Source: a virus
Lineage: Duplodnaviria; Caudoviricetes
IMG/VR virus record: IMGVR_UViG_2934356561_000002
Coordinates: 1 to 64,000 of that record
Length of the DNA stretch: 64,000 nt
Strand: one strand, 5' to 3'
Both the position numbers and the translations under genes were made by a program. Positions within the stretch are counted from its first letter, which is position 1. Each line of letters starts with the position of its first letter. Positions 1 through 64,000 of this stretch are shown here, piece after piece. The notes under the pieces are model-generated. The model had not been told where the DNA came from and did no database searches. It saw only the letters and a program-made list of their open reading frames with translations.

Positions 1-178
1 GGTCAAGGAGTTCGGCCCACGTGCGGGCGCTCCCGTCCTCCTCGGTCTCCACGGACGGCACCCGGCCGCGCTCCATGCCGTCGCCCACGCACCCCTCATC
101 AGAGTTCTTGGCGAGATCGGCGTGCTGGCGGGCGGCTTCGGCGCGGAGGTCTGCGTTGGTGTACGGCTGCTGGGTCAT
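1..178 (-). CDS. Hypothetical protein, 5' part only (MTQQPYTNADLRAEAARQ...)
   Basis: ATG overlaps the stop of the upstream ORF (ATGA); RBS GAAGGGA. Confidence 0.55.
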   Translation of the reverse strand, partial: MTQQPYTNADLRAEAARQHADLAKNSDEGCVGDGMERGRVPSVETEEDGSARTWAELLD

Positions 179-693
179 GACTGGGGGTGTCCCTTCGGCT
201 TCTCGGTCTCGACGGAGGCGGCGCGGTTGGCGAGGCCGGTGTCGATGTCGTTGCGGGTGAGGGCTTGGGTGTCGGCGGTGGTGGTGGCGGCTTGCGCGAG
301 GGTGAGGGTGCGGGGCCGGCCGTGGAGCTGGGTGCAGTGGGCGGCGGTCTGGGCGGCTGCGTGGAGGTCGTGGCTGGTGGTGATGTGGTCGTGGTGCACG
401 GCGCCTTGGGGGCAGGGGGTGAGGGCGTCGAAGCCGGGGGTGTTCGGGGTGTGGGTGAGGGTGGCGCCGCTGGGGAAGTGGGCGCGGACGGTGCCATCGG
501 GCTGCGGGGTCCAGGCGGTTATGGGTATGAGGGGGAGTTCGGCGAGGCGGGCGGCGTAGGCGGTGCGGATTTGGTGTTCGGTGATGAACTCGGGGCCGGT
601 GCGGGGCCGGACGGGGAGGACCGCGCGGGTGGGGGTCGCGGTCTTCTTCGGTGCGGAGCTGGGGCGCGGCTTGGTGCTGGACTTCCTGCTCAC
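175..693 (-). CDS. Hypothetical phage protein
   Basis: 172-aa ORF with GTGA/ATGA overlaps on both sides. Confidence 0.65.
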   Translation of the reverse strand: MSRKSSTKPRPSSAPKKTATPTRAVLPVRPRTGPEFITEHQIRTAYAARLAELPLIPITAWTPQPDGTVRAHFPSGATLTHTPNTPGFDALTPCPQGAVHHDHITTSHDLHAAAQTAAHCTQLHGRPRTLTLAQAATTTADTQALTRNDIDTGLANRAASVETEKPKGHPQS

Positions 694-827
694 GGGTGTT
701 CTCCGTCCGGGTCCGGCGGGTCTTGCGGGTTGGTGGTGCCGATTCCGTGCTGGGAGGCGCAGATCATGGCGATGGCTACGGCTCCCAGCACGAGCGCGAT
801 GAGCTCGGGTGCGGTGGGCCAGGTCAC
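690..827 (-). CDS. Small membrane protein (45 aa)
   Basis: GTG overlaps the upstream TGA; hydrophobic stretch LIALVLGAVAIAMIC. Confidence 0.5.
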   Translation of the reverse strand: MTWPTAPELIALVLGAVAIAMICASQHGIGTTNPQDPPDPDGEHP

Positions 828-1252
828 GGGCAGGTGCAGTCCGGAGAGTTGGGGACTCGGCACGGGGTGGGGTGCTGCTGCCGCATGGCGTCCAGCTCGG
901 CCTCGTGCTCGGCGGCGGCTCGCGCCGCGCTGGCCGCGATGTTCTTCTTCAGCTGCTCCCGCGCCTCGTCCGGCGGGAGTTGCCGGTACGTGGGGCACGG
1001 GCAGGTCTGTCCGAACGCGAAGCACGAGTGCGGCGCGGGAGCCGTGTGGGCGTGTCGCGAGTGCCCGCAGGCGCAGAGGCGGGGGGTGGTGGACATCTCC
1101 AGTTCGGTGACCCGGGCACGCAGTCGGCTCACCTCGGCCAGCAGCACCGCAAGGTGACCGCTGATCACCGGGGCCGCACGATCGGACATCAGCTCCAGCA
1201 GGTCAAGCGTCCGGATCTCCTGCTCGCGCTCCGGCGTCAGTCGGGCGTTCAT
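824..1252 (-). CDS. Hypothetical protein with Cys/His cluster
   Basis: CACGHSRHAH...C...CPC motif; translationally coupled to neighbours. Confidence 0.7.
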   Translation of the reverse strand: MNARLTPEREQEIRTLDLLELMSDRAAPVISGHLAVLLAEVSRLRARVTELEMSTTPRLCACGHSRHAHTAPAPHSCFAFGQTCPCPTYRQLPPDEAREQLKKNIAASAARAAAEHEAELDAMRQQHPTPCRVPNSPDCTCP

Positions 1253-1515
1253 CGGGCACCGCCCAGAACGCTGTGGGCCAGCTCGAGCTGGGCGACCGTT
1301 ACGGCGCGCTGCTCCCGGTCGATCTCCCAGACGCGGGCGGCGTACCCGGCGGCGTACTGGACGACGGGGTGGTCGTCGATGAGGTAGCCGAGGCGGACGA
1401 TGAGGGTGGCGAGGTCGGTGCCGGCGCGGTGGTCGTCGTAGGCGTCGGCGCGGCCGGCGTAGTAGGCGGGGTCCTGGCCGCCGGTGATGGCGGGGGCGAG
1501 GGTCATGGTGGTCAT
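1249..1515 (-). CDS. Hypothetical protein (88 aa)
   Basis: MTTMTLAPAITGGQDPAYYAGRADAYDD...; coupled to the next gene. Confidence 0.65.
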   Translation of the reverse strand: MTTMTLAPAITGGQDPAYYAGRADAYDDHRAGTDLATLIVRLGYLIDDHPVVQYAAGYAARVWEIDREQRAVTVAQLELAHSVLGGAR

Positions 1516-1556
1516 GGCGTGGGTCCGTTCTGGGCGGTGATGCGGAGGGCGGGTGG

Positions 1557-2003
1557 TCAGGCGGCGTTCCGGTGCGGGGCGGCGGTGAACGTGTCGGCGG
1601 CCTGGGCGGCGCGGAGGATGGCGCCGATGACCTCGGGCGTGGTCGGCGGCTGGTCGTCGGCGTTGCCGGTCCACACGGGTTTCGTGACCCAGTGGCAGAT
1701 GTGCTCGATGTGGTCGTCGGTCCCGGTGCCGGGGTCGGTGGGCGGCAGGGTCGGGAGGACGGCGGACAGCATCCGGATGGCGTCCATGGCGGGCTCGCAC
1801 ACCTGGATCTGGAGCAGGGCGGTGTCCTCGTCGGTGAGGAAGCAGTTCGGGGTGCGGCCGGTGACGGCGCGGAAGATGGCGGCGCAGATGTCGAGGCGGC
1901 CGTCGATGGTGGCGAACTGGGCGCCGGTGTGGAGGCCGTAGTAGTTCAGGATGTGGGCGGTGGTGCGGAGGATGGTTCCGGTGCTGGTGCGGGGCAGGTT
2001 CAT
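1557..2003 (-). CDS. Hypothetical protein (possibly DUF6197-like)
   Basis: RBS CAGGAG before ATG at 2003; 148 aa. Confidence 0.7.
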   Translation of the reverse strand: MNLPRTSTGTILRTTAHILNYYGLHTGAQFATIDGRLDICAAIFRAVTGRTPNCFLTDEDTALLQIQVCEPAMDAIRMLSAVLPTLPPTDPGTGTDDHIEHICHWVTKPVWTGNADDQPPTTPEVIGAILRAAQAADTFTAAPHRNAA

Positions 2004-2105
2004 GGCGGTCTCCTGGTCCGGGCGTGGTGTGGAAGGTGGGCACCCGGTCCCGGGAGCTACTGCGCACCCCTTCGGGTGTGGTGCTCGACTCGGGGCCGGG
2101 GTGGA

Positions 2106-2140
2106 CCCGTTCCTGCCAGGTCGCAACTGGCAGGAACGGG
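2106..2140 (-). terminator. Perfect 14-bp hairpin
   Basis: CCCGTTCCTGCCAG-N7-CTGGCAGGAACGGG just after the stop at 2149. Confidence 0.55.
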
Positions 2141-2148
2141 AGCCGGGG

Positions 2149-2505
2149 TTACTCGTCGCCGGTGAGGCGGTGTTCGTCGGCGCAGGTCTCGCACTGGACG
2201 AACTCGGCGGTGCCGTCTATGTAGGTGCGGGCCTTGGCGGCGTCGAAGATTGCGCCGCAGTAGCAGTTCTGGCAGGTGCACCGGGCGAGTTCGCCGGAGG
2301 CCGGGGGCCGGATGCCGATGAGTTGGATGGCCTGGTGGTGGAGGAGGGCGCTGGCGCTGAGTTCGAGGCGGTCGGCGTGCTGGTCGGCCTGGTCGAGGAG
2401 TTCGTTGACCTGGTCCGCGATGGTGGCTGTGAGGTGGTGCGGGTGGATCTCGCGGGGCTGGGTCGGGGCGTGTGTCATCACGGCGTTGGCCATGGTGGCC
2501 TCCAT
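2149..2505 (-). CDS. Small zinc-binding hypothetical protein
   Basis: CTCQNCYC...CETC motifs; start could be 2493. Confidence 0.7.
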   Translation of the reverse strand: MEATMANAVMTHAPTQPREIHPHHLTATIADQVNELLDQADQHADRLELSASALLHHQAIQLIGIRPPASGELARCTCQNCYCGAIFDAAKARTYIDGTAEFVQCETCADEHRLTGDE

Positions 2506-2550
2506 GGGTGGGTACTCCGGCCCGCGGGGCGGGTCGTTGTCGGCACAGCC

Positions 2551-2586
2551 ACTCTACCCATATCTACATGGTCAACACAATGGGTA
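2551..2586 (-). promoter_or_regulatory. HrdB-type promoter with overlapping inverted-repeat operator
   Basis: Minus strand TTGTGT-N18-TAGAGT; TACCCAT/ATGGGTA inverted repeat at 2555-2561 and 2580-2586. Confidence 0.55.
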
Positions 2587-2656
2587 TTGAGGTAGACATG
2601 AAGAAGCCCCCACCCAAATCGTTCTGGGCGAGGGCTTCCTCGGCACGGCTGGCCGG

Positions 2657-2884
2657 TCAGTTCCGGCGGGTGACGGCTTCCTGGTGGGCCATCAGAATGT
2701 CGCTGTAGCTGACATAGTCCCGGCGGCAATGCCGCTCGGTGTACAGGTCATCCCGCTCTATCCACCTGCGGATGGTGGAGACGGAGGCGGGATGCCCGGT
2801 CAGCTTGAGCTGCTCGCTGATCTCCTCGAGGGTCATCATGTCGCTGGCGACCGCGTACGGAACGACGACCGTTTGTATGGCCAC
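2657..2884 (-). CDS. Small MerR/Xis-like HTH DNA-binding protein
   Basis: MMTLEEISEQLKLTGHPASVSTIRRWIER HTH pattern. Confidence 0.7.
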   Translation of the reverse strand: MAIQTVVVPYAVASDMMTLEEISEQLKLTGHPASVSTIRRWIERDDLYTERHCRRDYVSYSDILMAHQEAVTRRN

Positions 2885-3018
2885 AGGTGCTCCCACAGCA
2901 TCGGACGGCCATCGTTCGCAGCTCCGGCGGCCGATACACGGGGTGGATTCAGAGAATCCGATTGAGGGTTTTGCGTGATGAAGTTGTGCTGCCGATAGGT
3001 AGACCGCCGAGGGTGCGG

Positions 3019-3558
3019 TCAGGTTGCACGGCGCGCTACGGCGCCTTGCCGGGCGATGTGGTCCTGTGCCAGCCGCTTCAGCTCCCAGGTGTTGCTAACC
3101 CCGGTGTCGTCGGTGCAGTAGTGATTCACACACACCGCCCGCCGGGCCTCCGCCCGCCAGTACAGGCCGTAGCAGCCGCACTGCGGGCAGGGGTGGCGGC
3201 GGATGACGGTCGTGTCGCCCGCGGCTATGGCATGCTCAAGGCCCTGCCGGTAGATGATCGCCTCACGGGTCTGCTGCTGCTCGGCTTCGAGGTGTGCGGT
3301 GTGCCGACGGGCCCAGTCGTAGACGCGGGACTCCTCGCCCGTGTACTGGCCGGCGCCGGGGGCGGCGGCCCGGGTGTGGTGCTCGACCTCGTACACGGCG
3401 GCGCGGATGCGGTCGACGACGCCGAGGTTCACAAGGGCGGGGGACTCGGTGATGCGTGATGATCGCCCGTCGCCGAGTCCGGATCGGACGGGCTGCACAA
3501 ACTCCGCCTGGAGCAGGCGGAGTCGCTGTGCGGTGGTGTCGTCGGCTCCCGTGCCCAT
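3019..3558 (-). CDS. Zinc-ribbon protein, candidate transcription regulator
   Basis: CPQCGC...CVNHYC motif; lies upstream of the small HTH gene. Confidence 0.65.
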   Translation of the reverse strand: MGTGADDTTAQRLRLLQAEFVQPVRSGLGDGRSSRITESPALVNLGVVDRIRAAVYEVEHHTRAAAPGAGQYTGEESRVYDWARRHTAHLEAEQQQTREAIIYRQGLEHAIAAGDTTVIRRHPCPQCGCYGLYWRAEARRAVCVNHYCTDDTGVSNTWELKRLAQDHIARQGAVARRAT

Positions 3559-3779
3559 TGGTGTCCCCGTCCCGTAGTCCGGCCTGGGGGCGCGGTGCGT
3601 GACGGTTTGTGTGCCGGGGCGCGCGCCGGGGGCCGGAGGATGTCACTCCGGGTGATTCCGGACGCCCCAGTCTGGCACGACTTGGTCGTGAGTTGAACAG
3701 AAAGTGGTAAGTGATCAACAGGGCGTATGGGGCTGTTGCTGACTTGTCGCAGATCAACCCGCATTGGTGTGCGGCATAT

Positions 3780-4154
3780 TCACAACGCTTCGGGTGCCCC
3801 GCGCATCCCGTGGATCATCCCGGCAAGGTGCCGGTACTCCTCCTCCCCCACCAGACGCTCCGCCCTGGATCCTTCAAGCATGAGGAGAACGGTGTCGAGC
3901 GTGATCCGGTACGCGTCCGCGGTCGCCTCGTCGGACAGGGTCCTGTCGCTGTGCAGGAACATCGCCTCGAGGGTGATGGCCAGCTCCTGCTGTGGCGTGC
4001 GGGCCGCCGCAGGCTCAGACGGGGCGGGCTGCGGTGTGCGCCGGCCGCGGCCGCTACGTGCGGTGCGGCGGCCGAACTGAATCACGGTCCCGTGACTGCC
4101 CGGGGGTCCGAGGGGGCCGCCTGTGGGATGCACGGGCTCTGCTGACGAAGGCAT
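3780..4154 (-). CDS. Hypothetical protein
   Basis: RBS GGAGGAG upstream; helical C-terminal half. Confidence 0.6.
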   Translation of the reverse strand: MPSSAEPVHPTGGPLGPPGSHGTVIQFGRRTARSGRGRRTPQPAPSEPAAARTPQQELAITLEAMFLHSDRTLSDEATADAYRITLDTVLLMLEGSRAERLVGEEEYRHLAGMIHGMRGAPEAL

Positions 4155-4369
4155 GGGGCGTCTCCGCTCCTCCGGCATCGGGAAGGGCAACCCGCGGGTG
4201 CAGTCCGCGGGTCTCCCCCGGTTCGGCTGCCGGTGGCCTACCAGGGACTGCCCACTGTGACACCAATATCGCCACGCAGGTAAGTCATGCCTGAGTTTTG
4301 ATCCGGTTGATTCCGGGCACGAAGGAGCCCCCACGGTTCGAGGGGGCGGAGTTTTGCCGACAACGACCC

Positions 4370-4434
4370 ACCAGCCCTGCGGGGGCCTGAGACCTCACGG
4401 GACATGCCCGCCAGATGACGGCGATTGTAGTCCG
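4370..4434 (-). ncRNA. Putative small structured RNA with its -10 box (copy A)
   Basis: 23 bp identical to 18500-18522; TACAAT followed by a conserved stem-loop. Confidence 0.35.
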
Positions 4435-4722
4435 GGCTCGCTCCACGCTGGGAGGGGTTGTATGAACCGGGTGGTGGGTGGGGTGCGGGGGCGGAGGCGC
4501 TGCGATCCCTGCGAGGGGAGACCTCCGCCCCCTGCGGCCAGCCACCCCATGGGGGTGGCGGCTGCTCCAGACAAGTCGGTGGCCTGCGCGCCGGGAAGAG
4601 GCGTGACGTCGTATCACTCGGTCGAGTGACTGAAAACCTCGGCGCAGCAAGACCTTTCGACCGGATGCGACCACACACGACAACGGCCCCACTCCGCCTT
4701 GCGCGACGTAGCGGGGCCGGAT

Positions 4723-4739
4723 CGGTTCTGGCAGAACCG
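4723..4739. repeat. parS-like palindrome 1
   Basis: CGGTTCTG-G-CAGAACCG immediately after the parA stop. Confidence 0.75.
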
Positions 4740-4741
4740 GT

Positions 4742-5620
4742 CTACTTCTCGGGGAAGCCAATCTTGTCGGTGATCTCGCGGACAACCTTCATCGGCTCAG
4801 ACTTTGGGGCCCAGATCGGGAGGGGCTCCTGTGCGTCGAATGCCTCGGCAACGACAACGGAGTTCCTGATGCCGGGCAGCAGCCGGTCGCCGTAGACCTC
4901 TTCGGCCTCGTCCTGCATGTTGGTGAAGAACTTGCCTTGACTCTCCGACTTGGCGTCGTTGACGCAGTACCAGGTGGGCTTGACCCGCACACCGTAGTCC
5001 TGGAAGTCAACGTTCAGCGACTCCACCTCCCTGGCAAGAGCCCGGGCGCCGCGAAGCTCCTTCCGCATCGGCTTCATCATCGTGATGACGTCAGTGGCGG
5101 CGACGAGGAGGGACTCAGAGAGACGGGCATACGAGGCGGGTGCGTCAATGCCGATGAAGTCGTACATGCCGGTCTGGATCTGTTTCTTGATGACGTTCTG
5201 GAGCCAGAACACGCCGAGGGTGTCCTGGACCAACTCGCCGTCGGCCTGCTTCATCTTGATGTCGCCGCGGACTAGGTCGAGGCCCTCGATGATCTGGAAC
5301 GACTCGTCGGTGTCACCCGGAGCGATACGCGTGCGGGCAGGCACGATGACTTCCTCAAGCTTGGCCTTGCCGAGCATCAGGTCGTGGATCGTCAGCACGC
5401 CGTCGGGCACGTCATCGCCGTCGTAGCCAGAACGGTAGGACAGGTCCGTTTGGAGGTCGGCGTCAAAGAGGAGACCGCGGTACCCGCGGAGTGCAGCCTC
5501 CGTGGCGAAGGCGTCAAGAACCGTGGTCTTACCGACCGAGCCGGCCCGGTTCATCATCACGTAGACGGGGATATCCAGGTGTGGCGCGTATGCAGGCCCC
5601 TCGTACTGGGGGTTCGCCAT
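4742..5620 (-). CDS. parA: ParA/Soj-family partition ATPase
   Basis: Deviant Walker A NRAGSVGKTT, DADLQ (A'), YDFIGIDAP (Walker B), IRNSVVVAEA. Confidence 0.9.
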   Translation of the reverse strand: MANPQYEGPAYAPHLDIPVYVMMNRAGSVGKTTVLDAFATEAALRGYRGLLFDADLQTDLSYRSGYDGDDVPDGVLTIHDLMLGKAKLEEVIVPARTRIAPGDTDESFQIIEGLDLVRGDIKMKQADGELVQDTLGVFWLQNVIKKQIQTGMYDFIGIDAPASYARLSESLLVAATDVITMMKPMRKELRGARALAREVESLNVDFQDYGVRVKPTWYCVNDAKSESQGKFFTNMQDEAEEVYGDRLLPGIRNSVVVAEAFDAQEPLPIWAPKSEPMKVVREITDKIGFPEK

Positions 5621-5654
5621 GAGGTCTCTCCTGAAGGGGGTGTCTGCTCGCCGG

Positions 5655-7031
5655 TCAGCCGAGGTGGCGGCGCTCCCAGTCGGTGGGTTCGTATCCGCCG
5701 TCGATGAGGTGACGGAGATGCGCGATGTCGCGGTAGTCCCAGTTGCGTCTGCGGCTGGAGGCCCGCAGTTCGGCTTGTGCGAGAGCGACCGCGTAGGCGA
5801 GTCGGGCAATCAGGTTAGCGTCCCCGCGTACTAGCACCGCGTCCCGGTAGCTCTCGGCTTCGAATGCGGCAGTGTCAGGGGCCCCGGCGGTCTTCAGCCA
5901 GGCGTGGGCCTTACTGACGGCGCCAGGGGTTGCGTGGAAGAGAGCCATTGATGCAATACGTGTTGTCTGGGGGTCTGCGGCCAAGTCCTTCGTGTCGCGA
6001 ACGAGGGTCTCGCAGTAAGCGTTACGGGCCGCGCTGGACTGTGCCCGCCCCGCGTTCTCGCCCCCGTCGTCGGTACTCTCTTCTGCCTCTGCTTGAGGTT
6101 CCTTCTCGGTGGTGCCCGCAGGAGCGTCGGACGGTTCTGTCAGAACCGGTTCGGTGCGTGCGGCAGGAAGCGACGGAGCTGCAGGCGGCAGCTCTTCGGT
6201 CAGGATGGTGGTTGCCTCAACCGGTTCTGCCAGAACCGGTTCGCCGGGGGCAGCAGAGGTCGTGAAAGGCGCCGCTGGAGCAGGAGCGGGCGCGGGAACG
6301 GTTCTGTCAGAACCGGTCATGAGGAGGATGTTTACAGCGTCGGCAGGGGTGACCTTATTCCGCATCATGATTGAAGCAGCCTCAAGGAACCGGTCGAGGT
6401 TCTCGCCGTCGAGGGCGACCAGGAGGTTGTAGGCGCTGTCGATGCTGACCTGCTTGCTGAGCACGGCCTTCCGGGCGTCTTCGGGCAGGTCCAGGAGCGC
6501 AATGCGCTTGGTCACAGTCGACTTGCCCTTGCCTACCCGCTTCGCAATGGCGGCGTGGCTCGCTCCCTTAACCGCCAGGCGCCGGTAGCCCTCGCCTTCC
6601 TGGAAGACGTTGAGCCCCTTCCGCTTGAGGTTCTCCTCAAGCATGACGAGATCGAGGTCGGGCATCAGTTCATCGCGGACATCGATCCGTACCTTGGTGA
6701 GGCCCGCCAGCCGGGCGGCGGCGTACCGTCGGTGCCCAGCGATGATGACGTAGTCGACGTTCGCGAGGCTCTGGCGCCCCTCGTACTGCGGGTACTCGGC
6801 AAGGAATGCGGCTCGAGTACCGACGAGGAGCGCTTGGAGAACTCCAGTCGAATGCATGGATGCGACGATCTCCTCGCGCTCTTCATCCGTCCCCAAGTCG
6901 TCTTCGCGAAGGTTGCGCGGGTTCGGTGCGACCTTGCCGACTGGAACTTCGCGTGGAGCCACGGTGGGACGAAGGGGGATCTCCTTCAGCGGCTGAGAGT
7001 TCCGGGATCCGCCGGCCCCATTACGCGGCAT
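5655..7031 (-). CDS. parB: ParB/Spo0J-family partition protein
   Basis: NPRNLR, GVLQALLV, IIAGHRRYAAA (GxxRxxA), ENLKRKGL, HTH; RBS AGGAGG. Confidence 0.92.
   Translation of the reverse strand: MPRNGAGGSRNSQPLKEIPLRPTVAPREVPVGKVAPNPRNLREDDLGTDEEREEIVASMHSTGVLQALLVGTRAAFLAEYPQYEGRQSLANVDYVIIAGHRRYAAARLAGLTKVRIDVRDELMPDLDLVMLEENLKRKGLNVFQEGEGYRRLAVKGASHAAIAKRVGKGKSTVTKRIALLDLPEDARKAVLSKQVSIDSAYNLLVALDGENLDRFLEAASIMMRNKVTPADAVNILLMTGSDRTVPAPAPAPAAPFTTSAAPGEPVLAEPVEATTILTEELPPAAPSLPAARTEPVLTEPSDAPAGTTEKEPQAEAEESTDDGGENAGRAQSSAARNAYCETLVRDTKDLAADPQTTRIASMALFHATPGAVSKAHAWLKTAGAPDTAAFEAESYRDAVLVRGDANLIARLAYAVALAQAELRASSRRRNWDYRDIAHLRHLIDGGYEPTDWERRHLG
6132..6315. repeat. Three parS-like palindromes inside parB (6132-6148, 6222-6238, 6299-6315)
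   Basis: CGGTTCTGNCAGAACCG x3. Confidence 0.75.
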
Positions 7032-7067
7032 GTGTTCCTCCTGCTGGTGCTGGTATTCGAAGGAACC

Positions 7068-7244
7068 CTAGCGGTTCTGCCAGAACCGATCCGGGACCGG
7101 CCCTTGATTTTCGGATTCGTCGCGCCCAGTCTCCCCGAGTTGTTCGAGTATCTCAGGGGCCAGGAACAGGCCACTGTAGGCGGGCTTCGGCTGCCGATAC
7201 TGCGGAACTCGGGCACTGACTGGCTGCGGGGAGAGGTCGGTCAT
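7068..7244 (-). CDS. Small hypothetical protein (58 aa)
   Basis: Strong RBS AAGAAGGAG before ATG. Confidence 0.45.
   Translation of the reverse strand: MTDLSPQPVSARVPQYRQPKPAYSGLFLAPEILEQLGETGRDESENQGPVPDRFWQNR
7072..7088. repeat. parS-like palindrome 5, upstream of parB
   Basis: CGGTTCTG-C-CAGAACCG. Confidence 0.75.
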
Positions 7245-7296
7245 GGTGTGCTCCTTCTTGGGGTGACGCGGTGGATGGGTATCCCAGTGCCGGTGG

Positions 7297-8088
7297 TCAT
7301 GCGACGTCGAAGGCGCGGCGGACAAGCTGGTCTGCGCCGCCGTGCTTGTAGGCCCTGGCGGCCTGGATGCTTGCGAGTAGCGGGTCGGAGTTCTCGGTGG
7401 CAGCTGTCTCCTCAAGTTCCTGGCGGGCCATGGTGGCGTCGGTGAACGCGGTCTCTGGTTCGCGGAGCATGGCGCGGGCTTGCCGCTGCATCGCCTTGAC
7501 GACGCGGGTGTCGGGGGTGCTCGGGGTCTTCGGGCGGATCGCTGCGAGCGCGGCTTGGTAGCCGGGGGAGGCGGTGTCCCGGGTCTTCACCGGCGCCGCG
7601 GCTGCCTGTTGCGGAGCGGTGGCCGACCGGTCGGCTGTGGCGGCGCCGATCTGGCCGACGGCCAGGGGCCGGATCGCGCGGACGACCTCGGATCCGACCT
7701 TGTCGTTGATCTGCTTGGCGAGCTGGCCGCCGAGGAGCCGGAGCTGGGCGGCGTAGGCGGGGGAGCAGGGGCGGAGTTCGAGGACGCGGCGTTCGGCGTC
7801 GTAGTGGACGGGCTCGACCTTCCCGACGTACTGGGGGCACAGCTCCGGCCACCTCTCAAGGATGCCGCCGCCTTCGACGCCGGACTGCCAGCCGAGTTCG
7901 CCGGTCACGTCGGCAAGGACGCTGCCAAGCCCTGCTGGATCGCGGCGACTCCCTGCGCGTGCGGCAGGGCGGAGACGGCGAGCCGGGGCCGTGACCTTCG
8001 TCGTCTTGGCGCTGGCCTTGTACTGGGCAAGGGCAAGGCGGGCCAGGTCCCGGCCAGGGGCCGGCTGCTGGTGCGTGGTGTCTGGCAT
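7297..8088 (-). CDS. dciA: DciA/DUF721-family replicative helicase loader
   Basis: DLARLAL...RRDPAGLGSVL...GW...RWPEL...SPAYAAQLRLL...INDKVG matches actinobacterial DUF721 proteins. Confidence 0.8.
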   Translation of the reverse strand: MPDTTHQQPAPGRDLARLALAQYKASAKTTKVTAPARRLRPAARAGSRRDPAGLGSVLADVTGELGWQSGVEGGGILERWPELCPQYVGKVEPVHYDAERRVLELRPCSPAYAAQLRLLGGQLAKQINDKVGSEVVRAIRPLAVGQIGAATADRSATAPQQAAAAPVKTRDTASPGYQAALAAIRPKTPSTPDTRVVKAMQRQARAMLREPETAFTDATMARQELEETAATENSDPLLASIQAARAYKHGGADQLVRRAFDVA

Positions 8089-8098
8089 CAGGTCCTCC

Positions 8099-9430
8099 TC
8101 AGAAGGCCGGAGCGGGGGTTGGGGTGGTGAGGCGAAGCGCGGCCAGGGCCTGGTCGACCAGCTTGCTGGTGAGAAGCTGCCGGACCGCGGTGTCGCTCAG
8201 CGTGTCCAGCAGCGAGCGAACGTAGGTGGGGTCATCGGCGGCGAAGGCGCGGTGCATCCCGATCTCGTGCGGGCTGAGCGCATGCAGATCGATGCTGCCG
8301 GCCGCGTACATGAGGCCGGCCTGGTCGTTGGCGCTGGCAGCGTGCGAAGAGCCGGAAGCGTTGGCTGCTCGCACGGCGGCACCGAACGCGGCCTGTGCCT
8401 CACTGACCTCAACGTCGTCCGGGGCTGCGTGCGGGGCAGGTGCGTCGTACCCGGAGTGCCGGAAGTGCTCCTGCGCGGTGGACTCCTGCCACGCCAACAC
8501 CATCTGCTGGCGGGCCTCGGGGTTGGCGTACAGCAGGTGGACGCCCTTGAGCCGGTGGGCGAGGAGCCCCGACGGGCGACGGGCTTCGGCAGGATCGATC
8601 GGGCTGTGCTCCTCGGCGGCGGCCTGGACTTCCTGCCACGTCCATCCGGCGTCGGCGCAGTGCCGGGCAATCCACGAGACGCGGGGGGTGGATGCCTTTT
8701 GCAGCCACGGCACGTTGGTGACGAGCTCCTGGCCGAGCTGGTAGCGGCGCCCGACCGTGTTCAGCTTCTGCGGCCCGCTGGTGGCCTTCTTCGGGGTGGG
8801 GTGACTGGTGCTCCCGCTAGCGAGCTTTGTCTCAGAGGGAGATGTGGAAGTACCGGCAGAAGAGAACGCTGAGGTACCACCCTGCATTGGGGTGCAACGC
8901 GACCTGCTCGGAACAGAGGTCCTCGAGCGGCGGCGACGTACCTTCCGGGCGGCCTTCTTCGCGAGCTTCCCGATGAGCTTCCGGCCTTCCTCGGCGATCC
9001 CGACGGGGACGCGGGTGTAGGCGGCGGCGGTCTCGTCGCGCTGCACCGTGCGGATGCCGAGCGCCTCGTCGAACTCGACCGGGATGACTCGCTCGTACAC
9101 CGAGGCCTGACGGATGCTGCCGGTGATGCGGGTGCCCTTGGTGCGGTACACGAGGAGTCCGGCTTCACGGAGCATGTCGAGGTGGTACTGCACGGTCCGC
9201 TTGGACAGCTTCAGCTTGCGGGCGAGGTACTCGATCCCGGGCCGGCACTCGGTGAGCGCGGACAGCTCCTGGGCGATGAGCACGGTGGTGGGTCCCCACT
9301 TCGGTCCGTAGTTGCGGGACGGGGTGTAGAGGCCGGAGCCGCCTACCCAGTGGACGGACTGCATCCAGGAGTAGGGGTCTGTTGCGATGCGGCCGGTCGT
9401 GGTGGAGACCCACTGGGCGGCTGCGAGCAC
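8099..9430 (-). CDS. Putative replication initiator with N-terminal winged HTH
   Basis: CRPGIEYLARKLKLSKRTVQYHLDMLREAGLL HTH; sits upstream of dciA-parB-parA; RBS GGAGGAG before GTG at 9430 (longer start possible). Confidence 0.7.
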   Translation of the reverse strand: MLAAAQWVSTTTGRIATDPYSWMQSVHWVGGSGLYTPSRNYGPKWGPTTVLIAQELSALTECRPGIEYLARKLKLSKRTVQYHLDMLREAGLLVYRTKGTRITGSIRQASVYERVIPVEFDEALGIRTVQRDETAAAYTRVPVGIAEEGRKLIGKLAKKAARKVRRRRSRTSVPSRSRCTPMQGGTSAFSSAGTSTSPSETKLASGSTSHPTPKKATSGPQKLNTVGRRYQLGQELVTNVPWLQKASTPRVSWIARHCADAGWTWQEVQAAAEEHSPIDPAEARRPSGLLAHRLKGVHLLYANPEARQQMVLAWQESTAQEHFRHSGYDAPAPHAAPDDVEVSEAQAAFGAAVRAANASGSSHAASANDQAGLMYAAGSIDLHALSPHEIGMHRAFAADDPTYVRSLLDTLSDTAVRQLLTSKLVDQALAALRLTTPTPAPAF

Positions 9431-9460
9431 TCGTAGGGCTCCTCCACGACCGGGTTCGCC

Positions 9461-9483
9461 ACTGTACTCGTACACGCGTTCGA
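9461..9483 (-). promoter_or_regulatory. Actinobacterial LexA (SOS) box overlapping the rep promoter
   Basis: TCGTAC-ACGC-GTTCGA (1 mismatch to TCGAAC-N4-GTTCGA) next to minus-strand -10 TACAGT. Confidence 0.65.
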
Positions 9484-9671
9484 ACGTGTCATGCGGGGTG
9501 TTCGTGTCGCCATGAGTTTGCTGGCACGGGATGCCGCTGGTTGTGGGGGACTTTTGCGGCGAATCAGGCGTTCGGGCGTGCGGAAGCTGACAAGCGGTGT
9601 GCGCGTACGGCACTATGTACCTGCTTTCCTCGTGATGGCGGGCACGCAAAGGGCCCGGTGGTGAGGTGAGT

Positions 9672-9686
9672 GGTTCGGACAGAACC
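9672..9686. repeat. Degenerate parS-like palindrome 6
   Basis: GGTTCGG-A-CAGAACC, 1 mismatch to the core. Confidence 0.5.
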
Positions 9687-9839
9687 TGTTAGATCGCCCG
9701 TTCGGATTGGCGTCCGATGGGCCTTAGCTCGGCTTTGGCGAGTCGAGCAGTGGAAGTGGGCCGCAAGGCCCGGTAGGTATTGGCGTACCGATCCGGGGAA
9801 GCGGCTAGGCGGTCGAGGAATCTCCCGCCCTGAACGTTG

Positions 9840-10616
9840 CTACGTCACCTGATCTCCCTCGTTCGGTTCGGGCTTGCTGCCGCCCGACAGTGTCGGGTTC
9901 AGGACGTTCAAGCCCTGCTCCTTCCACTGCGTCTCGTACCGCCACACCGCGTTGGAGCACTCCTCCTGGAGGCGAGCGTGGAAGACGGCGGAATCTGTGC
10001 CCCAGTCGGGACGCCAGAGGTTCGGGCCGGGGAACCGTGTCGCCTTCATGCGGGAGGTGATTGCCTCACCGCAGCCAAGGCAGGCTCCGCGCGGAATGGA
10101 CATCAACCGGTCGGCCTTCTCCATCTCCCGGTCAACGGTGGCCTCCGTCTCCGCGTGACGGCACGGGGGGAGTTCGCTGCACACACGGCATACGACGTAG
10201 TGCTCAGGGAGTACCTGCCACTCGCAAGAGACAGGCGCGAGCAGGTGCCGGGGCTTTGACTTCGGCTTGTCGACCTGCTGAAGGACGACGTTCACCGGCC
10301 GGTAGTACCACCTGGCGCGGACAGGCTCAGACCAGGCGTCGAGGGGAGCCCCCCACGACGTCACCTCTCCTGCCGCGCGGGCCGCCTCATGCTCAACCCA
10401 GCGGGCGAACTTGCTCTGCCAGGCCTGCTCAAAGTCTGCGGGCCACAGGTCTTCGGGCTTCTCCCGGATCTCCAGGACCCGCCACGCCTGCCGCTCGTAG
10501 ACGACGATGCTGCCGACCTCGACGCCGGGCACGCCTTCGCGGTAACCGTTATGGGGCAGTGCAACGCGGCGATAGTCCCTGGACTGGGCGGTGCTCCACT
10601 CACTGTTGCGGCTCAT
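9840..10616 (-). CDS. Hypothetical protein with Cys motifs
   Basis: CRVCSELPPC and CLGC motifs; ATGA overlap with upstream gene. Confidence 0.75.
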   Translation of the reverse strand: MSRNSEWSTAQSRDYRRVALPHNGYREGVPGVEVGSIVVYERQAWRVLEIREKPEDLWPADFEQAWQSKFARWVEHEAARAAGEVTSWGAPLDAWSEPVRARWYYRPVNVVLQQVDKPKSKPRHLLAPVSCEWQVLPEHYVVCRVCSELPPCRHAETEATVDREMEKADRLMSIPRGACLGCGEAITSRMKATRFPGPNLWRPDWGTDSAVFHARLQEECSNAVWRYETQWKEQGLNVLNPTLSGGSKPEPNEGDQVT

Positions 10617-11062
10617 CGCTCGCCCTCCGTCCAGCCGTAGCCCTCGGCGAGAAGCCGCACGACGGGGCAGGTGTCGCCGTGGCCGAACTGGGTCCACTCG
10701 TCCAGGTAGCCGGTCTCATCCTCGGCGGGGCACGAGTGCATTCGGTGCCCGTGCAGTTCGATGAGCTTCCGGTCGGCGGCGCAGCGGCGCAGAACCGACG
10801 CGGGGTCGTGCAGGACGATGTGAACTGAACGGTCCTTGGAAGGGTGCACCTCGTTGTAGACAAGGGCCTTGGCCTGGGTGACGTCGTCATCGCTGTAGAT
10901 GACGTCCGACTCAAGTTCCCAGTCCTCGACATGACGGTCGTCCGGGCTACCTCCGCTATACCAACGTCCTGCCCCGCCCTCGCATGCTCGCTGGGCGGCG
11001 TTCGCGTGGATGCTGATGACGGTGTCGAGCCAGGCGAGGATGTCCCCGCCTTGGGCAGTCAC
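10613..11062 (-). CDS. DUF6221-like protein
   Basis: HDPASVLRRCAADRKLIELH...CPVVRLLAEGY signature. Confidence 0.75.
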   Translation of the reverse strand: MTAQGGDILAWLDTVISIHANAAQRACEGGAGRWYSGGSPDDRHVEDWELESDVIYSDDDVTQAKALVYNEVHPSKDRSVHIVLHDPASVLRRCAADRKLIELHGHRMHSCPAEDETGYLDEWTQFGHGDTCPVVRLLAEGYGWTEGER

Positions 11063-11430
11063 GCGAGGAGTGAAGTAGTGGTGACAGGGCCCTGCTGCGT
11101 CGGCGGTGTGATGTTCACGCCGGAACGCGGGGTCCTACTGTCGTCAGGGGAAGATCCCCGGGTATTCTTCTTCATGGCCACTTCCACTTGTGTCGCAACG
11201 GGTGAGTGGTCCGGCCCCGCTCCCCGGTGTGCAACCACCTGGGACTCCAGCGGGGCCTTTCCAATGTCTTGGTGGCTCCGTTCGACCGAACCCACTTCTG
11301 AGTAGTCGTCTGGTGCCAGGCCCAGCCTACTCGTTCGGGTATCCACTTGTCTCTCCTCTGGCTGATCGTGTCATTGATCGGACTTGTCATCAGATAGGCA
11401 GCTCATCGCACGACTGTGCGGGCGACGATC

Positions 11431-11473
11431 TCTGTCCTATAAAAACTCACACCAAGTAACAGGATCTTGCTCG
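11431..11473. repeat. 43-bp inverted repeat, left copy (candidate recombination site)
   Basis: TCTGTCCTATAAAAACTCACACCAAGTAACAGGATCTTGCTCG; reverse complement matches 25491-25533 at 41/43. Confidence 0.9.
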
Positions 11474-11489
11474 GGTGCCCGGTACCCCT

Positions 11490-11906
11490 TCAAGAAGCCC
11501 TAGCCAGCAAAAAGGAAGTAGACGACTTGGGCTCGGTCCGGATTTCGTGGACCTGCCCCACCGCCCCGGGCTGGCCGTCACGCTCTGCGGGTTGGGCGGC
11601 GGCCCGTCGCGCGGCGCGCCCTTGGGTGGCGGCGGTGCAGCACACATCACACCGGCACTGAAGGCAGTTGTACCGGTACTCGCCGTGCGCCACGTTCCCC
11701 TGCCGGACCTTCTTCCCCGCGGCCTTCGCGTCGGCGAGTGCCTGGCCGAAGGCGGGGTCGGTGCGGGCGTGGCGGGGCGGGACGTTGTGGTGGATGCCCG
11801 CGGTGGTGGCCGCGTCGGCGAGGTTCATGCCGGTGGCGACGGCGTCGAGGTACCGGTGCCGCTTCTTCTCGTCGAACAGGTCCCGGTTGGTGGCGGTGTA
11901 CGTCAC
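11490..11906 (-). CDS. HTH plus Cys-cluster protein
   Basis: YLDAVATGMNLADAATTAGI HTH; HGEYRYNCLQCRCDVC. Confidence 0.7.
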   Translation of the reverse strand: MTYTATNRDLFDEKKRHRYLDAVATGMNLADAATTAGIHHNVPPRHARTDPAFGQALADAKAAGKKVRQGNVAHGEYRYNCLQCRCDVCCTAATQGRAARRAAAQPAERDGQPGAVGQVHEIRTEPKSSTSFLLARAS

Positions 11907-12346
11907 GGGTGGCCCCCGTCCCGCACACCCGTGGCGTGGTCGAGGGGTTCGTCGTCGGCGGGGTGCTGGGGCGGGTGAATGGCGGCGGATCGTGCGGCCA
12001 AGTTGCCCATGGCCGTGTACCCGGCGTTCGCCAGTTCGGCGCGGAGCCGGTTCAGGGCGTCGGGGGTCCAGGAGGGGCGGACGGAAAGTTGGCCAGCGCG
12101 GAACCCGACCGGGAGGGCGGCCTGCCACACGGCCTCGACCATGACGGGGTCGTAGTCCGGGAACAGGTCGGCGGGCAACCTGCGCACGGTGCCCGCGGCT
12201 TCGAGGGTTCCGGCGGCGATGAGTCCGGCGAGGTAGTCCCCGGAGGACTGGCACCGGTTGGCGAGGGCCTGATCGTCGGCGGCGGCAGGCCTGGCCGTGA
12301 GGCCCGTGACGGGGGCGGCCGGGGCTGGGGTGTGGTGAGTGGTCAT
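11903..12346 (-). CDS. Hypothetical protein
   Basis: 147 aa, coupled on both sides. Confidence 0.65.
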   Translation of the reverse strand: MTTHHTPAPAAPVTGLTARPAAADDQALANRCQSSGDYLAGLIAAGTLEAAGTVRRLPADLFPDYDPVMVEAVWQAALPVGFRAGQLSVRPSWTPDALNRLRAELANAGYTAMGNLAARSAAIHPPQHPADDEPLDHATGVRDGGHP

Positions 12347-13263
12347 GCGGCAGGCTCCAGCACGGTGGTCGGGACGAAGGGGATACGGGGCTGCAGGGCG
12401 GTCCGTACAGCGGTGAGGCGGCGCAGCCGGGCACGGCGCGGTGAGGGGCCGGAGCCGGGCCCGCGGCCTGCTGGTGGGCGGCCGGGACGGGCCGGGAGGC
12501 GGCACCCGCGGGGAATGTCTTCCAGGCCGGGCAGGATCAGCTGGACGGGGCGGCCGGGGGCGATGCGGCGCTGCCGTGCCCCGTCCGTCGTCGGCGCCGC
12601 CGCGTACGCCCACGGCCCGTCGGGGCGTATCCGGGTCGAGCGCGGCAACAGCCCCTGGTCGACGGCCGCGGCGAGGAGCTGGTCGCGGGTCGCGCGCTCC
12701 TTGTCGAGGCCGAGCATCGTCACCAAGGTGGACCGGTGCCAGTTTGCGGACCGCAGATCCATCCCGGCCCGGTACGCGACCAGTTCGGGGTCGGTCTCGC
12801 GGGCAAGGGCGACCAGGACGGCGCGCTTCTGCCGGGTGCGGCCTTCGGGCAGGTCCCGGACCACGGCGGCCGGCTCCTCAGCGGCGGGGATGGTGCCGAC
12901 CGTCGCGGCGTGCCGGCGGGCGATCAGAGCGCGGTGCCGGGTCAGGGCCAGCTCCCCGCCCATGACGCCCTCGGGCTCGACCAGGTGCTCGACACCTTCC
13001 GCGTCGACCACGGTCGTGTTCGCGTACGTACGGCACAGGGGCAGGACCGGGCACCGGGCGCAGATCTGCCTGGCGACGCGCTCCCGGTCGAAGCGGACCT
13101 TCTGCGGCTCCGCCCCGTCACCGGTGTACGGGCCCCACGCGTCCAGAGTCACGTCCGGGTCCGCGGCCGACACGGCCGGGTCGTCCTCGTCGGGGGCGCA
13201 CCCTCGGTACTTGTAGTGCCGGGCATCGACGAGCTGCTGCCGGGCGCTGATCGGGTCCGTCAT
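12343..13263 (-). CDS. WhiB-family Fe-S regulator fused to a LuxR-like HTH
   Basis: C...CARCPVLPLC...GVMGG WhiB motif; C-terminal RQKRAVLVALARE...MLGL...LLAAAVDQGLL. Confidence 0.75.
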   Translation of the reverse strand: MTDPISARQQLVDARHYKYRGCAPDEDDPAVSAADPDVTLDAWGPYTGDGAEPQKVRFDRERVARQICARCPVLPLCRTYANTTVVDAEGVEHLVEPEGVMGGELALTRHRALIARRHAATVGTIPAAEEPAAVVRDLPEGRTRQKRAVLVALARETDPELVAYRAGMDLRSANWHRSTLVTMLGLDKERATRDQLLAAAVDQGLLPRSTRIRPDGPWAYAAAPTTDGARQRRIAPGRPVQLILPGLEDIPRGCRLPARPGRPPAGRGPGSGPSPRRARLRRLTAVRTALQPRIPFVPTTVLEPAA

Positions 13264-13559
13264 GGTGTGTCCCCCTCCTGCGGGTTGTGGCGTGTGGTGC
13301 GGGCGTACTCGGCGGTGATGATCTGTTCGGCCTCGGCGAGGAGCTGCTCGCGCAGCTCGGCGGCCCGGAGCTCGGCGACCGCGGCCCGGATCCGGCGCTT
13401 GAAGGCTTCCGTGTCGCGGTGGTGGGCGGCCTCCGCCAGACGGACCGTGGCCCGCTCCAGCCGGATCAGACGCTGCAGGGCGCGCAGCCGCCACCACGCC
13501 AGGCTGGCGCCTATGGTCAGGGCGGCGAACCCCGCCACGGCTATCGGGTACACGGACAT
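13260..13559 (-). CDS. Small membrane-anchored coiled-coil protein
   Basis: N-terminal TM helix; RBS GAGGAGG. Confidence 0.7.
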   Translation of the reverse strand: MSVYPIAVAGFAALTIGASLAWWRLRALQRLIRLERATVRLAEAAHHRDTEAFKRRIRAAVAELRAAELREQLLAEAEQIITAEYARTTRHNPQEGDTP

Positions 13560-13650
13560 CGCCTCCTCCTCATCGGGGCGCCAGGAACTACGGGTGGGGA
13601 AGACTGCGGCCGGCCCCGAATGGGACCGGCCGGTGGATCAGGCTGAGGAA

Positions 13651-15390
13651 CTACGCGGCGTCCGCGAGTACACGGTCCTGCGGGCTGTGAATGACGGCTC
13701 GCAGCCGGGTTCCGATCCAGGTGCCGACCCGCGGGCTCACTGCGTTGCCGAATCCGTCGACCTGGTTGCGGTCGGATCCCCAGACGGTGAAGGTGCCCTG
13801 GTAGTCGCCGAAGTCGACGTCGAAGCCGCACCCACGGCCGATCTCATACGCCCGCATCATGCGGAAGTAGCAGTCCTCAAGGGGCAGGTTGGCAAGCGAG
13901 GCCCGCCACTGCGCCATGAGCAGCGCCGTCGTGTCGTGAGCGGTGAGGGTGCCAAGCGGGTCGGTCAGTGGGTGCGGTGCGGTCTCGGTCCCAGTGGGGC
14001 CGTTCTGCTTGTACCAGCCGGCGGCCGTGAGCAGCCCCGGGATTTGATCCGAGGTGACCGTCGGCATCGCCTGGCTGTGCATCGTGGACAGCGTGTTCTG
14101 CCGGTACGGAATGACCCCCGAGGACACAATGGCAAGCGTTTCCGACCCGACCTGCGTAGGCAGCGGCTCCACGGCCGAGCGCGGGCCGCCCTGGTAGTTG
14201 TCCACGGCGAGCGCCATGGACGGCGTCACGAGCTCCGTTGTGGCGGACTGGTCCCACAGCGGTGGGGTAAGCGGCCCGGTCGACAGGATCGATGTTTCCT
14301 GCTGGCTGGTCTGCGTCGACATTGGCTGCCACGGATGCCGCTCCGAGCCGTGCACCGCCTTCGCTGGCATGAGCACCGCGGGGAATTCACCGAACCGCTG
14401 ACGGCAGCGCTCCGCGCGGGCCATCGTCGACCGCGCGAGCGGCCCGACGAAGCCGTCCTTGAACGTCTTGGTCGGCTTGTCGCCGATGCGGGTGCCCAGG
14501 TCGGACAGGTCGAGTGCGGCCAGCGACGGCGTCATCGGAGGGACGACCGGGCGGCGGCAGCTGGGGCACCGGTACTCGTACTGCTTGCCGTAGCGCACCG
14601 ACCCGGTCGGCGGAATGCCCGTCTTCCATGTCCACACCGCCTCGACGTCCTTGTCGCAGTGGTGGCAGCGCGACACCGGGCGGTGCTCTAGGTCGGGGGC
14701 GGGCAGGGACTTGTCCCAGAACGCGATGTACAGACGGTCGCGGGACTGCGGCACGCCGAAGAACTGCGAGTTCAGGTACAGCACCTTGTGCCGGTAGTTC
14801 AGCAGGTCGAACCGCTTGAGCCACCACCGGTACGTGGTTCCGTCGCCGACCTTCGGCCGTCCAGGGATGGCCGGCCCCCACGACGTCAGCTCGGTGGTGC
14901 ACTCGATCAGGATCAGCCGCGGGCGGTGCTGGGCTGCGTAGTGCAGGACACAATTCGCGGTGGCCCGGTCCCGCTCCGACTTCGTGACGCGGGCCTCGTA
15001 GTCGGGGTCCTCCAGCTCGAACAGTGTCCCGCCCTGCTCGTAGGCCTTGACTGTGTTGGCCTGCGAGTGGTTCGTGCACGTCACGCCCGCGACCAGCAGG
15101 TCCGCGGCGGGCAGGTCGCGGGCGGAGTGGTAGTCCGCCTCGTCGGGGTTGATCAGGTCAGCGATCCAGTGTTCGGCCTCGGGGTGGTTCGCCTCGTGGA
15201 CCTCGACCTTGTAGCTGTTGTGGTTCGCCGCCATGATCGTGGTGAACCCAGCTCGCTTGATGCCCTCGGTGAGGCCGCCGAAGCCGGAGAACAGGTCGAC
15301 AGCGACCAGGTCGTCGTGCCTGAACCGGCGACGCCTTACGGCCGGCCGGTGCGTGGCGGTGCGGGTCTGCATCGTGGTGGCACGGGCCAT
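13651..15390 (-). CDS. Orphan C5-cytosine DNA methyltransferase
   Basis: DLFSGFGG (I), GVTCTNHS (IV variant), QSRDR (VIII), GFGNAVSP (X). Confidence 0.88.
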   Translation of the reverse strand: MARATTMQTRTATHRPAVRRRRFRHDDLVAVDLFSGFGGLTEGIKRAGFTTIMAANHNSYKVEVHEANHPEAEHWIADLINPDEADYHSARDLPAADLLVAGVTCTNHSQANTVKAYEQGGTLFELEDPDYEARVTKSERDRATANCVLHYAAQHRPRLILIECTTELTSWGPAIPGRPKVGDGTTYRWWLKRFDLLNYRHKVLYLNSQFFGVPQSRDRLYIAFWDKSLPAPDLEHRPVSRCHHCDKDVEAVWTWKTGIPPTGSVRYGKQYEYRCPSCRRPVVPPMTPSLAALDLSDLGTRIGDKPTKTFKDGFVGPLARSTMARAERCRQRFGEFPAVLMPAKAVHGSERHPWQPMSTQTSQQETSILSTGPLTPPLWDQSATTELVTPSMALAVDNYQGGPRSAVEPLPTQVGSETLAIVSSGVIPYRQNTLSTMHSQAMPTVTSDQIPGLLTAAGWYKQNGPTGTETAPHPLTDPLGTLTAHDTTALLMAQWRASLANLPLEDCYFRMMRAYEIGRGCGFDVDFGDYQGTFTVWGSDRNQVDGFGNAVSPRVGTWIGTRLRAVIHSPQDRVLADAA

Positions 15391-16550
15391 CAGGCGGCGC
15401 TCCTCTCCGGGGCGTGGGCGTTCTGCTCGGCCTGTCGGGTCTGCTCCTTGAGTTCGGCGATGCGGGCGGTGACCATGTCGCCGAACGGCACCCAGCCGCC
15501 GACCGGGCCCTCGACCTCTCGTAGCAGCTGGTTGCGGCGGCCAGCCTCGGCCACGTCCTTCGTGAGCTCGGTGAAGTCGTTCCAGTGCCGCTGCACCTGG
15601 AGCATCAGCTGGTCGATCGGGTCGATACTGCTTGGCTGCTGTTCCCCGGCCGACGACTGCTCAGTGGCGGACCCTCGGAGTTGAGCGATGCGGGTGTTCA
15701 GCATGTCCTCGACTCGGGTCGGGACCTTCGGCTCACCAAACGGCACTTGCTCGTTCAGCAGGGCATTCGCGTGAGCCGCCGCCAGTACATCCACAGTGGC
15801 GTCGAGGCTGTTCCACCCCTCGCGGACGCGCGTCAGGAACTTGGTGAGTACCAGTTCCTGCGTCTGCGCGGGCGACATTGCGGCGGGAGCCTGTTCCGGC
15901 ACCGTGACCGTGTGGCTGTCGTTCTGGGCCTCCTGCGCGCTGGGCTCTGGGCGTACGGGCGGGTCTTCCGGCTCCGGCTCCGGCGGCTGTGCCTGCGGCT
16001 TCCACTCCTGCGGCGGGTGAGCAGCGGAGAAGACGACCACCGGGTCCTGTGACCCGTCGTTGTACAGCGACAGGCCGAACTGGTCACCGAGGTTCACCGC
16101 GCACCGCTTCAACGCCTGAGAGAACGCGGTCTTCATCGCCATGTCGTGCGCGTCGCCGAGTGAGGGCTGGTTCACGGAGTCGCCGGCTGCGCCGTCGTCG
16201 AAGTACGCGATCGCGGTACCGGTGCTGTTCTTGAGGATGAGGCGGACCTGGGCGCGGTAGACCACCGTCCAGCGTGACCGCTCGCCCTGCTTCGTCTCGC
16301 GTTCGGACACCAGGTCCAGGCCGATGGTCTCGATGTCGAAGCCGCCGAAGCCGAAGATGCGGATCAGCTGGCGGCGGACGTCCCACGCTTCGAGGTGAGA
16401 CATGCCGCGCAGGTTCCGGACCCGGTTGCCATTGATGCCCCCGTGAAGCATCCGCAGCTGGTACGGGGAGAACCGGGCGGTCTGATTTTGGGTGTGCGAG
16501 GTGGGGCCCTCCGCCGTGTTGCTGGCGGGGGCCTCGACGGCCGTAGCCAT
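15390..16550 (-). CDS. Sak/Rad52-family single-strand annealing protein
   Basis: SHLEAWDVRRQLIRIFGFGG...AMKTAFSQALKRCAVNLGDQFGLSLY. Confidence 0.88.
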   Translation of the reverse strand: MATAVEAPASNTAEGPTSHTQNQTARFSPYQLRMLHGGINGNRVRNLRGMSHLEAWDVRRQLIRIFGFGGFDIETIGLDLVSERETKQGERSRWTVVYRAQVRLILKNSTGTAIAYFDDGAAGDSVNQPSLGDAHDMAMKTAFSQALKRCAVNLGDQFGLSLYNDGSQDPVVVFSAAHPPQEWKPQAQPPEPEPEDPPVRPEPSAQEAQNDSHTVTVPEQAPAAMSPAQTQELVLTKFLTRVREGWNSLDATVDVLAAAHANALLNEQVPFGEPKVPTRVEDMLNTRIAQLRGSATEQSSAGEQQPSSIDPIDQLMLQVQRHWNDFTELTKDVAEAGRRNQLLREVEGPVGGWVPFGDMVTARIAELKEQTRQAEQNAHAPERSAA

Positions 16551-16633
16551 GAGGTCTCCAGCGATGTGAGGTTGTTGCTGCTATGCGGGGTGGGCCCGGT
16601 TGTCGGCGTCCAGGCCCACCCCGGCAGGGATGA

Positions 16634-17485
16634 CTACTCGGACGCGCCCGGATCGACGTCGTACTTGTGCAGCAGGTACGCGATGGCGATCTGCAGGGGG
16701 CGCAGGCCCTTGGCGGACGCCACCTGCACGTAAAGGTCGTCGTTCGGATTGATCCGCAGATTCACCAGGTCCGACGTGTCCGACCACACCGGGGCGTCCG
16801 GATTGAACTCGCCGGCGAGGTACTTCTGGAAGCCCTCGTTGACGTCATCGGTGACCATGCGGCCCGCGGCCTTCGCCCGGGAACGGATCTGATCCCGCAC
16901 GGCGCGCGGAACCTGCGGGTTGCGTACCGAGCCGGTCACCGGCAGGGTGTCTGCGCTGCCGGTCGCGTACGGGCCGACCTTGTACTTGTGCATCAGGAAG
17001 TCCGCCGCCACGTTCGCAGCCGACAGCCCCGCCCGCTCCTCGACCTGCTGACGCAGCGAAAGAACCGGGGTCACGTTGAGGGTCGCCTTCTCCGCAGCGC
17101 CGTACCGGGCCCGTGCCGGCTTGCGCGGGCTGTACTCGCCGGCCAGAACCATGCGGAAGCCTTCGTTGACGTCGTCGGTGACCGTTGTGCCAGCGGCAGC
17201 CGCAGCGGCCACGATCTGGTCCCGGGCCGTCTTGCTGAGCAGGAGCTGCAGGTTGGGGCCGGGGGTCCCTTCCGGGTCCGTGGCGCGCAGGGCTGCCCAG
17301 CCCCTGGGGGCGAGCACCGTGTCGATCCATGTGGCCAGGGCGGGTGAGTCGACTTCCCGGAGGCGTTCGGATGCGGCGACGAGTCCGGTGCGCAGTTCGC
17401 GGTTGGTGGGCACGGGGCGGGGTCCTCTCGGCGAGCGCCGGTCGGACCTGGGGTTCGGCGGGCGCTTCTTGGGGGCGTTGGCCAC
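16634..17485 (-). CDS. Tandem-duplicated ribbon-helix-helix-like DNA-binding protein (candidate repressor)
   Basis: Internal repeat RDQI..AG..VTDDVNEGF..LAGE..P x2; RBS AAAGGAGG before GTG at 17485. Confidence 0.65.
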   Translation of the reverse strand: MANAPKKRPPNPRSDRRSPRGPRPVPTNRELRTGLVAASERLREVDSPALATWIDTVLAPRGWAALRATDPEGTPGPNLQLLLSKTARDQIVAAAAAAGTTVTDDVNEGFRMVLAGEYSPRKPARARYGAAEKATLNVTPVLSLRQQVEERAGLSAANVAADFLMHKYKVGPYATGSADTLPVTGSVRNPQVPRAVRDQIRSRAKAAGRMVTDDVNEGFQKYLAGEFNPDAPVWSDTSDLVNLRINPNDDLYVQVASAKGLRPLQIAIAYLLHKYDVDPGASE

Positions 17486-17644
17486 GCCAGTTTCCTCCTT
17501 TTCGATTGCGGGCGCCATGTTCGTTGGGGTAGCGCCTGCCGTCGGGGCTGTCCCGACAACAGGAACTCTACCCGCATTCCCATTGTGCTTACAAGGGGAG
17601 TGTGGGATGGTTGTCACACATCAACCACACAGCGGGGGCACCGA

Positions 17645-18043
17645 ATGCGACACACGAACCAGCAGACGACCACCAAGACCCTCGCCGACCTGTACCGCAC
17701 CATCGACCGCCAGCACGCGGTGACCATCACCTATCTCGACGAGAACGGTGACGAGACCCTGCGGACGATCGAGCCGTATGACATCCGCACCACCAAGTCC
17801 GGCCGCATCGAAGTCCGCGCCATGTGCCGACTCCGGGGCGAAGCGCGCGGCTTCCTGCTTCACCGGATCGTGGCCTACACCTGCCACAGGATCGCGTTCG
17901 TCATCGACCGACCGGAGGCAACAACCCCCGTCGGGCGCGTCATCGTGGTCCGTAGCCCCGCACAGCTCATCGCCCGCGAACTCGGCCGCGACTACCTCCC
18001 CCGCACCGCCGTCACCTGCGACACCGCAGCACTTGCCGCCTAG
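17645..18043 (+). CDS. Stand-alone WYL-domain protein
   Basis: VTITYLDENGDETLRTIEPY...AMCRLRGEARGFLLHRI. Confidence 0.85.
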   Translation: MRHTNQQTTTKTLADLYRTIDRQHAVTITYLDENGDETLRTIEPYDIRTTKSGRIEVRAMCRLRGEARGFLLHRIVAYTCHRIAFVIDRPEATTPVGRVIVVRSPAQLIARELGRDYLPRTAVTCDTAALAA

Positions 18044-18052
18044 GAGGACCCC

Positions 18053-18364
18053 ATGCCTGTACGCCATGGAAAGGGCATCCCTGTGAACGCGTCCCGCCGA
18101 CCCACCCCTGCCCAGCGTGTCTTGATGGGATACACCGCCTCTGGAGAGGTGGCCCGCATCCACCACGCCCGCGCAGGCTGGGCGGTCCGGCTCACCACGG
18201 TGCGCAGCAGAGGCGCCGGCGGAGGCCTTGGCCGCAAGGTGGACGTCGCTGTTCGCGCCCTGGCCGCGTCCGGCTGGGCCTACGAGGGCGCCCACGACCG
18301 CCGCACCGGTTATGTCTGGCACCTCACCGATGCAGGGCGCTCGCACCTTGAGAGTGATGGGTAG
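18053..18364 (+). CDS. Small winged-HTH-like protein
   Basis: RBS AGGAGG; C-terminal WHLTDAGRSHL wing motif. Confidence 0.6.
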   Translation: MPVRHGKGIPVNASRRPTPAQRVLMGYTASGEVARIHHARAGWAVRLTTVRSRGAGGGLGRKVDVAVRALAASGWAYEGAHDRRTGYVWHLTDAGRSHLESDG

Positions 18365-18446
18365 TAGCGGCAGCCTTCGCAACGCACCGCAGACCGAACG
18401 GAAGTGGTTCGGCCGTCCGCAAAAGCCCTGACCCCAGGAACACCGA

Positions 18447-18522
18447 AGGCCACTGCCCCGAACCGCGGGTAGTGGCCTCAACCTGCCGGGCACACCCGTC
18501 AGATGACGGCGATTGTAGTCCG
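18447..18522 (-). ncRNA. Putative small structured RNA with its -10 box (copy B)
   Basis: TACAAT, conserved 5' stem-loop, then terminator-like hairpin AGGCCACTACCC...GGGCAGTGGCCT. Confidence 0.35.
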
Positions 18523-18563
18523 CGACCTCACCGCCCCGCCACCACTTCCAGGACACCGGACCC

Positions 18564-18770
18564 ATGGACCGAGACGATCGGAACCAGCAACAAGCCCTCA
18601 TCGGACCCCCGGACACCGGGTACCGGGCCCGCTACTGTCGGCGCTGCGGGAAGCCGCTCACCGCCGAAGGATCGCGTCGCCGAGGATTTGGGCCCGACTG
18701 TGACCCCACCAGCCGGCTACAACCCGCCGCCGCCCACCAGGTTGAGCAGGACACCCTTCCCGGCACCTGA
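18564..18770 (+). CDS. DUF6011-like zinc-finger protein
   Basis: CRRCGKPLTAEGSRRRGFGPDC. Confidence 0.75.
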   Translation: MDRDDRNQQQALIGPPDTGYRARYCRRCGKPLTAEGSRRRGFGPDCDPTSRLQPAAAHQVEQDTLPGT

Positions 18771-18816
18771 GCGCGCCCAGCTACTCTTACGCCTCCAACA
18801 GCAGGAGGGGGCAGCA

Positions 18817-19407
18817 GTGGAGTTGGCAGTTGGCATCGCCACCATCGTTGCGACGGTCATTGCTCTGTGGGCAGCCTGGGTCGCATGGTCGCAAGCCACG
18901 ATCGCCCGGGAGCAGGCGGAGATCGCGAAGGGCGAAGCAGATACCGCCAAGAAGCAGCTGCAGATCTCCATGGAGCAGCACCTGGAAGGCATGCGCCCGA
19001 AGTTCACAGCGACCAACGGGCCCATCACCTGGCTGGACGATTCGCCACACGTGGACATCACTCTGACGCAGACTGGCGGCGTACCTGTCGACCACGTCAC
19101 CATCAGTGCAAGCGGCCCGTACCTGGACGCCCTAAGCACGTACGGGGCGGACGGAATCACGTCTCACGGAGCGAACCCGAGCGTTCGTATCGACGGCATG
19201 AGCGCGGGAGCCGAGGCAAGGATCGTGGCGCACTTCGAGTATCGCCACGTCGCCCCGATTCGATTGGAGCTGATCCTGGACTCCAAAGCCATGCACAGCG
19301 ACCTGACATGGTCGCAGCCCGCATACGTGCTTGCCGAGCCTCAGCCGGAACAGCCACGTACTCCATCAGGGCCGCGCGCAGCCAGACGTCGAGCAGCGGG
19401 TTACTAG
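18817..19407 (+). CDS. Membrane-anchored accessory (moron-like) protein
   Basis: RBS GGAGG; N-terminal TM plus coiled coil; followed by hairpin 19419-19456. Confidence 0.7.
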   Translation: MELAVGIATIVATVIALWAAWVAWSQATIAREQAEIAKGEADTAKKQLQISMEQHLEGMRPKFTATNGPITWLDDSPHVDITLTQTGGVPVDHVTISASGPYLDALSTYGADGITSHGANPSVRIDGMSAGAEARIVAHFEYRHVAPIRLELILDSKAMHSDLTWSQPAYVLAEPQPEQPRTPSGPRAARRRAAGY

Positions 19408-19418
19408 GACCAGAAGAG

Positions 19419-19456
19419 GTGGCCCCGCAGAGCGTGCGACGGACCTGCGGGGCCAC
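19419..19456. terminator. Bidirectional terminator hairpin
   Basis: GTGGCCCCGCAG...CTGCGGGGCCAC between convergent genes. Confidence 0.6.
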
Positions 19457-19524
19457 ACGAGCACCGTCCTGTCAGGGCACCCACACCGACCGTACGAGCA
19501 CACGGCCCTGACCGCCCGTCGACA

Positions 19525-20607
19525 TCAGCCGGCCGGAGACTCCTCCAACGGCACCGCGGCCACGGAGCGCCGGATCTGCTCCATCGTCGTCGGCAACGGC
19601 TCCCACCCGTACTGCCCGGCCATCACCCAGTTCAACGCGGTGATGCCCCGCGCGTACGCCTGCCGCAACCCCTGCGGCCGTAGCGGCACCCCCGGCGGGC
19701 CGGCCTTCGACGGCACCAGCGATACCCACAACGCAGTCTTCGCACCCGTCAGCGGCAGCGACTCCACCAGCTGCTGCCGCACCTTCAACCAGCGGCGCAC
19801 CGCGACCTGTGAGCCCTCCCGCAGCGGGTACCACTCCACCTCCGGCAACGGCTCCAGCTCGGCAACCGCGGCCAGGACTCGCTGCCGGGTATCCTCCGAC
19901 ACTCGCTCCACCCAGCCACCCAGCACCGACCGGGCCGCCTCCGTCCCCACCTCCGCCAGAGCGGCGATCTCCTCGACCCGGTTCGGGGGCGCCTTCTGCT
20001 GCTGCCGGCGCACCGCCACCGCCGTCTCACCCGAGGTCAGATCCGACAGGGACTGCGCAGCCAACTCCCCGGACCGTGGTGCAGCGTCCAGCATCACCGC
20101 CACGATCGCAAGCAGCCGGGTGCGGTCCTCGAACGACAAGGCCGTACCGTCCCGCTCCAGCGGCCCCTGCCCGGCCAGATCCACCATCCCCCGGTACAGG
20201 GCATCCAGCGACCGGCCACCCACCGTGGCCTTCGGCTCCGGGTTCGCGACCGACGGCAGGCGCACCGTCTTTCCTGCGGGCAGCACCTCACGGGCTAGGA
20301 TCTTCAGGCAGTCCCGAACGATCCGCAGCGTCCACTCCGGCAACGGCTTCCCGACATCCTTCTGGGCGTGCCGCAACTGCCCGTCGACCGCGAGATCCCA
20401 GAACGCGCGCAGCGCAGCCCACGTGAACAATTGGGCCGCGGTCCGGGACGCCCGGCCCGGCATCTCATCCCGGCCTACCGCCCGGTCGAACATCCCGACC
20501 ACCATCCGCAGTTGCCGCAGCCGGCCCTCCGACACCCGCCCGGCCATGCCGTCGACCACCGCGGCGAGCTGCCGGACCGAGGGGGCGCTGTACTGCTTGG
20601 GGGTCAT
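19525..20607 (-). CDS. Tyrosine recombinase-like protein lacking the C-terminal catalytic motifs
   Basis: RTRLLAIVAVMLDAAPRSGEL box I; ends shortly after EQIRRS with no nucleophile Tyr. Confidence 0.7.
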   Translation of the reverse strand: MTPKQYSAPSVRQLAAVVDGMAGRVSEGRLRQLRMVVGMFDRAVGRDEMPGRASRTAAQLFTWAALRAFWDLAVDGQLRHAQKDVGKPLPEWTLRIVRDCLKILAREVLPAGKTVRLPSVANPEPKATVGGRSLDALYRGMVDLAGQGPLERDGTALSFEDRTRLLAIVAVMLDAAPRSGELAAQSLSDLTSGETAVAVRRQQQKAPPNRVEEIAALAEVGTEAARSVLGGWVERVSEDTRQRVLAAVAELEPLPEVEWYPLREGSQVAVRRWLKVRQQLVESLPLTGAKTALWVSLVPSKAGPPGVPLRPQGLRQAYARGITALNWVMAGQYGWEPLPTTMEQIRRSVAAVPLEESPAG

Positions 20608-21755
20608 GACGATTGCTCCTGCTGGGGCACTGCGGCCTTCCTCGCGATCTGCGTCAGCGGGTTCCGCTCACCCTGACTGTCCTCTTCGTCGATGTACCCG
20701 ATCAGGGCCTTCGACCGATCGTCCCATCCGCCGTGCCGGCCGATGTCCACGATGTCGGCCCCCGCGGCGCGGGCCGTCTTCACCAGGCCTCGACGCAGCG
20801 AGTGCGACGTCCACTTTCCTGGCATCCCCGTGCGGTGGATCGACCGGCTGACGACATCGGACGCGCCGTTGATGCTGATCCGCCCGGTGGGGTCACCAAT
20901 CGGTTTGCCTTCGCGGGTCATCTCGGCGCCCATGTATCCCCACTGGTCGATCCGCATGAACAGCGGCCCGGAGGTGTACCCCTCATGGGCGAGCGCCGCC
21001 ACCAGGGCCCGTACCGCAGTCACTGCGCACAGATCTGCATCGGGGTCCGGGACGACCTCGACAGACTGCCACTTCTTCCGCTTCTTCCGGTAGACCTTCA
21101 CCTTGAACCCGCCCTCCGGTAGGTCCGTAAAGTTGGCCGGCCAGTTCAGTGGAACGAGCTCGCTGCCGCGGGACCCGATGGCGTGCCCCAGCAACATGAG
21201 CGCAGCATCCCGCCTCCCGACGAGGGTGGTGCGGTCAAGGTGGACAAGCGCTTCACGGAGAACGTCTCGGTCGGCGGCCGTGGCCTTCTTCGGGGTGGCA
21301 GCCGGGTCTTGGGCGAGAGACAACTCCTTCCGGTACCCGGCGACGACCTTGCGTGCGCCCATAGTGTCCGGGGGCTCGTATCCGGCGGCCCGGTGCGATG
21401 AGCGGATCGACGCGATGATCCTGTCCATCGTCGCGGGACCGTACGGCTTCCCTGTCCGTTCGCGGGGTGTGCGCTTCAGGTACGACAGGTATGCGGTGAC
21501 GGTGTGCGGCGCGGCAGGCATGACACGGCGGCCTACCGTGGCGCACCATTCGGCGAAGCGCTCCATGTCACCTTCGTACGCCCGGCTGGTGTCGCGCGGG
21601 ATGCCAGCCTGAACGTCCTCCTGCGCTTCGGGCGGCAGCCACGCGTCTGGATCCTTATCGACCAGCGGAACGGCGGGAGTTCGGTCCTCCGGGATGGCAG
21701 GGAGTTGGTCCTCCTCGACCAGCTCCGCGTCCACCACGTCGTCATGCTCGGTCAC
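20604..21755 (-). CDS. Cre-like tyrosine recombinase
   Basis: RDAALMLLG..IGSRGSEL; HSLRRG; GRHGGW; LIGYID (R-H-R-W-Y intact). Confidence 0.92.
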   Translation of the reverse strand: MTEHDDVVDAELVEEDQLPAIPEDRTPAVPLVDKDPDAWLPPEAQEDVQAGIPRDTSRAYEGDMERFAEWCATVGRRVMPAAPHTVTAYLSYLKRTPRERTGKPYGPATMDRIIASIRSSHRAAGYEPPDTMGARKVVAGYRKELSLAQDPAATPKKATAADRDVLREALVHLDRTTLVGRRDAALMLLGHAIGSRGSELVPLNWPANFTDLPEGGFKVKVYRKKRKKWQSVEVVPDPDADLCAVTAVRALVAALAHEGYTSGPLFMRIDQWGYMGAEMTREGKPIGDPTGRISINGASDVVSRSIHRTGMPGKWTSHSLRRGLVKTARAAGADIVDIGRHGGWDDRSKALIGYIDEEDSQGERNPLTQIARKAAVPQQEQSS

Positions 21756-22003
21756 CGTGAGACCCGATCAGCCGTAGCCCACCGCAGCCGCAGCTCCATC
21801 GTGCGAAGACTGACGAGCCAGTGGTAGAGCTCCAACTCGTCTCGGCAGAGTCGGGAAAGCGGCCGCCCCGTGTGCTCGTCCCGTACACCCCACCTCTTCA
21901 TACCTAGACGGGTTCGTTTCGTGAAGCGCACGTACCTTTCCGGATGACAGTCGTCTCCGCACTCGGTCAAGGCCTTCTCGCTTGCTTTGATCTTTGGCTC
22001 CAT
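21752..22003 (-). CDS. Small basic protein coupled to the recombinase
   Basis: 83 aa; GTGA overlap with the recombinase start. Confidence 0.55.
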   Translation of the reverse strand: MEPKIKASEKALTECGDDCHPERYVRFTKRTRLGMKRWGVRDEHTGRPLSRLCRDELELYHWLVSLRTMELRLRWATADRVSR

Positions 22004-22026
22004 AGAAGGAACATTATCTGGAGCCA
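21995..22026. promoter_or_regulatory. 13-6-13 imperfect palindrome (lox/dif-like site or operator)
   Basis: TGGCTCCATAGAA-GGAACA-TTATCTGGAGCCA, arms 11/13 symmetric. Confidence 0.5.
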
Positions 22027-22098
22027 CGACGCTCGCTGCCCCCGAAACGACGATGACCCCGCACGGTGGCGAGGTCATCAAGGCAGATCAGTCTCTGG

Positions 22099-22326
22099 CT
22101 AGCGCTCGTTCAGAATGTCCTCGATCTTGCCCGAGGTGATGGCACCGTCCGGGATCTTCGACCACTCGGCAACGGGCATGGGCGCCGCCCACGAGGGGAA
22201 GGACGGGACGTGAACTTTAGCGGCCCGCCTCCGGTCGCGGATCCAGTACCCGATGAACGTGCCGACGAAGGCTCCGACCAGAGCGGCGACGCCGGTGAGG
22301 ATCGCGGTGAGGTCCATGCTCATCAT
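22099..22326 (-). CDS. Small single-TM protein
   Basis: LTAILTGVAALVGAFVGTFIGYWI followed by basic residues; start uncertain. Confidence 0.55.
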   Translation of the reverse strand: MMSMDLTAILTGVAALVGAFVGTFIGYWIRDRRRAAKVHVPSFPSWAAPMPVAEWSKIPDGAITSGKIEDILNER

Positions 22327-22423
22327 GATGGCAGACAGCACTGACATCCGGCGTGGCATCTCATGTGAGCCTATCAAGCATCAGAAAGCGGAGGGCTCCG
22401 CCGTTTCTTCGCTGTGCGCGATC

Positions 22424-23080
22424 CTAAGCTTCGGTCCCCTTCGCGGCGTTCCGCTGCTCCCGCTCCAGACGGCTCTTCTTGAGCGCCGCCATCCGTGCCG
22501 GCCCCTGGTACACCTCCTCCAGGATCTCGTCCATCAGCGCGACAATAGCTTCGGCATCCTCGGGCGGCATCGGCTCGTCCGCCAAGTCCCCGTGCGCAAT
22601 CTCGTTGCCGCCCTCACGGATCTCGTGTGCTAGTTCCCTCGTGATTTCCCGGATGAGACTCTGCTTGTGCATCTCGTCGATCTTGGCCACCAATGGACCC
22701 TTGACGATGCCGTGGTCCTTGGCCGTGGCTTCGACAACCGCGCGGGCGAGAGCAACTGCTCCCCGGTAGGCAGATATCGACAGGCAGGCGTGAGCCTCGC
22801 TCGCGGCCGCCGCAATCTGTTGCGGCACATCATCGAAGGAGCGGCGCCGAATGGTCTTCGGCTCCCACTCCAGAACGGGCTCCCTGGGCATCTCCGACTT
22901 CGGGTTGGTGAAGTTGGATTTACGCCAGATGGTTCCGATGGACAGGCGTAGGCACGTTTCGTTCGAACACTGAAAGGTTGCCGTATAGACGTACCCGGCC
23001 TGCGCAGGGACCGACTTTGGATCCGTTTGCATTGCCATGTGGGTGCGGTCGCCGCACCATCCGCAGATCGTACTTGCCAT
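22424..23080 (-). CDS. DUF4145 (HEPN-like) protein with N-terminal Zn ribbon
   Basis: CGWC...C; EAHACLSISAYRGAVALARAVVE...REGGNEIAH. Confidence 0.82.
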   Translation of the reverse strand: MASTICGWCGDRTHMAMQTDPKSVPAQAGYVYTATFQCSNETCLRLSIGTIWRKSNFTNPKSEMPREPVLEWEPKTIRRRSFDDVPQQIAAAASEAHACLSISAYRGAVALARAVVEATAKDHGIVKGPLVAKIDEMHKQSLIREITRELAHEIREGGNEIAHGDLADEPMPPEDAEAIVALMDEILEEVYQGPARMAALKKSRLEREQRNAAKGTEA

Positions 23081-23124
23081 GTGCGCAGGGTACTTGAGGC
23101 TGACGCACACACGATCTGCAAGGA

Positions 23125-23289
23125 CTACGGGTACAGCAGCCGGGACAGCGGTGCGGGTCGGGCGCCCGGCTCGTGCGGGCGGGCCGGCAGGTCGGTGGTG
23201 ACGTCCGGCGGTGGTTCAGCCGGGGGCTGGGTGTTGTTGTCGGGGCTGGTGATGGCCTCGACCTCGCGGGGGTCCAGGTTGGTGCTCAT
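23125..23289 (-). CDS. Small Pro-rich leaderless protein (54 aa)
   Basis: MSTNLDPREVEAITSP...LSRLLYP; late-type promoter ends 6 nt before ATG. Confidence 0.45.
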   Translation of the reverse strand: MSTNLDPREVEAITSPDNNTQPPAEPPPDVTTDLPARPHEPGARPAPLSRLLYP

Positions 23290-23334
23290 GAGTCAAGAGT
23301 GCGCCTGGTGGCGGAAGTTACTGCCCCGGGTCGC

Positions 23335-23370
23335 TTGTGTAGCGTTCGCGATGCGTGTAGCGTATGCATC
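23335..23370 (+). promoter_or_regulatory. Leaderless promoter of the cassette array with direct-repeat operator
   Basis: TTGTGT-N17-TAGCGT-N7-ATG; TGTAGCGT at 23338 and 23356. Confidence 0.65.
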
Positions 23371-23814
23371 ATGAAGGATAAGAAGAACTGGTACGCCGAG
23401 TTCGGCAGCGCCAGCAACAAGCGCGAGGACGCCGTCTTCGACGTCCACCCCGACGTGGCCACCGCCTTCGCCGACGCCATCCGCAACCAGGCCAACGTCC
23501 AGGGCCCCCACCACGCCCAGGACTTCGACGACCTGACCGCCACCATCGCCCAGACCTCCCGCCTCATCCAGCATCTGGAGGCCTTCCGCGAACTGGCCAT
23601 CGTCGCCGCAGACCGCACCAGCCCCCACGCCGACCGCAAGGCCATCGCCATCGCCGCCGCCATGCCGCCCTCCCGGCTCTACCGCGTTCTGGAGAAGCAC
23701 GGACGGCCGAAGAACCGCAGCAAGGCCTACGACGAGGCCGTCCACGAAGCGCTCGACAAGGGCCTCAAGGGCGACGAGATGTGGGACCACGCCAACCGGA
23801 CCACCGAGCAGTGA
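23371..23814 (+). CDS. HTH protein, first gene of the cassette array
   Basis: DRKAIAIAAAMPPSRLYRVLEKHG HTH; ends NRTTEQ. Confidence 0.8.
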   Translation: MKDKKNWYAEFGSASNKREDAVFDVHPDVATAFADAIRNQANVQGPHHAQDFDDLTATIAQTSRLIQHLEAFRELAIVAADRTSPHADRKAIAIAAAMPPSRLYRVLEKHGRPKNRSKAYDEAVHEALDKGLKGDEMWDHANRTTEQ

Positions 23815-23825
23815 GGACCACGACC

Positions 23826-24032
23826 ATGCAGCAGTCAGACATCGAGTCGGTTCTGTGGGACTGCGTAACCGCACCCGACGATGACTCCAGCTACCTAGGC
23901 GACCAGACCTCTGGAATCAGCAAGCTTGCCGCGCTGATCGCCGAGCAGAACCGCCGAATCAACGAGCTGGAAGAGACGCTCGCGCGCATCACTGAACGGC
24001 CGTTCCCGCCCGACCGCACCGCCGAGCAGTGA
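23826..24032 (+). CDS. Cassette gene 2, 68-aa coiled-coil protein
   Basis: Starts and ends in junction repeats; ends DRTAEQ. Confidence 0.75.
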   Translation: MQQSDIESVLWDCVTAPDDDSSYLGDQTSGISKLAALIAEQNRRINELEETLARITERPFPPDRTAEQ

Positions 24033-24043
24033 GGACCACGACC

Positions 24044-24202
24044 ATGACCACCCCCGACGAACTTCGGGCACGCGCCACCGAGCTGGAGAGCCGCGTTCCG
24101 CCGGTGACCGCCGGGCCCCCCACCGACGACGAGCGGATGTGGCTGGAGAAGGCCGCAGCCCTCCGCGCCGAAGCGGACACCCTCGACGGCGCCGAGCAGT
24201 GA
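24044..24202 (+). CDS. Cassette gene 3, 52-aa helical protein (absent from the ORF track)
   Basis: MTTPDELRARATELESRVPPVTAGPPTDDERMWLEKAAALRAEADTLDGAEQ. Confidence 0.75.
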   Translation: MTTPDELRARATELESRVPPVTAGPPTDDERMWLEKAAALRAEADTLDGAEQ

Positions 24203-24213
24203 GGACCGCGAGC

Positions 24214-24447
24214 ATGTGGAACTGTGCGAACTGCGGCACTGAGAACCAGGAGCACGACGAGCACTGCCAGAACTGCGACACCTGGCGCAGCGAGCAGGAA
24301 GGCCCCGACGGACAGATCTGCGGTGACAGCTATGACCACGAGGTGGTCATCGACCACCGGGGGCCTGACGGAATCCAGTGGCATTGCGCTCGGGGAGAGT
24401 GCGGAGCCGAAGTCTGGGACCCTGCCCCGATCACCACCGAGAAGTGA
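24214..24447 (+). CDS. Cassette gene 4, RanBP2-like zinc-finger protein
   Basis: MWNCANCGTENQEHDEHCQNC; ends ITTEK. Confidence 0.75.
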   Translation: MWNCANCGTENQEHDEHCQNCDTWRSEQEGPDGQICGDSYDHEVVIDHRGPDGIQWHCARGECGAEVWDPAPITTEK

Positions 24448-24458
24448 GGACCACGACC

Positions 24459-24734
24459 ATGGCGCGATACACCGAGGGTCAGCGAGCCTTCCTGGCTGGC
24501 AATCCGAAGCCGAAGGGACCGAGCAAGCCGTGGCGTGTCCTGCTGTCTGAAGCAGGTGGATCAACCCGGCAGGACTTCCGATCCAGCCAAGCCGCGTACG
24601 AGCACGTCGTTGCCGAACGCCAGCGTGCCGAGTCTAGGGAATCCGAGACCGTCAGCATTCGTGTTCTCCAGTGGACCGATGGTGACTGGGCTCTGTATGA
24701 GCGCATCACTCCGAACCGAACCGCCCATCAGTAG
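24459..24734 (+). CDS. Cassette gene 5, 91-aa hypothetical protein
   Basis: Starts in junction repeat; ends NRTAHQ (degenerate half-junction). Confidence 0.75.
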   Translation: MARYTEGQRAFLAGNPKPKGPSKPWRVLLSEAGGSTRQDFRSSQAAYEHVVAERQRAESRESETVSIRVLQWTDGDWALYERITPNRTAHQ

Positions 24735-24745
24735 CCGCACAGCAC

Positions 24746-24782
24746 GGTGCCCGCGACCAAGGTCTAGTTGGTCGCGGGCACC
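24746..24782 (+). terminator. Perfect 15-bp hairpin closing the cassette array
   Basis: GGTGCCCGCGACCAA-N7-TTGGTCGCGGGCACC. Confidence 0.75.
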
Positions 24783-24937
24783 TGCGTGTCAGCCTACCGG
24801 TGGCCTCACCTGCGCGTACGTCCGTACCCGCACCCCCGGTTCGCCCGGTACCCGCCACACCTCCGACGGGCCCGACGTCGCCCACCGCTCACCCAGCTCC
24901 GCAACCGCGACGGCCGTCCAGACGAAGGGACTACCGG

Positions 24938-25276
24938 CTACCGCTCCCGCAGGTTGTACGGGCTGATCTCCTCGTACCGATCGTCGGACTCATCCCGGCC
25001 GAAGCTCTCCTCCCAACGCTCCGGCCAGTTCGCCGGGCCGCCGACCCGGAACCGATCATCTGCCCACCGGGGTTCCCCCACACAGAAGGCGTGCACCTGG
25101 GGCTGGTCGTCACCGCCCCGGCGGACGAACTCCTCGTCGTAGATGAGGAAGTGGCCCATGTCGTCGCGGTCCTCGCGGACTTCCTCCGGCAGGGTGACCA
25201 CCCGGGTCACCTTGTCGTCGTCGACGTCGACCTCAACCATCACCGGCATTACGTACCGGACCCACCGCTTCGCCAC
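24938..25276 (-). CDS. Acidic hypothetical protein
   Basis: VAKRWVRYVMPVMVEVDVDDD...; start uncertain. Confidence 0.6.
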   Translation of the reverse strand: MAKRWVRYVMPVMVEVDVDDDKVTRVVTLPEEVREDRDDMGHFLIYDEEFVRRGGDDQPQVHAFCVGEPRWADDRFRVGGPANWPERWEESFGRDESDDRYEEISPYNLRER

Positions 25277-25490
25277 CGCTGCCCTGCCCTTCATGTCACG
25301 TACTTCGGGCGGGACACTATCGGGATCAAGCCCCTCCACGGGACCAGGCCCCAGAGCATCACCCTCAGGTACACGACACCTGGCCGTAGCTATACGAGAA
25401 CCGGGCCGTACCGAGCTCCTGGCCAGCGGGTTGTTCACCAGGACGGGAAGCGGGTGACATACGAGAGGTGACGAGGCGGAGCGTTCAATG

Positions 25491-25533
25491 CGAGCAAGAT
25501 CATGTTACTTGGTGTGAATTTTTATAGGACAGA
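25491..25533. repeat. 43-bp inverted repeat, right copy
   Basis: CGAGCAAGATCATGTTACTTGGTGTGAATTTTTATAGGACAGA. Confidence 0.9.
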
Positions 25534-25561
25534 ACCCCTGATCGGAGGCCCTTCACGGTGC

Positions 25562-26197
25562 TCACCGAGGTCTCCTCATCACGGCGGCGGTCGACGAGTC
25601 GCTGGTAGGGGTCGGGGTCGGCGTGCTGGTGGGCGAGCACCGGTACCGCGGGTTGGCAGGGTCGAAGCCATCGACCGGCGCGCACCGGTAGGTGACCCCG
25701 GCAGGGTCGGCATACGTCCACTCCGCGGGAGGCGCGCCGTCCTTTCCGTTCGTGCCGTCCTTACCGTTGGTGCCCGGTACTCCAGTGGCGTCCTGCCCAG
25801 GAGGGCCGCTCGGGCCGGGAATCGTTGAGTCGGCGCCTGCCTGACCGGCTGGGCCGGACGGGCCGGGGCTCGGCGTGATGGTGGGCGCGGCCTTACCCGC
25901 AGCGCCTGTCGGGCCCGGTGGCCCCTGCGGCCCAGGAGGGCCGGTCCTGCCCACGACGGTCTCGCCAGCCTTGCCGCGCGATCCTGGCGGGCCTGCCACC
26001 GGCTTCTCCCCCAGCCCCTGCACCTGCCGGGCTAGAGCATCACGGGCCTGATTCGCCGCATCCAAATCGTTGGAAAGCATGACGAACGCGGTGACAACGA
26101 CACCGAGGACGAGCGCCGCGAACAGGGCAGCCGCGGCAGCCATGTAGTCGCCGCGCTTGCGCTGCTTCCGGGCCTCCACCCGCGTCAGGGCCCTCAT
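25562..26197 (-). CDS. Membrane-anchored collagen-like protein (lysis cassette)
   Basis: N-terminal TM; Gly-X-Y repeats. Confidence 0.8.
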   Translation of the reverse strand: MRALTRVEARKQRKRGDYMAAAAALFAALVLGVVVTAFVMLSNDLDAANQARDALARQVQGLGEKPVAGPPGSRGKAGETVVGRTGPPGPQGPPGPTGAAGKAAPTITPSPGPSGPAGQAGADSTIPGPSGPPGQDATGVPGTNGKDGTNGKDGAPPAEWTYADPAGVTYRCAPVDGFDPANPRYRCSPTSTPTPTPTSDSSTAAVMRRPR

Positions 26198-26508
26198 CCC
26201 TTACCTCCCGCGAGGAAAAACACGATCGGGATGATGAGCCCTAGTACCGGTACGACGACCGACGCGAACATCCACCGTCGGGTCTGGGTGACTCGCTCGG
26301 CGTCCGCGGTCCGCTGCGCCTTCACGCTCTCCACGTCCTTCTTCACATCGGCGATTTCTCGCTCCAGTGCCGCCTTCTCCACCCCGTACACGTCGGTGGA
26401 AACCATGCGGTCGAGACGCGAGTTGATCTGAGCCATGTCGTCGCGAATGTCGCCACGCATGAGCTGGATGAGCCGCCCCAGCTCTCCCAGAGACGGCTCA
26501 TCGGCCAT
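26194..26508 (-). CDS. Coiled-coil membrane protein (lysis cassette)
   Basis: C-terminal TM; typical position after the holin. Confidence 0.75.
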   Translation of the reverse strand: MADEPSLGELGRLIQLMRGDIRDDMAQINSRLDRMVSTDVYGVEKAALEREIADVKKDVESVKAQRTADAERVTQTRRWMFASVVVPVLGLIIPIVFFLAGGKG

Positions 26509-26536
26509 GTCTTGCTCCGTAGATCAGGAAGGGTGG

Positions 26537-26896
26537 TCAGGCAACCGGGGAAGCGGACTTGGCCGCCTCTGCCGGTACGGGCGCAGTGACCTGCGTCCGG
26601 TCCCACATGCCGACGACGATCGTGACCGCGGTCAGTACGACGGCCTGCTGGTCGGCGGACCAGTCGAGGCCGAGTCCCAGAGCGAGAGCGAGTGCTGCCT
26701 GTGCGAAGCCGACGATGGCGGCTCCCAGTCCGTCGTTCGCGACGACGGCGATGGCGATACCCATGGCCGCGGCCGCCACGGCGTTGATGTACGCCTGCAC
26801 GTCGGTGGAAACGTCGAGCCCGAACGCGGCGAGCAGCTTCACGAGGATGGCGAACAGGGCCAGCAAGGCGGCCGGCTCTCTTCCGAAGAACTTCAC
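26537..26896 (-). CDS. Holin
   Basis: MKFFGREPA..., about 4 TM helices, directly after the endolysin. Confidence 0.8.
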   Translation of the reverse strand: MKFFGREPAALLALFAILVKLLAAFGLDVSTDVQAYINAVAAAAMGIAIAVVANDGLGAAIVGFAQAALALALGLGLDWSADQQAVVLTAVTIVVGMWDRTQVTAPVPAEAAKSASPVA

Positions 26897-26929
26897 GGGA
26901 TGCTCCTTGGAGGGCGAGGCAGGGGTAGG

Positions 26930-28336
26930 TCAGGACTTGGGAACGCGTAGTGCGTCCCACGAGGTCTTGCCGGGGATGCCGTCGCAGTCGGCGTCGGACC
27001 AGCCGAGCTTGTGGGCCTTGCTGTACTTCCTCTGCCAGGCAGCGAAGCTAGACCGGTCGGCGTTGGTCCAGTTCGGGCCAGGTCCGCTGCTGTAGGCACC
27101 GCACCCCTCGGCGACCAGCCGGCGCCCCATCGCGGTGATGACGGCGGAGTGGCGGCCCCCGTGGAAGAAGGAGGCGCCGGGGAACGGCTCCAGCGGCTGC
27201 GCGGACGGTGCTGCCGCAGCAGAGATCTTCAGCTTCTGACCGACGGACAGCTTGTTCGGGTCCTTCAGGCCGTTCAGCTTCACCAGTGCGGCCACCGTGG
27301 TCTTGTGCGCGGCCGCTACGGAAGAGAGAGTGTCGCCCTTCTTCACCGTGTACGTGCCGCCTGAGCTGGCGCCGCCACCGGTGCTCGGCGGCGGCGTGCT
27401 GGCCGCCTTGCCCGGGACAATGCTGGTGTCGATCGCACCCGGATCCCAGTGGTCGTTGCCGGGGACCTGCGCGTGGGCGTAGTGGCCGCCCTTCGTCTGC
27501 CAGGTTGTACGGTCGCGCCCGGCCTTCACCGCAGCGGTCGAGGTGGCCGGCGGCTTCCCGGCGGGCCACACATCGGGGACTCCGTGCGCGCGCATCGCCG
27601 CGAGGAGCTTCTGGAAGCCCGGCTTCTTCGCCAGGTCGAAGCCCTTCGTCCACGGGGAGGCGGCCCGGCCAAGGACCTCGACCTGAATGTTCACCTTGCC
27701 CTCTCGGTTCGTCCGCCGACTGCCGTCGTTCTTCAGCGCGCGGCCGCTCGAGGTCAGGGGTCCGAACTGGCCGAGCTTGTCCGTGACGGGGTCGTAAATG
27801 ACCTGCGGTTCGGCGCCGACGCGGATCAGGTACGCGGCAATCGACGTCAGATAGGAACCGCCTGCCGGGGACTCGGTGGTGTGCCAGGTGGACCGGGGCG
27901 GGTTGCCGGGCGTGTCCATGGCACCGCCGATGGACTGGGCCCCGAAACGGACCACTCCGTCGATGTACGTCGGGCCGGAAGCACCGCGCGGCAGGGCCAC
28001 GTACTCCTCGGGGCCGTCCTCGCCCACGACAGGCGCGCTTCCCTCTTCGAGGACGCCGCCGGTGGCGAACCCGCCCTTCGGCGCCGGGTCGGGGTCGTAC
28101 ACCCGGTACTCGGCGGCGTCGGTGGGGACGTACACGTCCAGGTCACCGTCGTCACGCAGAACGCAGAAGGCGCCCTCTTGCCGAGGGTGCTCCTTGACCC
28201 ACCGCTCGGTGGTGTCGAGCGAGGCGATGGCGCGGACCTGGTCGACGTGGTCCTGGTCGACGATCCCGCAGTAGGTCGTGGTGGTCTCGAGGGTGTCGGG
28301 GTCTATGTGGTCGACCGCAGCGTGGAAGGTAGTCAT
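26930..28336 (-). CDS. Endolysin (amidase-like, LysM and peptidoglycan-binding domains)
   Basis: WHTTES, QVEVLG, HAQVPGNDHWDPG; YTVKKGDTLS LysM; C-terminal DGIPGKTSWDAL. Confidence 0.9.
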   Translation of the reverse strand: MTTFHAAVDHIDPDTLETTTTYCGIVDQDHVDQVRAIASLDTTERWVKEHPRQEGAFCVLRDDGDLDVYVPTDAAEYRVYDPDPAPKGGFATGGVLEEGSAPVVGEDGPEEYVALPRGASGPTYIDGVVRFGAQSIGGAMDTPGNPPRSTWHTTESPAGGSYLTSIAAYLIRVGAEPQVIYDPVTDKLGQFGPLTSSGRALKNDGSRRTNREGKVNIQVEVLGRAASPWTKGFDLAKKPGFQKLLAAMRAHGVPDVWPAGKPPATSTAAVKAGRDRTTWQTKGGHYAHAQVPGNDHWDPGAIDTSIVPGKAASTPPPSTGGGASSGGTYTVKKGDTLSSVAAAHKTTVAALVKLNGLKDPNKLSVGQKLKISAAAAPSAQPLEPFPGASFFHGGRHSAVITAMGRRLVAEGCGAYSSGPGPNWTNADRSSFAAWQRKYSKAHKLGWSDADCDGIPGKTSWDALRVPKS

Positions 28337-29157
28337 GGGCGGACTCCGTCGAGTCGGGGCTGGATGATGTCGACCTGGTCGCGCATGGCCAGGTAGGTGG
28401 CGAGGGTCAGGCGGCCATCGCCGTGGTCCGCCCAGGAGGCCGACCAGGAGTTCCGGAATCGGATGACGGTCTGGTCCGGCAGCAGCTCGCCGTCTCGGAG
28501 GGCGACGGTCTCGAGGGCGGTCACGCAGACTTCATGGCCACCTTCGAGCGGGGACGACGCCCAGTTCGGCTCCGCATCCACGAATCCGTTGCTGTCCGGC
28601 TCGGAGAACGCGGCGTACCAACTCATGCCCATGAGAACGGGCCCGGCCTGCAGGAGCGTGCACAGCTCCTCGGCCGTGGTGGCGTGCCCGTACTGGTCGA
28701 TGAGGCCGCGGTCGCGGAGGACCTTGGCGACGCCGAGGCCGGACGAGCCGACGTCCTGGCTGGGCCACTGGGCATCGCGCCACTGGTCGCGTTCGGTGGC
28801 GTCGGCGTACAGGCCGATCGCGTAGTGCTCGGCAGCGGTGGCGTCGCCCGTGTTCAGCCCGGCCCCGGTGGCCTGCTCCTTGTTCAGAAGGATCGACAGG
28901 AGCGCGGTGCCGGCGTTGCCGGTGCAGGAGGACAGGGCGTCGACGTCCTCGTCGAGGCCGTAGTCCTGGGATGTGTAGATGCCCTGTGCGATGAGGTTCT
29001 GCTGGTCGAGGACGGGGATGCGCGGTTCCCACTCGGTGGCGCGGAGGGGTTGCCCGTCGTAGGGGCGCCGGTAGGCGAGGCTGCGCGGGTCCATGACCTG
29101 CTGCCGCCCGAGGTGCGGCGGCGTGTTGTACGTGCGGATCGTGAGATCGGTGGGCAC
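28333..29157 (-). CDS. Papain-like (C1) cysteine peptidase
   Basis: DQ...SCTGNA, GGHEVCV, FRNSWSASWADHG catalytic motifs. Confidence 0.82.
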   Translation of the reverse strand: MPTDLTIRTYNTPPHLGRQQVMDPRSLAYRRPYDGQPLRATEWEPRIPVLDQQNLIAQGIYTSQDYGLDEDVDALSSCTGNAGTALLSILLNKEQATGAGLNTGDATAAEHYAIGLYADATERDQWRDAQWPSQDVGSSGLGVAKVLRDRGLIDQYGHATTAEELCTLLQAGPVLMGMSWYAAFSEPDSNGFVDAEPNWASSPLEGGHEVCVTALETVALRDGELLPDQTVIRFRNSWSASWADHGDGRLTLATYLAMRDQVDIIQPRLDGVRP

Positions 29158-29260
29158 TCGCCCGTGCTCCTGCACTCCCCGCGCCCAGAGCTGATGGCTG
29201 GTGTGCTGCGCCGGCCGGGCCGGGTGGCAGTCCCTCGGGGGTGGAGCGTGGGCGGAGGGT

Positions 29261-29310
29261 CGCCCTGTGGATCAGCGTACGGGCTGGCGGGCCGGGTGTT
29301 GCCCCCGCTC
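29261..29310 (-). promoter_or_regulatory. Late-type promoter of the protease/lysis cassette
   Basis: GGGGCAACA-N17-TACGCT-N8-GGGCG. Confidence 0.6.
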
Positions 29311-29317
29311 GGACCCG

Positions 29318-29548
29318 CTACATGACCTCGGGCTGCGGATCGAGGCGGGTGGCGCTGGTGATCGTCATGAGCTGGGAGCACAGACCGCACTGGACGGTGA
29401 TGATGTGGCCGTCGTTGGAGTACAGCTCCGCGATGTCGAAGGTCTTGCCGATGTTCTCGCAGTCGGGGTTGGTGTCGGTCACGGTCGCGGAGTAGTACGT
29501 GGCGGGTTCAAAGGTGATGCCGTCGGCGACGGGGCTAGTGGCGGGCAT
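29318..29548 (-). CDS. Small Cys-containing tail-associated protein
   Basis: 76 aa following the tail fibre; CGLC. Confidence 0.7.
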   Translation of the reverse strand: MPATSPVADGITFEPATYYSATVTDTNPDCENIGKTFDIAELYSNDGHIITVQCGLCSQLMTITSATRLDPQPEVM

Positions 29549-29570
29549 GGGGATGTCCTTCCGTTGCTGG

Positions 29571-31769
29571 TCAGATACCGATGAGAAGCCACCACACGGT
29601 GGTGGTGCCTGTGTTCGTCCGGTTCAGCCAGACAGTGAGGCCGCCGGCCGACTGGCCGTTCGCGGAGACACCGAGGAGCTGGGTTCCGGGCACGCCGCTT
29701 GCGGCGGTGACGAATGCGCGGAATGTGGTGCCTGCGACGTTGAGGCCGGACACGAGGGCGGAGGCGGGAACGCTGCCGGTGGTCGTGGTGACGGTCACAG
29801 AACCGAACGCGATGTTCTGCGCGGTGAAAATGCCGTTGGCTGTGAGCGCTGCGGACCGCATGTAGATCTCGTCGCCCTTGACCTGCAGGACGGAGCTGGC
29901 TCCCCCGTCGCCGTTCTGTGCCCACAGTTCAAGGAGTGACGGCCCGGCCGCGGCTCCGTCTTTGCCGGTGATGTAGGCGTAGTCGCGCGTGCTGGACGTC
30001 GCGACCTTGAACTGGCCGCCCTTGCCGACGGCTGGTGACGTGAGGTCGAGGTGTGCGCTTCCGGAGTCCACGTAGGGGGCTTGCACGGCCGTCATCGGTT
30101 GGGGTGTTGCCCCTACATTGACGACGGTTGACCACAGCAGTCCGGGCGAGGTCTCTGCGGATGCCCCTGAGTAGAGAGCGAGCCCGGGAACGTTGGTGCC
30201 TCCCGCGCTCGGTCCCATCTCGAGGCGTGTGCCTGTGGCGCCGGTGCGAACAGTGGACCCGGTCACGGTGGCGCCGGTGATGGTGCCACCGGTGATTGAT
30301 TTCCCGGTGATGGCGTCGGCGGCGATCGATGCGGCGGTGACGGCCCCGTTCGCAATGTTGACGGAGTTGACGACGCCGGTCGGCACGGTTTCGACCGTGA
30401 CCTGGTCGATTTGCATGGTGCCGCCCGTTGCACCCGTCAGCAGGCGTACCGAGGGGCGGACGTAGCGAGTGCTGGAGTGCATTCTGCCGGGGGCGGTCGG
30501 TAGCGGGCAGGCCGTTGTCGTGCCGGTTGCGGCGGTGCCCTGCACATAGCCGGTGAACGTCGTCCACGAGGTGCCAACGTTGATGGTGACGCCGTTGGCG
30601 GCGATGTAGTGCTGCCCTGTGACCGCGTTGTTCGCCCCGGTGGAGCTGACTCTGGTGATGGCGTCGGCGGCCACTCCGACGAGACCGATCGATACGACTG
30701 GCGTGCCGGCTGTGGGGGCGGCCGTGGTACGGACGCGGGCAGTGACCCGGTACAGGGCGTCCGGGTCGTAAGGCGTGTTGTCGACGCGCTCGATGGTGAC
30801 AGGGCCCTGGCCCTGAATGACGGTACCGCCAGCCGCAGCGTCGGTGACGCCGGAAAGGACGGACCAGGTGCCGGCGCCGATCGTGGTCGCCCACAGGGTG
30901 GCATCACCCATCGAGTCCGTGATCTTTGTCGCGATGGACTGGGCGATGCCGACGGTCAGGGCGTTGGTGGTGACGGCCCCCGCGGCGATCTTCCCCGTGG
31001 TGATGGCGTTCGCTGCGACCTTGTCCGCGGTCACGGCGAGGGCATCGAGTTTCGCAGTGGTGACGGCCCCTGCCGCGATCTTTGACGCGTTGACGGCGTC
31101 CGTGTCGATCTGCGCAGCCTGAATGGCGGCGGCCACGATCTTCGGGGTCGTGATCGCGTTTTCGGAGATTTTTGTCGTGCCGATTGCGCCGGTCGCGACC
31201 TTCGCCGCAGTGACCGCGTCGTCCGCGAGCTTCACCGTGGTGACGATCCCATCGAGGATGTCCGTGGCAACCACCGCCGTCGGTCCGACCGGTCCGACCG
31301 TGCTGGAGGGGGCCGAGGCGGTGCCGGAGGTGCTGCGCGCCACGAGCTGTACGTACACCGGATCAGGTGTGGCAATGACGACGGTGCAGCCCTGGGCCGT
31401 CTCAACCGTGGCTTTCAGCGTGGCGGCGGTCGGAGTGTAGGCGGCGAGGGGCGAGGCGTGGACCTCTACCCGGGACCAGTCCAGCGGCATCAGCGCCCCG
31501 TCAGCGAACAGCCCGTCCCAGGACACGGTGACTCCGCCGAGGACTGACGTGACTATCGGGGCGGACGGCTGTGGCGGCGGCGGACCGTTGACCACGTTGA
31601 CCGCGGTCGTGCCATCCCCTTGCTGGCCGACAATGCCCCGCAGAGATCCGTTGCCGTCTCGGACTTCGAGGGCGGTGTCGTCCAAGGAGGCGAAGGAGAG
31701 GCGGGCGGCACGCTGAAGGCGCTCGATGTCCTTCCTCATGCGGGCGAGCTCGGCACCGATGTCCGTCAC
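29571..31769 (-). CDS. Tail fibre / receptor-binding minor tail protein
   Basis: FN3-like N-terminus, AITTxKIAAGAVT-type repeats, carbohydrate-binding-like insert. Confidence 0.8.
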   Translation of the reverse strand: MTDIGAELARMRKDIERLQRAARLSFASLDDTALEVRDGNGSLRGIVGQQGDGTTAVNVVNGPPPPQPSAPIVTSVLGGVTVSWDGLFADGALMPLDWSRVEVHASPLAAYTPTAATLKATVETAQGCTVVIATPDPVYVQLVARSTSGTASAPSSTVGPVGPTAVVATDILDGIVTTVKLADDAVTAAKVATGAIGTTKISENAITTPKIVAAAIQAAQIDTDAVNASKIAAGAVTTAKLDALAVTADKVAANAITTGKIAAGAVTTNALTVGIAQSIATKITDSMGDATLWATTIGAGTWSVLSGVTDAAAGGTVIQGQGPVTIERVDNTPYDPDALYRVTARVRTTAAPTAGTPVVSIGLVGVAADAITRVSSTGANNAVTGQHYIAANGVTINVGTSWTTFTGYVQGTAATGTTTACPLPTAPGRMHSSTRYVRPSVRLLTGATGGTMQIDQVTVETVPTGVVNSVNIANGAVTAASIAADAITGKSITGGTITGATVTGSTVRTGATGTRLEMGPSAGGTNVPGLALYSGASAETSPGLLWSTVVNVGATPQPMTAVQAPYVDSGSAHLDLTSPAVGKGGQFKVATSSTRDYAYITGKDGAAAGPSLLELWAQNGDGGASSVLQVKGDEIYMRSAALTANGIFTAQNIAFGSVTVTTTTGSVPASALVSGLNVAGTTFRAFVTAASGVPGTQLLGVSANGQSAGGLTVWLNRTNTGTTTVWWLLIGI

Positions 31770-32866
31770 GAGACTCCTCCGTACTGGAATGAAGCGGCGG
31801 GCTTGAGGCTGATGACGGCCTGGGGGCCGCCGGTGGCATGGGGTTTCACGGTCCAGCCGGTGATGCGGCACCAGCCGGTGTAGCTGGTCCATGAGTTGTG
31901 GACGCGGGTGTACACGTCGTCTCCGACTTGCCAGGACCCGAAGGGGGCTGCTGACGTGTTCCGGATGGTGATCTCGGAGACGGAGCCGAGGGTTTGCCGC
32001 CAGGCCCGTTCGGCGGCAGCGCGGGTGCCGAGGATGTCGGTGCCCTTGATGTCGGGGAGGTCCAGGGCGTGCTCCAGGCGGAGGCGGCCGTTGCGGACGG
32101 CGCTGATGGCGCGGCGCTTCGCGGACCCGTCGCCGGCGCCGTTCGCGATGACGACTTGGGCGTACTCGTCGGCGGCGAGCTCGATCTCCGGAGGCTCAAT
32201 GATGTTCTGTCCGGACGCGAAGCTGATGTCGGTGCGGCGGGCGCCGAGCCGCGGCCAGCCGAGCCGGATCCGGCGCACCGGTGCGGTTTTCGCTGAGTTC
32301 CAGGTGGTGGTGCACGTGTAGTCGGGGGTGGCGTCTCCGGACACCAGGTCGTCGACCGCGTCACCGAGGACGGGGAGCTCCCACCACAGGGACTTCAGCG
32401 GGTCGGCGGAGGTGCCGACGGTGGATGTGGACGTGGTGGAGTCGACGACGACACTGAGGTTCCCGTCGGTGACGGACTGGGCGTAGGCCCAGATGTCCCG
32501 GATCACTTTGCACCGGTCGGTGTAGGTGTAGGGGCCGCGGCCGCCGTAGTTGCCGTCGATGTCGTGCCGCCGCTGCAGGTACGACGACCACCCGGCGGCT
32601 TCGAGGGTGAGGGTGCTGTCCTGGGTACGGACGTCCCACACGAGCCCGCCCCACCGGAGCTGGCCGGCGGACTCCACGTAGATGAGGGTGGTGCCCGGGT
32701 CGATGAGGGTGGGGTTCTGGGCGATCAGGTGCGGCTCCAGCTTTCCTGTGAGGGAGCCGGGGCCATTGAGCTCGTCGCCGTACTCGATGTCGCCAAGCGG
32801 GAGGGCGAGGGACTGCCACTCCCCCGTCAGGGCGTGCTGGGTCAGGACACGGTCGGGGGCGGTCAC
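31766..32866 (-). CDS. Minor tail (hub/Tal-like) protein
   Basis: Position after Dit; LNGPGSL, WGGLVW, GSWQVGD motifs. Confidence 0.8.
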   Translation of the reverse strand: MTAPDRVLTQHALTGEWQSLALPLGDIEYGDELNGPGSLTGKLEPHLIAQNPTLIDPGTTLIYVESAGQLRWGGLVWDVRTQDSTLTLEAAGWSSYLQRRHDIDGNYGGRGPYTYTDRCKVIRDIWAYAQSVTDGNLSVVVDSTTSTSTVGTSADPLKSLWWELPVLGDAVDDLVSGDATPDYTCTTTWNSAKTAPVRRIRLGWPRLGARRTDISFASGQNIIEPPEIELAADEYAQVVIANGAGDGSAKRRAISAVRNGRLRLEHALDLPDIKGTDILGTRAAAERAWRQTLGSVSEITIRNTSAAPFGSWQVGDDVYTRVHNSWTSYTGWCRITGWTVKPHATGGPQAVISLKPAASFQYGGVS

Positions 32867-33798
32867 CGGGGGGCCTCCACGAACTCAACGTCGTACACGA
32901 AGGTGGTGAATGTGCTGACGTTGATCCGGCCGGTGTTCCCGGAGGCGCCGTTGGCTTGGGCGCGCAGTAGCTGGGTGGTGCCTCGGTAGGCGGCGGGGAT
33001 GGTGAGGGTGTCCGCCACGATGGCGGGCAGCTTGCGGACGCCGGTGCCCTGGTTGTCGTCCAGGGAGATCGGCTGGAGGGTGAGGCTGGACCCGAGCGTG
33101 GCCTGCAACGCGCCGGTGTAGTTGGCGACGGAGTAGCGGATCGGGCTGACGTCGACTCGTGCCCGGATCTGGGTGGCCCAGTCGGGCACGTAGAAGCTCA
33201 TGCCGGGTTCGGTGGAGAAGTAGGAGTACGTGGTCGAGGCGCCGATCAAGGCGCTGTCGGTGGTCGGTGAGTGGGTTTGCATCTGCCGGTCGCGTCGCGG
33301 GTTGGCCAGAAACCGCAGGTCCTTGATCATGGCGTCCGTGATCGTGGACGTGGACGCGGGAATGTCGATCCGGGCCAGGGGGATGCCGGTCCGGCCGTCG
33401 GGAATTGTTGTCGCGGCCGCAGACACGTTGCTGATGACCTGGAAGTAGTTGATCTGGTCGACGACAGGGTTGAGGGTGCCTTCGTACTCGGGGTCCTCGA
33501 TGCGCAGGATGACCATGTCGGAGCGTGCGGACCCGCCGGTGGCGGCGATCGGGACGGTGGCAGCGCCGATGTTGCAGACGGAATACGTGCCCTGGAAGGG
33601 GTTGACGCGGCCGCGGACGACTCCGGACCCGTCTCCTACCTGGACGCTGGAACCGGGGGTGCTGAGCTGGGTGACCTTGAGGTCGGTGCCCTGCGTGATG
33701 CCCTCGGCGCCGGAGACGAGGTCGCGGACCATCATGCGGAACTGCTGGGCACTGTGGGTGGCACCGTTGACGAGGATCGGCACGGGGAAAAGGGCCAT
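32863..33798 (-). CDS. Minor tail protein
   Basis: Position; RSDMVILRIEDPEY...IPLARIDIPA. Confidence 0.78.
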   Translation of the reverse strand: MALFPVPILVNGATHSAQQFRMMVRDLVSGAEGITQGTDLKVTQLSTPGSSVQVGDGSGVVRGRVNPFQGTYSVCNIGAATVPIAATGGSARSDMVILRIEDPEYEGTLNPVVDQINYFQVISNVSAAATTIPDGRTGIPLARIDIPASTSTITDAMIKDLRFLANPRRDRQMQTHSPTTDSALIGASTTYSYFSTEPGMSFYVPDWATQIRARVDVSPIRYSVANYTGALQATLGSSLTLQPISLDDNQGTGVRKLPAIVADTLTIPAAYRGTTQLLRAQANGASGNTGRINVSTFTTFVYDVEFVEAPR

Positions 33799-33810
33799 GG
33801 TGTGCGCTCC

Positions 33811-34716
33811 TCAGAGGGCGGTATAGGCGTCGCGCCAGATCAGGCGCAGGCGGGCGGTGTTCGTGTTGTCGAAGCCGGTCCAGCGCATCTCGGACTGGCC
33901 GGGCGGCAGGCTGAACAGGTCGATCCGGGAGGCTGGGGACAGGAGGGTGGAGGCATTGCCGCCGGTCTCCCGCCGAACGGTGCGGTAGCCGGGCCGGGTA
34001 TCGATCTGGATCCACTGGCTCGAGCTGGTGAGGTTCAGCGTCGGCAGGGACAGCTGCCGGCCGGACGCAACGTGGGTGATGGTGACCGTGGCGACGGGGC
34101 CGGTGATTCGGATGACTGGCCACGCATCCCCTGTTCCCTCGTTGGTGACCCATCCCGGTCGGTCCGCGGCCGTCGTCCCGGACTGCACGTGGATCGGGGC
34201 GACCACGGGCGCCTTGAAACCGCCACCGGTCAGCCATCCCAAGGGGATCTCGGTGGTGGTTTGCTCGTCGGCGTAGAACGTCGGGTCGGTGGCGATGAAC
34301 TCGATGTCGAGGGGGACGTAGCCGTGAATGACCTGCTGGTACTCCGGGTCGAGTTTCCGGAGACGGCCGTGGAGTCGCTTCACTGGGCGGCCTGGCCGCA
34401 GGATCCGCAGTGGCATCGTCGCCCCACCCGTCAGGCGTACAGCCGGGGCGTCCGCGGCGGCCTGCAGGGCGGCCACCACGTCGTGGCAGGCGCTAGGGTT
34501 CCCGGGGATACGGACCGCGGCGTCGATCTGGACCTGCCGGGCGGCGTAGTAGTCGGGGCCAGCGAAGACTCCGTCCATGGACGGCTGGTCGGCGTCGTTG
34601 TCCCGGACCGCGGGTCGGCCTAGCCCGGTTGTCTCGATGACCTGGACCGGCGTGCCGGCGCCCATGAGGACGCCCCCGAGTTCGTACTGCCAGTCCGTGA
34701 GCTCAAGCGGCGGCAC
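33811..34716 (-). CDS. Distal tail protein (Dit)
   Basis: Directly after the TMP; ATDPTFY, NEGTGDAWPVIRITGP, LPPG. Confidence 0.82.
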   Translation of the reverse strand: MPPLELTDWQYELGGVLMGAGTPVQVIETTGLGRPAVRDNDADQPSMDGVFAGPDYYAARQVQIDAAVRIPGNPSACHDVVAALQAAADAPAVRLTGGATMPLRILRPGRPVKRLHGRLRKLDPEYQQVIHGYVPLDIEFIATDPTFYADEQTTTEIPLGWLTGGGFKAPVVAPIHVQSGTTAADRPGWVTNEGTGDAWPVIRITGPVATVTITHVASGRQLSLPTLNLTSSSQWIQIDTRPGYRTVRRETGGNASTLLSPASRIDLFSLPPGQSEMRWTGFDNTNTARLRLIWRDAYTAL

Positions 34717-37700
34717 GGGCGTTCACCCCTCCCCTGCGCGCGCGCCGGACGCTGCGTCCGACCTGTGCGCCGATGTCCGACGCGCTGGCGCCGGTGCGTA
34801 CGGCTGTGACGGTGACGTTGGTGTCGCCGTCCTCGCGGATGATGACGACCGGGCGTGTGGCGCTCATGTCTGTGAGCCCGACTCCGAATCGGCCGGCGAC
34901 GTCGCGGAGGACCTTCGTCGCGGCGGTGCGCTTCCCAGGGCCGAGGGGGATGAATGCCTCTCCCCCGGTGCTGGGCTCTGCGAAGGTCACGGCACCGCCG
35001 CGGGTGGCGTAGATGCCTTCCCGGATCCCGCCGTTGGCGTAGGACAGTCCCTTGTTGGCGCGGGCCAGGTCGGCGAGGAACTGCGTGGACCGCGATCCGA
35101 GGCTGCTCTTGATCTGGGCGGTGGCCTTGTTCGCGACGGTGATGATCTCGTCTTCGCCAAGGCCGGTGGTGTCGGCGACCGAGTGCAGGCCCGTCTTGGA
35201 AGTCTTCACCGCAGCGATGATCTGGATGAGCTGTTCCAGTTCGTCCCCGGACAGCTGCTTGCCCGATGTTTTCGCCGCGGCGTTCGCAGAGCTGGCCTTG
35301 CCCTTGTTCTTCACGGCCTCGGCGGCGAGCTTCTGTGCTGCTTCGTCGCCCTGCCCGGCCAGCTGGGTGGCGAGGTCGCCGTACCCCATGGAGGCGAGCT
35401 TCGCGAGGTTCGCCTGGAAGGCGGAGGAGGTCTTGCTGGAGGCGTTGAGCTGCTTGGTGTAGTCCGCGAGGGACGCCTTGGCCAGCGGGCCGAGCTTCCG
35501 CAGGTTCGCGACGATGTCGTTGAACTGCTTCTTTGACGCTTTCGCCAGTGAGGCGACCAGCGCGGCGCCTTCTTCGCCGAGGTCCCGGAGCTGGTCGATG
35601 ACATCGGCGCCGCCCCGGGTCGCGATCTTGGAGAGGTTCTTCTCGTACGCCGTATTCGCCGACACTGCGCTCTTCAGCGTCTTCTGCCAGTCGGAGAGGC
35701 TGAACGTCTTCTTGTACCTGGACTCCGCCTTCCGGGCCGCATCTGTCGCCGTGGCCAGCGTGCGGCGGGCCTTCGCGACCCGGTTCTCGGCCGCCACCAT
35801 CTGCGCGTGGGTGTGCTTCTTGCGGCGCAGCGCGGCAAGCGCCGCCTCCGCCGACCGGAGACTGTCGACCGCGTTCTTCCTCGCGCGGATCTTCTTGTTG
35901 TACGCGTCCTTGTCGATCGGCTGGTGCGAGTCGGAGTACGCGGACTGGACGTAAGAGGTGTCCCGCCGCATCCCGGCCGGCGTGTAGGAGAAACCCCCGG
36001 AGTCGAACGCGACGACGGCACCGTCCCCGTGCCACTGCACGGACTTCGGGTCGCCCCCGAGACGGCGGATCGTCTCCTCGGTGATGGCCCGGGACCGGCC
36101 ACGCTTCGACGGGCTGAGGGGGATGTACGCCTCCCCGCCGGTCTCTTCCTCAGCCCAGACACGCCAGGCGCCGGCGGGAGCGATCTGTGCGGTGTGGTTC
36201 TCGCGGATCCCGCGCCGGTTGGTGCCGCCGTTGGCGTAGAAGTCGAGAACGCTGCCGCGGGCTTGGGGGGCCTGGACGTGGTCGGGGACGCCGTTGGCGT
36301 CCTTGTCGGCGCTGGTTGCCCTGTAGGAGAGGTAGACGCCGACGGTCTTGCCGTGGATGTTGTCGATGGCGGTCTGAATGATGCGGGCGTTGTACGTGGC
36401 GTCGCCGGTCGGGACGGTGATCGTGACGGTCTTGCCCTTGGTGTTCTTGATTTTGTAGCCGAGGGCTTCCAGGTTCTGGCGGGCTTCCTGGGTGGGCGCC
36501 TTGATGGAAAGCGTCTTGCCCTTGGTGGCCCGGACCTTGTCCTGGATCGTCTGCAGCTCCGCTTTAACCTTGCCGGTAGGCGCGGAAATGGTGAGAGTCT
36601 TGCCGTTGGTCTGGCCGAGCTTCGCGATGAGCAGGTCAAGGTCCGTGCGGGCCGCCTTCGTCGGGGCCGTGATCTTGTATTCGCGGGTGCCCGGGATCAG
36701 CTCAATCTTGTAGCCGATGTCCTCGAGCTCTTTCTTCGCCTCGTCCCCGAGGGCATCGACCTTGATGGTCTTCTTGTCAGGGAACCGCTCGAACTCGGCC
36801 TGCACGCCAAGCAGCTCTGCGAGGACGGTGTCGACGCCTTCGGTCTGCAGAAGGATCGACACCCGGCCAGGGATGAGCCCCATGGCGTCCGCGACCCCGG
36901 CAGCCTGCTTCTTACTCAGCCCGTACCCCTCACCGAGCCTGATCGCCTCGTCTCGGGCGCGCTGCATCTCCTTCGTCGCAGCCTGGATCGACTGCGGAAC
37001 GGTCTTGCCCTGAGACTGCGCGAAGTCGTACGCCTTCACGGCCGCAGTGGTCGAGCTGTCGGCGATCGTGTCGAGGGTGCTGAACAGCTGCTGGCCGTTC
37101 TTCGTGGTCGTGCTGAGGGCCCCGTTCGCACCGATCAGGGCGTTGCCCCAGCCATCGGCCTTGTCGATCCCGGCGGCCATGGCCTCGTTGGCGTTGGTGA
37201 CGGCTTCGTTGACTCGGGCTTGGGCGGCTTGGAGGCTGACGGATCCGCCGGAGAGGAGGTCGAGGGCTTCGCGCAGGGCGCGGGTGCGGGAGTCGGCGTC
37301 GGCGGTCTTGCTGGCCAGGGCCCCGACCGCGTCCTTCAGGCGGGTGTACGCGGACGTGTTACCGGCACCCTTCACGCCCTCGTTGAATGACTTGGCGTCG
37401 GCCGCCGCCTTCGCAAAGTCTCCGCCGAGCCCACCGAGCGACTTCCGGAGGTCGTCGGCGGCCCGGCCCTGGTCTGAGTACGCCTTGCCAGATGCGCCAG
37501 TCCCGTCGGGGCTGTTGTAGTAGAACTCAGAAGCCTTAGCAACCCCCAGCAGCCGCTCCTGAAGATCCTTCAAGGAGGAACCCTGGTTGGTGTAGGCGTC
37601 GACCAGGTCCGACATGGGGATTTTCGCCTCGCGAGCGACGTCAACGAGCCGTTGCTGTCCATCCGCCCACGTGTCGATCTTCTTTGACATCAGGTTCTCG

Positions 37701-40120
37701 GTCGCGATCGCACGCACATTGACATCGACCGCGCCGTTCGACTCGCGAAGGGCCTGGGTGAGGCTGGAGATTTGCTGCTGGTGCTCGGCTGCGGCTGCGG
37801 CGGCTTTCTGCTGCCGTGTGGCGAGCATGCCGAGGCCGACGGTTGCTGCGGCGAGAGTGACGCCCCATGGGCCGCCCATGACGCCCATGAGACCGCCCAT
37901 CGCCGAGCGGAATCCGGTGCCGGCTGCCGCGGTGACGCCGCGCAGCGCCCCGCCGAAGCCGGTCGCTCCTGCGGTCGCGGTACGGAAGCTGGCCCCCATG
38001 GCGCCAATGACCGGGACTCTGGTCTGAAGTACCGCAAACGCGGCGCCGTACCGCCCGATCGATGCGCCGGATGCTGCGGCCAGGGTGCGCTGAACGGCCA
38101 TCTGCTGGTTGAGGCTGCGGTAGGCGCCGGTGAGGCGGCCACCGACGGATCCGGCGACGCTCTGCGCGATGGGCCCGACGCGGCGCATGAGGAGCATTGC
38201 GAGGACAGCGGACTGTACCGGGCCGGGCAGGGAGCCGAACATGCTCACCAGGCCGCCGACGAGGTGGCCGACTGGTCCGAGGACACCGGAGAGGAAAGAA
38301 AGTGCCTGGGCTGCGGCGTCCAGGGCGACGACGACGATGTCGAGTGTGCTGGCTACCCCGTCTCCCTCGCCAGTGACGTCTCCGAGCGCGGACACGACGG
38401 GTTCTGCGCCGTCGGCCAGGTTCTTCAGGACGTCGATGACCATCTGTCCTGCGGAGAGCAGAACGTGGAGGGCTGAGGCGACCGCGTCACCGCCGAGTTC
38501 CTTGAACGGGGCGAGCATGTCTCCGGCGGCGTCCCCGATGTCGGCGAACTCGCGGCGGGCAGCTGCGGCAATGTCAGGGCCGAACAGGGTCGCTGCGTCG
38601 TTCATGTAGGCGAAGAAGTGCTCGATCTTCGGGGTGGCCTTGGACAGGCCTGACGTGATGCCGCGGGTGAGGAACTCCAGGCCTGGCGCCATCCCGTCGT
38701 AGATGGCGAGGCCGGTCTGCTTCGACTGGGTCTTCAACTGGAGCATGGCACCCGCGAGGCCCTTGCCCTTCGCCGCGGCGATCTGCGCAGCGGCCCCGGT
38801 CGAGGACACAGCCTGCATCAGCGCGTCGAAGCTGTCGGTGCCCTGATGGGCCAGCGCGATGGCACCGGACATAGCGGGCTTGCCCATCGACTTCTTGACG
38901 GCGGCGGCGAAGTCCTGCTGTGTCATGGAGTGCTGGGCCTTGGACAGGCCCTCGATGACGTACCGCAAGCCCCTGAAGTTCCCCTGGGCGTCCCATGCCT
39001 GGATGCCCATGTCCTCGAGGCCCTGGGTCATCTGTTTCGTCGGGGAGGCCAGGTTCGCCATCATGCCCCGCAGGGTCGTACCGGCGGTCTGCCCGAGAAT
39101 GCCCGCCTTACCGAGCATGCCGACCGCGCTGGCGGCTTCCTGCATGTTGATGCCGAGACCATGCGCGACGGGCCCGGCGTACTTCATGGCGTAGTAGATG
39201 TCGGTGATGTCACCGGAGGCCGCGTTCGCCGTTGCGGCGAGGGTGTCGGCGGCGACTCCGGCCTGGTCGGCGCCCATGCCGAATTGATCCATCATGTCGC
39301 CGAGGTACTTGGCGGAGTCGGCGGCGTTGACCTGTGCTGCGCTGGCGAGAGTCAGGGAGGCCCGGGTCGCGCTGATCGCCTGATCGGTACGGAAACCAGC
39401 CTTGGCCAGCTCGACCATGGACTCGGCGGCCTCGGCCGCTGTGGCGCCGGGCAGGGACAGGTCCGCACCGAGCTGACCGGCTGTCGCTGCGGCGCGCTGC
39501 ATCTGCATCGCGGTAGCGCCCGCGACCGCCCCGAAGGTGTTCATCGACTGCTGGTACTCGTTGCCGTGCTTGATGAGGTCGCCAATCCCCATCACCAGCG
39601 CACCACCGGACAGGAGCGCGGCCGCACCTACGAGCTGGTGGCGGAGCCGGCCGGTGTCGGCGGCCATACGGCGGAGGCTGCCGTGGTCGTTGATGCCCCG
39701 CACGTGAGTGCTCGCGCGCCGGGCAGCGTCGGCGAGGCGCAGCAGGTCGCGGACGGCGGTGTCGATCTGCCCGGACATGCGGGCGAGCTGGCGGCCGGTG
39801 GTACGGGAGTTGTTGCCGAGGCTGTTGACGTGCCGGTTCGCGGTGCGGGCGGCGTCCCCGTACCGGCCCATCTGGCGGGCGGCGGTACGTGCATCGTTGC
39901 CGAGCGAGTTCAGGCGGCGTGCGGTGGTACGTGCGGCCGTGCCGAGGGTGCGGATGTGCCGGGTGGCGGCCTGGGACGCCTGCCCGAGCTCCCGCACTTC
40001 GGTCTTCGCAGTGCGCGCTGCGCCGCCGAGAGTCCGGGCGTGCTTGGCGGCGGACTTGAGGGACTGGGCCAGGTCGTTGCCGTGGCCCCGCAGGTCCACG
40101 GACAGGTTCCAGTTCGGCAC
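34703..40120 (-). CDS. Tail tape measure protein (TP901 family)
   Basis: 1805 aa, Ala/Gly rich; AAESMVELAKAG...AMKYAGPVA...AGTTLRGMM core. Confidence 0.95.
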   Translation of the reverse strand: MPNWNLSVDLRGHGNDLAQSLKSAAKHARTLGGAARTAKTEVRELGQASQAATRHIRTLGTAARTTARRLNSLGNDARTAARQMGRYGDAARTANRHVNSLGNNSRTTGRQLARMSGQIDTAVRDLLRLADAARRASTHVRGINDHGSLRRMAADTGRLRHQLVGAAALLSGGALVMGIGDLIKHGNEYQQSMNTFGAVAGATAMQMQRAAATAGQLGADLSLPGATAAEAAESMVELAKAGFRTDQAISATRASLTLASAAQVNAADSAKYLGDMMDQFGMGADQAGVAADTLAATANAASGDITDIYYAMKYAGPVAHGLGINMQEAASAVGMLGKAGILGQTAGTTLRGMMANLASPTKQMTQGLEDMGIQAWDAQGNFRGLRYVIEGLSKAQHSMTQQDFAAAVKKSMGKPAMSGAIALAHQGTDSFDALMQAVSSTGAAAQIAAAKGKGLAGAMLQLKTQSKQTGLAIYDGMAPGLEFLTRGITSGLSKATPKIEHFFAYMNDAATLFGPDIAAAARREFADIGDAAGDMLAPFKELGGDAVASALHVLLSAGQMVIDVLKNLADGAEPVVSALGDVTGEGDGVASTLDIVVVALDAAAQALSFLSGVLGPVGHLVGGLVSMFGSLPGPVQSAVLAMLLMRRVGPIAQSVAGSVGGRLTGAYRSLNQQMAVQRTLAAASGASIGRYGAAFAVLQTRVPVIGAMGASFRTATAGATGFGGALRGVTAAAGTGFRSAMGGLMGVMGGPWGVTLAAATVGLGMLATRQQKAAAAAAEHQQQISSLTQALRESNGAVDVNVRAIATENLMSKKIDTWADGQQRLVDVAREAKIPMSDLVDAYTNQGSSLKDLQERLLGVAKASEFYYNSPDGTGASGKAYSDQGRAADDLRKSLGGLGGDFAKAAADAKSFNEGVKGAGNTSAYTRLKDAVGALASKTADADSRTRALREALDLLSGGSVSLQAAQARVNEAVTNANEAMAAGIDKADGWGNALIGANGALSTTTKNGQQLFSTLDTIADSSTTAAVKAYDFAQSQGKTVPQSIQAATKEMQRARDEAIRLGEGYGLSKKQAAGVADAMGLIPGRVSILLQTEGVDTVLAELLGVQAEFERFPDKKTIKVDALGDEAKKELEDIGYKIELIPGTREYKITAPTKAARTDLDLLIAKLGQTNGKTLTISAPTGKVKAELQTIQDKVRATKGKTLSIKAPTQEARQNLEALGYKIKNTKGKTVTITVPTGDATYNARIIQTAIDNIHGKTVGVYLSYRATSADKDANGVPDHVQAPQARGSVLDFYANGGTNRRGIRENHTAQIAPAGAWRVWAEEETGGEAYIPLSPSKRGRSRAITEETIRRLGGDPKSVQWHGDGAVVAFDSGGFSYTPAGMRRDTSYVQSAYSDSHQPIDKDAYNKKIRARKNAVDSLRSAEAALAALRRKKHTHAQMVAAENRVAKARRTLATATDAARKAESRYKKTFSLSDWQKTLKSAVSANTAYEKNLSKIATRGGADVIDQLRDLGEEGAALVASLAKASKKQFNDIVANLRKLGPLAKASLADYTKQLNASSKTSSAFQANLAKLASMGYGDLATQLAGQGDEAAQKLAAEAVKNKGKASSANAAAKTSGKQLSGDELEQLIQIIAAVKTSKTGLHSVADTTGLGEDEIITVANKATAQIKSSLGSRSTQFLADLARANKGLSYANGGIREGIYATRGGAVTFAEPSTGGEAFIPLGPGKRTAATKVLRDVAGRFGVGLTDMSATRPVVIIREDGDTNVTVTAVRTGASASDIGAQVGRSVRRARRGGVNARAAA

Positions 40121-40147
40121 CGGGCCCCTCCCCTCTTCTCTGGTTGT

Positions 40148-40561
40148 TCAGTCGTCGTCGGTGGTGCTGCGCCGCCTGCTGGCGACGAGTTCGCGCTGCG
40201 CTTCGATCGCTGCCGCCTGCGCTGCCGGGATCAGTGCGATCTTCATTCCGTTGTTGTCGGCGTCCTTGTCCCCTGCGAGCTCGGCCTGCTTGTCTGCGAT
40301 GACCTGGCAGCCCACGCACCGCTGGACGGTGATGGCGTAGGCGTCTTCCTCGCCGGGGTGGCCGTGGTCCCAGTCGTCGTACCGGGTGCCGCACTGCGGG
40401 CACACGGTGCGCTGGTAGTCGCGGTAGGCGAGGGCTTTGGCCCGGTCGCGTGCCGTCCAGGTGCCGTCACCGATGCCTCGGAACAGGGAGTGCGGGATCC
40501 CCCACCGGTCGCAGAGTTCGAGCTCGCCACGGAGACGCTCATTCCTGATCAGCCTTTTCCC
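40148..40561 (-). CDS. Tail assembly chaperone, -1 frameshift extension (gpT-like)
   Basis: Entered from the upstream gene at slippery GGGAAAA. Confidence 0.78.
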   Translation of the reverse strand, partial: GKRLIRNERLRGELELCDRWGIPHSLFRGIGDGTWTARDRAKALAYRDYQRTVCPQCGTRYDDWDHGHPGEEDAYAITVQRCVGCQVIADKQAELAGDKDADNNGMKIALIPAAQAAAIEAQRELVASRRRSTTDDD

Positions 40562-41106
40562 AGGTCCATGCGTGTCGTCTCCTGGACGTTCCACGCGGCG
40601 TTGAACAGCGCGGCGGCCTCGGCTTCAGACCAGGTGTCGAGATACTCGCGGGCATCGTCGACGGTCATGCCGTCGACCGAGGCGGCGGCAATCAGCTCGG
40701 GGCCGAGGGTTTCGACGTTCAGGTCGTGCCCGTCCTCGGCCTGCTCCTCAGTCGCCGGGTGATCCTTCTTCAGCGTCTCGAACGCCAGCCTCGGCAACGC
40801 CCGGAACCGAAGGACGATTGCCGCGGCGTCGAATGCGGTCTGTGCGGTTGCCATGTCCTGCTCGGCGGTCGCGACCGCAGCCTTGACGGCCTGGTCGTCG
40901 GGCCGGTCCTCGGCTTCGGCCTGGATGCGGCGCAGTGCGTACCGGGCGGTCTCCAGGGCGGTCTTGGCGTCGAGGTCGTCGCAGATCGTCAGCGCGGCCG
41001 TGTGCCGGGTGCGGTTGCGCAGACGTTCGCGGGTGGCCGCCCAGTGCAGGTCCTTCGCAACGACGGCGGCAGGCGGGGCGGGCGTGGTCTTGGCGGTGGC
41101 AGGCAT
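40549..41106 (-). CDS. Tail assembly chaperone (gpG-like)
   Basis: Between major tail and TMP; ends in the slippery site. Confidence 0.82.
   Translation of the reverse strand: MPATAKTTPAPPAAVVAKDLHWAATRERLRNRTRHTAALTICDDLDAKTALETARYALRRIQAEAEDRPDDQAVKAAVATAEQDMATAQTAFDAAAIVLRFRALPRLAFETLKKDHPATEEQAEDGHDLNVETLGPELIAAASVDGMTVDDAREYLDTWSEAEAAALFNAAWNVQETTRMDLGKG
40555..40561 (-). other. Programmed -1 ribosomal frameshift site GGGAAAA
   Basis: CTG GGA AAA GGC TGA; the -1 frame continues GKRLIRNERL... Confidence 0.8.
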
Positions 41107-41209
41107 GGGGTGGTCCTCCATCAGAGGGGAAGGGGACCCCGGCCGGGCGCCAACAGGCGCCCCTTCCCGAACACCGTCGGGCCCGACCGGGAGTAATGGG
41201 GAGGTCGGG

Positions 41210-41680
41210 TCAGGTCGCCGGGATCGTTGCGTTGAGCAGCGGACGGTCCGTGATCGAGAACTTGACCATGATCTTGGCGGCCTCGTTGTCGGCGGTGATC
41301 GCTGCGGAGGTCGACGCGACGCGCACGGGGTAGACGTCGAGGCCCTTGGTGCTGGCCGCCTTGCCCTTGCGGGCGATCAGGATGAACCCGGTGGTGCCCT
41401 TGGCCAGGTCGGTCTCGACGGTGTCGGTGGTGTCGTCCTCGTAGAACGTCAGCGAGGAGTCCGCGGCGGAGTCGTCGCCGGGGATTTTCGCGACGAACGT
41501 GGAGTCCATGTCGGGGGTCTCGATCTCTTGGTTCTCGATGGAGAACCCGTCGACCGCGGCGATCTGCTTCGTGTAGTCGGTCGCGCCGGTGATCTCGACG
41601 AGCGTCGGCATGTAGTCGGCGGCGGCGATCGTCTCGGCGAAGAGGATCTTCGTTACGCCCTTGCGGTTGAACCTGGCCAT
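41210..41680 (-). CDS. Major tail protein
   Basis: MARFNRKGVTKILF..., 156 aa, canonical position. Confidence 0.82.
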   Translation of the reverse strand: MARFNRKGVTKILFAETIAAADYMPTLVEITGATDYTKQIAAVDGFSIENQEIETPDMDSTFVAKIPGDDSAADSSLTFYEDDTTDTVETDLAKGTTGFILIARKGKAASTKGLDVYPVRVASTSAAITADNEAAKIMVKFSITDRPLLNATIPAT

Positions 41681-41787
41681 GCTGGGGCCCCTTTTGGAAT
41701 GCTCACGCGTGTGGGAGTCGGCCACCGGATGGGTGGCGCGTCCGCGCTGGGGCCGCCGCGGTGCGGTCGAAAATGCCTGGCCAGGGG

Positions 41788-42234
41788 TCAGGCTGGGGTC
41801 AGGGCGAGCCTGAACCGCTGCACATAACTGATGATCCCATCCGTGGGGTCGTTCGTTCCCCCTGGTTCGACGTCGAGCTCCCGGCACATGACCTTGATGC
41901 CGGGGATCGTGAGCGGGTGCAGCCACTCCCCCGACAGCGGGTCGCGGCCGAGGATCGCCGCACGGGCCTTGTCGGCGAGGAGTTCGGCCTGGTCGAGAGT
42001 GCCCATCGACGCGGGGCGGGACGGGTCGGGTCCGGACACGGACGTCACCTGGTAGACGACCACGAGGTCATCCAGAGTGTCGGTAAGCGGCGGCCCGTCG
42101 AGCCCGGTGTCGAGGGAGTAGAGCAGGTAGTAAGGCGGTTTCGCCTGCGGCATCCGTCCCTGCCCAACCGGGAACCCAGTAGCGGAGGCGAGGAGCGCTG
42201 TCAGTGCGTTGGTGACGGATCGTCTGGGAATCAC
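41788..42234 (-). CDS. Tail terminator protein
   Basis: PPYYLLY, YQVTSV motifs; upstream of major tail. Confidence 0.72.
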   Translation of the reverse strand: MIPRRSVTNALTALLASATGFPVGQGRMPQAKPPYYLLYSLDTGLDGPPLTDTLDDLVVVYQVTSVSGPDPSRPASMGTLDQAELLADKARAAILGRDPLSGEWLHPLTIPGIKVMCRELDVEPGGTNDPTDGIISYVQRFRLALTPA

Positions 42235-42617
42235 CGGAGCACCTCCACGACCGCGAACCGCATCTCCGTCATCAGCGTTGCCCCTATGTAGTCGATGGCG
42301 GGGCCGACGTGCGGGAACGGGGGCTGGTTGTACACGCGGCCAAGGCTGTCCGGGCCGACGAACCCGAACTCCAGGCGCCGGCCCTGGGGGGCGCTCGTGC
42401 CAATGGTGCACAGCGCCCCGTACGGCAGGCGCCGGTTCGTCGTCTCCCATGAGCTCCGGTAGGCGCCGGTGATGACGCTCGGTCCTGGCCGACCGGACGC
42501 GTTGCCGCGGATACGAGCGCGGCCGAGCTCACCTGTGTGCTGGACGGCTCGCTGGATCGCGGGCCCGACCCGGGTGGCGGCCACTTCGAGGCGGTCCGCG
42601 AGTTGTTCAGGCGTCAC
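42231..42617 (-). CDS. HK97 gp10-like tail completion protein
   Basis: ITGAYRSSW...RRLEFG...QPPFPHVGPA. Confidence 0.78.
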   Translation of the reverse strand: MTPEQLADRLEVAATRVGPAIQRAVQHTGELGRARIRGNASGRPGPSVITGAYRSSWETTNRRLPYGALCTIGTSAPQGRRLEFGFVGPDSLGRVYNQPPFPHVGPAIDYIGATLMTEMRFAVVEVLR

Positions 42618-43060
42618 GGGGTCACCTCGGCTTGCATCTGGTCGAGGGGGGTGATGCGTACGACTTCGACGGTTCCGGCACGGCCGGGGTCGGTGCAGAT
42701 CCATGACCTGCCGAGGAGTCCGGTTCGGGCCGGATCGTGGACGGCGACGACGGTGATGACGGCGTCCTTGGGCGCGAGTGGTGCGTCGAGGGGGGTGAGG
42801 AGCCGGTACCGGGACGTTGTCTCTTGCACCCAGGGGAGGTTGTGGTTCGGTGTGGCGACGATTTCGGCCTGGGCGGATGAGCCCTGCACCCCACCGGGGC
42901 CCTCGTACAGGACTTCGCCTTCCGGGTACTCGAGCTGGCCCGTGTTCTCGTTGAGTACGGGGTCGCCGACGGCGGGCAGGGTGATGCGCACGGTGTCGAT
43001 GAGGAGGTTCTCTCCGATCCACCCGACAACTCCGGCGAGAGCATCGTCCAGGCCTTGCAT
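42614..43060 (-). CDS. Head closure / head-tail adaptor (DUF6093-like)
   Basis: DTVRIT...LYEGPGGVQ pattern and position. Confidence 0.72.
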   Translation of the reverse strand: MQGLDDALAGVVGWIGENLLIDTVRITLPAVGDPVLNENTGQLEYPEGEVLYEGPGGVQGSSAQAEIVATPNHNLPWVQETTSRYRLLTPLDAPLAPKDAVITVVAVHDPARTGLLGRSWICTDPGRAGTVEVVRITPLDQMQAEVTP

Positions 43061-43446
43061 CAGCCCCTCCCCTGCACCCAGTCGGCAAGTTGCTGGAGCA
43101 TGGCGGTGGTGAGTTCGTGGCGGCTGCCGTCAAGGTCGTCACGTTCGAGCGCGGCTCGTTCCAGGGCGGCCGGTTCGATGCTCTGGAGGAACGCGGCAAC
43201 GACCTGTCCATCGTCTTGCTCGGGCGCGGCAACGGCGACGTGGGCGAGGCCTTCGAAGTCGAGTCCCCGGTGTGGCACGGTGTGGAGCATGAGGACCGGG
43301 GGGCCGCCGACCTGGTGCTGGAGGCTGTACCCCTGGAGGGAGCGGCTGATGTCGACGCCGTCGACGACGACCTTCCCCATGGCACCGTCGACGGTGATGC
43401 GTACGTGGCGGGGCTCGTCAGCCATGCTCGGGGTGTCAGTCGTCAT
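43060..43446 (-). CDS. Hypothetical virion-module protein
   Basis: GKVVVDGVDISRSLQGY; coupled to neighbours. Confidence 0.7.
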   Translation of the reverse strand: MTTDTPSMADEPRHVRITVDGAMGKVVVDGVDISRSLQGYSLQHQVGGPPVLMLHTVPHRGLDFEGLAHVAVAAPEQDDGQVVAAFLQSIEPAALERAALERDDLDGSRHELTTAMLQQLADWVQGRG

Positions 43447-43702
43447 CTCGGGCCACCTCTGCTCGCATGCGGGTGAGTGCGTAGTCCAGAAGGCCGATGA
43501 GTCGGTGGTAGGGCACGGCGCCAGCGCCTTCGGGGACGAGCGTGCCCACCTGGGTGATACCGCCGTCCTCGTACCGTTGCGTGGACGTGACGACGATCCA
43601 CTCGGTCATAACGCCCTGGAAGTCCTCAAGCCGCATGACGTTGTCGATGGCCTCTTCAAGGCGCTGGTACGCGGTCTTCAGCTCAGGGTTGGCCTCGCTC
43701 AT
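43436..43702 (-). CDS. Hypothetical protein
   Basis: 88 aa, overlapping neighbours. Confidence 0.7.
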   Translation of the reverse strand: MSEANPELKTAYQRLEEAIDNVMRLEDFQGVMTEWIVVTSTQRYEDGGITQVGTLVPEGAGAVPYHRLIGLLDYALTRMRAEVARDDD

Positions 43703-44547
43703 GCAGTGTCTCCGGATTCGATGTCGGTGCGGTTGTTCAGGTCGGGGCGGGGGATCCAGGACCGAACGCAGCCGTGGTGGGCGAGGGGGTACGTGTCGGC
43801 GTCGTCAATGCTGCGGATCGTGCCGTCCGCGTGGTCAGTGTCGGCGTGATTCGTAAATCCGCACTCCGGGCCATCGACGCACTGCATCCACTGGGCGTCG
43901 AGCTCCCACCGGGCGGTGTTGATCGCGCCAGAGTTCGCGGCGACGACGCCCTGCCACGACAGGGCCGAGCATGCCCATGATTCGACGGGGTGCCGGGACT
44001 GGTCGGCGTAGATGACGGTGGCGAGCGGGTGGTCGGTGGCCAGGCGGGCGCTGTCGATGCCCTCGTGGTTGCGGCCGCGGGTGACTTCGCGGGCGGCGTC
44101 CTGGGCGGTGCGGGCGAATGCCTGGGCGCGGCGTACGGCTTCCTGAACACGTCGCATCAGGTCAACGTAGAAGGTGGCGGTGATCGGAGTGATCGCGGCC
44201 TGGTGGTCGACAGTCCACCGGAACAGGGTGACGTCCCGGTTCGCGCGGCGCAGTGCCTGTAAGGCGCCGTCGCGGTACGCGGTCGGCAGGTCGGTGGCCG
44301 CCCATCGTTCAGCGAATGCACGGGCATCCCGTTCGAACTGGGCGACCTGGCGGTTGAACTCACTGACTGCGGTACGGACGCGGGTGGTGGAGCCGATGCC
44401 GGGCCGGATCCGTTCCAGGGTGCGGAGCAGCTGGTCCTGGGCGGTGATGAGGCGCCCCCAGTCGCGTGTGAGGCGGGCGACGGACAGGGCGATGAGGGTG
44501 AGGAGTTCTTCGCGGCTCCCGTGGCCCTGCTGTACGGGGGTGGTCAT
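43699..44547 (-). CDS. Minor capsid / head morphogenesis protein (Mu gpF-like)
   Basis: C-terminal DGPEC...HHGCVRS motif. Confidence 0.72.
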   Translation of the reverse strand: MTTPVQQGHGSREELLTLIALSVARLTRDWGRLITAQDQLLRTLERIRPGIGSTTRVRTAVSEFNRQVAQFERDARAFAERWAATDLPTAYRDGALQALRRANRDVTLFRWTVDHQAAITPITATFYVDLMRRVQEAVRRAQAFARTAQDAAREVTRGRNHEGIDSARLATDHPLATVIYADQSRHPVESWACSALSWQGVVAANSGAINTARWELDAQWMQCVDGPECGFTNHADTDHADGTIRSIDDADTYPLAHHGCVRSWIPRPDLNNRTDIESGDTA

Positions 44548-44876
44548 CGGCGGGGCCGTTCGACGAGGTACATCACTCCGAACCCGCCCCCGGTGCCGTC
44601 AGGGTCGGTGGGGTCGTCCGGCGCGGGCGGGTCACCGGCCTGCAGGGCGGCGATCTGCCGTTCGTAGGCCTTGATGTTCTCGGTGTACGACACGGCCACG
44701 ACGGAGGACACGTTGACGGTGGACGGCTGAGTACGCAGCGCCGCAAGGCGTTCCCGAAGGATCTCAAGAGCCGTTGCCCGCGCAGTACCGAGCCTGGCGT
44801 ACCGGGCGTCGAGGTCGGCCGGGTCCGTTTTGGGGCCGAGCTGTGAGATCAGCCAGGCGCGTACGGCTGCGTCCAC
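44544..44876 (-). CDS. Head-tail connector
   Basis: 110 aa, position after the capsid. Confidence 0.68.
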   Translation of the reverse strand: MDAAVRAWLISQLGPKTDPADLDARYARLGTARATALEILRERLAALRTQPSTVNVSSVVAVSYTENIKAYERQIAALQAGDPPAPDDPTDPDGTGGGFGVMYLVERPRR

Positions 44877-44967
44877 CAGGTCCTCCGGTCATGTGTGGGG
44901 CGGGAAGGGGTGAAGCAGGTGCGGGCCCGGCCTGGCGCCCCACCAGGGGGTCGGGCCCGCACACCGC

Positions 44968-45240
44968 TTACTGACCGCTGGTGCCCTCGGCAGCGGCCGT
45001 CCGGCCCCGGGCCGGCTTTCGGGCCGCCGTCTTACGGGCGGCCGGTTCGGTGTCCGCGTCGTCGCCCGTGGGCGTCGGCTCGGCGGGTGCGGTGTCGGGG
45101 AGCTTGCCGTCTTCCCACGCTGCAGGGTTGGTGACCAGGGTGGCCAGGCGGGCCTCGGGGCTGGTCCCGGCCTGGAGGATGACGGTCTCGTTGGTGTCCG
45201 GGTCGGTGACGTACACCGCCGCGGCGAGCTTGGCGGCCAT
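44968..45240 (-). CDS. Small virion-module protein
   Basis: Directly after the capsid; LVTNPAAWE. Confidence 0.7.
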   Translation of the reverse strand: MAAKLAAAVYVTDPDTNETVILQAGTSPEARLATLVTNPAAWEDGKLPDTAPAEPTPTGDDADTEPAARKTAARKPARGRTAAAEGTSGQ

Positions 45241-45243
45241 GGC

Positions 45244-46296
45244 TCAGAACACCTTGGCTGTGATGTGGATGTCCGGTACGTACAGGACCGGCATGGCGAC
45301 GGCGGCGCCCTTCGTCCACACCTGAACCGGGTCGTCGGTGTAGCCGTGGGTGACGACGATGCCGGGTGCCTCTTCCCGCAGGATGGCGGGGTTGCCGCCG
45401 GACGAGAGGACGAGGGACTCGGCGGTGACGCCGTACTGGGTCTCGCCCCACGTCTGCGGGTTCGGCGGGAGCATCAGCCACCGGTCCTCGGGGATCGGGC
45501 GGACCATGGTGCCGTCGTCCTTCGGGATCTGCACGTCGTAGATCTCGATCGGCGGGAGGTTGTAGCGGGCGCGGACGGTGTCGACCTCGTTCGGTGCGAG
45601 GACCGCGGTGGGGATGGTGGACGCGGAGTTGACGCTGCCGTAGAACGCCGCCCGGTAGGAGTTGTTCGCGGCGAGGAGGCTGCGCGCCTTGTAGGAGGTT
45701 TTGACGCGGGCCGGGAGCGGGGCACCGGACGCGCGAAGCGTCTCGATCCACTTCATCTCGTCGGCGAGGGCGTCCGCGGTCGGGTCTGTCCACGCGGTTG
45801 CGGCGGTCGGCATGTTCGCCGCCGGGACGCCGGCGTCGTACTCGACAGTGAGGCCGTTCTCCCCGGTGAGGGTGAACTTGCCGTCGGTGAGGAGGTCGCC
45901 GACGGCAAGTTCGAGGCGGGACTTGATGGACTGCACGTGTGCGGCGATGTCCTGGTAGAGCAGTTCCACGAGCTCGGACGCGTCGGCGCCGCGGGAGGTG
46001 TCGAGGAGGATCTGCTCCAGCTCGCCGACCAGGTACTTCTGTCCGAGTGGGGGCAGCATGCCCTCGGTGACGATGCGCTTCGCCTCGCGGGTGGCGACCT
46101 TGGTCTGCGCGTCCCACGCCCGGTAGTTCGCCGCATTGACTCGGCGGCTGGTGGACTTGATGCGGAACTTCACCGAGTTGATGGTGCGTTCCGGCATGAC
46201 AGAGAGGGTCAGCGCGTAGTCCGCGGGGGTCTGTACGGCCCGCGCGAAGGCGTTGATCTCGGTGGCGTCGATGTCCCTGAGCAGGGTCTCAAGCAT
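45244..46296 (-). CDS. Major capsid protein (lambda gpE-like)
   Basis: 350 aa; ends DPVQVWTKGAAVAMPVL; follows decoration gene. Confidence 0.9.
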   Translation of the reverse strand: MLETLLRDIDATEINAFARAVQTPADYALTLSVMPERTINSVKFRIKSTSRRVNAANYRAWDAQTKVATREAKRIVTEGMLPPLGQKYLVGELEQILLDTSRGADASELVELLYQDIAAHVQSIKSRLELAVGDLLTDGKFTLTGENGLTVEYDAGVPAANMPTAATAWTDPTADALADEMKWIETLRASGAPLPARVKTSYKARSLLAANNSYRAAFYGSVNSASTIPTAVLAPNEVDTVRARYNLPPIEIYDVQIPKDDGTMVRPIPEDRWLMLPPNPQTWGETQYGVTAESLVLSSGGNPAILREEAPGIVVTHGYTDDPVQVWTKGAAVAMPVLYVPDIHITAKVF

Positions 46297-46310
46297 GACT
46301 CAGGCCCCTA

Positions 46311-46721
46311 TCAGGCGAAGTGGATGAGGTCGGTGCGGGACTCGGCCGCCGGGACGGTCAGCGCGACGGGCAGCAGCGCCGTGGTGACGTCGCCGTGGAC
46401 GAGGAGTGCCCCGCCGACCTTGGTGGAGGCCGGGTTGAAGTGCGTGTCGGTGGCGAGCAGCCCGGCGAGGATCTGCGTGCCGTCGGTCGCGTCCGACTTG
46501 TACGGGGCGTACAGCCCGGATGCGGTGAGCTTCCCGAGGGGCAGCCCGCTCTTGAACACGGCCTGCGGGGTCTGGGCGCTGGCGGGCAGGTAGTGGGTGC
46601 CCGACGTGAACTTCGAGACGTCGAGGGTGATCGTGGCGTTCATGCCCGAGCCGTGCAGATTGCGCAGCCACCGCCGGTCGGCGGTCACGGTCTCGGTGGT
46701 GGTCATCGGCTGGATGTCCAT
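46311..46721 (-). CDS. Head decoration protein (gpD-like)
   Basis: SGLPLGKLTASGLYAPY...DGTQILAGLL. Confidence 0.85.
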   Translation of the reverse strand: MDIQPMTTTETVTADRRWLRNLHGSGMNATITLDVSKFTSGTHYLPASAQTPQAVFKSGLPLGKLTASGLYAPYKSDATDGTQILAGLLATDTHFNPASTKVGGALLVHGDVTTALLPVALTVPAAESRTDLIHFA

Positions 46722-46834
46722 GCCGATCTCCTCCCGTGGATGTGGGATGGCACTAGAGGGGCGGGCAACCGGTGCTGGTGCCGTCCACGGGGTGGTGCGT
46801 GAGGGCGTGGTCCCTCGGTCTGTGGGTCGCCGGG

Positions 46835-47557
46835 TCAGGCGGCGTCGGTGCGGCGGAAGCCCATCTGTTCGGCGCGCTTGCGGGCGCGCGCGTTGATGTC
46901 GTCCTTGGTGGCCGCGATGCGCGGCGGGCCTCCGGCGGGGGCACCGGCCGGCGCTGGGGGCAATGCTCCGGCGGGCGGTGGGGTGGTGCCGAAGAGTTCG
47001 GGGCGGCGGGTCTTGAGCGCGACGGCGGCTTCCTGGAGCGTCGCTTCGTCAGCGTCGTCCGGCACGCGGAGCAGGGCCGTGGCGTCGTCGAGGTCGTCGC
47101 CGGTCGCACCGAGCCCGACGAGGACGGCGCGGCGGTTCGCGGCACGCTCACGGGCCTCGGCGGCCTTCTCGCGGGCTTCTGCCTTCGCTTCACGGTCGGC
47201 AAGCTCGCGCTCGCGCTTCTCCTGCTCGGACAGGGCGTCGTCCTGCGCCTTCCGGGCTGCGGCGATGAACGTCTCAGCGTCCTCGATGCTGCTGAAACCG
47301 TGCTTCTCCGCGAACTCCTTGGCTGCGGACCGCTTCCCCTGGGCCTTCTCCTTCGCGGCGAGCGCCTCGACTTCGGCCTGAGTGAAGGTGCGCTGCGCGG
47401 GCGGGGAGGGCTTCGGCGGGTCTGTCGGGTCCGGGGCGCCCCCAGCGGGCGGGTCGCCGCCGTCGTTGTAGAACACGCCGAGTCCGGTGACGCCGGCGTA
47501 GGGGTGCGCCCACACCGTGTTGGCGGGGGTGGTGTGGTGCTGCGTGGGGCGACGCAT
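46835..47557 (-). CDS. Capsid scaffolding protein
   Basis: TFTQAEVE, coiled coil, RRPELF; RBS GGAGG. Confidence 0.8.
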   Translation of the reverse strand: MRRPTQHHTTPANTVWAHPYAGVTGLGVFYNDGGDPPAGGAPDPTDPPKPSPPAQRTFTQAEVEALAAKEKAQGKRSAAKEFAEKHGFSSIEDAETFIAAARKAQDDALSEQEKRERELADREAKAEAREKAAEARERAANRRAVLVGLGATGDDLDDATALLRVPDDADEATLQEAAVALKTRRPELFGTTPPPAGALPPAPAGAPAGGPPRIAATKDDINARARKRAEQMGFRRTDAA

Positions 47558-47583
47558 GAGCGCAAGTCCTCCCAGACTCGTAC

Positions 47584-47641
47584 CAGGCCCCGCGCCTTGA
47601 TCCAAGGAAAGCACGACTGTGTTCACTTGTTGCCCCCGCTC
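47584..47641 (-). promoter_or_regulatory. Late-type promoter and leader motif of the scaffold gene
   Basis: GGGGCAACA-N17-TTTCCT-N8-GGCGCGGGGCCTG. Confidence 0.62.
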
Positions 47642-49482
47642 CCCCGCTGCCCATGCTGCGCAGGCCCGTTGCCCTGGTCATTGACGGGCACGGCGGGCAG
47701 CTGCACCGCGGGCGCGACGGGCTCGGCCGGTGCTTGGCGACCGAGGAACTTGGCGACCTCCTCCGGGTTTCCGAGGGCGTCGGCGAGGAGACGGGCCTGC
47801 TCGAAGCTGCGGGCCTGAATCTGCTCGATCTCCTTCTCCGCGTCCTCGATCGGCCACCCGGCCTCGGCCAGCATGCGGATCGCGGTCTCGAGGCTGATGA
47901 CCTTTGCCTGGTAGGCGGTGGTGACCTGCTCGAGGATGGCGGCCTTGTCGGTCGGCGTGTACGGGCCGCGGACCAACTTGGCGGGGAGCGGCGTGACACC
48001 GGCCCAGTCGGGGTGCTGGCCGGCGATAAACAGGCGCTGCACGAAGCGGAGCAGCAGCATGTCCTTGTGGGCGCGGGCGAGCCGCATCCCGGCAATGAGT
48101 GAGTCGAGCGGTCCGAGGGACAGCTGCAGGGCGTACCCGGACGGGACCTTGGACGGGTCCATGGTCCCGAGGGAAACGGCGGGGAGGCGGACGACGTTCG
48201 CGGCCCGGTCGGCAAGGTCGTGTCCGTGCTCCCGGAGTTCACGGAGCGCTGGGGACGTGTCGACGGTTGTCAGCTTGCCGTTCTCGCCCAACGTGAACAT
48301 GGCGCCAGGGCCGACGGCATACTGCTGCCTGCCGTCGGTCACGCCGGAGATCCCGACCATCGGAAGTCCGGTGGTCGCGGAGGCGCGGGCACTGTCCGTG
48401 TCGGTGGAGGCGAGCTCGTCGAACGCCTGAAGGGCCTTCGCAAGGGACGACTGCCCCCAGTGCTCCTCGGCGGGCGGAACGGTGTTCGGGGTGTGGATGA
48501 CCGGGATGAAGTCGATGTACAGGTCGAGATGGTCCAGGACCTCCCCCGCGCCGTTCGACGCGAAGACCGCCCGGTCCATGGGCAGACTGTCGACGTCGAC
48601 CGCGCCCTTCAGATCGCCGAGCTCCCACGTGGCGTCGGTGAGGTAGCACGTGCGGTAGCTGGGCCGGTCGTTCCACGCGTACTGGCGGGAGATGCCGCCC
48701 TGGGCGTCGACCTGGTCCCCGGCGCCCACTACCGGCGTGGGCGGGGTGGCCTCGGTCGTCACGGGGGCACGAACGGCCCGGCCTTGCTGGTCGACGCCGG
48801 ATGCGGTGGCCGGGCGAATCCAGTCCATCTCGTACGTGATGCGGCGCAGCCGTGCCTTCAGGCCGCGCTTCGGGTCCTCGGGGAGCTCCCAGGCAAGGTG
48901 GACGCGTTCGGGGAAGTCCGCGCCGTCACCGTCCTCGGGCAGCACCGGGAAGTAGAACCCGGGGTCGTACGTCCGAAGGCGTGGCCGCTGCTTGTCCGGG
49001 TCCCAGTACAGGAGGTATACCCCGTCCCCGAGGCCGACCGCTTTCCGCTCGCACTGGAGCATCCGCATCGGCAGGAGTTCGTCGTCGGCCCACTCCCGCA
49101 GCAGCTCCTGGACTCGATCGGCGGCCGCGGCCTCGGTCTCGTCAGCGGTGTCGGTCTGCTCGGCGCCGGGCGCGGTGATGTGCTGCTCCCGGCCCATGAC
49201 GTGGGAGACCAGCGTCTCGATGAACATCGACGGGTCGCCGAACTCGCGGCGCTCCCGTGCGGAAGCGCCGTCACGGATCTCGGCGAGCTCGGCGGCTTGG
49301 TTGTTGTCGTATGCGGCGAGCAGCTTGTACGCGGACAGGCGGCGTTCGTCGGCGGCCGGTACCCAGGAGGCGTGAGCTTCGGAGAACGCGCGGCGGTTGG
49401 GCATGCCGAGCGACGGGTCGCTGTAGATCGGCTTGTAGTTCAGCCACGACCATGCGTCGATGACCACGCTCTTGAGGCCCAC
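47623..49482 (-). CDS. Portal protein
   Basis: About 620 aa between terL and scaffold; GLGDGVYLL, FIPVIH, SGYALQL, ISLETAI. Confidence 0.85.
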   Translation of the reverse strand: MGLKSVVIDAWSWLNYKPIYSDPSLGMPNRRAFSEAHASWVPAADERRLSAYKLLAAYDNNQAAELAEIRDGASARERREFGDPSMFIETLVSHVMGREQHITAPGAEQTDTADETEAAAADRVQELLREWADDELLPMRMLQCERKAVGLGDGVYLLYWDPDKQRPRLRTYDPGFYFPVLPEDGDGADFPERVHLAWELPEDPKRGLKARLRRITYEMDWIRPATASGVDQQGRAVRAPVTTEATPPTPVVGAGDQVDAQGGISRQYAWNDRPSYRTCYLTDATWELGDLKGAVDVDSLPMDRAVFASNGAGEVLDHLDLYIDFIPVIHTPNTVPPAEEHWGQSSLAKALQAFDELASTDTDSARASATTGLPMVGISGVTDGRQQYAVGPGAMFTLGENGKLTTVDTSPALRELREHGHDLADRAANVVRLPAVSLGTMDPSKVPSGYALQLSLGPLDSLIAGMRLARAHKDMLLLRFVQRLFIAGQHPDWAGVTPLPAKLVRGPYTPTDKAAILEQVTTAYQAKVISLETAIRMLAEAGWPIEDAEKEIEQIQARSFEQARLLADALGNPEEVAKFLGRQAPAEPVAPAVQLPAVPVNDQGNGPAQHGQRGSGGNK

Positions 49483-49499
49483 GGGGCACACCTCCGCAC

Positions 49500-49552
49500 C
49501 AGGCCCCGCGCCATGCGATCAGGTTACGGGCGCGAGCCCTGGATGCTGCCCC
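49500..49552 (-). promoter_or_regulatory. Late-type promoter and leader motif of the portal gene
   Basis: GGGGCAGCA-N17-TAACCT-N8-GGCGCGGGGCCTG. Confidence 0.65.
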
Positions 49553-49669
49553 TGCCGCATTTCGGCGAATCTGTACCGAGCCGCTGTCCTGTGTGCATAG
49601 GGTGTCCACATGGCGACCGTGTGTCGCAGCGTCACTTCCCCCTGCACGTCTATCGAAAGGGGAGCAGTG

Positions 49670-49792
49670 ATGGCTGGACGTCGCAGGAAGCCGCGTGTGA
49701 AACGAGGTGGGGCCCTGAGAACAGGGCTCGATGTTGCACTTTGGGTCCTACGCCTGGCTCAGTTAGCAGCCGACCAGGGGTGGATCTCCTAG
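49670..49792 (+). CDS. 40-aa basic/amphipathic peptide (moron)
   Basis: RBS AAGGGGAG; followed by a terminator-like hairpin at about 49824-49860. Confidence 0.5.
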   Translation: MAGRRRKPRVKRGGALRTGLDVALWVLRLAQLAADQGWIS

Positions 49793-50082
49793 CGCAACGG
49801 TCCCGGCTCAGGGCCGCCTCAACCGGCCCCCGGTGACCATCGGTCGCCGGGGGTCTTCTCGTGCAACTCGGGGCACTATTTAGTGCGCTGGTGTTGCCTA
49901 GGCCAATGTAGCCATGCGACACGATAATTGCAGCATGTTCTTGCGGGTTCCTACTCGGTTTTGCGATGCGCTACGTCAGCCCGTAATGCTCTCGCCTGCG
50001 ATTTCGCCGATCCGGATTCGCTGTTCGGGAATCACGTATTTCATACCCGTATTGCATCTGTCATATGCCAGAGGGATGCAGG

Positions 50083-51630
50083 CTACCGGCGTCCGGCCAG
50101 CCGTTGGTCGCTGTACGGTCTGCTGCCAGTGGACAGGGAAGCGGGGTCGGCGAGTTCTGTAAGCCCGTGCACGGCGGCATCCATGCGGTCGGGGCTGTCC
50201 ATGCCTGGGATCCAGGTGACCATCTGCCGCTCCAGCTCGGGGAACTCGCCGATGTGGTGCGCTTTCCCCTGTTCGTAGAGCTGGGCGATCGGTTCGGCGC
50301 GCAGTCTCTTGCCCTGCTTGGCGCTGACCTCCACGATCCGCGGCATCGACATGCCCTTGGTGAGGCCTTCACGCTCCAGCTCGGCCCAGGCCTGGAGGAC
50401 GACTTGACGGGTCATGTCGCCACCAAAGTTCGTCTCCACGACGAAGGCGTCCGCGCCGAGCTCAATGGTCAGAAGGCAAGCTTCGCGACCCCACGCGTTG
50501 GCGCCGTGCCTGCCAGACTTGTCGGCCAGTACGTACAGCTCGCCGTTCGTGTCCCGGCCTGAGGCGACGATGCCGGTCTCGTCGTGGGTGTGGCTGGAGC
50601 CACCGGAGGGGTCGATGGCCACGACGATACGGGCGAGGTCGACGCCGCGGAAGGCGACGGAGGAGACGCGATTGCCGGTGATCCATGCCCACTGCCAGAC
50701 GCCTCCTTCGAGCGGTCTCGGCTGCTGCTGATAGAGGGACCACCAGACGCGTTCGCCGACGCTCTTGCGGATACGGGCGTAGTCCTCTGTGGAGAACCGG
50801 TCTGGCCAGAGAGCTTCGCCGGGCTGTCGGCCGAGGGGGTCGTCGGAGGTGAGGGCGATGGCTGGCAGGTCGATGACGATCCAGTCTTCGGGTTCCTCTT
50901 TCAAGAGCCGGCCCGAGAGGTCGTCGTCGTCCCAGCGGGTGTTCACCAGCAGCACGGAGCCTTGGGGTTCGAGACGGGTGAGGAGAACGGCCTGCCACCA
51001 GTCCCACACACGGTCGCGCATGGTGGGGGATCCGGCGTCTTCGGAGCCTTTGAAGGGGTCGTCCACAGCCGCAACGTGCGCGCCGCGGCCCGTGAGCGCC
51101 CCTCCGACGCCTGCGGTGACCATGCCGCCTTCGTGGCCGTTGATGTCGAAGCGGTTGGCTGCCTGGGATCCGTAGCGGAGGTCGATGCCGAGAGTGGGGG
51201 CGTGTTCGGTGATGGTGTTGCGGACCCATCGCCCGTGGTCGTCGGCGAGGTGGGCAGCGTAGGAGGCGAGCATGAAGCGGTGGTCGGGTTGCCTGCGCAG
51301 GTACCAGACGGGGCCCCAGCGGGAGGTACGACGGGACTTCCCGGCGCGCGGCGGCATGGTCACCATGACCTTCAGGCGTTCGCCAGCGGCGATGCGCTGG
51401 TAAATCCGGTCGATGATGTCCAGGTGGGGGGCCTGCATTTCGCGGCCGCCGGTGAGCACGCTGGACATGGCCCCGGGTGAGCGGTCCAGGGCCATGCCGC
51501 GCTCCACATGGGCGAGGCGGAGGCGTAGGTCGGGGGATGCGTGCCCGGCGATACGGCGCCGCTCTGCAACTGGGAGGGATCGGTAAAGGGCGAGGGCTTC
51601 CCCTTCCAGGTCAAGCGCCGTTGTCGTCAT
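50083..51630 (-). CDS. terL: Terminase large subunit
   Basis: MPPRAGKS Walker A, AAVDDPFK Walker B, TRWDDDD, AIDPS, DRMDA nuclease motifs. Confidence 0.95.
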   Translation of the reverse strand: MTTTALDLEGEALALYRSLPVAERRRIAGHASPDLRLRLAHVERGMALDRSPGAMSSVLTGGREMQAPHLDIIDRIYQRIAAGERLKVMVTMPPRAGKSRRTSRWGPVWYLRRQPDHRFMLASYAAHLADDHGRWVRNTITEHAPTLGIDLRYGSQAANRFDINGHEGGMVTAGVGGALTGRGAHVAAVDDPFKGSEDAGSPTMRDRVWDWWQAVLLTRLEPQGSVLLVNTRWDDDDLSGRLLKEEPEDWIVIDLPAIALTSDDPLGRQPGEALWPDRFSTEDYARIRKSVGERVWWSLYQQQPRPLEGGVWQWAWITGNRVSSVAFRGVDLARIVVAIDPSGGSSHTHDETGIVASGRDTNGELYVLADKSGRHGANAWGREACLLTIELGADAFVVETNFGGDMTRQVVLQAWAELEREGLTKGMSMPRIVEVSAKQGKRLRAEPIAQLYEQGKAHHIGEFPELERQMVTWIPGMDSPDRMDAAVHGLTELADPASLSTGSRPYSDQRLAGRR

Positions 51631-52135
51631 CCTGTCCCTCGGTGCTACTGGTGGTCTCTGGGTCGCCTGCGGTGGCCATGAGGGAGGTCAGCTCGGCAAG
51701 GGTGTTGCCCAGCGGAATGGCACCGCCTTCCGGCCCTGAGACCTCGTTCTTGACGGGCATGTCGAGGCCGTTGAGCTTGGCCCGGCGGTCCATGAGCTTG
51801 AGGACGGTATCGACGGCCTTCAGGTCGATTTCCCGGGCTATCTCGATGCCTTCGCGGTCGAAGACAGGGCTGGGGGTGGTGGCCTTGCCCCAGACGGCTT
51901 CGAGGAGGGAATCGAGGCGTTCGTTCTCCTGCTGCCGGTACACGCTGACCTCCGCGGCTTCGTCGTCGCGGCGTGCCTGGAGGCCGCGGATGACGTCCTT
52001 GCTCGCGGCACCGGGGGTGGAGTAGCCGAGGGCGAGAATCCGCGGGTCGTCGTACTTGACGCCCTGAAGGCGTAGCTGGAACAGCTTGGTGCGTCGTTCG
52101 GAGGTGAGGGCTTGCTTGGCTTTGGAGGCTGGCAT
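51611..52135 (-). CDS. terS: Terminase small subunit
   Basis: Overlaps terL; RRAKLNGLD...EVSGPEGGAI. Confidence 0.8.
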   Translation of the reverse strand: MPASKAKQALTSERRTKLFQLRLQGVKYDDPRILALGYSTPGAASKDVIRGLQARRDDEAAEVSVYRQQENERLDSLLEAVWGKATTPSPVFDREGIEIAREIDLKAVDTVLKLMDRRAKLNGLDMPVKNEVSGPEGGAIPLGNTLAELTSLMATAGDPETTSSTEGQDDDNGA

Positions 52136-52164
52136 GGCGGTCGGGGCTCCCGCTTTGTTGTCGT

Positions 52165-52221
52165 CAGGCCCCGCGCCTGTTACTGATGATCCCCGATGTG
52201 GGGGTTTTCCTTCCCCCTGCC
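52165..52221 (-). promoter_or_regulatory. Late-type promoter and leader motif of terS
   Basis: GGGGGAAGG-N17-GATCAT-N8-GGCGCGGGGCCTG. Confidence 0.58.
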
Positions 52222-52246
52222 CGGCCTGGGTGGCATTCTGCGCCGC

Positions 52247-52933
52247 ATGAGACGTATGCGTGGGGTGGGGGCGGTCGTGGTGGGGATCGCCGCGGCGGTC
52301 GTGTTGTCCGGGTGTGGAAGTAGCGGCGGTGATGAGGCGAAGCCGGCCCCGTCTGCGTCGAAAGGGGCCGTCGATCCGAAGCCCTCGGAGCCGGAGCCGT
52401 CGGTGGAGTACCCAGCGACACCTGAGGGCGACGTCGACAGGCTTGCGGATGAGAAGGGGTGGGTTGTCGACGATCTGTACCCGTCGGCGTCGGACTTCGT
52501 GGCGGACATCTGTGAGTCGCTGCCGGTGAGCGCAGTGGATGGGGCGTCGCGGCCGCAGTGGCTGGCCGAGTCCGGGAACATGGACGGCGACGGCAAGGCG
52601 GTGCTGCAGGCGGGGATCCCGAAGCTGTGCCCGAAGTGGACGTCGGTGCTGAAGCAGGCGGTGTCGGGGAAGTACGACCGCTGGTTCGGTGACGGCACGT
52701 ATGTGGTGTCGAGCAAGCCAGCGGCCGCCGACGAGAACGAGGAAACGATCCCGCCGGGCACGTACCGGGCCAGGGGCAGCATGAAGGACTGCTACTGGGA
52801 GCGGACGGCAAAGTCCGGGGACATCATCGACAACCGTCTCGCGACATCGGCGCAGGAGATCAGGGTGACGATACGGGCGTCGGACGGGCAGTTCACATCG
52901 GAGCGGTGCGCGGTCTGGAAGCCGGTGAAGTAG
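52247..52933 (+). CDS. Lipoprotein (possible exclusion factor)
   Basis: Signal peptide with lipobox VLSGC; C-terminal PPGTYR...CYWER...IIDN domain. Confidence 0.8.
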   Translation: MRRMRGVGAVVVGIAAAVVLSGCGSSGGDEAKPAPSASKGAVDPKPSEPEPSVEYPATPEGDVDRLADEKGWVVDDLYPSASDFVADICESLPVSAVDGASRPQWLAESGNMDGDGKAVLQAGIPKLCPKWTSVLKQAVSGKYDRWFGDGTYVVSSKPAAADENEETIPPGTYRARGSMKDCYWERTAKSGDIIDNRLATSAQEIRVTIRASDGQFTSERCAVWKPVK

Positions 52934-53081
52934 GCACTGACACGAAGCCGGGTCTGGTGTTTGGGTTTCCGGGGGTTATGCGTGGCACGGCCTGGCCGGG
53001 GAGTGGGCGCGGGGACACCGGGGCTCCCTGGCCGGCCGTGCAGTTCAATCATGGCGTATGGATGGGGGTTTGTCCGGGCTG

Positions 53082-53558
53082 CTACTCCCCCGGCCGCGGC
53101 TTCGGGGTGATGGGCCGGTTGATGTGGGGGTGTTCGACTTCGACGCCGATGCCTGCGGCTCGGAGGCCGATGGCGATCTCCTCAGCAACTGCAACTGAGC
53201 GATGGCGACCTCCCCCACACATCACGTGAATGTCGACGCGGAGAGCCTGCGGGCCTGCCCACTGGTGCAGGTTCTCAGGCGCGAGGAGGAAGCGGGCCTT
53301 GGCGACGACCTGGTCGACGAGGCGACAGGCTCCAGGGGTCGCCATGACGTAGCGGCGGACTTCGGGGTTGAGACCGTTGGACTCCATCATGCGGGCACGG
53401 ACGGCGGGGTCTTCGGGCGGGTTACGGAGACCTCGGGTGTCGACGTGGAGGGCGTTGCCGGTGGGGGTGTCGGCGTGGTTTTCGCCGTAGCTGGTGATGA
53501 CGGTCTGGATGTGGCGGGTGCTGTAGAGGGCGGAGAGGTCGTCAGGGGCGGCGTCCAT
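53082..53558 (-). CDS. RapZ C-terminal-domain-like protein
   Basis: ITSYG...DTRGLRNP...CGGGRHRSVAVAEE...EHPHI. Confidence 0.8.
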   Translation of the reverse strand: MDAAPDDLSALYSTRHIQTVITSYGENHADTPTGNALHVDTRGLRNPPEDPAVRARMMESNGLNPEVRRYVMATPGACRLVDQVVAKARFLLAPENLHQWAGPQALRVDIHVMCGGGRHRSVAVAEEIAIGLRAAGIGVEVEHPHINRPITPKPRPGE

Positions 53559-53586
53559 GTGTCCTCCGGGCGAGTGGTGGGCTGGG

Positions 53587-54222
53587 CTATTGGCCGGCGT
53601 GGGAGGCGCGGCGGATGGTGGAGTCGATGAGGCCGAGGGCGTCGGTGGCAGTGCGGCCAGGGGCCCGGTTCCATCCGCCGATAAGTCCCGTCCACCCTTG
53701 GTGTCGGAGTTCGGTGAGGAGCCATGCGCCGGCCTGGTTCATGGTGTCGGTGGATCCATAGCCGAGGCGGTGCGCGGTGAGCATCCCGCCGCACACGCAT
53801 CGGGCGCCGCGCCCGTTCCGAAGCCGGTACGGCTCGTTCATCCATCCCCACTCCACAATCACCTGACGGGCGTAGGCAAGGTGCGTGGAGGGTCGGATGT
53901 CGGCCTGTCCGATACGGCGCCAGGTGTGGAGGCGGTCGGGGAGGATCGCGCCGATACGGCCGGGGAGGGCGCGTTCGGTGGGCGGTAGGGCGGGGATGGA
54001 GCGGACGGCGTCGGTAATGAGCTGGTCGACGGGAACGGAGAGAAGGTTCCGCCAATCCCCTGGTCCAGCGTCTGCCGGGGCCTGGGGCGCTTCGGCTGCC
54101 GCGCGCGGGGTGGGCTCGGGGGCGGTGTACTGCCAGTTGGTGACGATCTGCTGCCAGACGGCGGTGTCGTAGAGGCGGGCGGCCTTGAGGTCGAGCTGGT
54201 CGGGGGTCAGGGTGGCGGTCAC
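53587..54222 (-). CDS. DUF6197-like protein of actinomycete conjugative elements
   Basis: EWGW...GARCVCG...WNRAPGRT. Confidence 0.7.
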   Translation of the reverse strand: MTATLTPDQLDLKAARLYDTAVWQQIVTNWQYTAPEPTPRAAAEAPQAPADAGPGDWRNLLSVPVDQLITDAVRSIPALPPTERALPGRIGAILPDRLHTWRRIGQADIRPSTHLAYARQVIVEWGWMNEPYRLRNGRGARCVCGGMLTAHRLGYGSTDTMNQAGAWLLTELRHQGWTGLIGGWNRAPGRTATDALGLIDSTIRRASHAGQ

Positions 54223-54391
54223 AGAGTCTCCAGGGGATGGTCCCTTCTCGTGGTGAGGGGGATGTCGATGTGGTTGGTTCGGAGCGCCCGTCGTAGGGGC
54301 TTCGGTGTTCGGTGGTGTGGGGGGCGAGTTGTGTGATGAGGAGCCGCCCGCCGGGGAGGCGGGCGGCGATCACCTGGTGCGGGGTGGTGGT

Positions 54392-56794
54392 TCAGTTCTG
54401 GGGCTTGCGGAGTACGGGGTGGTTGCCGTGCTCGTCAGGGGTGGCGCTGATGACGCCGTCGGCGGCGAGGTCAGCGATGACCGTGTTGGCTACCTCCCAG
54501 CCGATGCGGAGGTTCCGCTGAAGGAATGCGGCGGAGGCGTGCTGCTTGGCCACCACCAGTTCCACGGCGTCACCCATGACGGCGATGACTTGGCTGGTGA
54601 GACTGTTGTTCGTGCCCGGCTGGTCTCCGGTGTTGCCTTTTTCGTCGGTGGTCCACACGTAGACGCCGCGGCCCGGCTTCTGGATGTTGGGGTGGGCTGT
54701 GAACCAGTTCTGCACGGCGGTGTCGGACGGGGGTGTTTCGCCCGGGTACAGGGCTTCGAGCCGGGCGCGGACGTCTGCGACGGTGATGCCGTCCTTGCCT
54801 GCGTCGCGGACCCAGTTGGTGACCTCGTCGCGCCGGGGGTGCCGACGGTTGTTCTTCGTCGGCTTGATGAGGTCGACGGCGGCCTGCTTGGTGAGATTTT
54901 CGGCCTCGCTGAGCAGGCGCTCAACTGCGGCGGGGTCCAGTGCGGGCTCGGCTTCGGCGGCGGCCGGGGCCTGGGCCTGCTCGTATTGCTTGGCGCGCTC
55001 GATGTAGGAGTCGATGGAGGGCAGCGGGGCGATGGTTCCCGTGGCCGCGGCAGCTGACGGGCGGGCGGGCCGGGCCGGGCCCTGAGGTGCCGGGGCGGGG
55101 GTTGCGGGTTCGGTGGTGTTGGCAGGGGTGGGGCGGCCGATGGCGTCGAGGAGCCAGTTGATGCGGTCGGCCGCCCAGCGGGTGGAGTATCCGTAGGGGG
55201 CGGCGTCAGCCTGAGACTGCTTGTCGAGGTCGGGGCGGATGTCCCAGCGTTCGACGGCCTTCTCCTCGATGACGCGGGCTTCGGTGCCGTCGGGGTGCTC
55301 GTCGTCGTCATAGATGAAGTAGCCCTTGAACTTCTCGGGACCCATGCCGGTCTTGGAGCGCTTCTCGTCGAGGACGTAGAAGGATCCGTCGCCGGGCAGC
55401 TTGGACAGGTCGACGCGCTGGAAGTAGTCGGGGAACACGAACTGGCCTTCGCCCTTCTTGGGGAAGCGGCCTCCGATGACGGTGTCGTACTGGGACATGA
55501 CTTCGCCGCCGCCGGTGTTGGGTCCGGTGCCACGCTGGGCTGCGTCGATGTAGTCGACGGCGGCCTTGCGGCCCTTCTTGATGCCGCGGATCTTCTCCTG
55601 GATCGCCTCGGGGACGCGGGACATGAGCTCGGGGTTCTCGTCGGTGATGACGATGAGGGCCGGGGTGGTGGCGGTGGGGCGGATCTTGCCTCCGGGCATG
55701 CGGCGGGCACGGCCGTCGGCGACGGCGACGGATGCCTTGAGGAGACGCACGGCTTCTTCGACCGAGGTGGCGACCCAGTCGAGGATGGGCCGGTCGATGA
55801 GCCGGTCGTGCTGGTCCTTCCACTGCTCGACCCAAGGCCGCAGCCACCGCTTGGCTGTATTGCCCTCGGCCATGTCGATCATCCAGATGACGGCGTCGGT
55901 GCAGCGGGTGATGACACTGATGATGCAATGGAGCAGGACGGACTTGCCGCTCCCCTTCTTGCCGGCGATGAACACGCTGTTCTGCCGGAACTTGATCTCG
56001 AAGGGTTCGCCGGATTCCAGGGCGCCGAGGGTGAGGGGTTCGGTGATGGTGAGGGGGTGGGTGTCGTCGGGCAGGTCGATGGACTCGGACAGGACGTTGC
56101 GGGTGGAGACGTACAGGACGGCGTCGGAGGCGAGACCGCTGTCGCCGGGGCGGAGGTCGAGGGCGCCGGTACGCAGGTCGCCCTTCTTCGTCTCGATCAT
56201 CGGCAGCATAGGCAGGATCTGGGCGTACGGGGTGCCGGTGAGCTTGAGAGGCAGGGCGTATCCGCCGCGGGTGGTGAACGAGTCCGGCTGCACCTTGACG
56301 CCGCGGGCGCCGGCCTGCTCGAAGAGGCGCTCCCACTCGTTGCCGTCGACGACCTGGTTCTGCTTGGCCTCCTCGGCCCACTGGGCGGCGATCATGTCGT
56401 GGCGGAGGTAACGGTCAACGGCGTAGGCGGGGGTGAGGGCTGCGGTGGCGATCGCGACGGTCGCGGCGGAGGCCATGGTCCACGGGGAGTCGTGGGATGT
56501 CCAGGTGAGCCAGGCGTAGGTGGCGGCGGTCCAGGTCGCGGTGAACGCGGTGTGGAAGGTGCGGGCGGGGACGGTCTGGTGGCGGGTGCGGAACCAGCGG
56601 GATGCGGCGGCGGTGACGATCCCGGTGATGGAGCCGAGGCCCATGAGAGCGATCGGGAGGCCGGTGCCGTCTGTGGCGAGGTCCATGGCGAGGCCGCCGG
56701 CGTACACGGTGGCCGCGGTGTAGAGCGGCGTGGTGATGGTGCCGTGCCGCCACGGGATCGGCTCGTGGTTGCGGGGGCGGTCGAACATGGACAC
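54392..56794 (-). CDS. traB: Conjugative DNA translocase TraB (FtsK/SpoIIIE family)
   Basis: N-terminal TMs, GKKGSGKS Walker A, IVITDE Walker B, AAQR, C-terminal wHTH plus FtsK-gamma-like domain. Confidence 0.85.
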   Translation of the reverse strand: MSMFDRPRNHEPIPWRHGTITTPLYTAATVYAGGLAMDLATDGTGLPIALMGLGSITGIVTAAASRWFRTRHQTVPARTFHTAFTATWTAATYAWLTWTSHDSPWTMASAATVAIATAALTPAYAVDRYLRHDMIAAQWAEEAKQNQVVDGNEWERLFEQAGARGVKVQPDSFTTRGGYALPLKLTGTPYAQILPMLPMIETKKGDLRTGALDLRPGDSGLASDAVLYVSTRNVLSESIDLPDDTHPLTITEPLTLGALESGEPFEIKFRQNSVFIAGKKGSGKSVLLHCIISVITRCTDAVIWMIDMAEGNTAKRWLRPWVEQWKDQHDRLIDRPILDWVATSVEEAVRLLKASVAVADGRARRMPGGKIRPTATTPALIVITDENPELMSRVPEAIQEKIRGIKKGRKAAVDYIDAAQRGTGPNTGGGEVMSQYDTVIGGRFPKKGEGQFVFPDYFQRVDLSKLPGDGSFYVLDEKRSKTGMGPEKFKGYFIYDDDEHPDGTEARVIEEKAVERWDIRPDLDKQSQADAAPYGYSTRWAADRINWLLDAIGRPTPANTTEPATPAPAPQGPARPARPSAAAATGTIAPLPSIDSYIERAKQYEQAQAPAAAEAEPALDPAAVERLLSEAENLTKQAAVDLIKPTKNNRRHPRRDEVTNWVRDAGKDGITVADVRARLEALYPGETPPSDTAVQNWFTAHPNIQKPGRGVYVWTTDEKGNTGDQPGTNNSLTSQVIAVMGDAVELVVAKQHASAAFLQRNLRIGWEVANTVIADLAADGVISATPDEHGNHPVLRKPQN

Positions 56795-56908
56795 TGAGGT
56801 CTCCTTGGTGGTCTGGGCCGGGGGTGGTGGCCGGGCCTGCGGGGGTGCGGGCCCGGCCGGTGGCGCTGTTCGGAACTGGTCCTGCGGCAAATCGGTTGCG
56901 GGTGTGGG

Positions 56909-58861
56909 TCAGTCGTTGATGTTGGCGCCGATGTCCCACTTCGCGGCCTGCGGGGTCGGGTTCTCCAGGTTCTCGAGCTGCTCGGCGTGGACCATCCGGA
57001 ACAGGACGGGGATCGCTTCGAGGCGCTCGGCGAGGCTGTACCCGTAGGAGGCGGTGTCGTCGTAGGCGTCGCTGATGACGGGGTTGACCGCGAAGTTCTC
57101 GCGGGTGGAGGCCGCGGCGGCCTGGATGACCTGGCTGATCGCGGCCTGCACGTCGGACAGCTGACGGATGGTCGACTCGTAGCCGGCCATGTTCTCGGAC
57201 GGGTTGATGATGAGCATGATGCCCGCGTTACGGACGGCCTCTGCGGCGTAGACGAGCGGCATGGCGCCGGACAGGGAGGAGGACATGATGGGTGTTCCCT
57301 TCGGTGATGGTGCGTCCCACGGGCTGTTGACGGCCCGGCGGGCGGCGTGATCGCGGATGACCGCTGCAGCAACGGCTGCCGGGGAGACGGGCTTCAGCCT
57401 CGGACCGTTTGGGTCGGGCTGGGTGGTCGTGTTGCGGTACATCCACTTGTTGAGCCAGTTCCAGGAACCGGTGGCGTGGATGAGGCGGGCGACGGGGCTG
57501 GTGACGGCGTGCAGGAGCTTCGCGAGAGGCCTCACCCAGTTCGGGCCGAGGTCGGCGTATCGGATCGTGCCGAGCATCATGTGAGCCCGGGTGAAGGCCT
57601 GGCTGCCGAACCGCCACACGTGGGCGGCCGCCCGTGAGAAGCGGCGGGTGACCGGGCGGACAGCGGTACGGACACGTGCAGCAGCTGTCTTGATCCGGAG
57701 CTTGCGCAGGCGCCAGAGGTCGGAGCGGGCTTCCTTGAGCTCCGCCTTGTCCCTCTGGAACTGCTTGATCCGCTTGACCTTGCCGCGGGTCTTGTCGAGC
57801 CGGTCCCGGACCTTGCGCTGACGGCGGGTGCCTTCGGCTTCCTTTCGCTTCCTGGCGTCCTTGAGCGCGTTCTTCGTCAGCTCAACAGCGGCGGCCCCGT
57901 TCTTATGGGCAGCCTCCTTCAGGGCCCGCTCCTTCTTGAGCTCGTTCTTGCCGAGCGGCCGGGTGGGAGTGCTGGTCTTCGGCGCGTCCTTGAACGGCTT
58001 CATGTTCGGGGCGCTCTGGGTGCTGGGGGTGTGCTTCCGATCGTGGATGCGGCTGAGCCGGTCGGCACCCGACGACTTCCGGTTCGTTCCGCCCTGGCCT
58101 CCCCGGTTGCCCGGCCCGGTGCCGGTTCCGACAGACCCGAGACCGGTGGACGTCGTGCCGCCGCGGTGCTTGGGCTGGTTCGGGATCCGGTTCTTCCCGC
58201 CACCGCCCACGCCGCCGGCACCGGCACCGGTGCGGCTGGGTGACGGGCTGAGCATGGCGCCCGACTTGCCCGACCCGTTCTTGGGCATGTTCAGGCCCGC
58301 GGGCTTCAGAGAGGCGGAACCGCCCGACCGGCCAGACCTCGTCGAACCTCCCTTCCCTCCGCCCCCGAACCCGCCCAGCGACCCGCCGCCGGACTTCCGA
58401 CCACCGCCACGCCCGGAACCACCGAGAGAGCCCCCGCCACCGGACGAGCGAAGGAGCTGTCCGCCCCCGTCCTTACCGCGGCCAGGGCCCGCTCCCCCAC
58501 CACCACCGCCGACGGCGCCCAGGGCGTTCTTCCGGGCGTTGCGAACGGACCGTGTGCCGCGCCGCGCCTTCGCGACGAGGGCAGCGCTCGCGGCCAGGGC
58601 GCAGGCGATGACGCCGGCGAGAACGGCCGGAAGCCCGAACTGGTGGATCATCCAGCACAGGCTGATGAGGCCGGTGAGCGCTGCGCCGGGAATGACAGCT
58701 CCGGCGACAGTGCCGTCGGCGGGGGTTTCGGGGGCCGAGTCCTTCTTCTTGGTCGTCTTCTTCGGAGCGTCGGCGCTGGCCTGGGGGGTCTGCTGCGGGG
58801 TCGGGGCGGTGAGTGTGGCACCGGCCTCGGCGGGTGCCAGATTGAAGCTGTCGGTGCTCAC
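56909..58861 (-). CDS. TraA-like transfer protein (TM, Gly-rich, basic, helical C-terminus)
   Basis: Directly upstream of traB; C-terminus HAEQLENLENP...KWDI; possible internal start at about 57286. Confidence 0.62.
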   Translation of the reverse strand: MSTDSFNLAPAEAGATLTAPTPQQTPQASADAPKKTTKKKDSAPETPADGTVAGAVIPGAALTGLISLCWMIHQFGLPAVLAGVIACALAASAALVAKARRGTRSVRNARKNALGAVGGGGGGAGPGRGKDGGGQLLRSSGGGGSLGGSGRGGGRKSGGGSLGGFGGGGKGGSTRSGRSGGSASLKPAGLNMPKNGSGKSGAMLSPSPSRTGAGAGGVGGGGKNRIPNQPKHRGGTTSTGLGSVGTGTGPGNRGGQGGTNRKSSGADRLSRIHDRKHTPSTQSAPNMKPFKDAPKTSTPTRPLGKNELKKERALKEAAHKNGAAAVELTKNALKDARKRKEAEGTRRQRKVRDRLDKTRGKVKRIKQFQRDKAELKEARSDLWRLRKLRIKTAAARVRTAVRPVTRRFSRAAAHVWRFGSQAFTRAHMMLGTIRYADLGPNWVRPLAKLLHAVTSPVARLIHATGSWNWLNKWMYRNTTTQPDPNGPRLKPVSPAAVAAAVIRDHAARRAVNSPWDAPSPKGTPIMSSSLSGAMPLVYAAEAVRNAGIMLIINPSENMAGYESTIRQLSDVQAAISQVIQAAAASTRENFAVNPVISDAYDDTASYGYSLAERLEAIPVLFRMVHAEQLENLENPTPQAAKWDIGANIND

Positions 58862-58920
58862 GGACGGGTCCTCTTCCTCAAGGCTCAAACGACGGGGTGA
58901 TTGCTGTGCGTGATGTTCGG

Positions 58921-59064
58921 GAGGCCAACCTGGAGACCAAGGTCAACGCCAACCCCAAGGCCAACCAGCGAGAAAAGCGCTGTTCAGAGGGCGATTTTCC
59001 GGAGGTTGGGGGCCTGGATGGGGGTGTGGGTTCCGAAGTTGGTGTTGGTCTTGGTCTTGGCCTC
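58921..59064. repeat. Inverted clusters of CCAA/TTGG hexamer repeats upstream of traA
   Basis: GAGGCCAACC...GACCAAGG..GCCAACCCCAAGGCCAACC versus GTTGGTGTTGGTCTTGGTCTTGGCCTC. Confidence 0.5.
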
Positions 59065-59343
59065 ACCACTTCCGTCACCGTGTGTGGCGGCGGTGATGGG
59101 GCGGTAGACGGGCTCTCCGACATACCCGGAGGCCTCGTACGGGTGCTGGTTGCGCAGGTCCTCGATGCTCTGCAGGGCCGTGAACAGCTCGTCGCGGACC
59201 TCGTCCATGTCGACCGCGTACCAGGGCGCGGTGTCGACGTCCTGGTCGGTACTGGTGAGCCCGCTGGGCCGGATGTCGGGGCTCGTGAACGCGGACGAGC
59301 TGGCTGTCCGCAGACGCTTCTGATCGATGCTCACCTGGCTCAC
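58984..59343 (-). CDS. Hypothetical protein
   Basis: 119 aa; GTGA overlap with the upstream gene. Confidence 0.55.
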   Translation of the reverse strand: MSQVSIDQKRLRTASSSAFTSPDIRPSGLTSTDQDVDTAPWYAVDMDEVRDELFTALQSIEDLRNQHPYEASGYVGEPVYRPITAATHGDGSGEAKTKTNTNFGTHTPIQAPNLRKIAL

Positions 59344-60509
59344 AGGTACATCCCCGTTCCGTCGCTGATTCGGTCTCGTGCGTCCTTGAGCCGTCGGCCT
59401 GCGGTGGCCGGGCTCACGCCGAGGAGCTGAGCCGCCGTGGTTTTGGTGAGCCGGTCGCCGATGGTGAGCCGGTGAGCCAGGGTTGCGATCTGCTGCTCCT
59501 TCTCGTCTGAGCCGGTCTCCGTCTCAGTGGGCTCACTGGTGGTCGGCTCAGCGTCGGCCTCGAGGGTCTTGGTGAGGGTCGGCTCAGCCGGGGTCAAGAC
59601 GGGCTCACCGCGAAGCTGCTGGTCAGCCGGGGCGGTAATCGTTGTGGGGTCGGGAAGGGAGCGGGGGGTGGGGCCCTGGTTCGGCTCAGCGTTCTGGGCC
59701 AGGCTCACGCTGCCGCTGGTGAGCTCACGGGTCGGCTCAACGATCGGCTCACCCGATTCGACGGCCGGGCTCATGGGCTGAGCCGGGAAGGGCTCACGGG
59801 CGTCGGTGAGCATGGACACGAGAGCCGCGTCGGCCCCCTTGGTGAGCCGGTCGCGCTGTACAGAGATGAGCCCTGAGCCGAGCTGGGTATCGCCGTCACC
59901 GACCTGGCTCATGAGCTTCCACGCCCTGAGAGCCGACTTCTCACGCACCTTCTTGTTGGGGTGCCGTTCGGCCTGGGCGGCGTGGAAGGCGATCTCGCGC
60001 ATCGTCTCGGCGTTGCGGCGCTGGGCTTCGACGTCGACTCCGGTGGTGTGGGAGACGATCCGGCGGGCGAGGAAGCTGATGCCTTCGGCGGCTGCGGTCA
60101 TCGCGAGGGGGGTGAGGCCGTAGACGACGGCTTCCTTCATCGTGGGGGCGATGACGATGCCCATGGTTGAGGCGGCGGCGGGGAGGGCCCAGAGGGCGGC
60201 GCGGACGATGAGGGGGGCGGCCTGGCCGAGCATGGTGACGCCGATCATGACGATGGCGGCGACGAGGGTTGCGCCTTCGCCGGCGGCGACGACGCCGAGG
60301 GCGGTTGCGGAGCGGTGGAGTTCGGCGGTGGCGTTGGCGTAGGTGCCGATGGCGCCGGCGACTCCGACGGCGATCATCGGGATGGTGGCCAGGGCGAGCA
60401 CCCACTTCTGCCCGCGGGTGAGAGAGCGGATGGTGTCGGCCCCGGCGGTGGGCAGGGCCTGGCCCGGGGTGGGGCTGGTGGTCGGCTCCAGAGCCGGGGT
60501 GCTGGTCAT
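59340..60509 (-). CDS. SpdB-like spread/transfer membrane protein with C-terminal HTH
   Basis: 4-5 TM helices; LTKTTAAQLLGVSPATAGRRLKDAR. Confidence 0.72.
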   Translation of the reverse strand: MTSTPALEPTTSPTPGQALPTAGADTIRSLTRGQKWVLALATIPMIAVGVAGAIGTYANATAELHRSATALGVVAAGEGATLVAAIVMIGVTMLGQAAPLIVRAALWALPAAASTMGIVIAPTMKEAVVYGLTPLAMTAAAEGISFLARRIVSHTTGVDVEAQRRNAETMREIAFHAAQAERHPNKKVREKSALRAWKLMSQVGDGDTQLGSGLISVQRDRLTKGADAALVSMLTDAREPFPAQPMSPAVESGEPIVEPTRELTSGSVSLAQNAEPNQGPTPRSLPDPTTITAPADQQLRGEPVLTPAEPTLTKTLEADAEPTTSEPTETETGSDEKEQQIATLAHRLTIGDRLTKTTAAQLLGVSPATAGRRLKDARDRISDGTGMYL

Positions 60510-60546
60510 CGGTACTCGGTCCTTCCGGTGTGGGCGTGTCGGGCAG

Positions 60547-60918
60547 TCAGGCGGTCTTGGCGCGACGGGGGAGCCAGAGGCGGCGCTTCGGCTCGGGATT
60601 GATGGCCGGGGCCGGGGCCGGGGCGGTCGACGCTGAGGGCATCGGAAGGGCTCGGCACGTGTCGGCGTGGGACTGCGCCCAGGACCTGGCGTTGCGATCG
60701 CCCTTGTCCCGGTTCTGGAAGTCGACGTAAACACTGGTGCCGTAGCTGTGGTACTGGTCCGCCCACTTGGACTGCTGGGAGCCCTGGCAGCCGGTGCATG
60801 CGGCCTGCGTCGCCTTGGCTTTGTCCGACAGGTCCTCATGGCTCAGGTCGACGGTGGCGCCGCCGACGGTGAGGTAGCGGGCGATGACACCTTCGGGCCA
60901 GGTGGTCTGTGTGCTCAT
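60547..60918 (-). CDS. Hypothetical protein
   Basis: RYLTVGGATVDL...CTGC...WAQSHADTCRALP; RBS GAAAGGA. Confidence 0.72.
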   Translation of the reverse strand: MSTQTTWPEGVIARYLTVGGATVDLSHEDLSDKAKATQAACTGCQGSQQSKWADQYHSYGTSVYVDFQNRDKGDRNARSWAQSHADTCRALPMPSASTAPAPAPAINPEPKRRLWLPRRAKTA

Positions 60919-60962
60919 CGGGGCTGGTGTCCTTTCCAGGTGAGTGTGGTGACGGCGGCTCA

Positions 60963-61184
60963 TCAGGCGGCGGCCGGGATGGCGGTCAGGTACGCGTCGG
61001 GGCCGTCGTCGGCGTGGTGGTTGCAGAACCCGCAGGTGTTTCGGGTGCGGGGGTTCTCGGCGGCGCAGAACCAGCAGGTGCGGGTGAGGTGGTCGATCTC
61101 GGCGAGGTTCTGCTGGGTCTCGATGTCGGTGGTGGTCCAGGTGGTGGGGTCGCCGTGCAGGGTGCGGAACTCGGTGCCGGTCAC
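60963..61184 (-). CDS. Small zinc-finger protein
   Basis: CWFCAAENPRTRNTCGFC; RBS GAAGGAG. Confidence 0.65.
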   Translation of the reverse strand: MTGTEFRTLHGDPTTWTTTDIETQQNLAEIDHLTRTCWFCAAENPRTRNTCGFCNHHADDGPDAYLTAIPAAA

Positions 61185-61263
61185 GGTGGTGCTCCTTCCG
61201 GGTCGTGCGGCGGGTGGGGTCCGGTCGTCTGTCGGCTCGGCGACCGGACCCCGGCGGGGGTGG

Positions 61264-61755
61264 TCAGTAGGTGAGGGGCTGGCGGGCCTCACGGTCGGCG
61301 AGCTGCTGCTGCGCGGCGTGGACGATCTCGGAGTGGTCGAACGCGAGCGGCGGCAGGGCGTTCAGGGGCCACCACTGGGCGTCGGCAGCGTCGTCACGGG
61401 CCTCGATGATCGTTCCGGGGACGACGGTCAGGTGGTAGGCGACGGTGACGTACCTGCCGCGCGGGTCGCGGTCGGGCTGGTCGAACACGCCGATCTGGGT
61501 CAGCTCGTTCGGCGCCGCGTACACTCCCGCCTCTTCGGCGAGTTCGCGGGCGGCGGCGGTTCGGCTGGTCTCGCCGGGGTCGACGTGCCCGCCGGGCAGC
61601 GCCCACTGGCCCTTGTGCGGGTCCCAGCCGCGCTCGATCAGCAGGACGTGGTCGTCGGTCGTGGTGACGACGGTGTCGGCGGTGTAGCGGATCGTCTCGA
61701 ACTTCTCGGTCTCGTTGACTCGGTTGCCGGGGGTCATGCCGGTTGTCTCGGTCAT
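61264..61755 (-). CDS. Nudix hydrolase (as in pSAM2-type elements)
   Basis: Nudix box GGHVDPGETSRTAAARELAEEAG; RDPR; LAFDH. Confidence 0.92.
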   Translation of the reverse strand: MTETTGMTPGNRVNETEKFETIRYTADTVVTTTDDHVLLIERGWDPHKGQWALPGGHVDPGETSRTAAARELAEEAGVYAAPNELTQIGVFDQPDRDPRGRYVTVAYHLTVVPGTIIEARDDAADAQWWPLNALPPLAFDHSEIVHAAQQQLADREARQPLTY

Positions 61756-61774
61756 TGGCGTGCCTTCCTGCTGG

Positions 61775-62176
61775 TCAGTGGCTGCTGATGGAGCCGGATG
61801 CTTCGGATGCGTGCTGGTGAAGCCACGGGTCGGTGAGGTCGAACAGGGCCTGCTCGCCGTGCTGCTGGGTGGCCTTTTGGCGGTCGAGGGGGAGGTGGCG
61901 GAGGGCGGGGTTGGTGTCGGCGGTGGAGAGTCGGGCCACAAGGTGGGCGAGGGCGGTGAGGATGTCGGTGCCGTCGGAGGATCCGGCGAGCGTGGCGAGG
62001 AGGGTTTGGGTCTTGTCGGTGCTGTGGCGGTCGAGGGCGAGGAGGCGGATGCCGTTGCGGAGGAGGTCGATGCCGGGGTGGATGCCGGTCAGGTCGTCGA
62101 GGACGCCGGCGAGGTCGTCTTCCAGGGGCGGGACGGCGTTGCCGGTGGTGTGGACGGGTCCGTAGTAGGTGGCCAT
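61775..62176 (-). CDS. Hypothetical protein
   Basis: 133 aa; TGATG coupling. Confidence 0.7.
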   Translation of the reverse strand: MATYYGPVHTTGNAVPPLEDDLAGVLDDLTGIHPGIDLLRNGIRLLALDRHSTDKTQTLLATLAGSSDGTDILTALAHLVARLSTADTNPALRHLPLDRQKATQQHGEQALFDLTDPWLHQHASEASGSISSH

Positions 62177-62631
62177 CACAGCTCCCCGTCCCATTCGCCA
62201 GTGACGAGCTGGTCGTACGCGGCGACGGATGCCTCGGCGTCGGGTCCGCTGAACACGTCCGTGAGGTACGACTCGGGGTCGACCTTCGCGAAGTGGTCCT
62301 CGATCGCGGCGACGAGGAGCGGGTCGGGTGTGGGGGTGTCGGCGACCGCGGACGCGGACCAGTCACTGGGCTCGCTGGTTGCCGGGGCCGGGGTCTGTGC
62401 GGCGCCCAGTACGGGGCTGACACCGGCCGGCCCGCCCAGGGCCTTGAGGATCCGGGCGAGGGCGTCGGCGGACACGTCGACGCTGAAGCAGTGCTCCCAC
62501 GGGGCGTCCGTCTCGACGTTCAGGGAGGCGAGGTTGATACGGACACCGGCCTGACCGCGGAGGAGTTCACCGCCGCCGATCTGGTGCAGCGCCACGACCA
62601 GGGCGCGGATGCCGTCAGGGATGTTCGCCAT
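62176..62631 (-). CDS. Hypothetical protein
   Basis: MANIPDGIRALVVAL...; TGATG coupling. Confidence 0.65.
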   Translation of the reverse strand: MANIPDGIRALVVALHQIGGGELLRGQAGVRINLASLNVETDAPWEHCFSVDVSADALARILKALGGPAGVSPVLGAAQTPAPATSEPSDWSASAVADTPTPDPLLVAAIEDHFAKVDPESYLTDVFSGPDAEASVAAYDQLVTGEWDGEL

Positions 62632-62885
62632 CACGCCACCGCCTTCGCGATGACGCTCAGGTCGACAACCAGGCGCAGGTCGCCCTGGGGGGACAGCTTC
62701 TTGATGAGCACGATCTTGGCGCCTTGGCTGACCTTCTCCTTCGCGTAGCGAACCGCCCAGCGACGGTCGTACGTGTCGAAGGTCCGGGAGGTCATGTCTG
62801 CGGAGCCCCAGACAAAGATCACCCGATAGCGGCGGTTGTTCGCGGTGCGGTCCGTGTGCCGGTTCGTACGACGCCTGGCGCTCAT
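62631..62885 (-). CDS. Small basic protein
   Basis: 84 aa; ATGA coupling. Confidence 0.62.
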   Translation of the reverse strand: MSARRRTNRHTDRTANNRRYRVIFVWGSADMTSRTFDTYDRRWAVRYAKEKVSQGAKIVLIKKLSPQGDLRLVVDLSVIAKAVA

Positions 62886-63052
62886 GCCGCCACCGCCTTG
62901 ATGACAAGGCGGCCGTTGCCGCGCTTCACGCCAGCGGCGATCAGCCGGCGGGGGGCGGGCACTGTGGCCGTGCGGCGCAGCGCCTCGTTGAAGTCGAGGT
63001 CGGAAGTGGTGGAGGGGGACGAACTGGCACTTGATGTGCGATCCTGCTTCAT
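62882..63052 (-). CDS. Small protein (56 aa)
   Basis: RBS AGGAGG; ends VIKAVAA. Confidence 0.5.
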   Translation of the reverse strand: MKQDRTSSASSSPSTTSDLDFNEALRRTATVPAPRRLIAAGVKRGNGRLVIKAVAA

Positions 63053-63153
63053 GCGGATCACGCCTCCTGATTGAGCAGGTAGGGCTGGGTCTGTTCAGGG
63101 CCTCGGTCACCTGCGGTTGCGTCGCTGGTGTTCGGGGCCTTTTCGTTGTTGCG

Positions 63154-63357
63154 TCAGGCGACCACGGAGTCGACGAGGTAGCTGTCGACAGCCGCTCTGG
63201 GGATGCGCAGTCCGCGGCGCCTTACCGAGCCGCTGCCGAGCCGGTGCGCGTCAAGGCGCTTCTCGCGGACGAGCCGACGAACGGTCTGGGGGTGAAGGCT
63301 GAGAATCTGCGCGACCTGAATGGCATCCAGCAGGTCGTTGCTTCGGGCGTCGCTCAT
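63154..63357 (-). CDS. Excisionase-like HTH protein
   Basis: LLDAIQVAQILSLHPQTVRRLVREKRLDAHR...LRIPRAAVDSYL. Confidence 0.85.
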   Translation of the reverse strand: MSDARSNDLLDAIQVAQILSLHPQTVRRLVREKRLDAHRLGSGSVRRRGLRIPRAAVDSYLVDSVVA

Positions 63358-63388
63358 GGCAAATCTCCTTTCCGGAGCCTGGAGCCAA

Positions 63389-63443
63389 CTCCCCTAGGGG
63401 AGCTCCTTGAGTTCATTGAAGCTCAGTCCCCTATGGGAGTCAA
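63389..63443 (-). promoter_or_regulatory. Promoter of the xis-tra operon with two palindromic operators
   Basis: TTGACT-N17-TTCAAT; CTCCCCTAGGGGAG at 63389-63402 and GTCCCCTATGGGAG at 63426-63439. Confidence 0.7.
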
Positions 63444-63473
63444 GCGCGCAGAGCGAACGCGCCCCCGGAACGC

Positions 63474-63508
63474 AAAAAAGCCCCTGCCAGCGGGGGCTGA
63501 CAGGGGCT
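63474..63508 (-). terminator. Intrinsic terminator of the GntR gene
   Basis: AGCCCCTGTCAGC...GCTGGCAGGGGCT followed by a T run. Confidence 0.8.
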
Positions 63509-63519
63509 CAGGGGAGGCG

Positions 63520-64000
63520 CTAGTCGGTGAAGTCGTACTCCATGACGAAGCGGGAGGCGTCGAGGAGCATGTCGTTGACCTCCACAATTCGGCCGGACTC
63601 ATCGGCCGCAGTGCGGACGATGTGCATCACCGGCGTCCCTGCTCCCATGCCCAGGCTCGCGGCTTCCTCGGGGCTGGGCATCCGGGATCGCAGTTCCTCA
63701 CGGAACCTCTTCGGCTCGTGTCCGAGGTCGGCAAGGCGCGCGTAGATACCACCGGGCCCGGTGTCCACCTGGGTGATCGGTGAGCCGGCGACGATGTCGA
63801 CTGGCAGGTACGAAACTGCCGTCATGACGGGAACGTCGTCGACCGTGTAGGTACGTGCGCGCTTGTAGACGAGTTCACCGCTCGGAAGACCCATGGTGCG
63901 GGCAACCTGGGCCGGCGGGGTGACTTCGACCGGCTCTTCATTCAGCGGGACCATGGGCCTGTCGTGTACGTCGACCGACCACATGGACTGGCCGCCGCCC
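63520..64000 (-). CDS. GntR/HutC-family repressor (KorSA/TraR-like), UTRA domain, 5' end outside window
   Basis: GPGGIYARLADLG...RMPSPEEAASLG...RTAADESGRIVEV. Confidence 0.88.
   Translation of the reverse strand, partial: GGGQSMWSVDVHDRPMVPLNEEPVEVTPPAQVARTMGLPSGELVYKRARTYTVDDVPVMTAVSYLPVDIVAGSPITQVDTGPGGIYARLADLGHEPKRFREELRSRMPSPEEAASLGMGAGTPVMHIVRTAADESGRIVEVNDMLLDASRFVMEYDFTD

Follow-up and report, generated by a model that had tools for sequence, protein, structure and literature searches.

The core of a 43-bp motif, present as two inverted copies at the ends of a 14-kb block in a Streptomyces phage-plasmid, co-varies with the HTH of P0001, a protein encoded within the block, and not with the catalytic recombinase encoded next to it. 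The comparative data, obtained with a window of 64,000 nt (the whole stretch of DNA that was analysed) and related elements, indicate that P0001 probably binds the two 43-bp sites. The fuller reading, in which the sites serve as docking sites for P0001 and have a regulatory or boundary role without recombination, is a serious possibility that we put forward tentatively. A preliminary description had interpreted the block as an invertible switch; the analysis supported a functional pair of sites, which moreover co-evolve and are tied to P0001, whereas inversion, the Cre-like enzyme and fork reversal were not supported.

The two motif copies form the longest inverted repeat in the window and are complementary at 41 of 43 nt (95%), as had been claimed. 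A 39-nt pattern with up to three mismatches matched only at the two arms, and none of 100 shuffles gave a match. The full record of 92,016 bp contained one forward and one reverse copy, and sub-words of the motif did not recur elsewhere in the genome. Scored with a weight matrix derived from 60 sites of the family, the arms reached 66.6 and 61.0 and the next best place -6.4, while the maxima in simulated sequences (n = 20) averaged -5.7. The placement of both copies just past operon ends also proved correct, the left copy lying 17 nt past the stop (11490) of the final gene of the leftward early operon and the right copy 29 nt past the stop (25562) of the collagen-like final gene of the leftward late/lysis operon. 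On the other hand, the arms of the 11-8-11 core proposed earlier are not inverted copies of one another (about 6/11 counted by eye), and there is thus no lox-like dyad. No obvious promoter was found at either of the two sites, and the copies are opposed in direction relative to transcription, so that they cannot both be one promoter. The left copy constitutes the upstream edge of the leader of the replication/partition operon (Table 1). This leader had no Rfam match. Its small ORF is 95 aa long if started at GTG 11346 and 38 aa long if started at ATG 11175, and its stop overlaps the start of the next gene.

Table 1. Features in and around the block enclosed by the 43-bp motif copies (positions in the window)
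Feature	Position	Strand	Remarks
DciA-family gene	7297..8088	-	Downstream of Rep; Pfam DciA, E = 8.3e-10
HTH Rep-like initiator (candidate)	8099..9649	-	HTH matches below Pfam cut-offs
DUF6221 gene	10613..11062	-	First named gene after leader; Pfam DUF6221, E = 7e-11
Conserved leader	11059..11430	-	Starts at left copy; hairpin and small ORF; 16 replicons aligned, 3 of them non-phage plasmids
Left motif copy	11431..11473	+	Arm 1 (TGTCCTATA...) points outward toward rep, arm 2 (...TAAC..GATC) into the block
Last early-operon gene	11490..11906	-	138 aa, no family; annotated homologues in relatives
Rest of early operon in block	12343..17617	-	WhiB-like gene and the next three entries; Pfam
C5 cytosine methyltransferase	13651-15390	-	Early operon; Pfam
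Rad52-family gene	15390-16550	-	Early operon; Pfam
Gene without assigned family	16634-17617	-	Early operon
WYL-domain gene	17585..18043	+	Divergent from early operon; Pfam WYL, E = 2.5e-10
P0001	19525..20607	-	360 aa; tyrosine-recombinase fold, LacI-type HTH inserted at about residues 209-255; proposed motif binder
P0002	20604..21755	-	383 aa; Cre-like tyrosine recombinase (R, HxxR, W, Y); stop overlaps P0001 start
Small ORF	21752..22081	-	109 aa; overlaps P0002 start; no family match; coding status uncertain
Right motif copy	25491..25533	-	Inverted, beyond the last late/lysis gene
Collagen-like last late/lysis gene	25562..26197	-	Pfam Collagen, E = 1.4e-6; relatives' annotation

Each of the 30 related Streptomyces phage-plasmids that were scored has an equivalent pair at these two positions. 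Its layout was unchanged in the nine relatives examined; the content of the block varies gene by gene, and exchange of whole blocks was not seen. Fourteen plasmid records were matched, namely nine relatives with two copies each and five larger plasmids with one. In three more distant relatives these two positions are occupied by a variant motif, and an unbiased inverted-repeat search ranked such a pair top at 22 of 39 further loci. Evolution of the two copies is concerted: core positions 14-28 (15 nt) are the same in both copies in 27/30 elements, among which 16 distinct cores occur, and positions 17-22 differ between elements and match within each element. An 'AG' variant at positions 29-30 was seen in left copies only (four elements). 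The right copy is an island of conservation whose two flanks are near-random between most element pairs, which lends some support to the fallback suggestion of cargo-insertion hotspots.

Inversion of the block was not observed in any of the 30 elements (25 judged by the leader marker and five by a diverged leader together with the coding strand), and both junctions are spanned, in reference orientation, by one contig of the probable source run. In four runs, no joint with a change of strand was reported. These run results are weak evidence, as they come from contigs only. As far as the data reach, reads and relatives thus hold one orientation, the very outcome that the preliminary description had named as speaking against its switch, and the idea of fork reversal and replicon amplification, which depends on inversion, is likewise not supported. 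A switch in which the recombinase pair recombines the inverted sites, flips the 14-kb block and rewires read-through or replication is nevertheless suggested by the enclosure of an intact Cre-like recombinase gene between the sites, by the position of a recombinase gene directly before P0001 in the phage-plasmids, and by positions 17-22, whose pattern is that required of a crossover region; moreover, a transient flip limited to lytic cells would escape genome assemblies. Against it stand the uniform orientation, the restriction of 'AG' to left copies, the site without dyad symmetry, the missing nucleophile of P0001 and the lack of correlation between recombinase allele and motif described below, and we regard the switch as very unlikely.

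P0002 matched Cre in the PDB with E = 1.6e-5 and aligned catalytic residues; its match to Pfam Phage_integrase was below the cut-off. P0002-type matches lie directly before P0001 in 27/30 elements, and other integrase annotations were found in some of the rest. The alleles have been swapped among elements (26-30% vs 58-100% identity), and type A sites occur with both. P0002 was not supported as the enzyme for the 43-bp sites, since the motif type is unaffected by these swaps (Mantel r = 0.02, p = 0.38). A simple scan of 19300-23300 found no lox-like palindrome, and a homologue of the 109-aa ORF was present in one of 15 relatives.

Two tyrosine recombinases had been claimed for the block. The full catalytic set was found in P0002 only; P0001 shares the fold but has no conserved tyrosine nucleophile. 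The AF2 model of P0001 (pLDDT 84.6) aligned in structure comparison with XerA, Cre and XerH (Z 10.9-11.9), with the recombinase-fold repressors SroF of phi3T (Z 10.2 and 9.9) and YopR (Z 8.1), and with LacI-family HTHs (Z about 7). Among 32 sequences, R178 and W335 are invariant and no Tyr follows W335; the late Tyr candidates vary, Y318 being Y in 27 and F in five, and Y333 being Y in 20 and replaced in 12. P0001 thus appears to be without a conserved tyrosine nucleophile, as judged from the absence of any conserved late Tyr. Its most variable stretch is residues 221-240, with a mean pairwise distance of 0.51 vs 0.19-0.37 elsewhere.

Distances of the HTH correlated with those of the motif core (n = 29; Mantel r = 0.60, p = 0.0005), also with the rest of P0001 controlled (partial Mantel r = 0.51, p = 0.0005), and the reverse partial test gave r = 0.23; these p-values overstate independence because related elements share labels. 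Independent switches of HTH and core amount to a handful (L091, the type B clade and several deeper types). L091 represents a natural swap, in which the HTH is 32% identical and the rest of P0001 92%, and the core is altered at 8/19 positions in both copies. All 12 HTH-bearing elements with a type A core share GTEAARSVLGGW (one has GVEAARSVLGGW), as do three single-site plasmids. Against this pattern, L100 and L104 have fairly similar HTHs and different cores. L003 has kept type A sites though its P0001 allele is without the HTH; this element appears to be a mosaic of recent origin, in which a remnant of the old C-terminus lies downstream. CP108650 has an intact site but a P0001 homologue split by a frameshift, which indicates that the pair is not essential for plasmid survival.

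Some backbone genes also track the motif, namely the last early gene (r = 0.61), the WhiB-like gene (r = 0.51) and the second early gene (r = 0.50), so linkage contributes to the signal; the last early gene is tightly linked to the left copy. It might be supposed that a host or backbone protein, such as the last early gene product, binds the sites and that P0001 co-varies by linkage only, as these correlations and the retention of sites in L003 and CP108650 without an intact HTH-bearing P0001 would allow. This is unlikely, as the covariation is concentrated in the HTH segment with the rest of P0001 controlled, the early genes are absent from single-site plasmids that have kept P0001, and half-sites go with stand-alone P0001 genes in unrelated contexts.

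In non-phage plasmids with the same Rep and P0001, the motif is single-copy and lies beside the same Rep module. The Rep-like candidate shares 76% identity with its counterpart in the single-site plasmids. By blastn, the similarity of the non-phage plasmid CP130724 to the window is confined essentially to Rep (80%), motif plus leader (76%), the gene for P0001 (88%) and some short stretches. P0001 of these plasmids has no adjacent recombinase, the only P0002-like gene being 31% identical and about 18-21 kb away. At 10/18 loci with a stand-alone P0001 gene, the half-motif ATAACRTGAYC precedes the gene by 61-415 nt on the same strand; four of these ten loci have a second direct copy after the P0001 stop. 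Over both strands of 705,423 nt the half-motif had 46 matches in total, mostly within known pairs.

Plasmid resolution sites often lie beside rep/par modules, and the left site adjoins such a module. P0001 could accordingly be imagined as the recognition subunit of a Xer-like heteromeric recombinase that acts with the upstream catalytic enzyme in multimer resolution, or in module exchange between co-resident replicons. The two genes are translationally coupled in phage-plasmids, homology between phage-plasmids and non-phage plasmids stops at or just past the motif, the flanks of the right copy turn over as far as the borders of the motif, both plasmid kinds co-occur, with the same site type, in each of the strains NBC_01238 and NBC_01240, and direct half-site repeats flank some stand-alone P0001 genes. 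Yet homology breaks at the outer edges of the motif rather than at its centre, P0001 lacks an adjacent recombinase in non-phage plasmids, catalytic alleles of 27% identity would all need the same arm 1, and a resolution system leaves the second, inverted site unexplained; such recombination without inversion is therefore also judged unlikely.

Rep, site and P0001 are the modules common to both plasmid kinds, and in non-phage plasmids the polarity of the one site, next to rep, is the same. These observations would suit a role in replication control, with the asymmetric sites bound by P0001 as polar fork barriers (a Tus/Ter-like trap around the block) or handcuffed to limit initiation. An origin-proximal module would lie just outside the left copy, and the inverted asymmetric sites would form a trap that stops the rightward fork at the right copy, so that the long leftward late operon would always be copied co-directionally. 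We think this quite improbable, slightly more so than the two preceding alternatives, for Rep does not track the motif (that of L004 is only 30% identical, yet L004 has type A sites) and P0001 is broken in one single-site plasmid.

With two leftward operons and inverted sites, the late and the early transcript each have, at the 3' end, a 43-nt segment complementary to that of the other, and the two might pair and trigger processing. The copies stay complementary within each element, and both segments are predicted to be unstructured (z = 0.74 and 1.03) and hence accessible for pairing. However, the differences between copies are not biased to G:U (15/43 compatible, 28 mismatches), and RNA pairing accounts for neither the HTH covariation, nor the single sites of non-phage plasmids, nor the half-sites by stand-alone P0001 genes. 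It has the smallest chance of all the explanations considered, a very slight one.

Under the docking of P0001 that we favour, its recombinase-like clamp would hold the outer, conserved blocks (TGTCCTA... and ...TAAC..GATC), the variable 15-nt core would be read by its HTH, and binding would proceed without strand exchange. The bound sites might be boundary or control elements at the two operon junctions, where the left site would gate early-operon transcription into the leader, rep and par genes and the right site would gate late/lysis-operon transcription into the accessory block. Another possibility is that the sites, once bound, are kept together in an inert synapse.

Among known systems, Cre/loxP of P1 resembles the present one in that Cre is the best solved relative of P0002 and the element is a phage-plasmid, presumably needing multimer resolution. 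It differs in that the 43-bp motif has no dyad-symmetric arms of the loxP kind, is independent of the Cre-like allele, and forms an inverted pair 4.9-8 kb from the gene. The fim switch and Flp/FRT of the 2-micron plasmid likewise have inverted sites that enclose recombinase-type genes. In these switches both orientations are expected in populations and relatives, whereas here one orientation occurs, the sites are without dyad symmetry and the covarying protein has no nucleophile. As with Acinetobacter pdif/Xer, short inverted sites of recombinase type bound a variable block and inter-plasmid homology ends at them; the differences are a single block rather than a series of modules, breaks at the motif edges and no exchange of whole blocks. 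Tus/Ter, RTP/Ter and the handcuffing of P1 incA iterons share inverted asymmetric protein-binding sites near an origin, comparable to the site beside rep in single-site plasmids, but homology to Tus or RTP is absent and Rep does not track the site.

The closest parallel is offered by repressors derived from recombinases. MrpR/YopR of the Bacillus phage SPbeta, a protein with a recombinase fold that no longer functions as a recombinase, binds the repeated element SPBRE, a 15-bp motif derived from nine ChAP-seq peaks (PMC10516654); SroF of phi3T is reported to bind DNA via an integrase-like fold (bioRxiv 10.1101/2025.11.27.690993). P0001 shares this type of fold; at the sequence level no similarity to either MrpR or SroF was found. 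MrpR retains the Lys and Tyr and has lost Arg and His residues (PMC10516654), whereas P0001 keeps both Arg positions and the Trp and has no Tyr. P0001 further differs in its extra inserted LacI-type HTH and in its occurrence in a Streptomyces phage-plasmid and also on non-phage plasmids. Its sites are only two, long (about 36-43 bp), inverted and at operon ends, while SPBRE is dispersed and promoter-proximal. By analogy, our best reading is that the P0001 sites would act in the manner of MrpR/YopR and SroF, without strand exchange.

The 43-bp inverted repeat reported in the preliminary description was confirmed in the window, which is high-GC, Streptomyces-like DNA (~68% GC). Of the 92,016 bp of the virus record, the window takes up the initial 64 kb; the record has direct terminal repeats and therefore represents a circular element. 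The two copies are complementary at 41/43 positions and, as 43-nt arms, form the longest inverted repeat of the window. A search with a 39-nt motif pattern (≤3 mismatches) returned just the two arm places in the window and matched in 0/100 shuffles, and the full 92,016-bp element contains the motif once forward and once reverse. With a weight matrix built from 60 family sites, the two copies scored 66.6 and 61.0 and the next best place scored −6.4, and no sub-word of the motif recurred elsewhere in the element. A dispersed operator was accordingly ruled out, neither the weight matrix nor the sub-word search having yielded a third site. Both copies lie just past the ends of operons, as had been described, and their distances from the last-gene stops are listed in the table. 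Leftward genes continue beyond each of them, namely the leader, the DUF6221 gene, Rep, DciA and ParB beyond the left copy, and an unnamed ORF followed by a truncated DUF6207 remnant beyond the right copy. The relatives have an intact DUF6207 gene directly after the right copy; the remnant in the window is 100% identical to the protein of L004, a related element. Elsewhere, a 27-nt stop-RBS-start junction (...GAGCAGTGAGGACCACGACCATG) links a row of small rightward genes.

Positions of the two copies and of other features (window coordinates unless an accession is given)
Feature	Position	Strand	Remark
Left copy	11431-11473	+	begins 17 nt past the stop (11490) of the last early-operon gene
Right copy	25491-25533	−	begins 29 nt past the stop (25562) of the collagen-like last late-operon gene
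P0001 gene	19525-20607	−	360 aa; predicted recombinase fold with inserted LacI-type HTH
P0002 gene	20604-21755	−	Cre-like recombinase
Leader small ORF	11059-11346	−	95 aa from GTG 11346 (GGAG-type RBS) or 38 aa from ATG 11175
DUF6207 remnant	24792-24908	−	last 39 codons only
Unrelated ORF	about 25290-24938		between the DUF6207 remnant and the right copy
Stop-RBS-start junctions	23770-24461		four copies
Hairpin ending the row of small genes	24725-24803		36 nt
Stretch in/near the DciA gene	7708-7843		matches CP130724
Stretch beside the par genes	4481-4698		matches CP130724
P0001 allele of L003	11557-12765 (CP109494)		without HTH

Consensus promoter scans around both copies gave no promoter-like site, a single terminator-like hairpin was located near the copies (at 11147; no more than expected by chance), and neither copy, folded as RNA from either strand, was more stable than shuffled sequences (z −1.32 to +1.78). 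The reading of the motif as a single promoter or intrinsic terminator was dropped because the copies face opposite ways relative to transcription, and a tRNA-type att site was ruled out, as the window is without a tRNA gene. Comparison of the motif with the TnpB/array region gave no guide or spacer match, the phage collection gave no motif match, and the sequence of both copies is devoid of dyad symmetry. An exact 15-mer scan of viral contigs produced 49 single matches in unrelated contigs, which were treated as chance and left unused.

The block, i.e., the 14 kb between the two copies, matched 64 Streptomyces plasmid records, and ZL12 was its sole match in the phage collection, a weak one (4% covered). 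Circular plasmids of 88-102 kb with virion, lysis, ParAB, Rep and DciA genes make up the close relatives, which are phage-plasmids of the pZL12/pSLE1 kind (PMC4487206). With 56 nt around the right copy as query, 14 plasmid records gave a match, nine with two places and five with one, and the copies were inverted and at the same two positions in 9/9 of the two-copy relatives. Three more distant phage-plasmids have an inverted pair at the same positions, in which the outer blocks TGTCCTATA ... TAACGTGATCTTGC are kept and the centre is different. The searches returned ~240 members of the P0001 family. Furthermore, 39 loci around P0001 homologues were fetched from species-representative genomes, and an unbiased inverted-repeat search ranked such a pair first in 22/39. 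In total, 30 distinct elements were scored (10 previously fetched plasmids and 19 of the 39 loci in addition to the window); L005 and L063 were excluded as the same records as L086 and L089, and L105, which has the pair, fell beyond the 5-mismatch limit. The sites were inverted in 30/30 elements, and the family consensus contains invariant TGTCC, TAA and GATC blocks between variable stretches. Median flank similarities were 0.59 and 0.60 for the right-copy flanks and 0.66 and 0.71 for the left-copy flanks, compared with 0.54 for unrelated 80-mers; the breakpoint thresholds being crude, the medians alone were used. Dozens of ~90-kb replicons were found in our searches, showing that pZL12-type Streptomyces phage-plasmids are common; to our knowledge, their control circuits are almost unstudied.

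The block had been proposed to be an invertible life-cycle switch driven by two tyrosine recombinases. Orientation was scored against markers outside the block, because P0001 is inside it. The reference arrangement, with the conserved leader behind the downstream copy, was seen in 25/30 elements, and the inverted one in none; the remaining five have a diverged leader in the same place and outside flanks coding on the P0001 strand, the downstream flank of L103 being without a called gene. Inversion was thus seen in 0/30 elements, and a single orientation prevails among the relatives. A 32-kb contig from the probable source run spans 10500-26500 with no difference. No strand-changing joint was reported in four runs, based on Logan contigs, which drop rare variants, so that a rare or transient inversion may be missed; the X3 contigs break at the motif and are uninformative on orientation. 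The flip-switch idea, attractive as it is, was removed as unsupported.

P0002 aligned with Cre over residues 66-361 (E = 1.6e-5) with the catalytic residues in register. Its alleles are 58-100% identical in some relatives and 26-30% in others, with no match in three, and one site type occurs with alleles of both 26-30% and 58-100% identity. In Mantel tests, from which matches covering <60% of the query were dropped, the P0002 allele was uncorrelated with the motif (r = 0.02, p = 0.38, n = 27), whereas backbone genes do correlate with it (r = 0.50-0.61). The P0002 gene and the 43-bp motif do not move together, and the suggestion that site and catalytic recombinase belong together did not hold. 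The tie between the sites and recombinase-type genes survives for one gene, P0001, whereas inversion by the pair is unsupported. A simple inverted-repeat scan of 19300-23300 detected no lox-like site, although a weakly symmetric site could escape such a scan. The P0002 gene has been swapped as a cassette (alleles 26-30% identical) while the adjoining downstream P0001 stays 84-96% identical, and the boundary between the two genes is therefore a recurrent mosaic junction.

P0001 gave no integrase match in Pfam, where a LacI HTH was matched weakly; BLASTP against P0002 returned nothing, and sequence searches against recombinases of solved structure returned no match. In hhalign comparisons with recombinases only box I was aligned (probability 0.17), and the P0001 profile retrieved LacI heads (E 0.004-0.03) and XerA box I (E 0.025) from the PDB. 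The AlphaFold model of P0001 (pLDDT 84.6, from a 32-sequence alignment) resembled tyrosine recombinases along its whole length, with a Foldseek probability of 1.00 for XerA, Tn1549 Int, lambda Int and Cre. VIA-align gave Z scores of 10-12 with recombinases, 10.2 and 9.9 with phi3T SroF, and 8.1 with SPbeta YopR, and about 7 between residues 209-255 and LacI-family DNA-binding heads. R178, G180, E181 and W335 are invariant in the 32 family members, and Q occupies the putative first His position in 22/32, the catalytic-residue equivalences being inferred. Judging from the sequences, P0001 is most likely non-catalytic, because no Tyr follows W335 in the family and the only late Tyr vary (Y318: 27 Y, 5 F; Y333: 20 Y, 12 other residues).

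The variable 15-nt centre of the motif (positions 14-28, hereafter the core) is the same in both copies of the element in 27/30 cases, and 16 different cores occur across the 30 elements. Within an element, the differences between the copies are concentrated at positions 10-13 and 29-33. The copies of an element agree at positions 17-22, which differ from element to element; a site whose two arms are unlike, with a crossover region between them, would be compatible with this pattern as well. The right copies of L008 and L063/L089 have TATAACTTTT ahead of a core of type A, and look like chimeric sites composed of a left part as in L100 and a type A core.

Variability within P0001 peaks at residues 221-240, the HTH recognition region (mean pairwise distance 0.51 vs 0.19-0.37 elsewhere). 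Analysis of 29 elements showed that the HTH correlates with the core (r = 0.60, p = 0.0005, n = 29), also with the rest of P0001 controlled for (r = 0.51, p = 0.0005, n = 29), compared with r = 0.23 (p = 0.017, n = 29) for the rest of P0001 and the core with the HTH controlled for; the p-values flatter the HTH-core result because related elements are not independent. L003 was excluded from this test, its allele being without the HTH. GTEAARSVLGGW is common to 12/12 HTH-bearing type A elements (one with GVEAARSVLGGW), four type B elements have a common HTH of another type, and three single-site plasmids combine a type A HTH with a type A site. L091 retains 92% identity outside the HTH and 32% inside it, and has a new core in both sites, with 8/19 positions changed. 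On the other hand, L100 and L104 have similar HTHs yet different cores. The apparent exception is L003, in which what is left of the old C-terminus (86% identical) follows just downstream of the HTH-less P0001 allele; this allele looks like a recent mosaic. Its first ~65 residues are near-identical to P0001 of the window, its middle is foreign and its Cys-rich tail is new; the C-terminal remnant is 21 residues long, and a 276-aa protein of about five HTH-like repeats is encoded upstream of the integrase. Since P0001 is broken in one single-site plasmid and HTH-less in L003, the pair is dispensable.

Three of the five single-copy plasmids were examined, and all three are larger, non-phage plasmids. 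In these, a small gene lies ~390 bp from the site, with an HTH Rep gene and ParAB next in line, which is the setting of the left copy in the window, and their Rep is 76% identical to that of the window. Homology with non-phage plasmids extends from the rep side into the motif and ends at or just past its inner end. According to blastn (tblastx was dominated by high-GC composition matches), all that CP130724 and the window have in common is Rep (80%), the motif plus leader (76%), the P0001 gene (88%) and a few short pieces. In the stretch in or near the DciA gene, ~100-135 nt match three separate places of CP130724 with 82-89% identity, and the stretch beside the par genes likewise matches; both could be iteron or parS-type repeats. 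Rep was ruled out as the motif binder, the Rep of L004 being only 30% identical yet its type A sites kept. NBC_01238 (CP130724 + CP130725) and NBC_01240 (CP108498 + CP108500) each hold a phage-plasmid together with a larger non-phage plasmid, and the co-resident plasmid kinds have a common Rep family, a type A site and a type A P0001, which raises the question of cross-talk or incompatibility.

The leader, i.e., the ~370 nt from the left copy to the next gene, is conserved in 16/16 aligned replicons. It contains a small ORF, the stop of which overlaps the DUF6221 gene at its GTG start, and a hairpin that is GC-rich and variable in its interior. The hairpin and the C-terminal part of the ORF (...ITP.T...GPVTTT...) are conserved in the 16 replicons, and the ORF may encode a leader peptide or act as an attenuator for the rep/par genes. 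An Rfam search of 9600-11700 with E up to 1 gave no RNA-family match.

Outside the phage-plasmids, P0001 homologues stand alone. In L112 the homologue is situated between ordinary genes (a DUF7822 gene and methylmalonyl-CoA mutase), and in L097 and L106 it takes the place usual for an integrase, at the border of an element that has Prim-Pol and D5-type primase-helicase genes. In 10/18 stand-alone loci the half-motif ATAACRTGAYC precedes the gene by 61-415 nt in same-strand orientation, and a second direct copy lies past the stop in four of those; in total, the half-motif has 46 matches in 705 kb (both strands), most of them inside known pairs. In L112, L113, L114 and L097, the homologue is flanked by two direct ~20-nt copies containing the half-motif.

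The simplest account of the covariation data would be that P0001 binds both sites, a reading indirectly supported by the half-sites next to stand-alone P0001 genes as well. The recombinase-like clamp of P0001 would then grip the conserved blocks and leave the core to be read by the inserted HTH; with the HTH reading the core at both sites, both copies would have to change together whenever the HTH changes. Regarding the role of such binding, our first choice is that the bound sites gate or block transcription at the two operon junctions, one site heading the replication/partition operon and the other ending the lysis operon. Possible alternatives are that the bound sites form an inert synapse or a fork barrier, or recombine with a separate catalytic partner. 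That a catalytically inert recombinase, aimed by its rapidly evolving inserted HTH, holds the two sites in a permanent, exchange-free, lox-like synapse, or acts as a polar fork trap, seems unlikely to us. Such a synapse would loop out the 14-kb early/accessory block; polar fork-trap clamps, with which the geometry of the inverted asymmetric sites is compatible in the manner of Tus/Ter, would keep the >38-kb late operon always replicated co-directionally. If either were true, the phage life cycle and the replication of the plasmid would be linked, and plasmids that share a cell and the same site would be cross-talk partners. The occurrence of the system on non-phage plasmids argues for a plasmid-maintenance or boundary role rather than a classical lysogeny repressor.

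These results revealed a conserved cis-trans pair, in which a recombinase-derived protein carries an inserted HTH co-evolving with two long sites, and which gives clear, directly testable predictions. The 16 natural core variants and the matching HTH variants constitute a ready-made set of apparently distinct, putative protein-site pairs. A literature search, judged from its listings, revealed no earlier description of this pair, which is not proof of novelty. Like an invertible switch, the system has inverted sites flanking a segment, but no second orientation was found in 30 elements; the likeness to Cre/loxP lies in P0002, a Cre-like catalytic recombinase. According to PMC10516654, MrpR/YopR is a recombinase-fold protein that no longer functions as a recombinase, binds the repeated SPBRE element and acts as a master repressor, and SroF binds DNA via an integrase-like fold (bioRxiv 10.1101/2025.11.27.690993). 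Like these proteins, P0001 has a two-domain tyrosine-recombinase fold in its predicted model and appears to have lost residues needed for catalysis. With MrpR and SroF it has a likeness of fold only, no sequence homology having appeared in sequence and profile searches of solved structures. Unlike MrpR/YopR and SroF, P0001 has an extra HTH, its system has just two long sites, located at operon ends, instead of many sites scattered over lytic-gene promoters, and it is found on non-phage plasmids too. The reuse of the integrase fold as a DNA-binding regulator would thereby be extended from Bacillus prophages to actinobacterial plasmids, and P0001 with its sites appears to belong to the recombinase-fold DNA-binders with a new architecture, in which an HTH insertion would set the specificity.

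Follow-up and report, generated by a model that had tools for sequence, protein, structure and literature searches.

The five-gene operon and its setting

The window, a stretch of 64,000 nucleotides from an IMG/VR virus record (IMGVR_UViG_2934356561_000002), contains a row of five short genes (g1 to g5) spanning positions 23371–24734 (Table 1). They make up a hypervariable operon between a recombinase/regulatory region and the lysis genes, with its own promoter-like start and terminator. The full record is 92,016 bp long with a 95-bp terminal repeat and codes for TerL, portal, major capsid protein, tape measure, holin and endolysin, as well as for ParA, ParB and a replication initiator; its TerL is 66.5% identical to that of phage ZL12. 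Judged by these genes, the record is a pZL12-like Streptomyces phage-plasmid, a replicon of about 90 kb with phage structural and lysis genes next to plasmid partition and replication genes. In the type member ZL12 (GQ919031.1), no match to the junction sequence described below was found at three or fewer mismatches, so the array is not universal among pZL12-like phage-plasmids. A blastn search of the INPHARED phages with positions 23300–24800 gave no match.

Table 1. Positions of the array, its junctions and the recombination genes in the window.
Feature	Position	Strand	Description
Rad52/Sak-type single-strand annealing protein	15390–16550	-	Pfam Rad52_Rad22, E 4.2e-19; PHROG recombinase / DNA repair protein
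Tyrosine-recombinase-like gene	20604–21755	-	PHROG integrase, E 1.4e-8; Pfam Phage_integrase, E 2e-4, below cut-off
Promoter-like stretch	23335–23370	+	TTGTGT 23335–23340, 17-nt spacer, TAGCGT 23358–23363, 7 nt to ATG
g1	23371–23814	+	147 aa; first gene of the operon; RTTEQ tail encoded by the junction
Junction 1	23800–23828	+	ACCACCGAGCAG-TGA-GGACCACGACC-ATG: upstream tail, stop, SD GAGGA, spacer, start
g2	23826–24032	+	68-aa cassette; no family match
Junction 2	24018–24046	+	near-identical stop-SD-spacer-ATG copy
g3	24044–24202	+	52-aa cassette; widespread in Streptomyces plasmids
Junction 3	24188–24216	+	most diverged copy; 2 mismatches in the 25-mer
g4	24214–24447	+	77-aa cassette; N-terminal CxxC...CxxC zinc-ribbon-like part
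Junction 4	24433–24461	+	near-identical stop-SD-spacer-ATG copy
g5	24459–24734	+	91-aa cassette; last of the array
Decayed left half-junction	24720–24734	+	ACCGCCCATCAGTAG; end of the array
Hairpin	24746–24782		perfect 15-bp stem 24746–24760 / 24768–24782, 7-nt loop

Mutual similarity among the five proteins is limited to their last 18 or so residues, and the tails read RTTEQ, RTAEQ, GAEQ, TTEK and RTAHQ from g1 to g5. A first-pass annotation of the same DNA had described unrelated proteins that end alike, which the translations and the lack of any other similarity confirm. Its designation of g1 as a helix-turn-helix (HTH) gene found little backing, with no match in Pfam, PHROGs or NCBIfam and only weak structural HTH matches. 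In the AF2 model (pLDDT 89.6) these lie over residues 71–120; Foldseek against the PDB gave a best E of 0.3 and a wide VIA search Z scores of at most 5.0 to assorted HTH domains, neither of which was treated as a match. On the predicted structure, g1 is possibly a small HTH protein. Its 182 homologues are all named hypothetical and share a conserved core (residues 1–116), with variable C-termini ending in TEQ, TEK or KEN. The 'ParB/Srx' first gene of plasmid NZ_CP109578.1 was considered as a g1 and rejected, as BLASTP returned no alignment.

Searches for related loci in viral contigs with g2 and with g5 found none, and NCBIfam gave nothing for any of the five proteins. The g3 cassette was found in pSAM1 and in a linear plasmid of S. 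rochei, and the last cassette of G005/L026 is a homologue (87.6% nucleotide identity over 170 nt, from the junction onward) whose protein lacks the TTEQ tail and ends in DTDV. The Zn_ribbon matches of g4 are weak (Pfam, E 0.018); its C-terminal half occurs elsewhere as a free-standing cassette of 53 aa, with 81% nucleotide identity to cassettes in L025 and L087. Eight Streptomyces homologues of g5 were found, with 62–81% identity and mostly 91 aa in length. The ESM Atlas returned only unnamed clusters and weak zinc-ribbon leads for g5 and g4.

The promoter-like stretch before g1 is conserved in the relative G010/L031, and a TAnnnT hexamer lies 6–7 nt ahead of the ATG in five other first genes. 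It is the single promoter-like site before g1, and no sigma-70-like sites lie within the array. The spacing of the hexamer suggests a leaderless start for g1 and fits the 'leaderless promoter' originally annotated here, but a sigma-70 consensus scan of 23100–24950 returned 0 promoter-like sites, and that label was not confirmed.

At the other end, the degenerate half copy annotated at 24720 is real: the g5 homologues keep TTEQ or TTEK at this place, six of the eight ending in TEQ, TEK or DEK and a seventh (P0126) in TTE. Last genes in relatives often end in ACCGAG(C/A)AG plus a stop codon, directly followed by the terminator module. This left half (ACCGAG-C/AAG-stop, sometimes with GG) is fused to the module, and 13 of 43 terminal genes end in E[QK]. 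The hairpin behind it, whose perfect stem was likewise confirmed, lies between convergent genes, with a conserved GTGTCAGCCTAC after it, and relatives carry this module in conserved form. From its position and structure it is likely a bidirectional terminator. It was the single repeat (24725–24803) returned by an inverted-repeat search of 23300–24850. An intrinsic-terminator consensus scan gave one site, outside the operon, and the array hairpin has no T-run.

The junction sequence

Four copies of a 29-bp sequence join the five genes, and all were found where they had first been noticed, at 23800, 24018, 24188 and 24433. The sequence is made up of the final four codons of the preceding gene (ACC ACC GAG C/AAG), TGA, the Shine-Dalgarno (SD) sequence GAGGA, an A/C-rich spacer that places GAGGA 8 nt ahead of the start codon, and ATG; the distance from stop to ATG is 11 nt in all four. 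Across arrays, the consensus is ACCACCGAG(C/A)AGTGAGGAC(CA/AC)CGACCATG, a non-palindromic connector of 27–30 nt that can reach about 40 nt. The 25-mer CCGAGCAGTGAGGACCACGACCATG gave four matches at three or fewer mismatches, with 0.00 expected from 100 shuffles. Its 17-mer core has four matches in the window, with an expected mean of 0.39 and maximum of 2, and over the whole 92,016-bp record four forward and no reverse matches. No Rfam match was obtained at E≤1 over 22800–25200. The junction sequence was not found described in the literature searched by sequence strings and keywords, with subscription journals and the original pZL12 paper outside the scope of that search.

Distribution among Streptomyces elements

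All 10 related viral records carry the junction in one cluster per element. The 26 matches in these records (three or fewer mismatches) all fell in single clusters on one strand, and a control with the backwards pattern yielded one match in total. With the record under study included, the copies lay within one cluster of at most 1.5 kb in 11 of 11 viral records. The array is confined to one operon per element, with two operons in one contig. The junction thus exceeds an ordinary ribosome-binding context, as originally proposed, being confined to one locus both in this record and in its relatives; the scatter over the genome that a common ribosome-binding sequence would give was not found.

The junction was also found in Streptomyces contigs and plasmids, for example pSAM1 of S. 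ambofaciens ATCC 23877, and the arrays built on it are spread over different types of replicon, including a 150-kb linear plasmid where the array adjoins parB. In pSAM1 and in a plasmid of S. californicus, RefSeq annotation places the starts at these same ATGs, with gaps of 11 nt. The first genes of the arrays belong to at least five unrelated families. The junction is better conserved than the backbone, its matches of 25–46 nt being 87–100% identical, against 67–83% for the flanks of the relatives. A genome-wide scan specified MAGTGAGGACNNCGACCATG only, so that the bases upstream were left free as an independent control. Among the matches listed, MAGTGAGGACNNCGACCATG is preceded by GAG at 35 of 47 sites in Streptomyces and by ACCGAG at 20 of 47, and in other genera at 2 of 43 and 0 of 43, respectively; these figures rest on 80 of 100 matches. 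Dozens of related Streptomyces elements carry different genes on the same stitch, which makes the locus a gene-swapping hotspot of a kind known from other phages.

Nucleotide constraint and translation signals

Codon choice in the shared tail is far more uniform than in the bodies of the cassettes. Threonine is encoded by ACC in 83 of 87 cases (95%, against 61% in the bodies; p 2e-12), glutamate by GAG in 68 of 71 (96% against 68%; p 3e-8) and arginine by CGC in 26 of 30 (87% against 43%; p 2e-6). Since synonymous sites are fixed, the conservation acts at the nucleotide level rather than on a peptide tag. Of 83 motif junctions, 80 have the stop codon at the fixed position, and about 98% have a start codon that begins with A.

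The predicted probability of being unpaired is 0.48–0.55 in the junction and 0.36–0.41 in mid-gene sequence (p 3e-11). GAGGA is complementary to CCUCC of the 16S 3' end, which was checked in a Streptomyces chromosome. Only this GAGGA/CCUCC pairing was used; RNAduplex predictions of junction variants with the 16S tail gave contorted structures and were not interpreted.

Cassette turnover and block edges

In a set of loci most of which were found via the motif itself, with arrays cut at ±2 kb and genes called by our own heuristic, 118 cassette proteins of 45 loci (44 without a duplicate) fell into 78 families, 55 of which were singletons. The 11 families with at least three members each have 2–7 different left neighbours. 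No Pfam family could be assigned to 116 of 117 cassettes and no PHROG to 98 of 103. Relatives hence do not share an identical, fixed gene content, and the early suggestion that cassettes are added, lost and shuffled was borne out by gain, loss and re-pairing among relatives with block edges at the junctions.

When homologous cassettes in different arrays are compared, identity is 0.17–0.45 at positions −90 to −30, typically 0.6–0.97 in the junction and 0.3–0.95 in the CDS, and past the next junction it drops to 0.15–0.43 in all but three pairs. A copy of g2 in another organism's assembly (run X2) differs at four positions in 246 nt, exactly 23802–24047 and thus from junction to junction, with unrelated sequence on both sides. 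Blocks with g3 in about 15 plasmid records start near 24007–24050 and end within or near the next junction. An ATG-less remnant junction precedes a truncated cassette in L025, and in L026 an orphan left half lies 44 nt past the stop of a 235-aa gene.

Other changes involve different boundaries. One cassette, 95% identical between two arrays, has the standard junction before it in L025 and a different junction (AAGGAGAGCTGACCATG) in L022. In a backbone whose flanks are 90–94% identical, the whole promoter-to-terminator module has been replaced, and neither of the two breakpoints (23329 and 24813) falls in a junction. Joints between junctions were searched in three assembled DNA contig sets and none was found, contigs being unable to reveal rare variants. 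Gene-boundary mosaicism is general in phages, and combined with selection for intact genes it leads one to expect block edges near gene ends anyway.

Junctions differ by 2.44 mismatches per 20 nt within an array and by 2.98 between arrays (permutation p 0.009), and the variants are tied neither to the downstream cassette family (p 0.26) nor to the upstream one (p 0.41). The variants thus follow the array and not the cassette, which is expected if crossovers fall inside the junction. Four arrays mix both main junction variants, which weakens the idea of a variant-specific trans factor.

Annealases and recombinases near the array

The Rad52/Sak-type protein of the record (Table 1) is a candidate catalyst of short-homology exchange. 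A protein of this type reached the Pfam cut-off in one of the 10 related viral records. The syntenic slot is occupied by a Rad52-type protein in G000, an ERF-type in G005 and a RecT-type in pSAM1, and an annealase was not identified in G004. With ERF or RecT in the Sak slot and Sak in one of 10 records, an annealase of some family is common and Sak is not the shared factor. About 1.6 kb separate the array from the tyrosine-recombinase-like gene upstream, which is encoded on the opposite strand and keeps its syntenic position in relatives.

Interpretation of the junction

We interpret the junction as a standard translational-coupling connector that would also act as a short homology patch for cassette exchange, and put the probability of this reading at roughly 55%. 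It builds on what is directly supported, namely a repeat that is restricted to one locus and conserved across elements, the variable content, the block edges at junctions and the nucleotide-level constraint; from these we infer the coupling, the crossover in the junction and the part played by an annealase. A ribosome finishing one gene would find the next ATG 11 nt further along, with a well-placed SD and little structure around it, and any gene placed behind such a coupling site would be expressed. The large pool of cassettes on Streptomyces plasmids and phage-plasmids would all carry the same 27–30 nt (up to about 40 nt). Crossovers between co-resident or co-infecting elements, or between repeats of one array, would then fall in the connector, and whole genes would move in frame. 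The elements' own annealases, of the Rad52, ERF or RecT type, may assist in the exchange. The TTEQ or TTEK tail of the upstream protein would be a by-product of the connector.

A stretch of 27–30 nt is short for RecA-type recombination. The re-assortment at non-standard boundaries, the module replacement outside junctions and the difference in annealase family between elements are points against an exchange model. More speculative, and rather doubtful at present, is an extension in which the connector would be a genus-wide, host-ribosome-tuned and integrase-free assembly standard. Annealases (Rad52/ERF/RecT) or replication slippage would then swap minigenes among phage-plasmids, linear plasmids and prophages, with a shared pool of at least 78 mostly uncharacterised small-protein families, which may be anti-defence, exclusion or host-takeover factors.

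The junction could also be an expression or regulatory element only, either a coupling site or an operator for an RNA-binding protein, small RNA or RNase, kept by purifying selection, with turnover left to ordinary illegitimate or gene-boundary mosaicism; we hold this to be possible, although on the whole unlikely. Conservation peaks at −24 to +2 around stop, SD and ATG with an invariant stop-to-start gap, the junction is more accessible than gene interiors, and GAG(A/C)AGTGA is retained in L056 and L027 though the upstream gene stops earlier there, all of which an element for expression would account for. The re-assortments at non-standard boundaries and the replacement of whole operons with breakpoints outside junctions agree with it as well. 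The nearest sequence-level analogue, the start-associated sequence (SAS) of the cluster K mycobacteriophages, has been suggested by its authors to act in translation initiation, possibly via a factor (PMC3203893). No universal encoded partner accompanies the arrays, however, with at least five unrelated first-gene families and several replicon types, so anything common to all would have to be a host factor, for example the ribosome. A complementary copy of the motif was not found in the 92-kb record, Rfam gave nothing, and the four mixed arrays speak against variant-specific factors. A role in downstream expression alone also leaves unexplained why the left half is kept at array ends with no gene following.

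The remaining explanations fare worse. Site-specific insertion and excision of cassettes at the junction by the neighbouring tyrosine recombinase, as in an integron, is suggested by the syntenic position of that gene and by apparently promoterless cassettes behind one promoter-like site, but is most unlikely. The junction has no dyad symmetry or attC-like hairpin, the sole inverted repeat of the region being the terminator, and breakpoints vary in their position within the junction, falling after TGAGG where an array ends and at the ATG in other places. The recombinase itself is below the Pfam cut-off and more plausibly serves integration or dimer resolution in a phage-plasmid, and same-junction arrays are found on the 150-kb linear plasmid adjoining parB. 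Of the initial description as integron-like, the architectural analogy stands, and the rest does not, as there is no attC-type site and the 27–30 nt of the junction are non-palindromic. Selection on the xTTEQ/K peptide as a functional tag (a degron, targeting or secretion signal), which the DNA repeat would merely follow, is very improbable too. Unrelated proteins do have similar tails (of about 80 junctions, 71 give E at −2 and 54 give T at −3), and terminal genes without a downstream cistron keep them (13 of 43). The first-pass annotation had raised such a shared C-terminal tag, and it is disfavoured by synonymous uniformity far above codon usage, by a last residue that alternates between Q and K (40 and 36) and by a change of CAG to TAG that shortens the tail in two junctions. 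It loses further ground because the same cassette is found both with and without the tail (DTDV for g3 in L026, KEN in the g1 family), and the non-coding spacer is equally conserved. Finally, g1 and g4 are alike over about 59 nt at their 3' ends (76% identity; E 0.01 over 18 residues), which would fit five diverged tandem duplicates whose ends were conserved by chance; with no further similarity among g1 to g5, and with homologues of g3, g4 and g5 each in other arrays, there is hardly any case for such an origin.

Comparison with known systems

In integron cassette arrays, promoterless, unrelated and exchangeable genes follow one promoter, with attC hairpin sites that are used by the tyrosine recombinase IntI. 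The Streptomyces array resembles them in its row of unrelated genes that follow a single promoter-like site, and in having a gene of the tyrosine recombinase type close by on the opposite strand. It differs in its junction, which is a translation signal, and in that homology offers the simplest account of exchange; lacking attC-like structures, the array is not an integron. If the genus-wide standard proved true, it would functionally be an integron built from a translation signal. In the modular theory of Susskind and Botstein, short conserved 'linker' sequences at module boundaries were reportedly proposed as crossover points of lambdoid phages. Such lambdoid linkers are rare and debated, while the Streptomyces linker is explicit, occurs repeatedly and has been conserved in dozens of elements.

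The nearest parallels among known systems are the PeSL cassettes of T4-type phages and the SAS of cluster K. PeSL (promoter-early stem-loop) elements are found in the hyperplastic regions of T4-type phages, where small ORFan genes are bordered by a conserved regulatory motif that closes with an SD and a start codon (Arbiol et al. 2010, PMC2839356). They are described as transcriptional units of about 100 bp with a sigma-70-like promoter and a terminator stem-loop, whose gene content differs between related phages (PMC2839356). Their authors propose homologous recombination between the motifs, liken the arrangement to integrons without integrase, and demonstrated mini-circles by inverse PCR (PMC2839356). 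The Streptomyces junction likewise ends with the SD and start of small ORFans in a hypervariable region. Unlike PeSL with its promoter and stem-loop, it measures 27–30 nt and has no −35/−10 pair and no hairpin. It overlaps the end of the upstream coding sequence and would link cistrons of one mRNA, whereas PeSL cassettes are separate transcription units. The hosts here are high-GC Streptomyces and the elements temperate phage-plasmids and plasmids.

The SAS of cluster K mycobacteriophages has a 13-bp consensus, GGGATAGGAGCCC (Pope et al. 2011, PMC3203893). It is asymmetric, with an SD a few bases before mostly ATG starts, and stands in one orientation before genes of unrelated families; it is conserved beyond what pairing with rRNA needs and sometimes includes the upstream stop (PMC3203893). 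Its copies are dispersed through the non-structural half of the genome, roughly half carrying inverted-repeat extensions, and cassette shuffling is not claimed for SAS in the available part of that paper (PMC3203893). The Streptomyces junction is similarly asymmetric, SD-bearing and on one strand with mostly ATG starts. It has a different sequence, is longer, is strictly linked to a stop codon (11-nt gap) and forms one cluster instead of being dispersed.

If the connector directs exchange, shuffling of the PeSL type would reach beyond the lytic T4-like phages of Gram-negative hosts, into the temperate phage-plasmids and plasmids of Streptomyces, with a linker that is translational rather than transcriptional. 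The array is a compact and recognisable locus with dozens of uncharacterised small-protein families, and as such a practical hunting ground for phage-host interaction factors. Because S. ambofaciens ATCC 23877, whose pSAM1 carries the connector, is genetically tractable, both proposed functions are directly testable. The synthetic bicistronic designs of Mutalik and colleagues (2013) are said to give reliable downstream expression from an SD inside the end of the upstream cistron with a close stop and start. Those are engineered parts, whereas the Streptomyces junction is natural and its coupling function putative; a compact, gene-independent coupling element of this kind might serve operon construction in Streptomyces.

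Array structure in the window

The region 23335–24782 holds five genes (g1 to g5), all on one strand, and each of the four internal boundaries consists of one and the same stretch, ACC ACC GAG CAG TGA GGACCACGACC ATG, with 11 nt between stop and start. The 25-mer core of this junction was matched four times at up to three mismatches, against 0.00 expected from 100 shuffles, and a 17-mer of it was found four times forward and never in reverse over the whole 92,016-bp record. With these matches and a perfect hairpin behind g5, the five-gene repeated-junction array that the first-pass annotation had described proved to be real. Mutual similarity of the five proteins is confined to their last residues.

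Features of the junction-linked array (window coordinates)
Feature	Position	Strand or place	Size
g1	23371–23814	same strand as g2–g5	147 aa
g2	23826–24032	same strand as g1, g3–g5	68 aa
g3	24044–24202	same strand as g1, g2, g4, g5	52 aa
g4	24214–24447	same strand as g1–g3, g5	77 aa
g5	24459–24734	same strand as g1–g4	91 aa
Decayed left half of junction	24720–24734	g5 end	
Perfect hairpin	24746–24782	after g5	15 bp

The label of HTH gene given earlier to g1 could not be confirmed: the gene has no match in Pfam, PHROG or NCBIfam, and its confidently predicted model (pLDDT 89.6) resembles HTH domains only weakly. Upstream of it lie TTGTGT, 17 nt, TAGCGT, 7 nt and then the ATG, plausibly a leaderless promoter as had been proposed. 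Five other first genes of relatives are preceded by a similar arrangement, TAnnnT-N6-7-ATG; a consensus promoter scan did not pick up the putative promoter. At their 3′ ends, g1 and g4 (23770–23828 and 24403–24461) are 76% alike over 59 nt, far past the junction, and the proteins end in …MWDHANRTTEQ and …VWDPAPITTEK; this likeness suggests that an exchange took place earlier, its crossover lying farther upstream.

The record (92 kb, 68.3% G+C, 95-bp terminal repeat) carries phage genes for terminase, portal, capsid, tape measure, tail, holin and endolysin, as well as ParA, ParB, a replication initiator, an FtsK/SpoIIIE-like protein, a Rad52-type annealase and a tyrosine-recombinase-like gene. 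FtsK/SpoIIIE-like proteins of this type are used in Streptomyces plasmid transfer, and here one occurs with ParA and ParB in a tailed-phage genome (54392–56890 and 4742–7031, both on the minus strand). By terminase, the sole close named phage is Streptomyces phage ZL12 (66.5% identity; pZL12, 90,435 bp), and parts of the array region are common to about 25 Streptomyces plasmids, many of 85–99 kb. As an operon the array stands alone on the plus strand, flanked on one side by minus-strand recombinase and regulatory genes and on the other by minus-strand tail-fibre and lysis genes, a position also seen in relatives according to their RefSeq annotation.

Occurrence of the junction in other genomes

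The motif was located in 11 other contigs in a scan of viral contigs. Nine of these and one further record reached through a g1 homologue were checked in full: in 10 out of 10, all matches lay in one cluster on one strand (1–5 per record, 26 in total, at up to three mismatches), and a backwards-pattern control gave one match across the same records. When 185,579 species genomes were scanned with a 17–18-base pattern, at least 100 stretches came up; among 80 of the 100 listed, 37 were from Streptomyces and 43 were singletons in other genera. Upstream bases outside the search pattern separate the two groups among the matches listed: GAG was present at 35 of 47 Streptomyces sites versus 2 of 43 elsewhere and ACCGAG at 20 of 47 versus 0 of 43, where the 47 count two sites twice through the overlap of loci L051 and L052. 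A search of Streptomyces for the junction had been proposed beforehand; many loci carry it, and in the viral records checked in full it is clustered and not scattered genome-wide. The feature is genuine, departs strongly from chance and is conserved across Streptomyces.

Plasmid pSAM1 of S. ambofaciens ATCC 23877 has an eight-gene array with the motif, in which the PGAP starts are the same ATGs and the gap is 11 nt at four of seven boundaries, the others being one overlap, 7 nt and 10 nt. The motif is also present in an S. californicus plasmid and a 150-kb linear S. rochei plasmid, and absent from ZL12. Two main variants were distinguished, GAGCAGTGAGGACCACGACCATG and GAGAAGTGAGGACACCGACCATG. 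Some cassettes (L022, L023, L026, L030 and a contig of set X3, at window 23798) are linked by another junction type, AAGGAGA(G/A)CTGACCATG, which is unrelated to the first; here the upstream tail is KES or KEN, the Shine-Dalgarno sequence (SD) lies within the coding end and the stop-ATG gap is 2 nt. This type comes after g1 homologues in other elements. One 94,632-bp Streptomyces contig (L038 and L101) has junction-linked genes at two places about 34 kb apart. Five Geodermatophilus genomes (L042, L049, L080, L086, L105) carry CGACAGTGAGGACGACGACCATG, and the sequence upstream of it is similar among them; this is probably a single gene boundary conserved within Geodermatophilus, without relation to the arrays in Streptomyces.

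Cassette content and limits of homology

Gene chains were walked in 45 loci (44 after dropping the duplicate L071), giving 119 boundaries, 83 of them within four mismatches of a 23-mer. Among these motif boundaries the stop is at the fixed position in 80 and the gap is 11 nt in 81, the latter in part built into the procedure where the first boundary of a locus is concerned. Once the shared tail was trimmed off, 118 cassette proteins fell into 78 families, 55 of them singletons, and the 11 families with at least three members have 2–7 different left neighbours, which bears out the variable content expected of the array. A Pfam family was assigned to 1 of 117 cassettes (DUF6354) and a PHROG to 5 of 103, one of them anti-repressor-like. 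First genes vary between loci and include the g1 family, a CxCGC...GHDK zinc protein, a family of about 140 aa, a 275-aa protein, an Xis-like HTH protein and a truncated Phd/YefM antitoxin. The last is a 53-aa antitoxin N-domain (L028, 4446–4604, minus strand; Pfam E 6e-13) that ends in the junction tail TTEQ, followed by a 153-aa gene with no family assigned; here the array may have taken up a toxin-antitoxin pair.

Outside the window, three of its four cassettes (g3, half of g4, g5) are found again. g3, present in pSAM1 and in many plasmids, also closes the array of the related viral record G005, there without tail. Two arrays have the C-terminal half of g4 as a separate 53-aa cassette, and g5 has eight homologues. 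In one of these, the 132-aa Streptomyces protein P0130, a g5-type cassette runs on in frame, across a read-through junction (…AEK-QGHD-M…), into a ‘MSGIYDDGATYGP’ cassette that is a separate gene in L022; this is either a natural fusion of two cassettes at the junction or an assembly error.

Homologous cassettes from different arrays show background identity (0.17–0.45) at 30–90 nt before the start, typically 0.6–0.97 in the junction when both copies have the motif, 0.3–0.95 in the coding part, and background again past the next junction, save in three pairs. The sharpest case of block edges at junctions is a contig from another organism's assembly (set X2), which matches the window solely at 23802–24047 (junction, g2, junction) with four differences in 246 nt and is unrelated on either side. 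Backbone flanks of relatives are 67–83% identical to the window, versus 87–100% for the junction hits. At array ends the left half of the junction is joined to a conserved terminator module, in L025 a junction without ATG precedes a truncated cassette, and in L026 an orphan left half lies 44 nt past the stop of another gene; such remnants point to breakpoints inside the junction. The array-end module (window 24735–24800; L022, L024, L026, L027, L038, L075) is common to unrelated last genes and runs stop, CCCGCACAGC(G/A)CGAC, GC-rich hairpin, GTGTCAGC(C/G)TA.

Proposed function of the junction and cassette exchange

The first-pass annotation had considered the common protein ending as a possible targeting or degradation signal. 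Counted from the ATG, conservation spans about −27 to +2. Synonymous choice is narrower in the tail than in cassette bodies (ACC 83/87 versus 61%, GAG 68/71 versus 68%, CGC 26/30 versus 43%; p between 2e-12 and 2e-6), the last residue alternates between Q and K, with TAG at that codon in two junctions, and the non-coding spacer is conserved as well as the tail codons. The ending is for these reasons best seen as a by-product of the junction. A single conserved core is common to the homologues of g1, whose C-termini (TEQ, TEK or KEN) match the junction type that follows.

With its in-frame stop, GAGGA 8 nt before the ATG, A/C-rich context and fixed 11-nt gap, the junction could be a termination-reinitiation site, acting downstream of a first gene that may be leaderless. 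GAGGA complements CCUCC at the 3′ end of the 16S rRNA, as checked in a Streptomyces chromosome, and structure prediction leaves the junction more open than the interiors of genes (0.48–0.55 versus 0.36–0.41 unpaired, p 3e-11). It may double as a crossover site in cassette exchange, as argued by the block edges, the chimeric array ends and the variants, which track the array (p 0.009) but neither of the flanking cassettes (p 0.26 and 0.41).

The array, first described as integron-like, is not an integron, because no attC-like structure was found at the junctions. The closest working analogue would be the PeSL cassettes of T4-type phages, in which conserved regulatory motifs ending in SD and start flank ORFans in hyperplastic regions and recombination between motifs is shown by mini-circles; the Streptomyces junction lacks the PeSL promoter and stem-loop (PMC2839356). 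At sequence level it recalls the start-associated sequences of cluster K mycobacteriophages but differs in sequence, length, stop linkage and clustering (PMC3203893). No description of this junction was found in the literature searched, subscription journals and the original pZL12 paper lying beyond its scope.

Against a causal role of the junction, no recombination product between junctions was seen among the assembled contigs compared, cassettes also re-pair at the AAGGAGA(G/A)CTGACCATG type, and the sample is biased to motif-bearing loci. In plasmid L138 (NZ_CP109494.1), with flanks 90–94% identical, the module is swapped from promoter to terminator for a different two-gene operon, with breakpoints at 23329 and 24813. 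Shuffling of cassettes at the junctions is well supported by comparison and mechanistically unproven; it is directly testable in pSAM1. In the same plasmid, 21740–23138 (a DUF4145 gene and neighbours) is swapped for HTH and endonuclease VII genes; with both stretches replaced, the whole recombinase-to-lysis interval is hyperplastic.

Exchange had been ascribed to the co-encoded Sak annealase or nearby recombinases. One syntenic slot holds an annealase of Rad52 type in the window and the related record G010, of ERF type in G005 and of RecT type in pSAM1; in the slot of G004, which holds a 306-aa protein, no annealase was identified. Since the type differs by element, Sak is possibly one of several helpers and not a shared factor. 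The slot itself is mosaic (window 15390–16550, L140 193–1188, L141 276–1505, L139 252–1169, all minus strand), and the slot proteins of G004 and G005 share their first 30 or so residues and a C-terminal stretch with that of the window.
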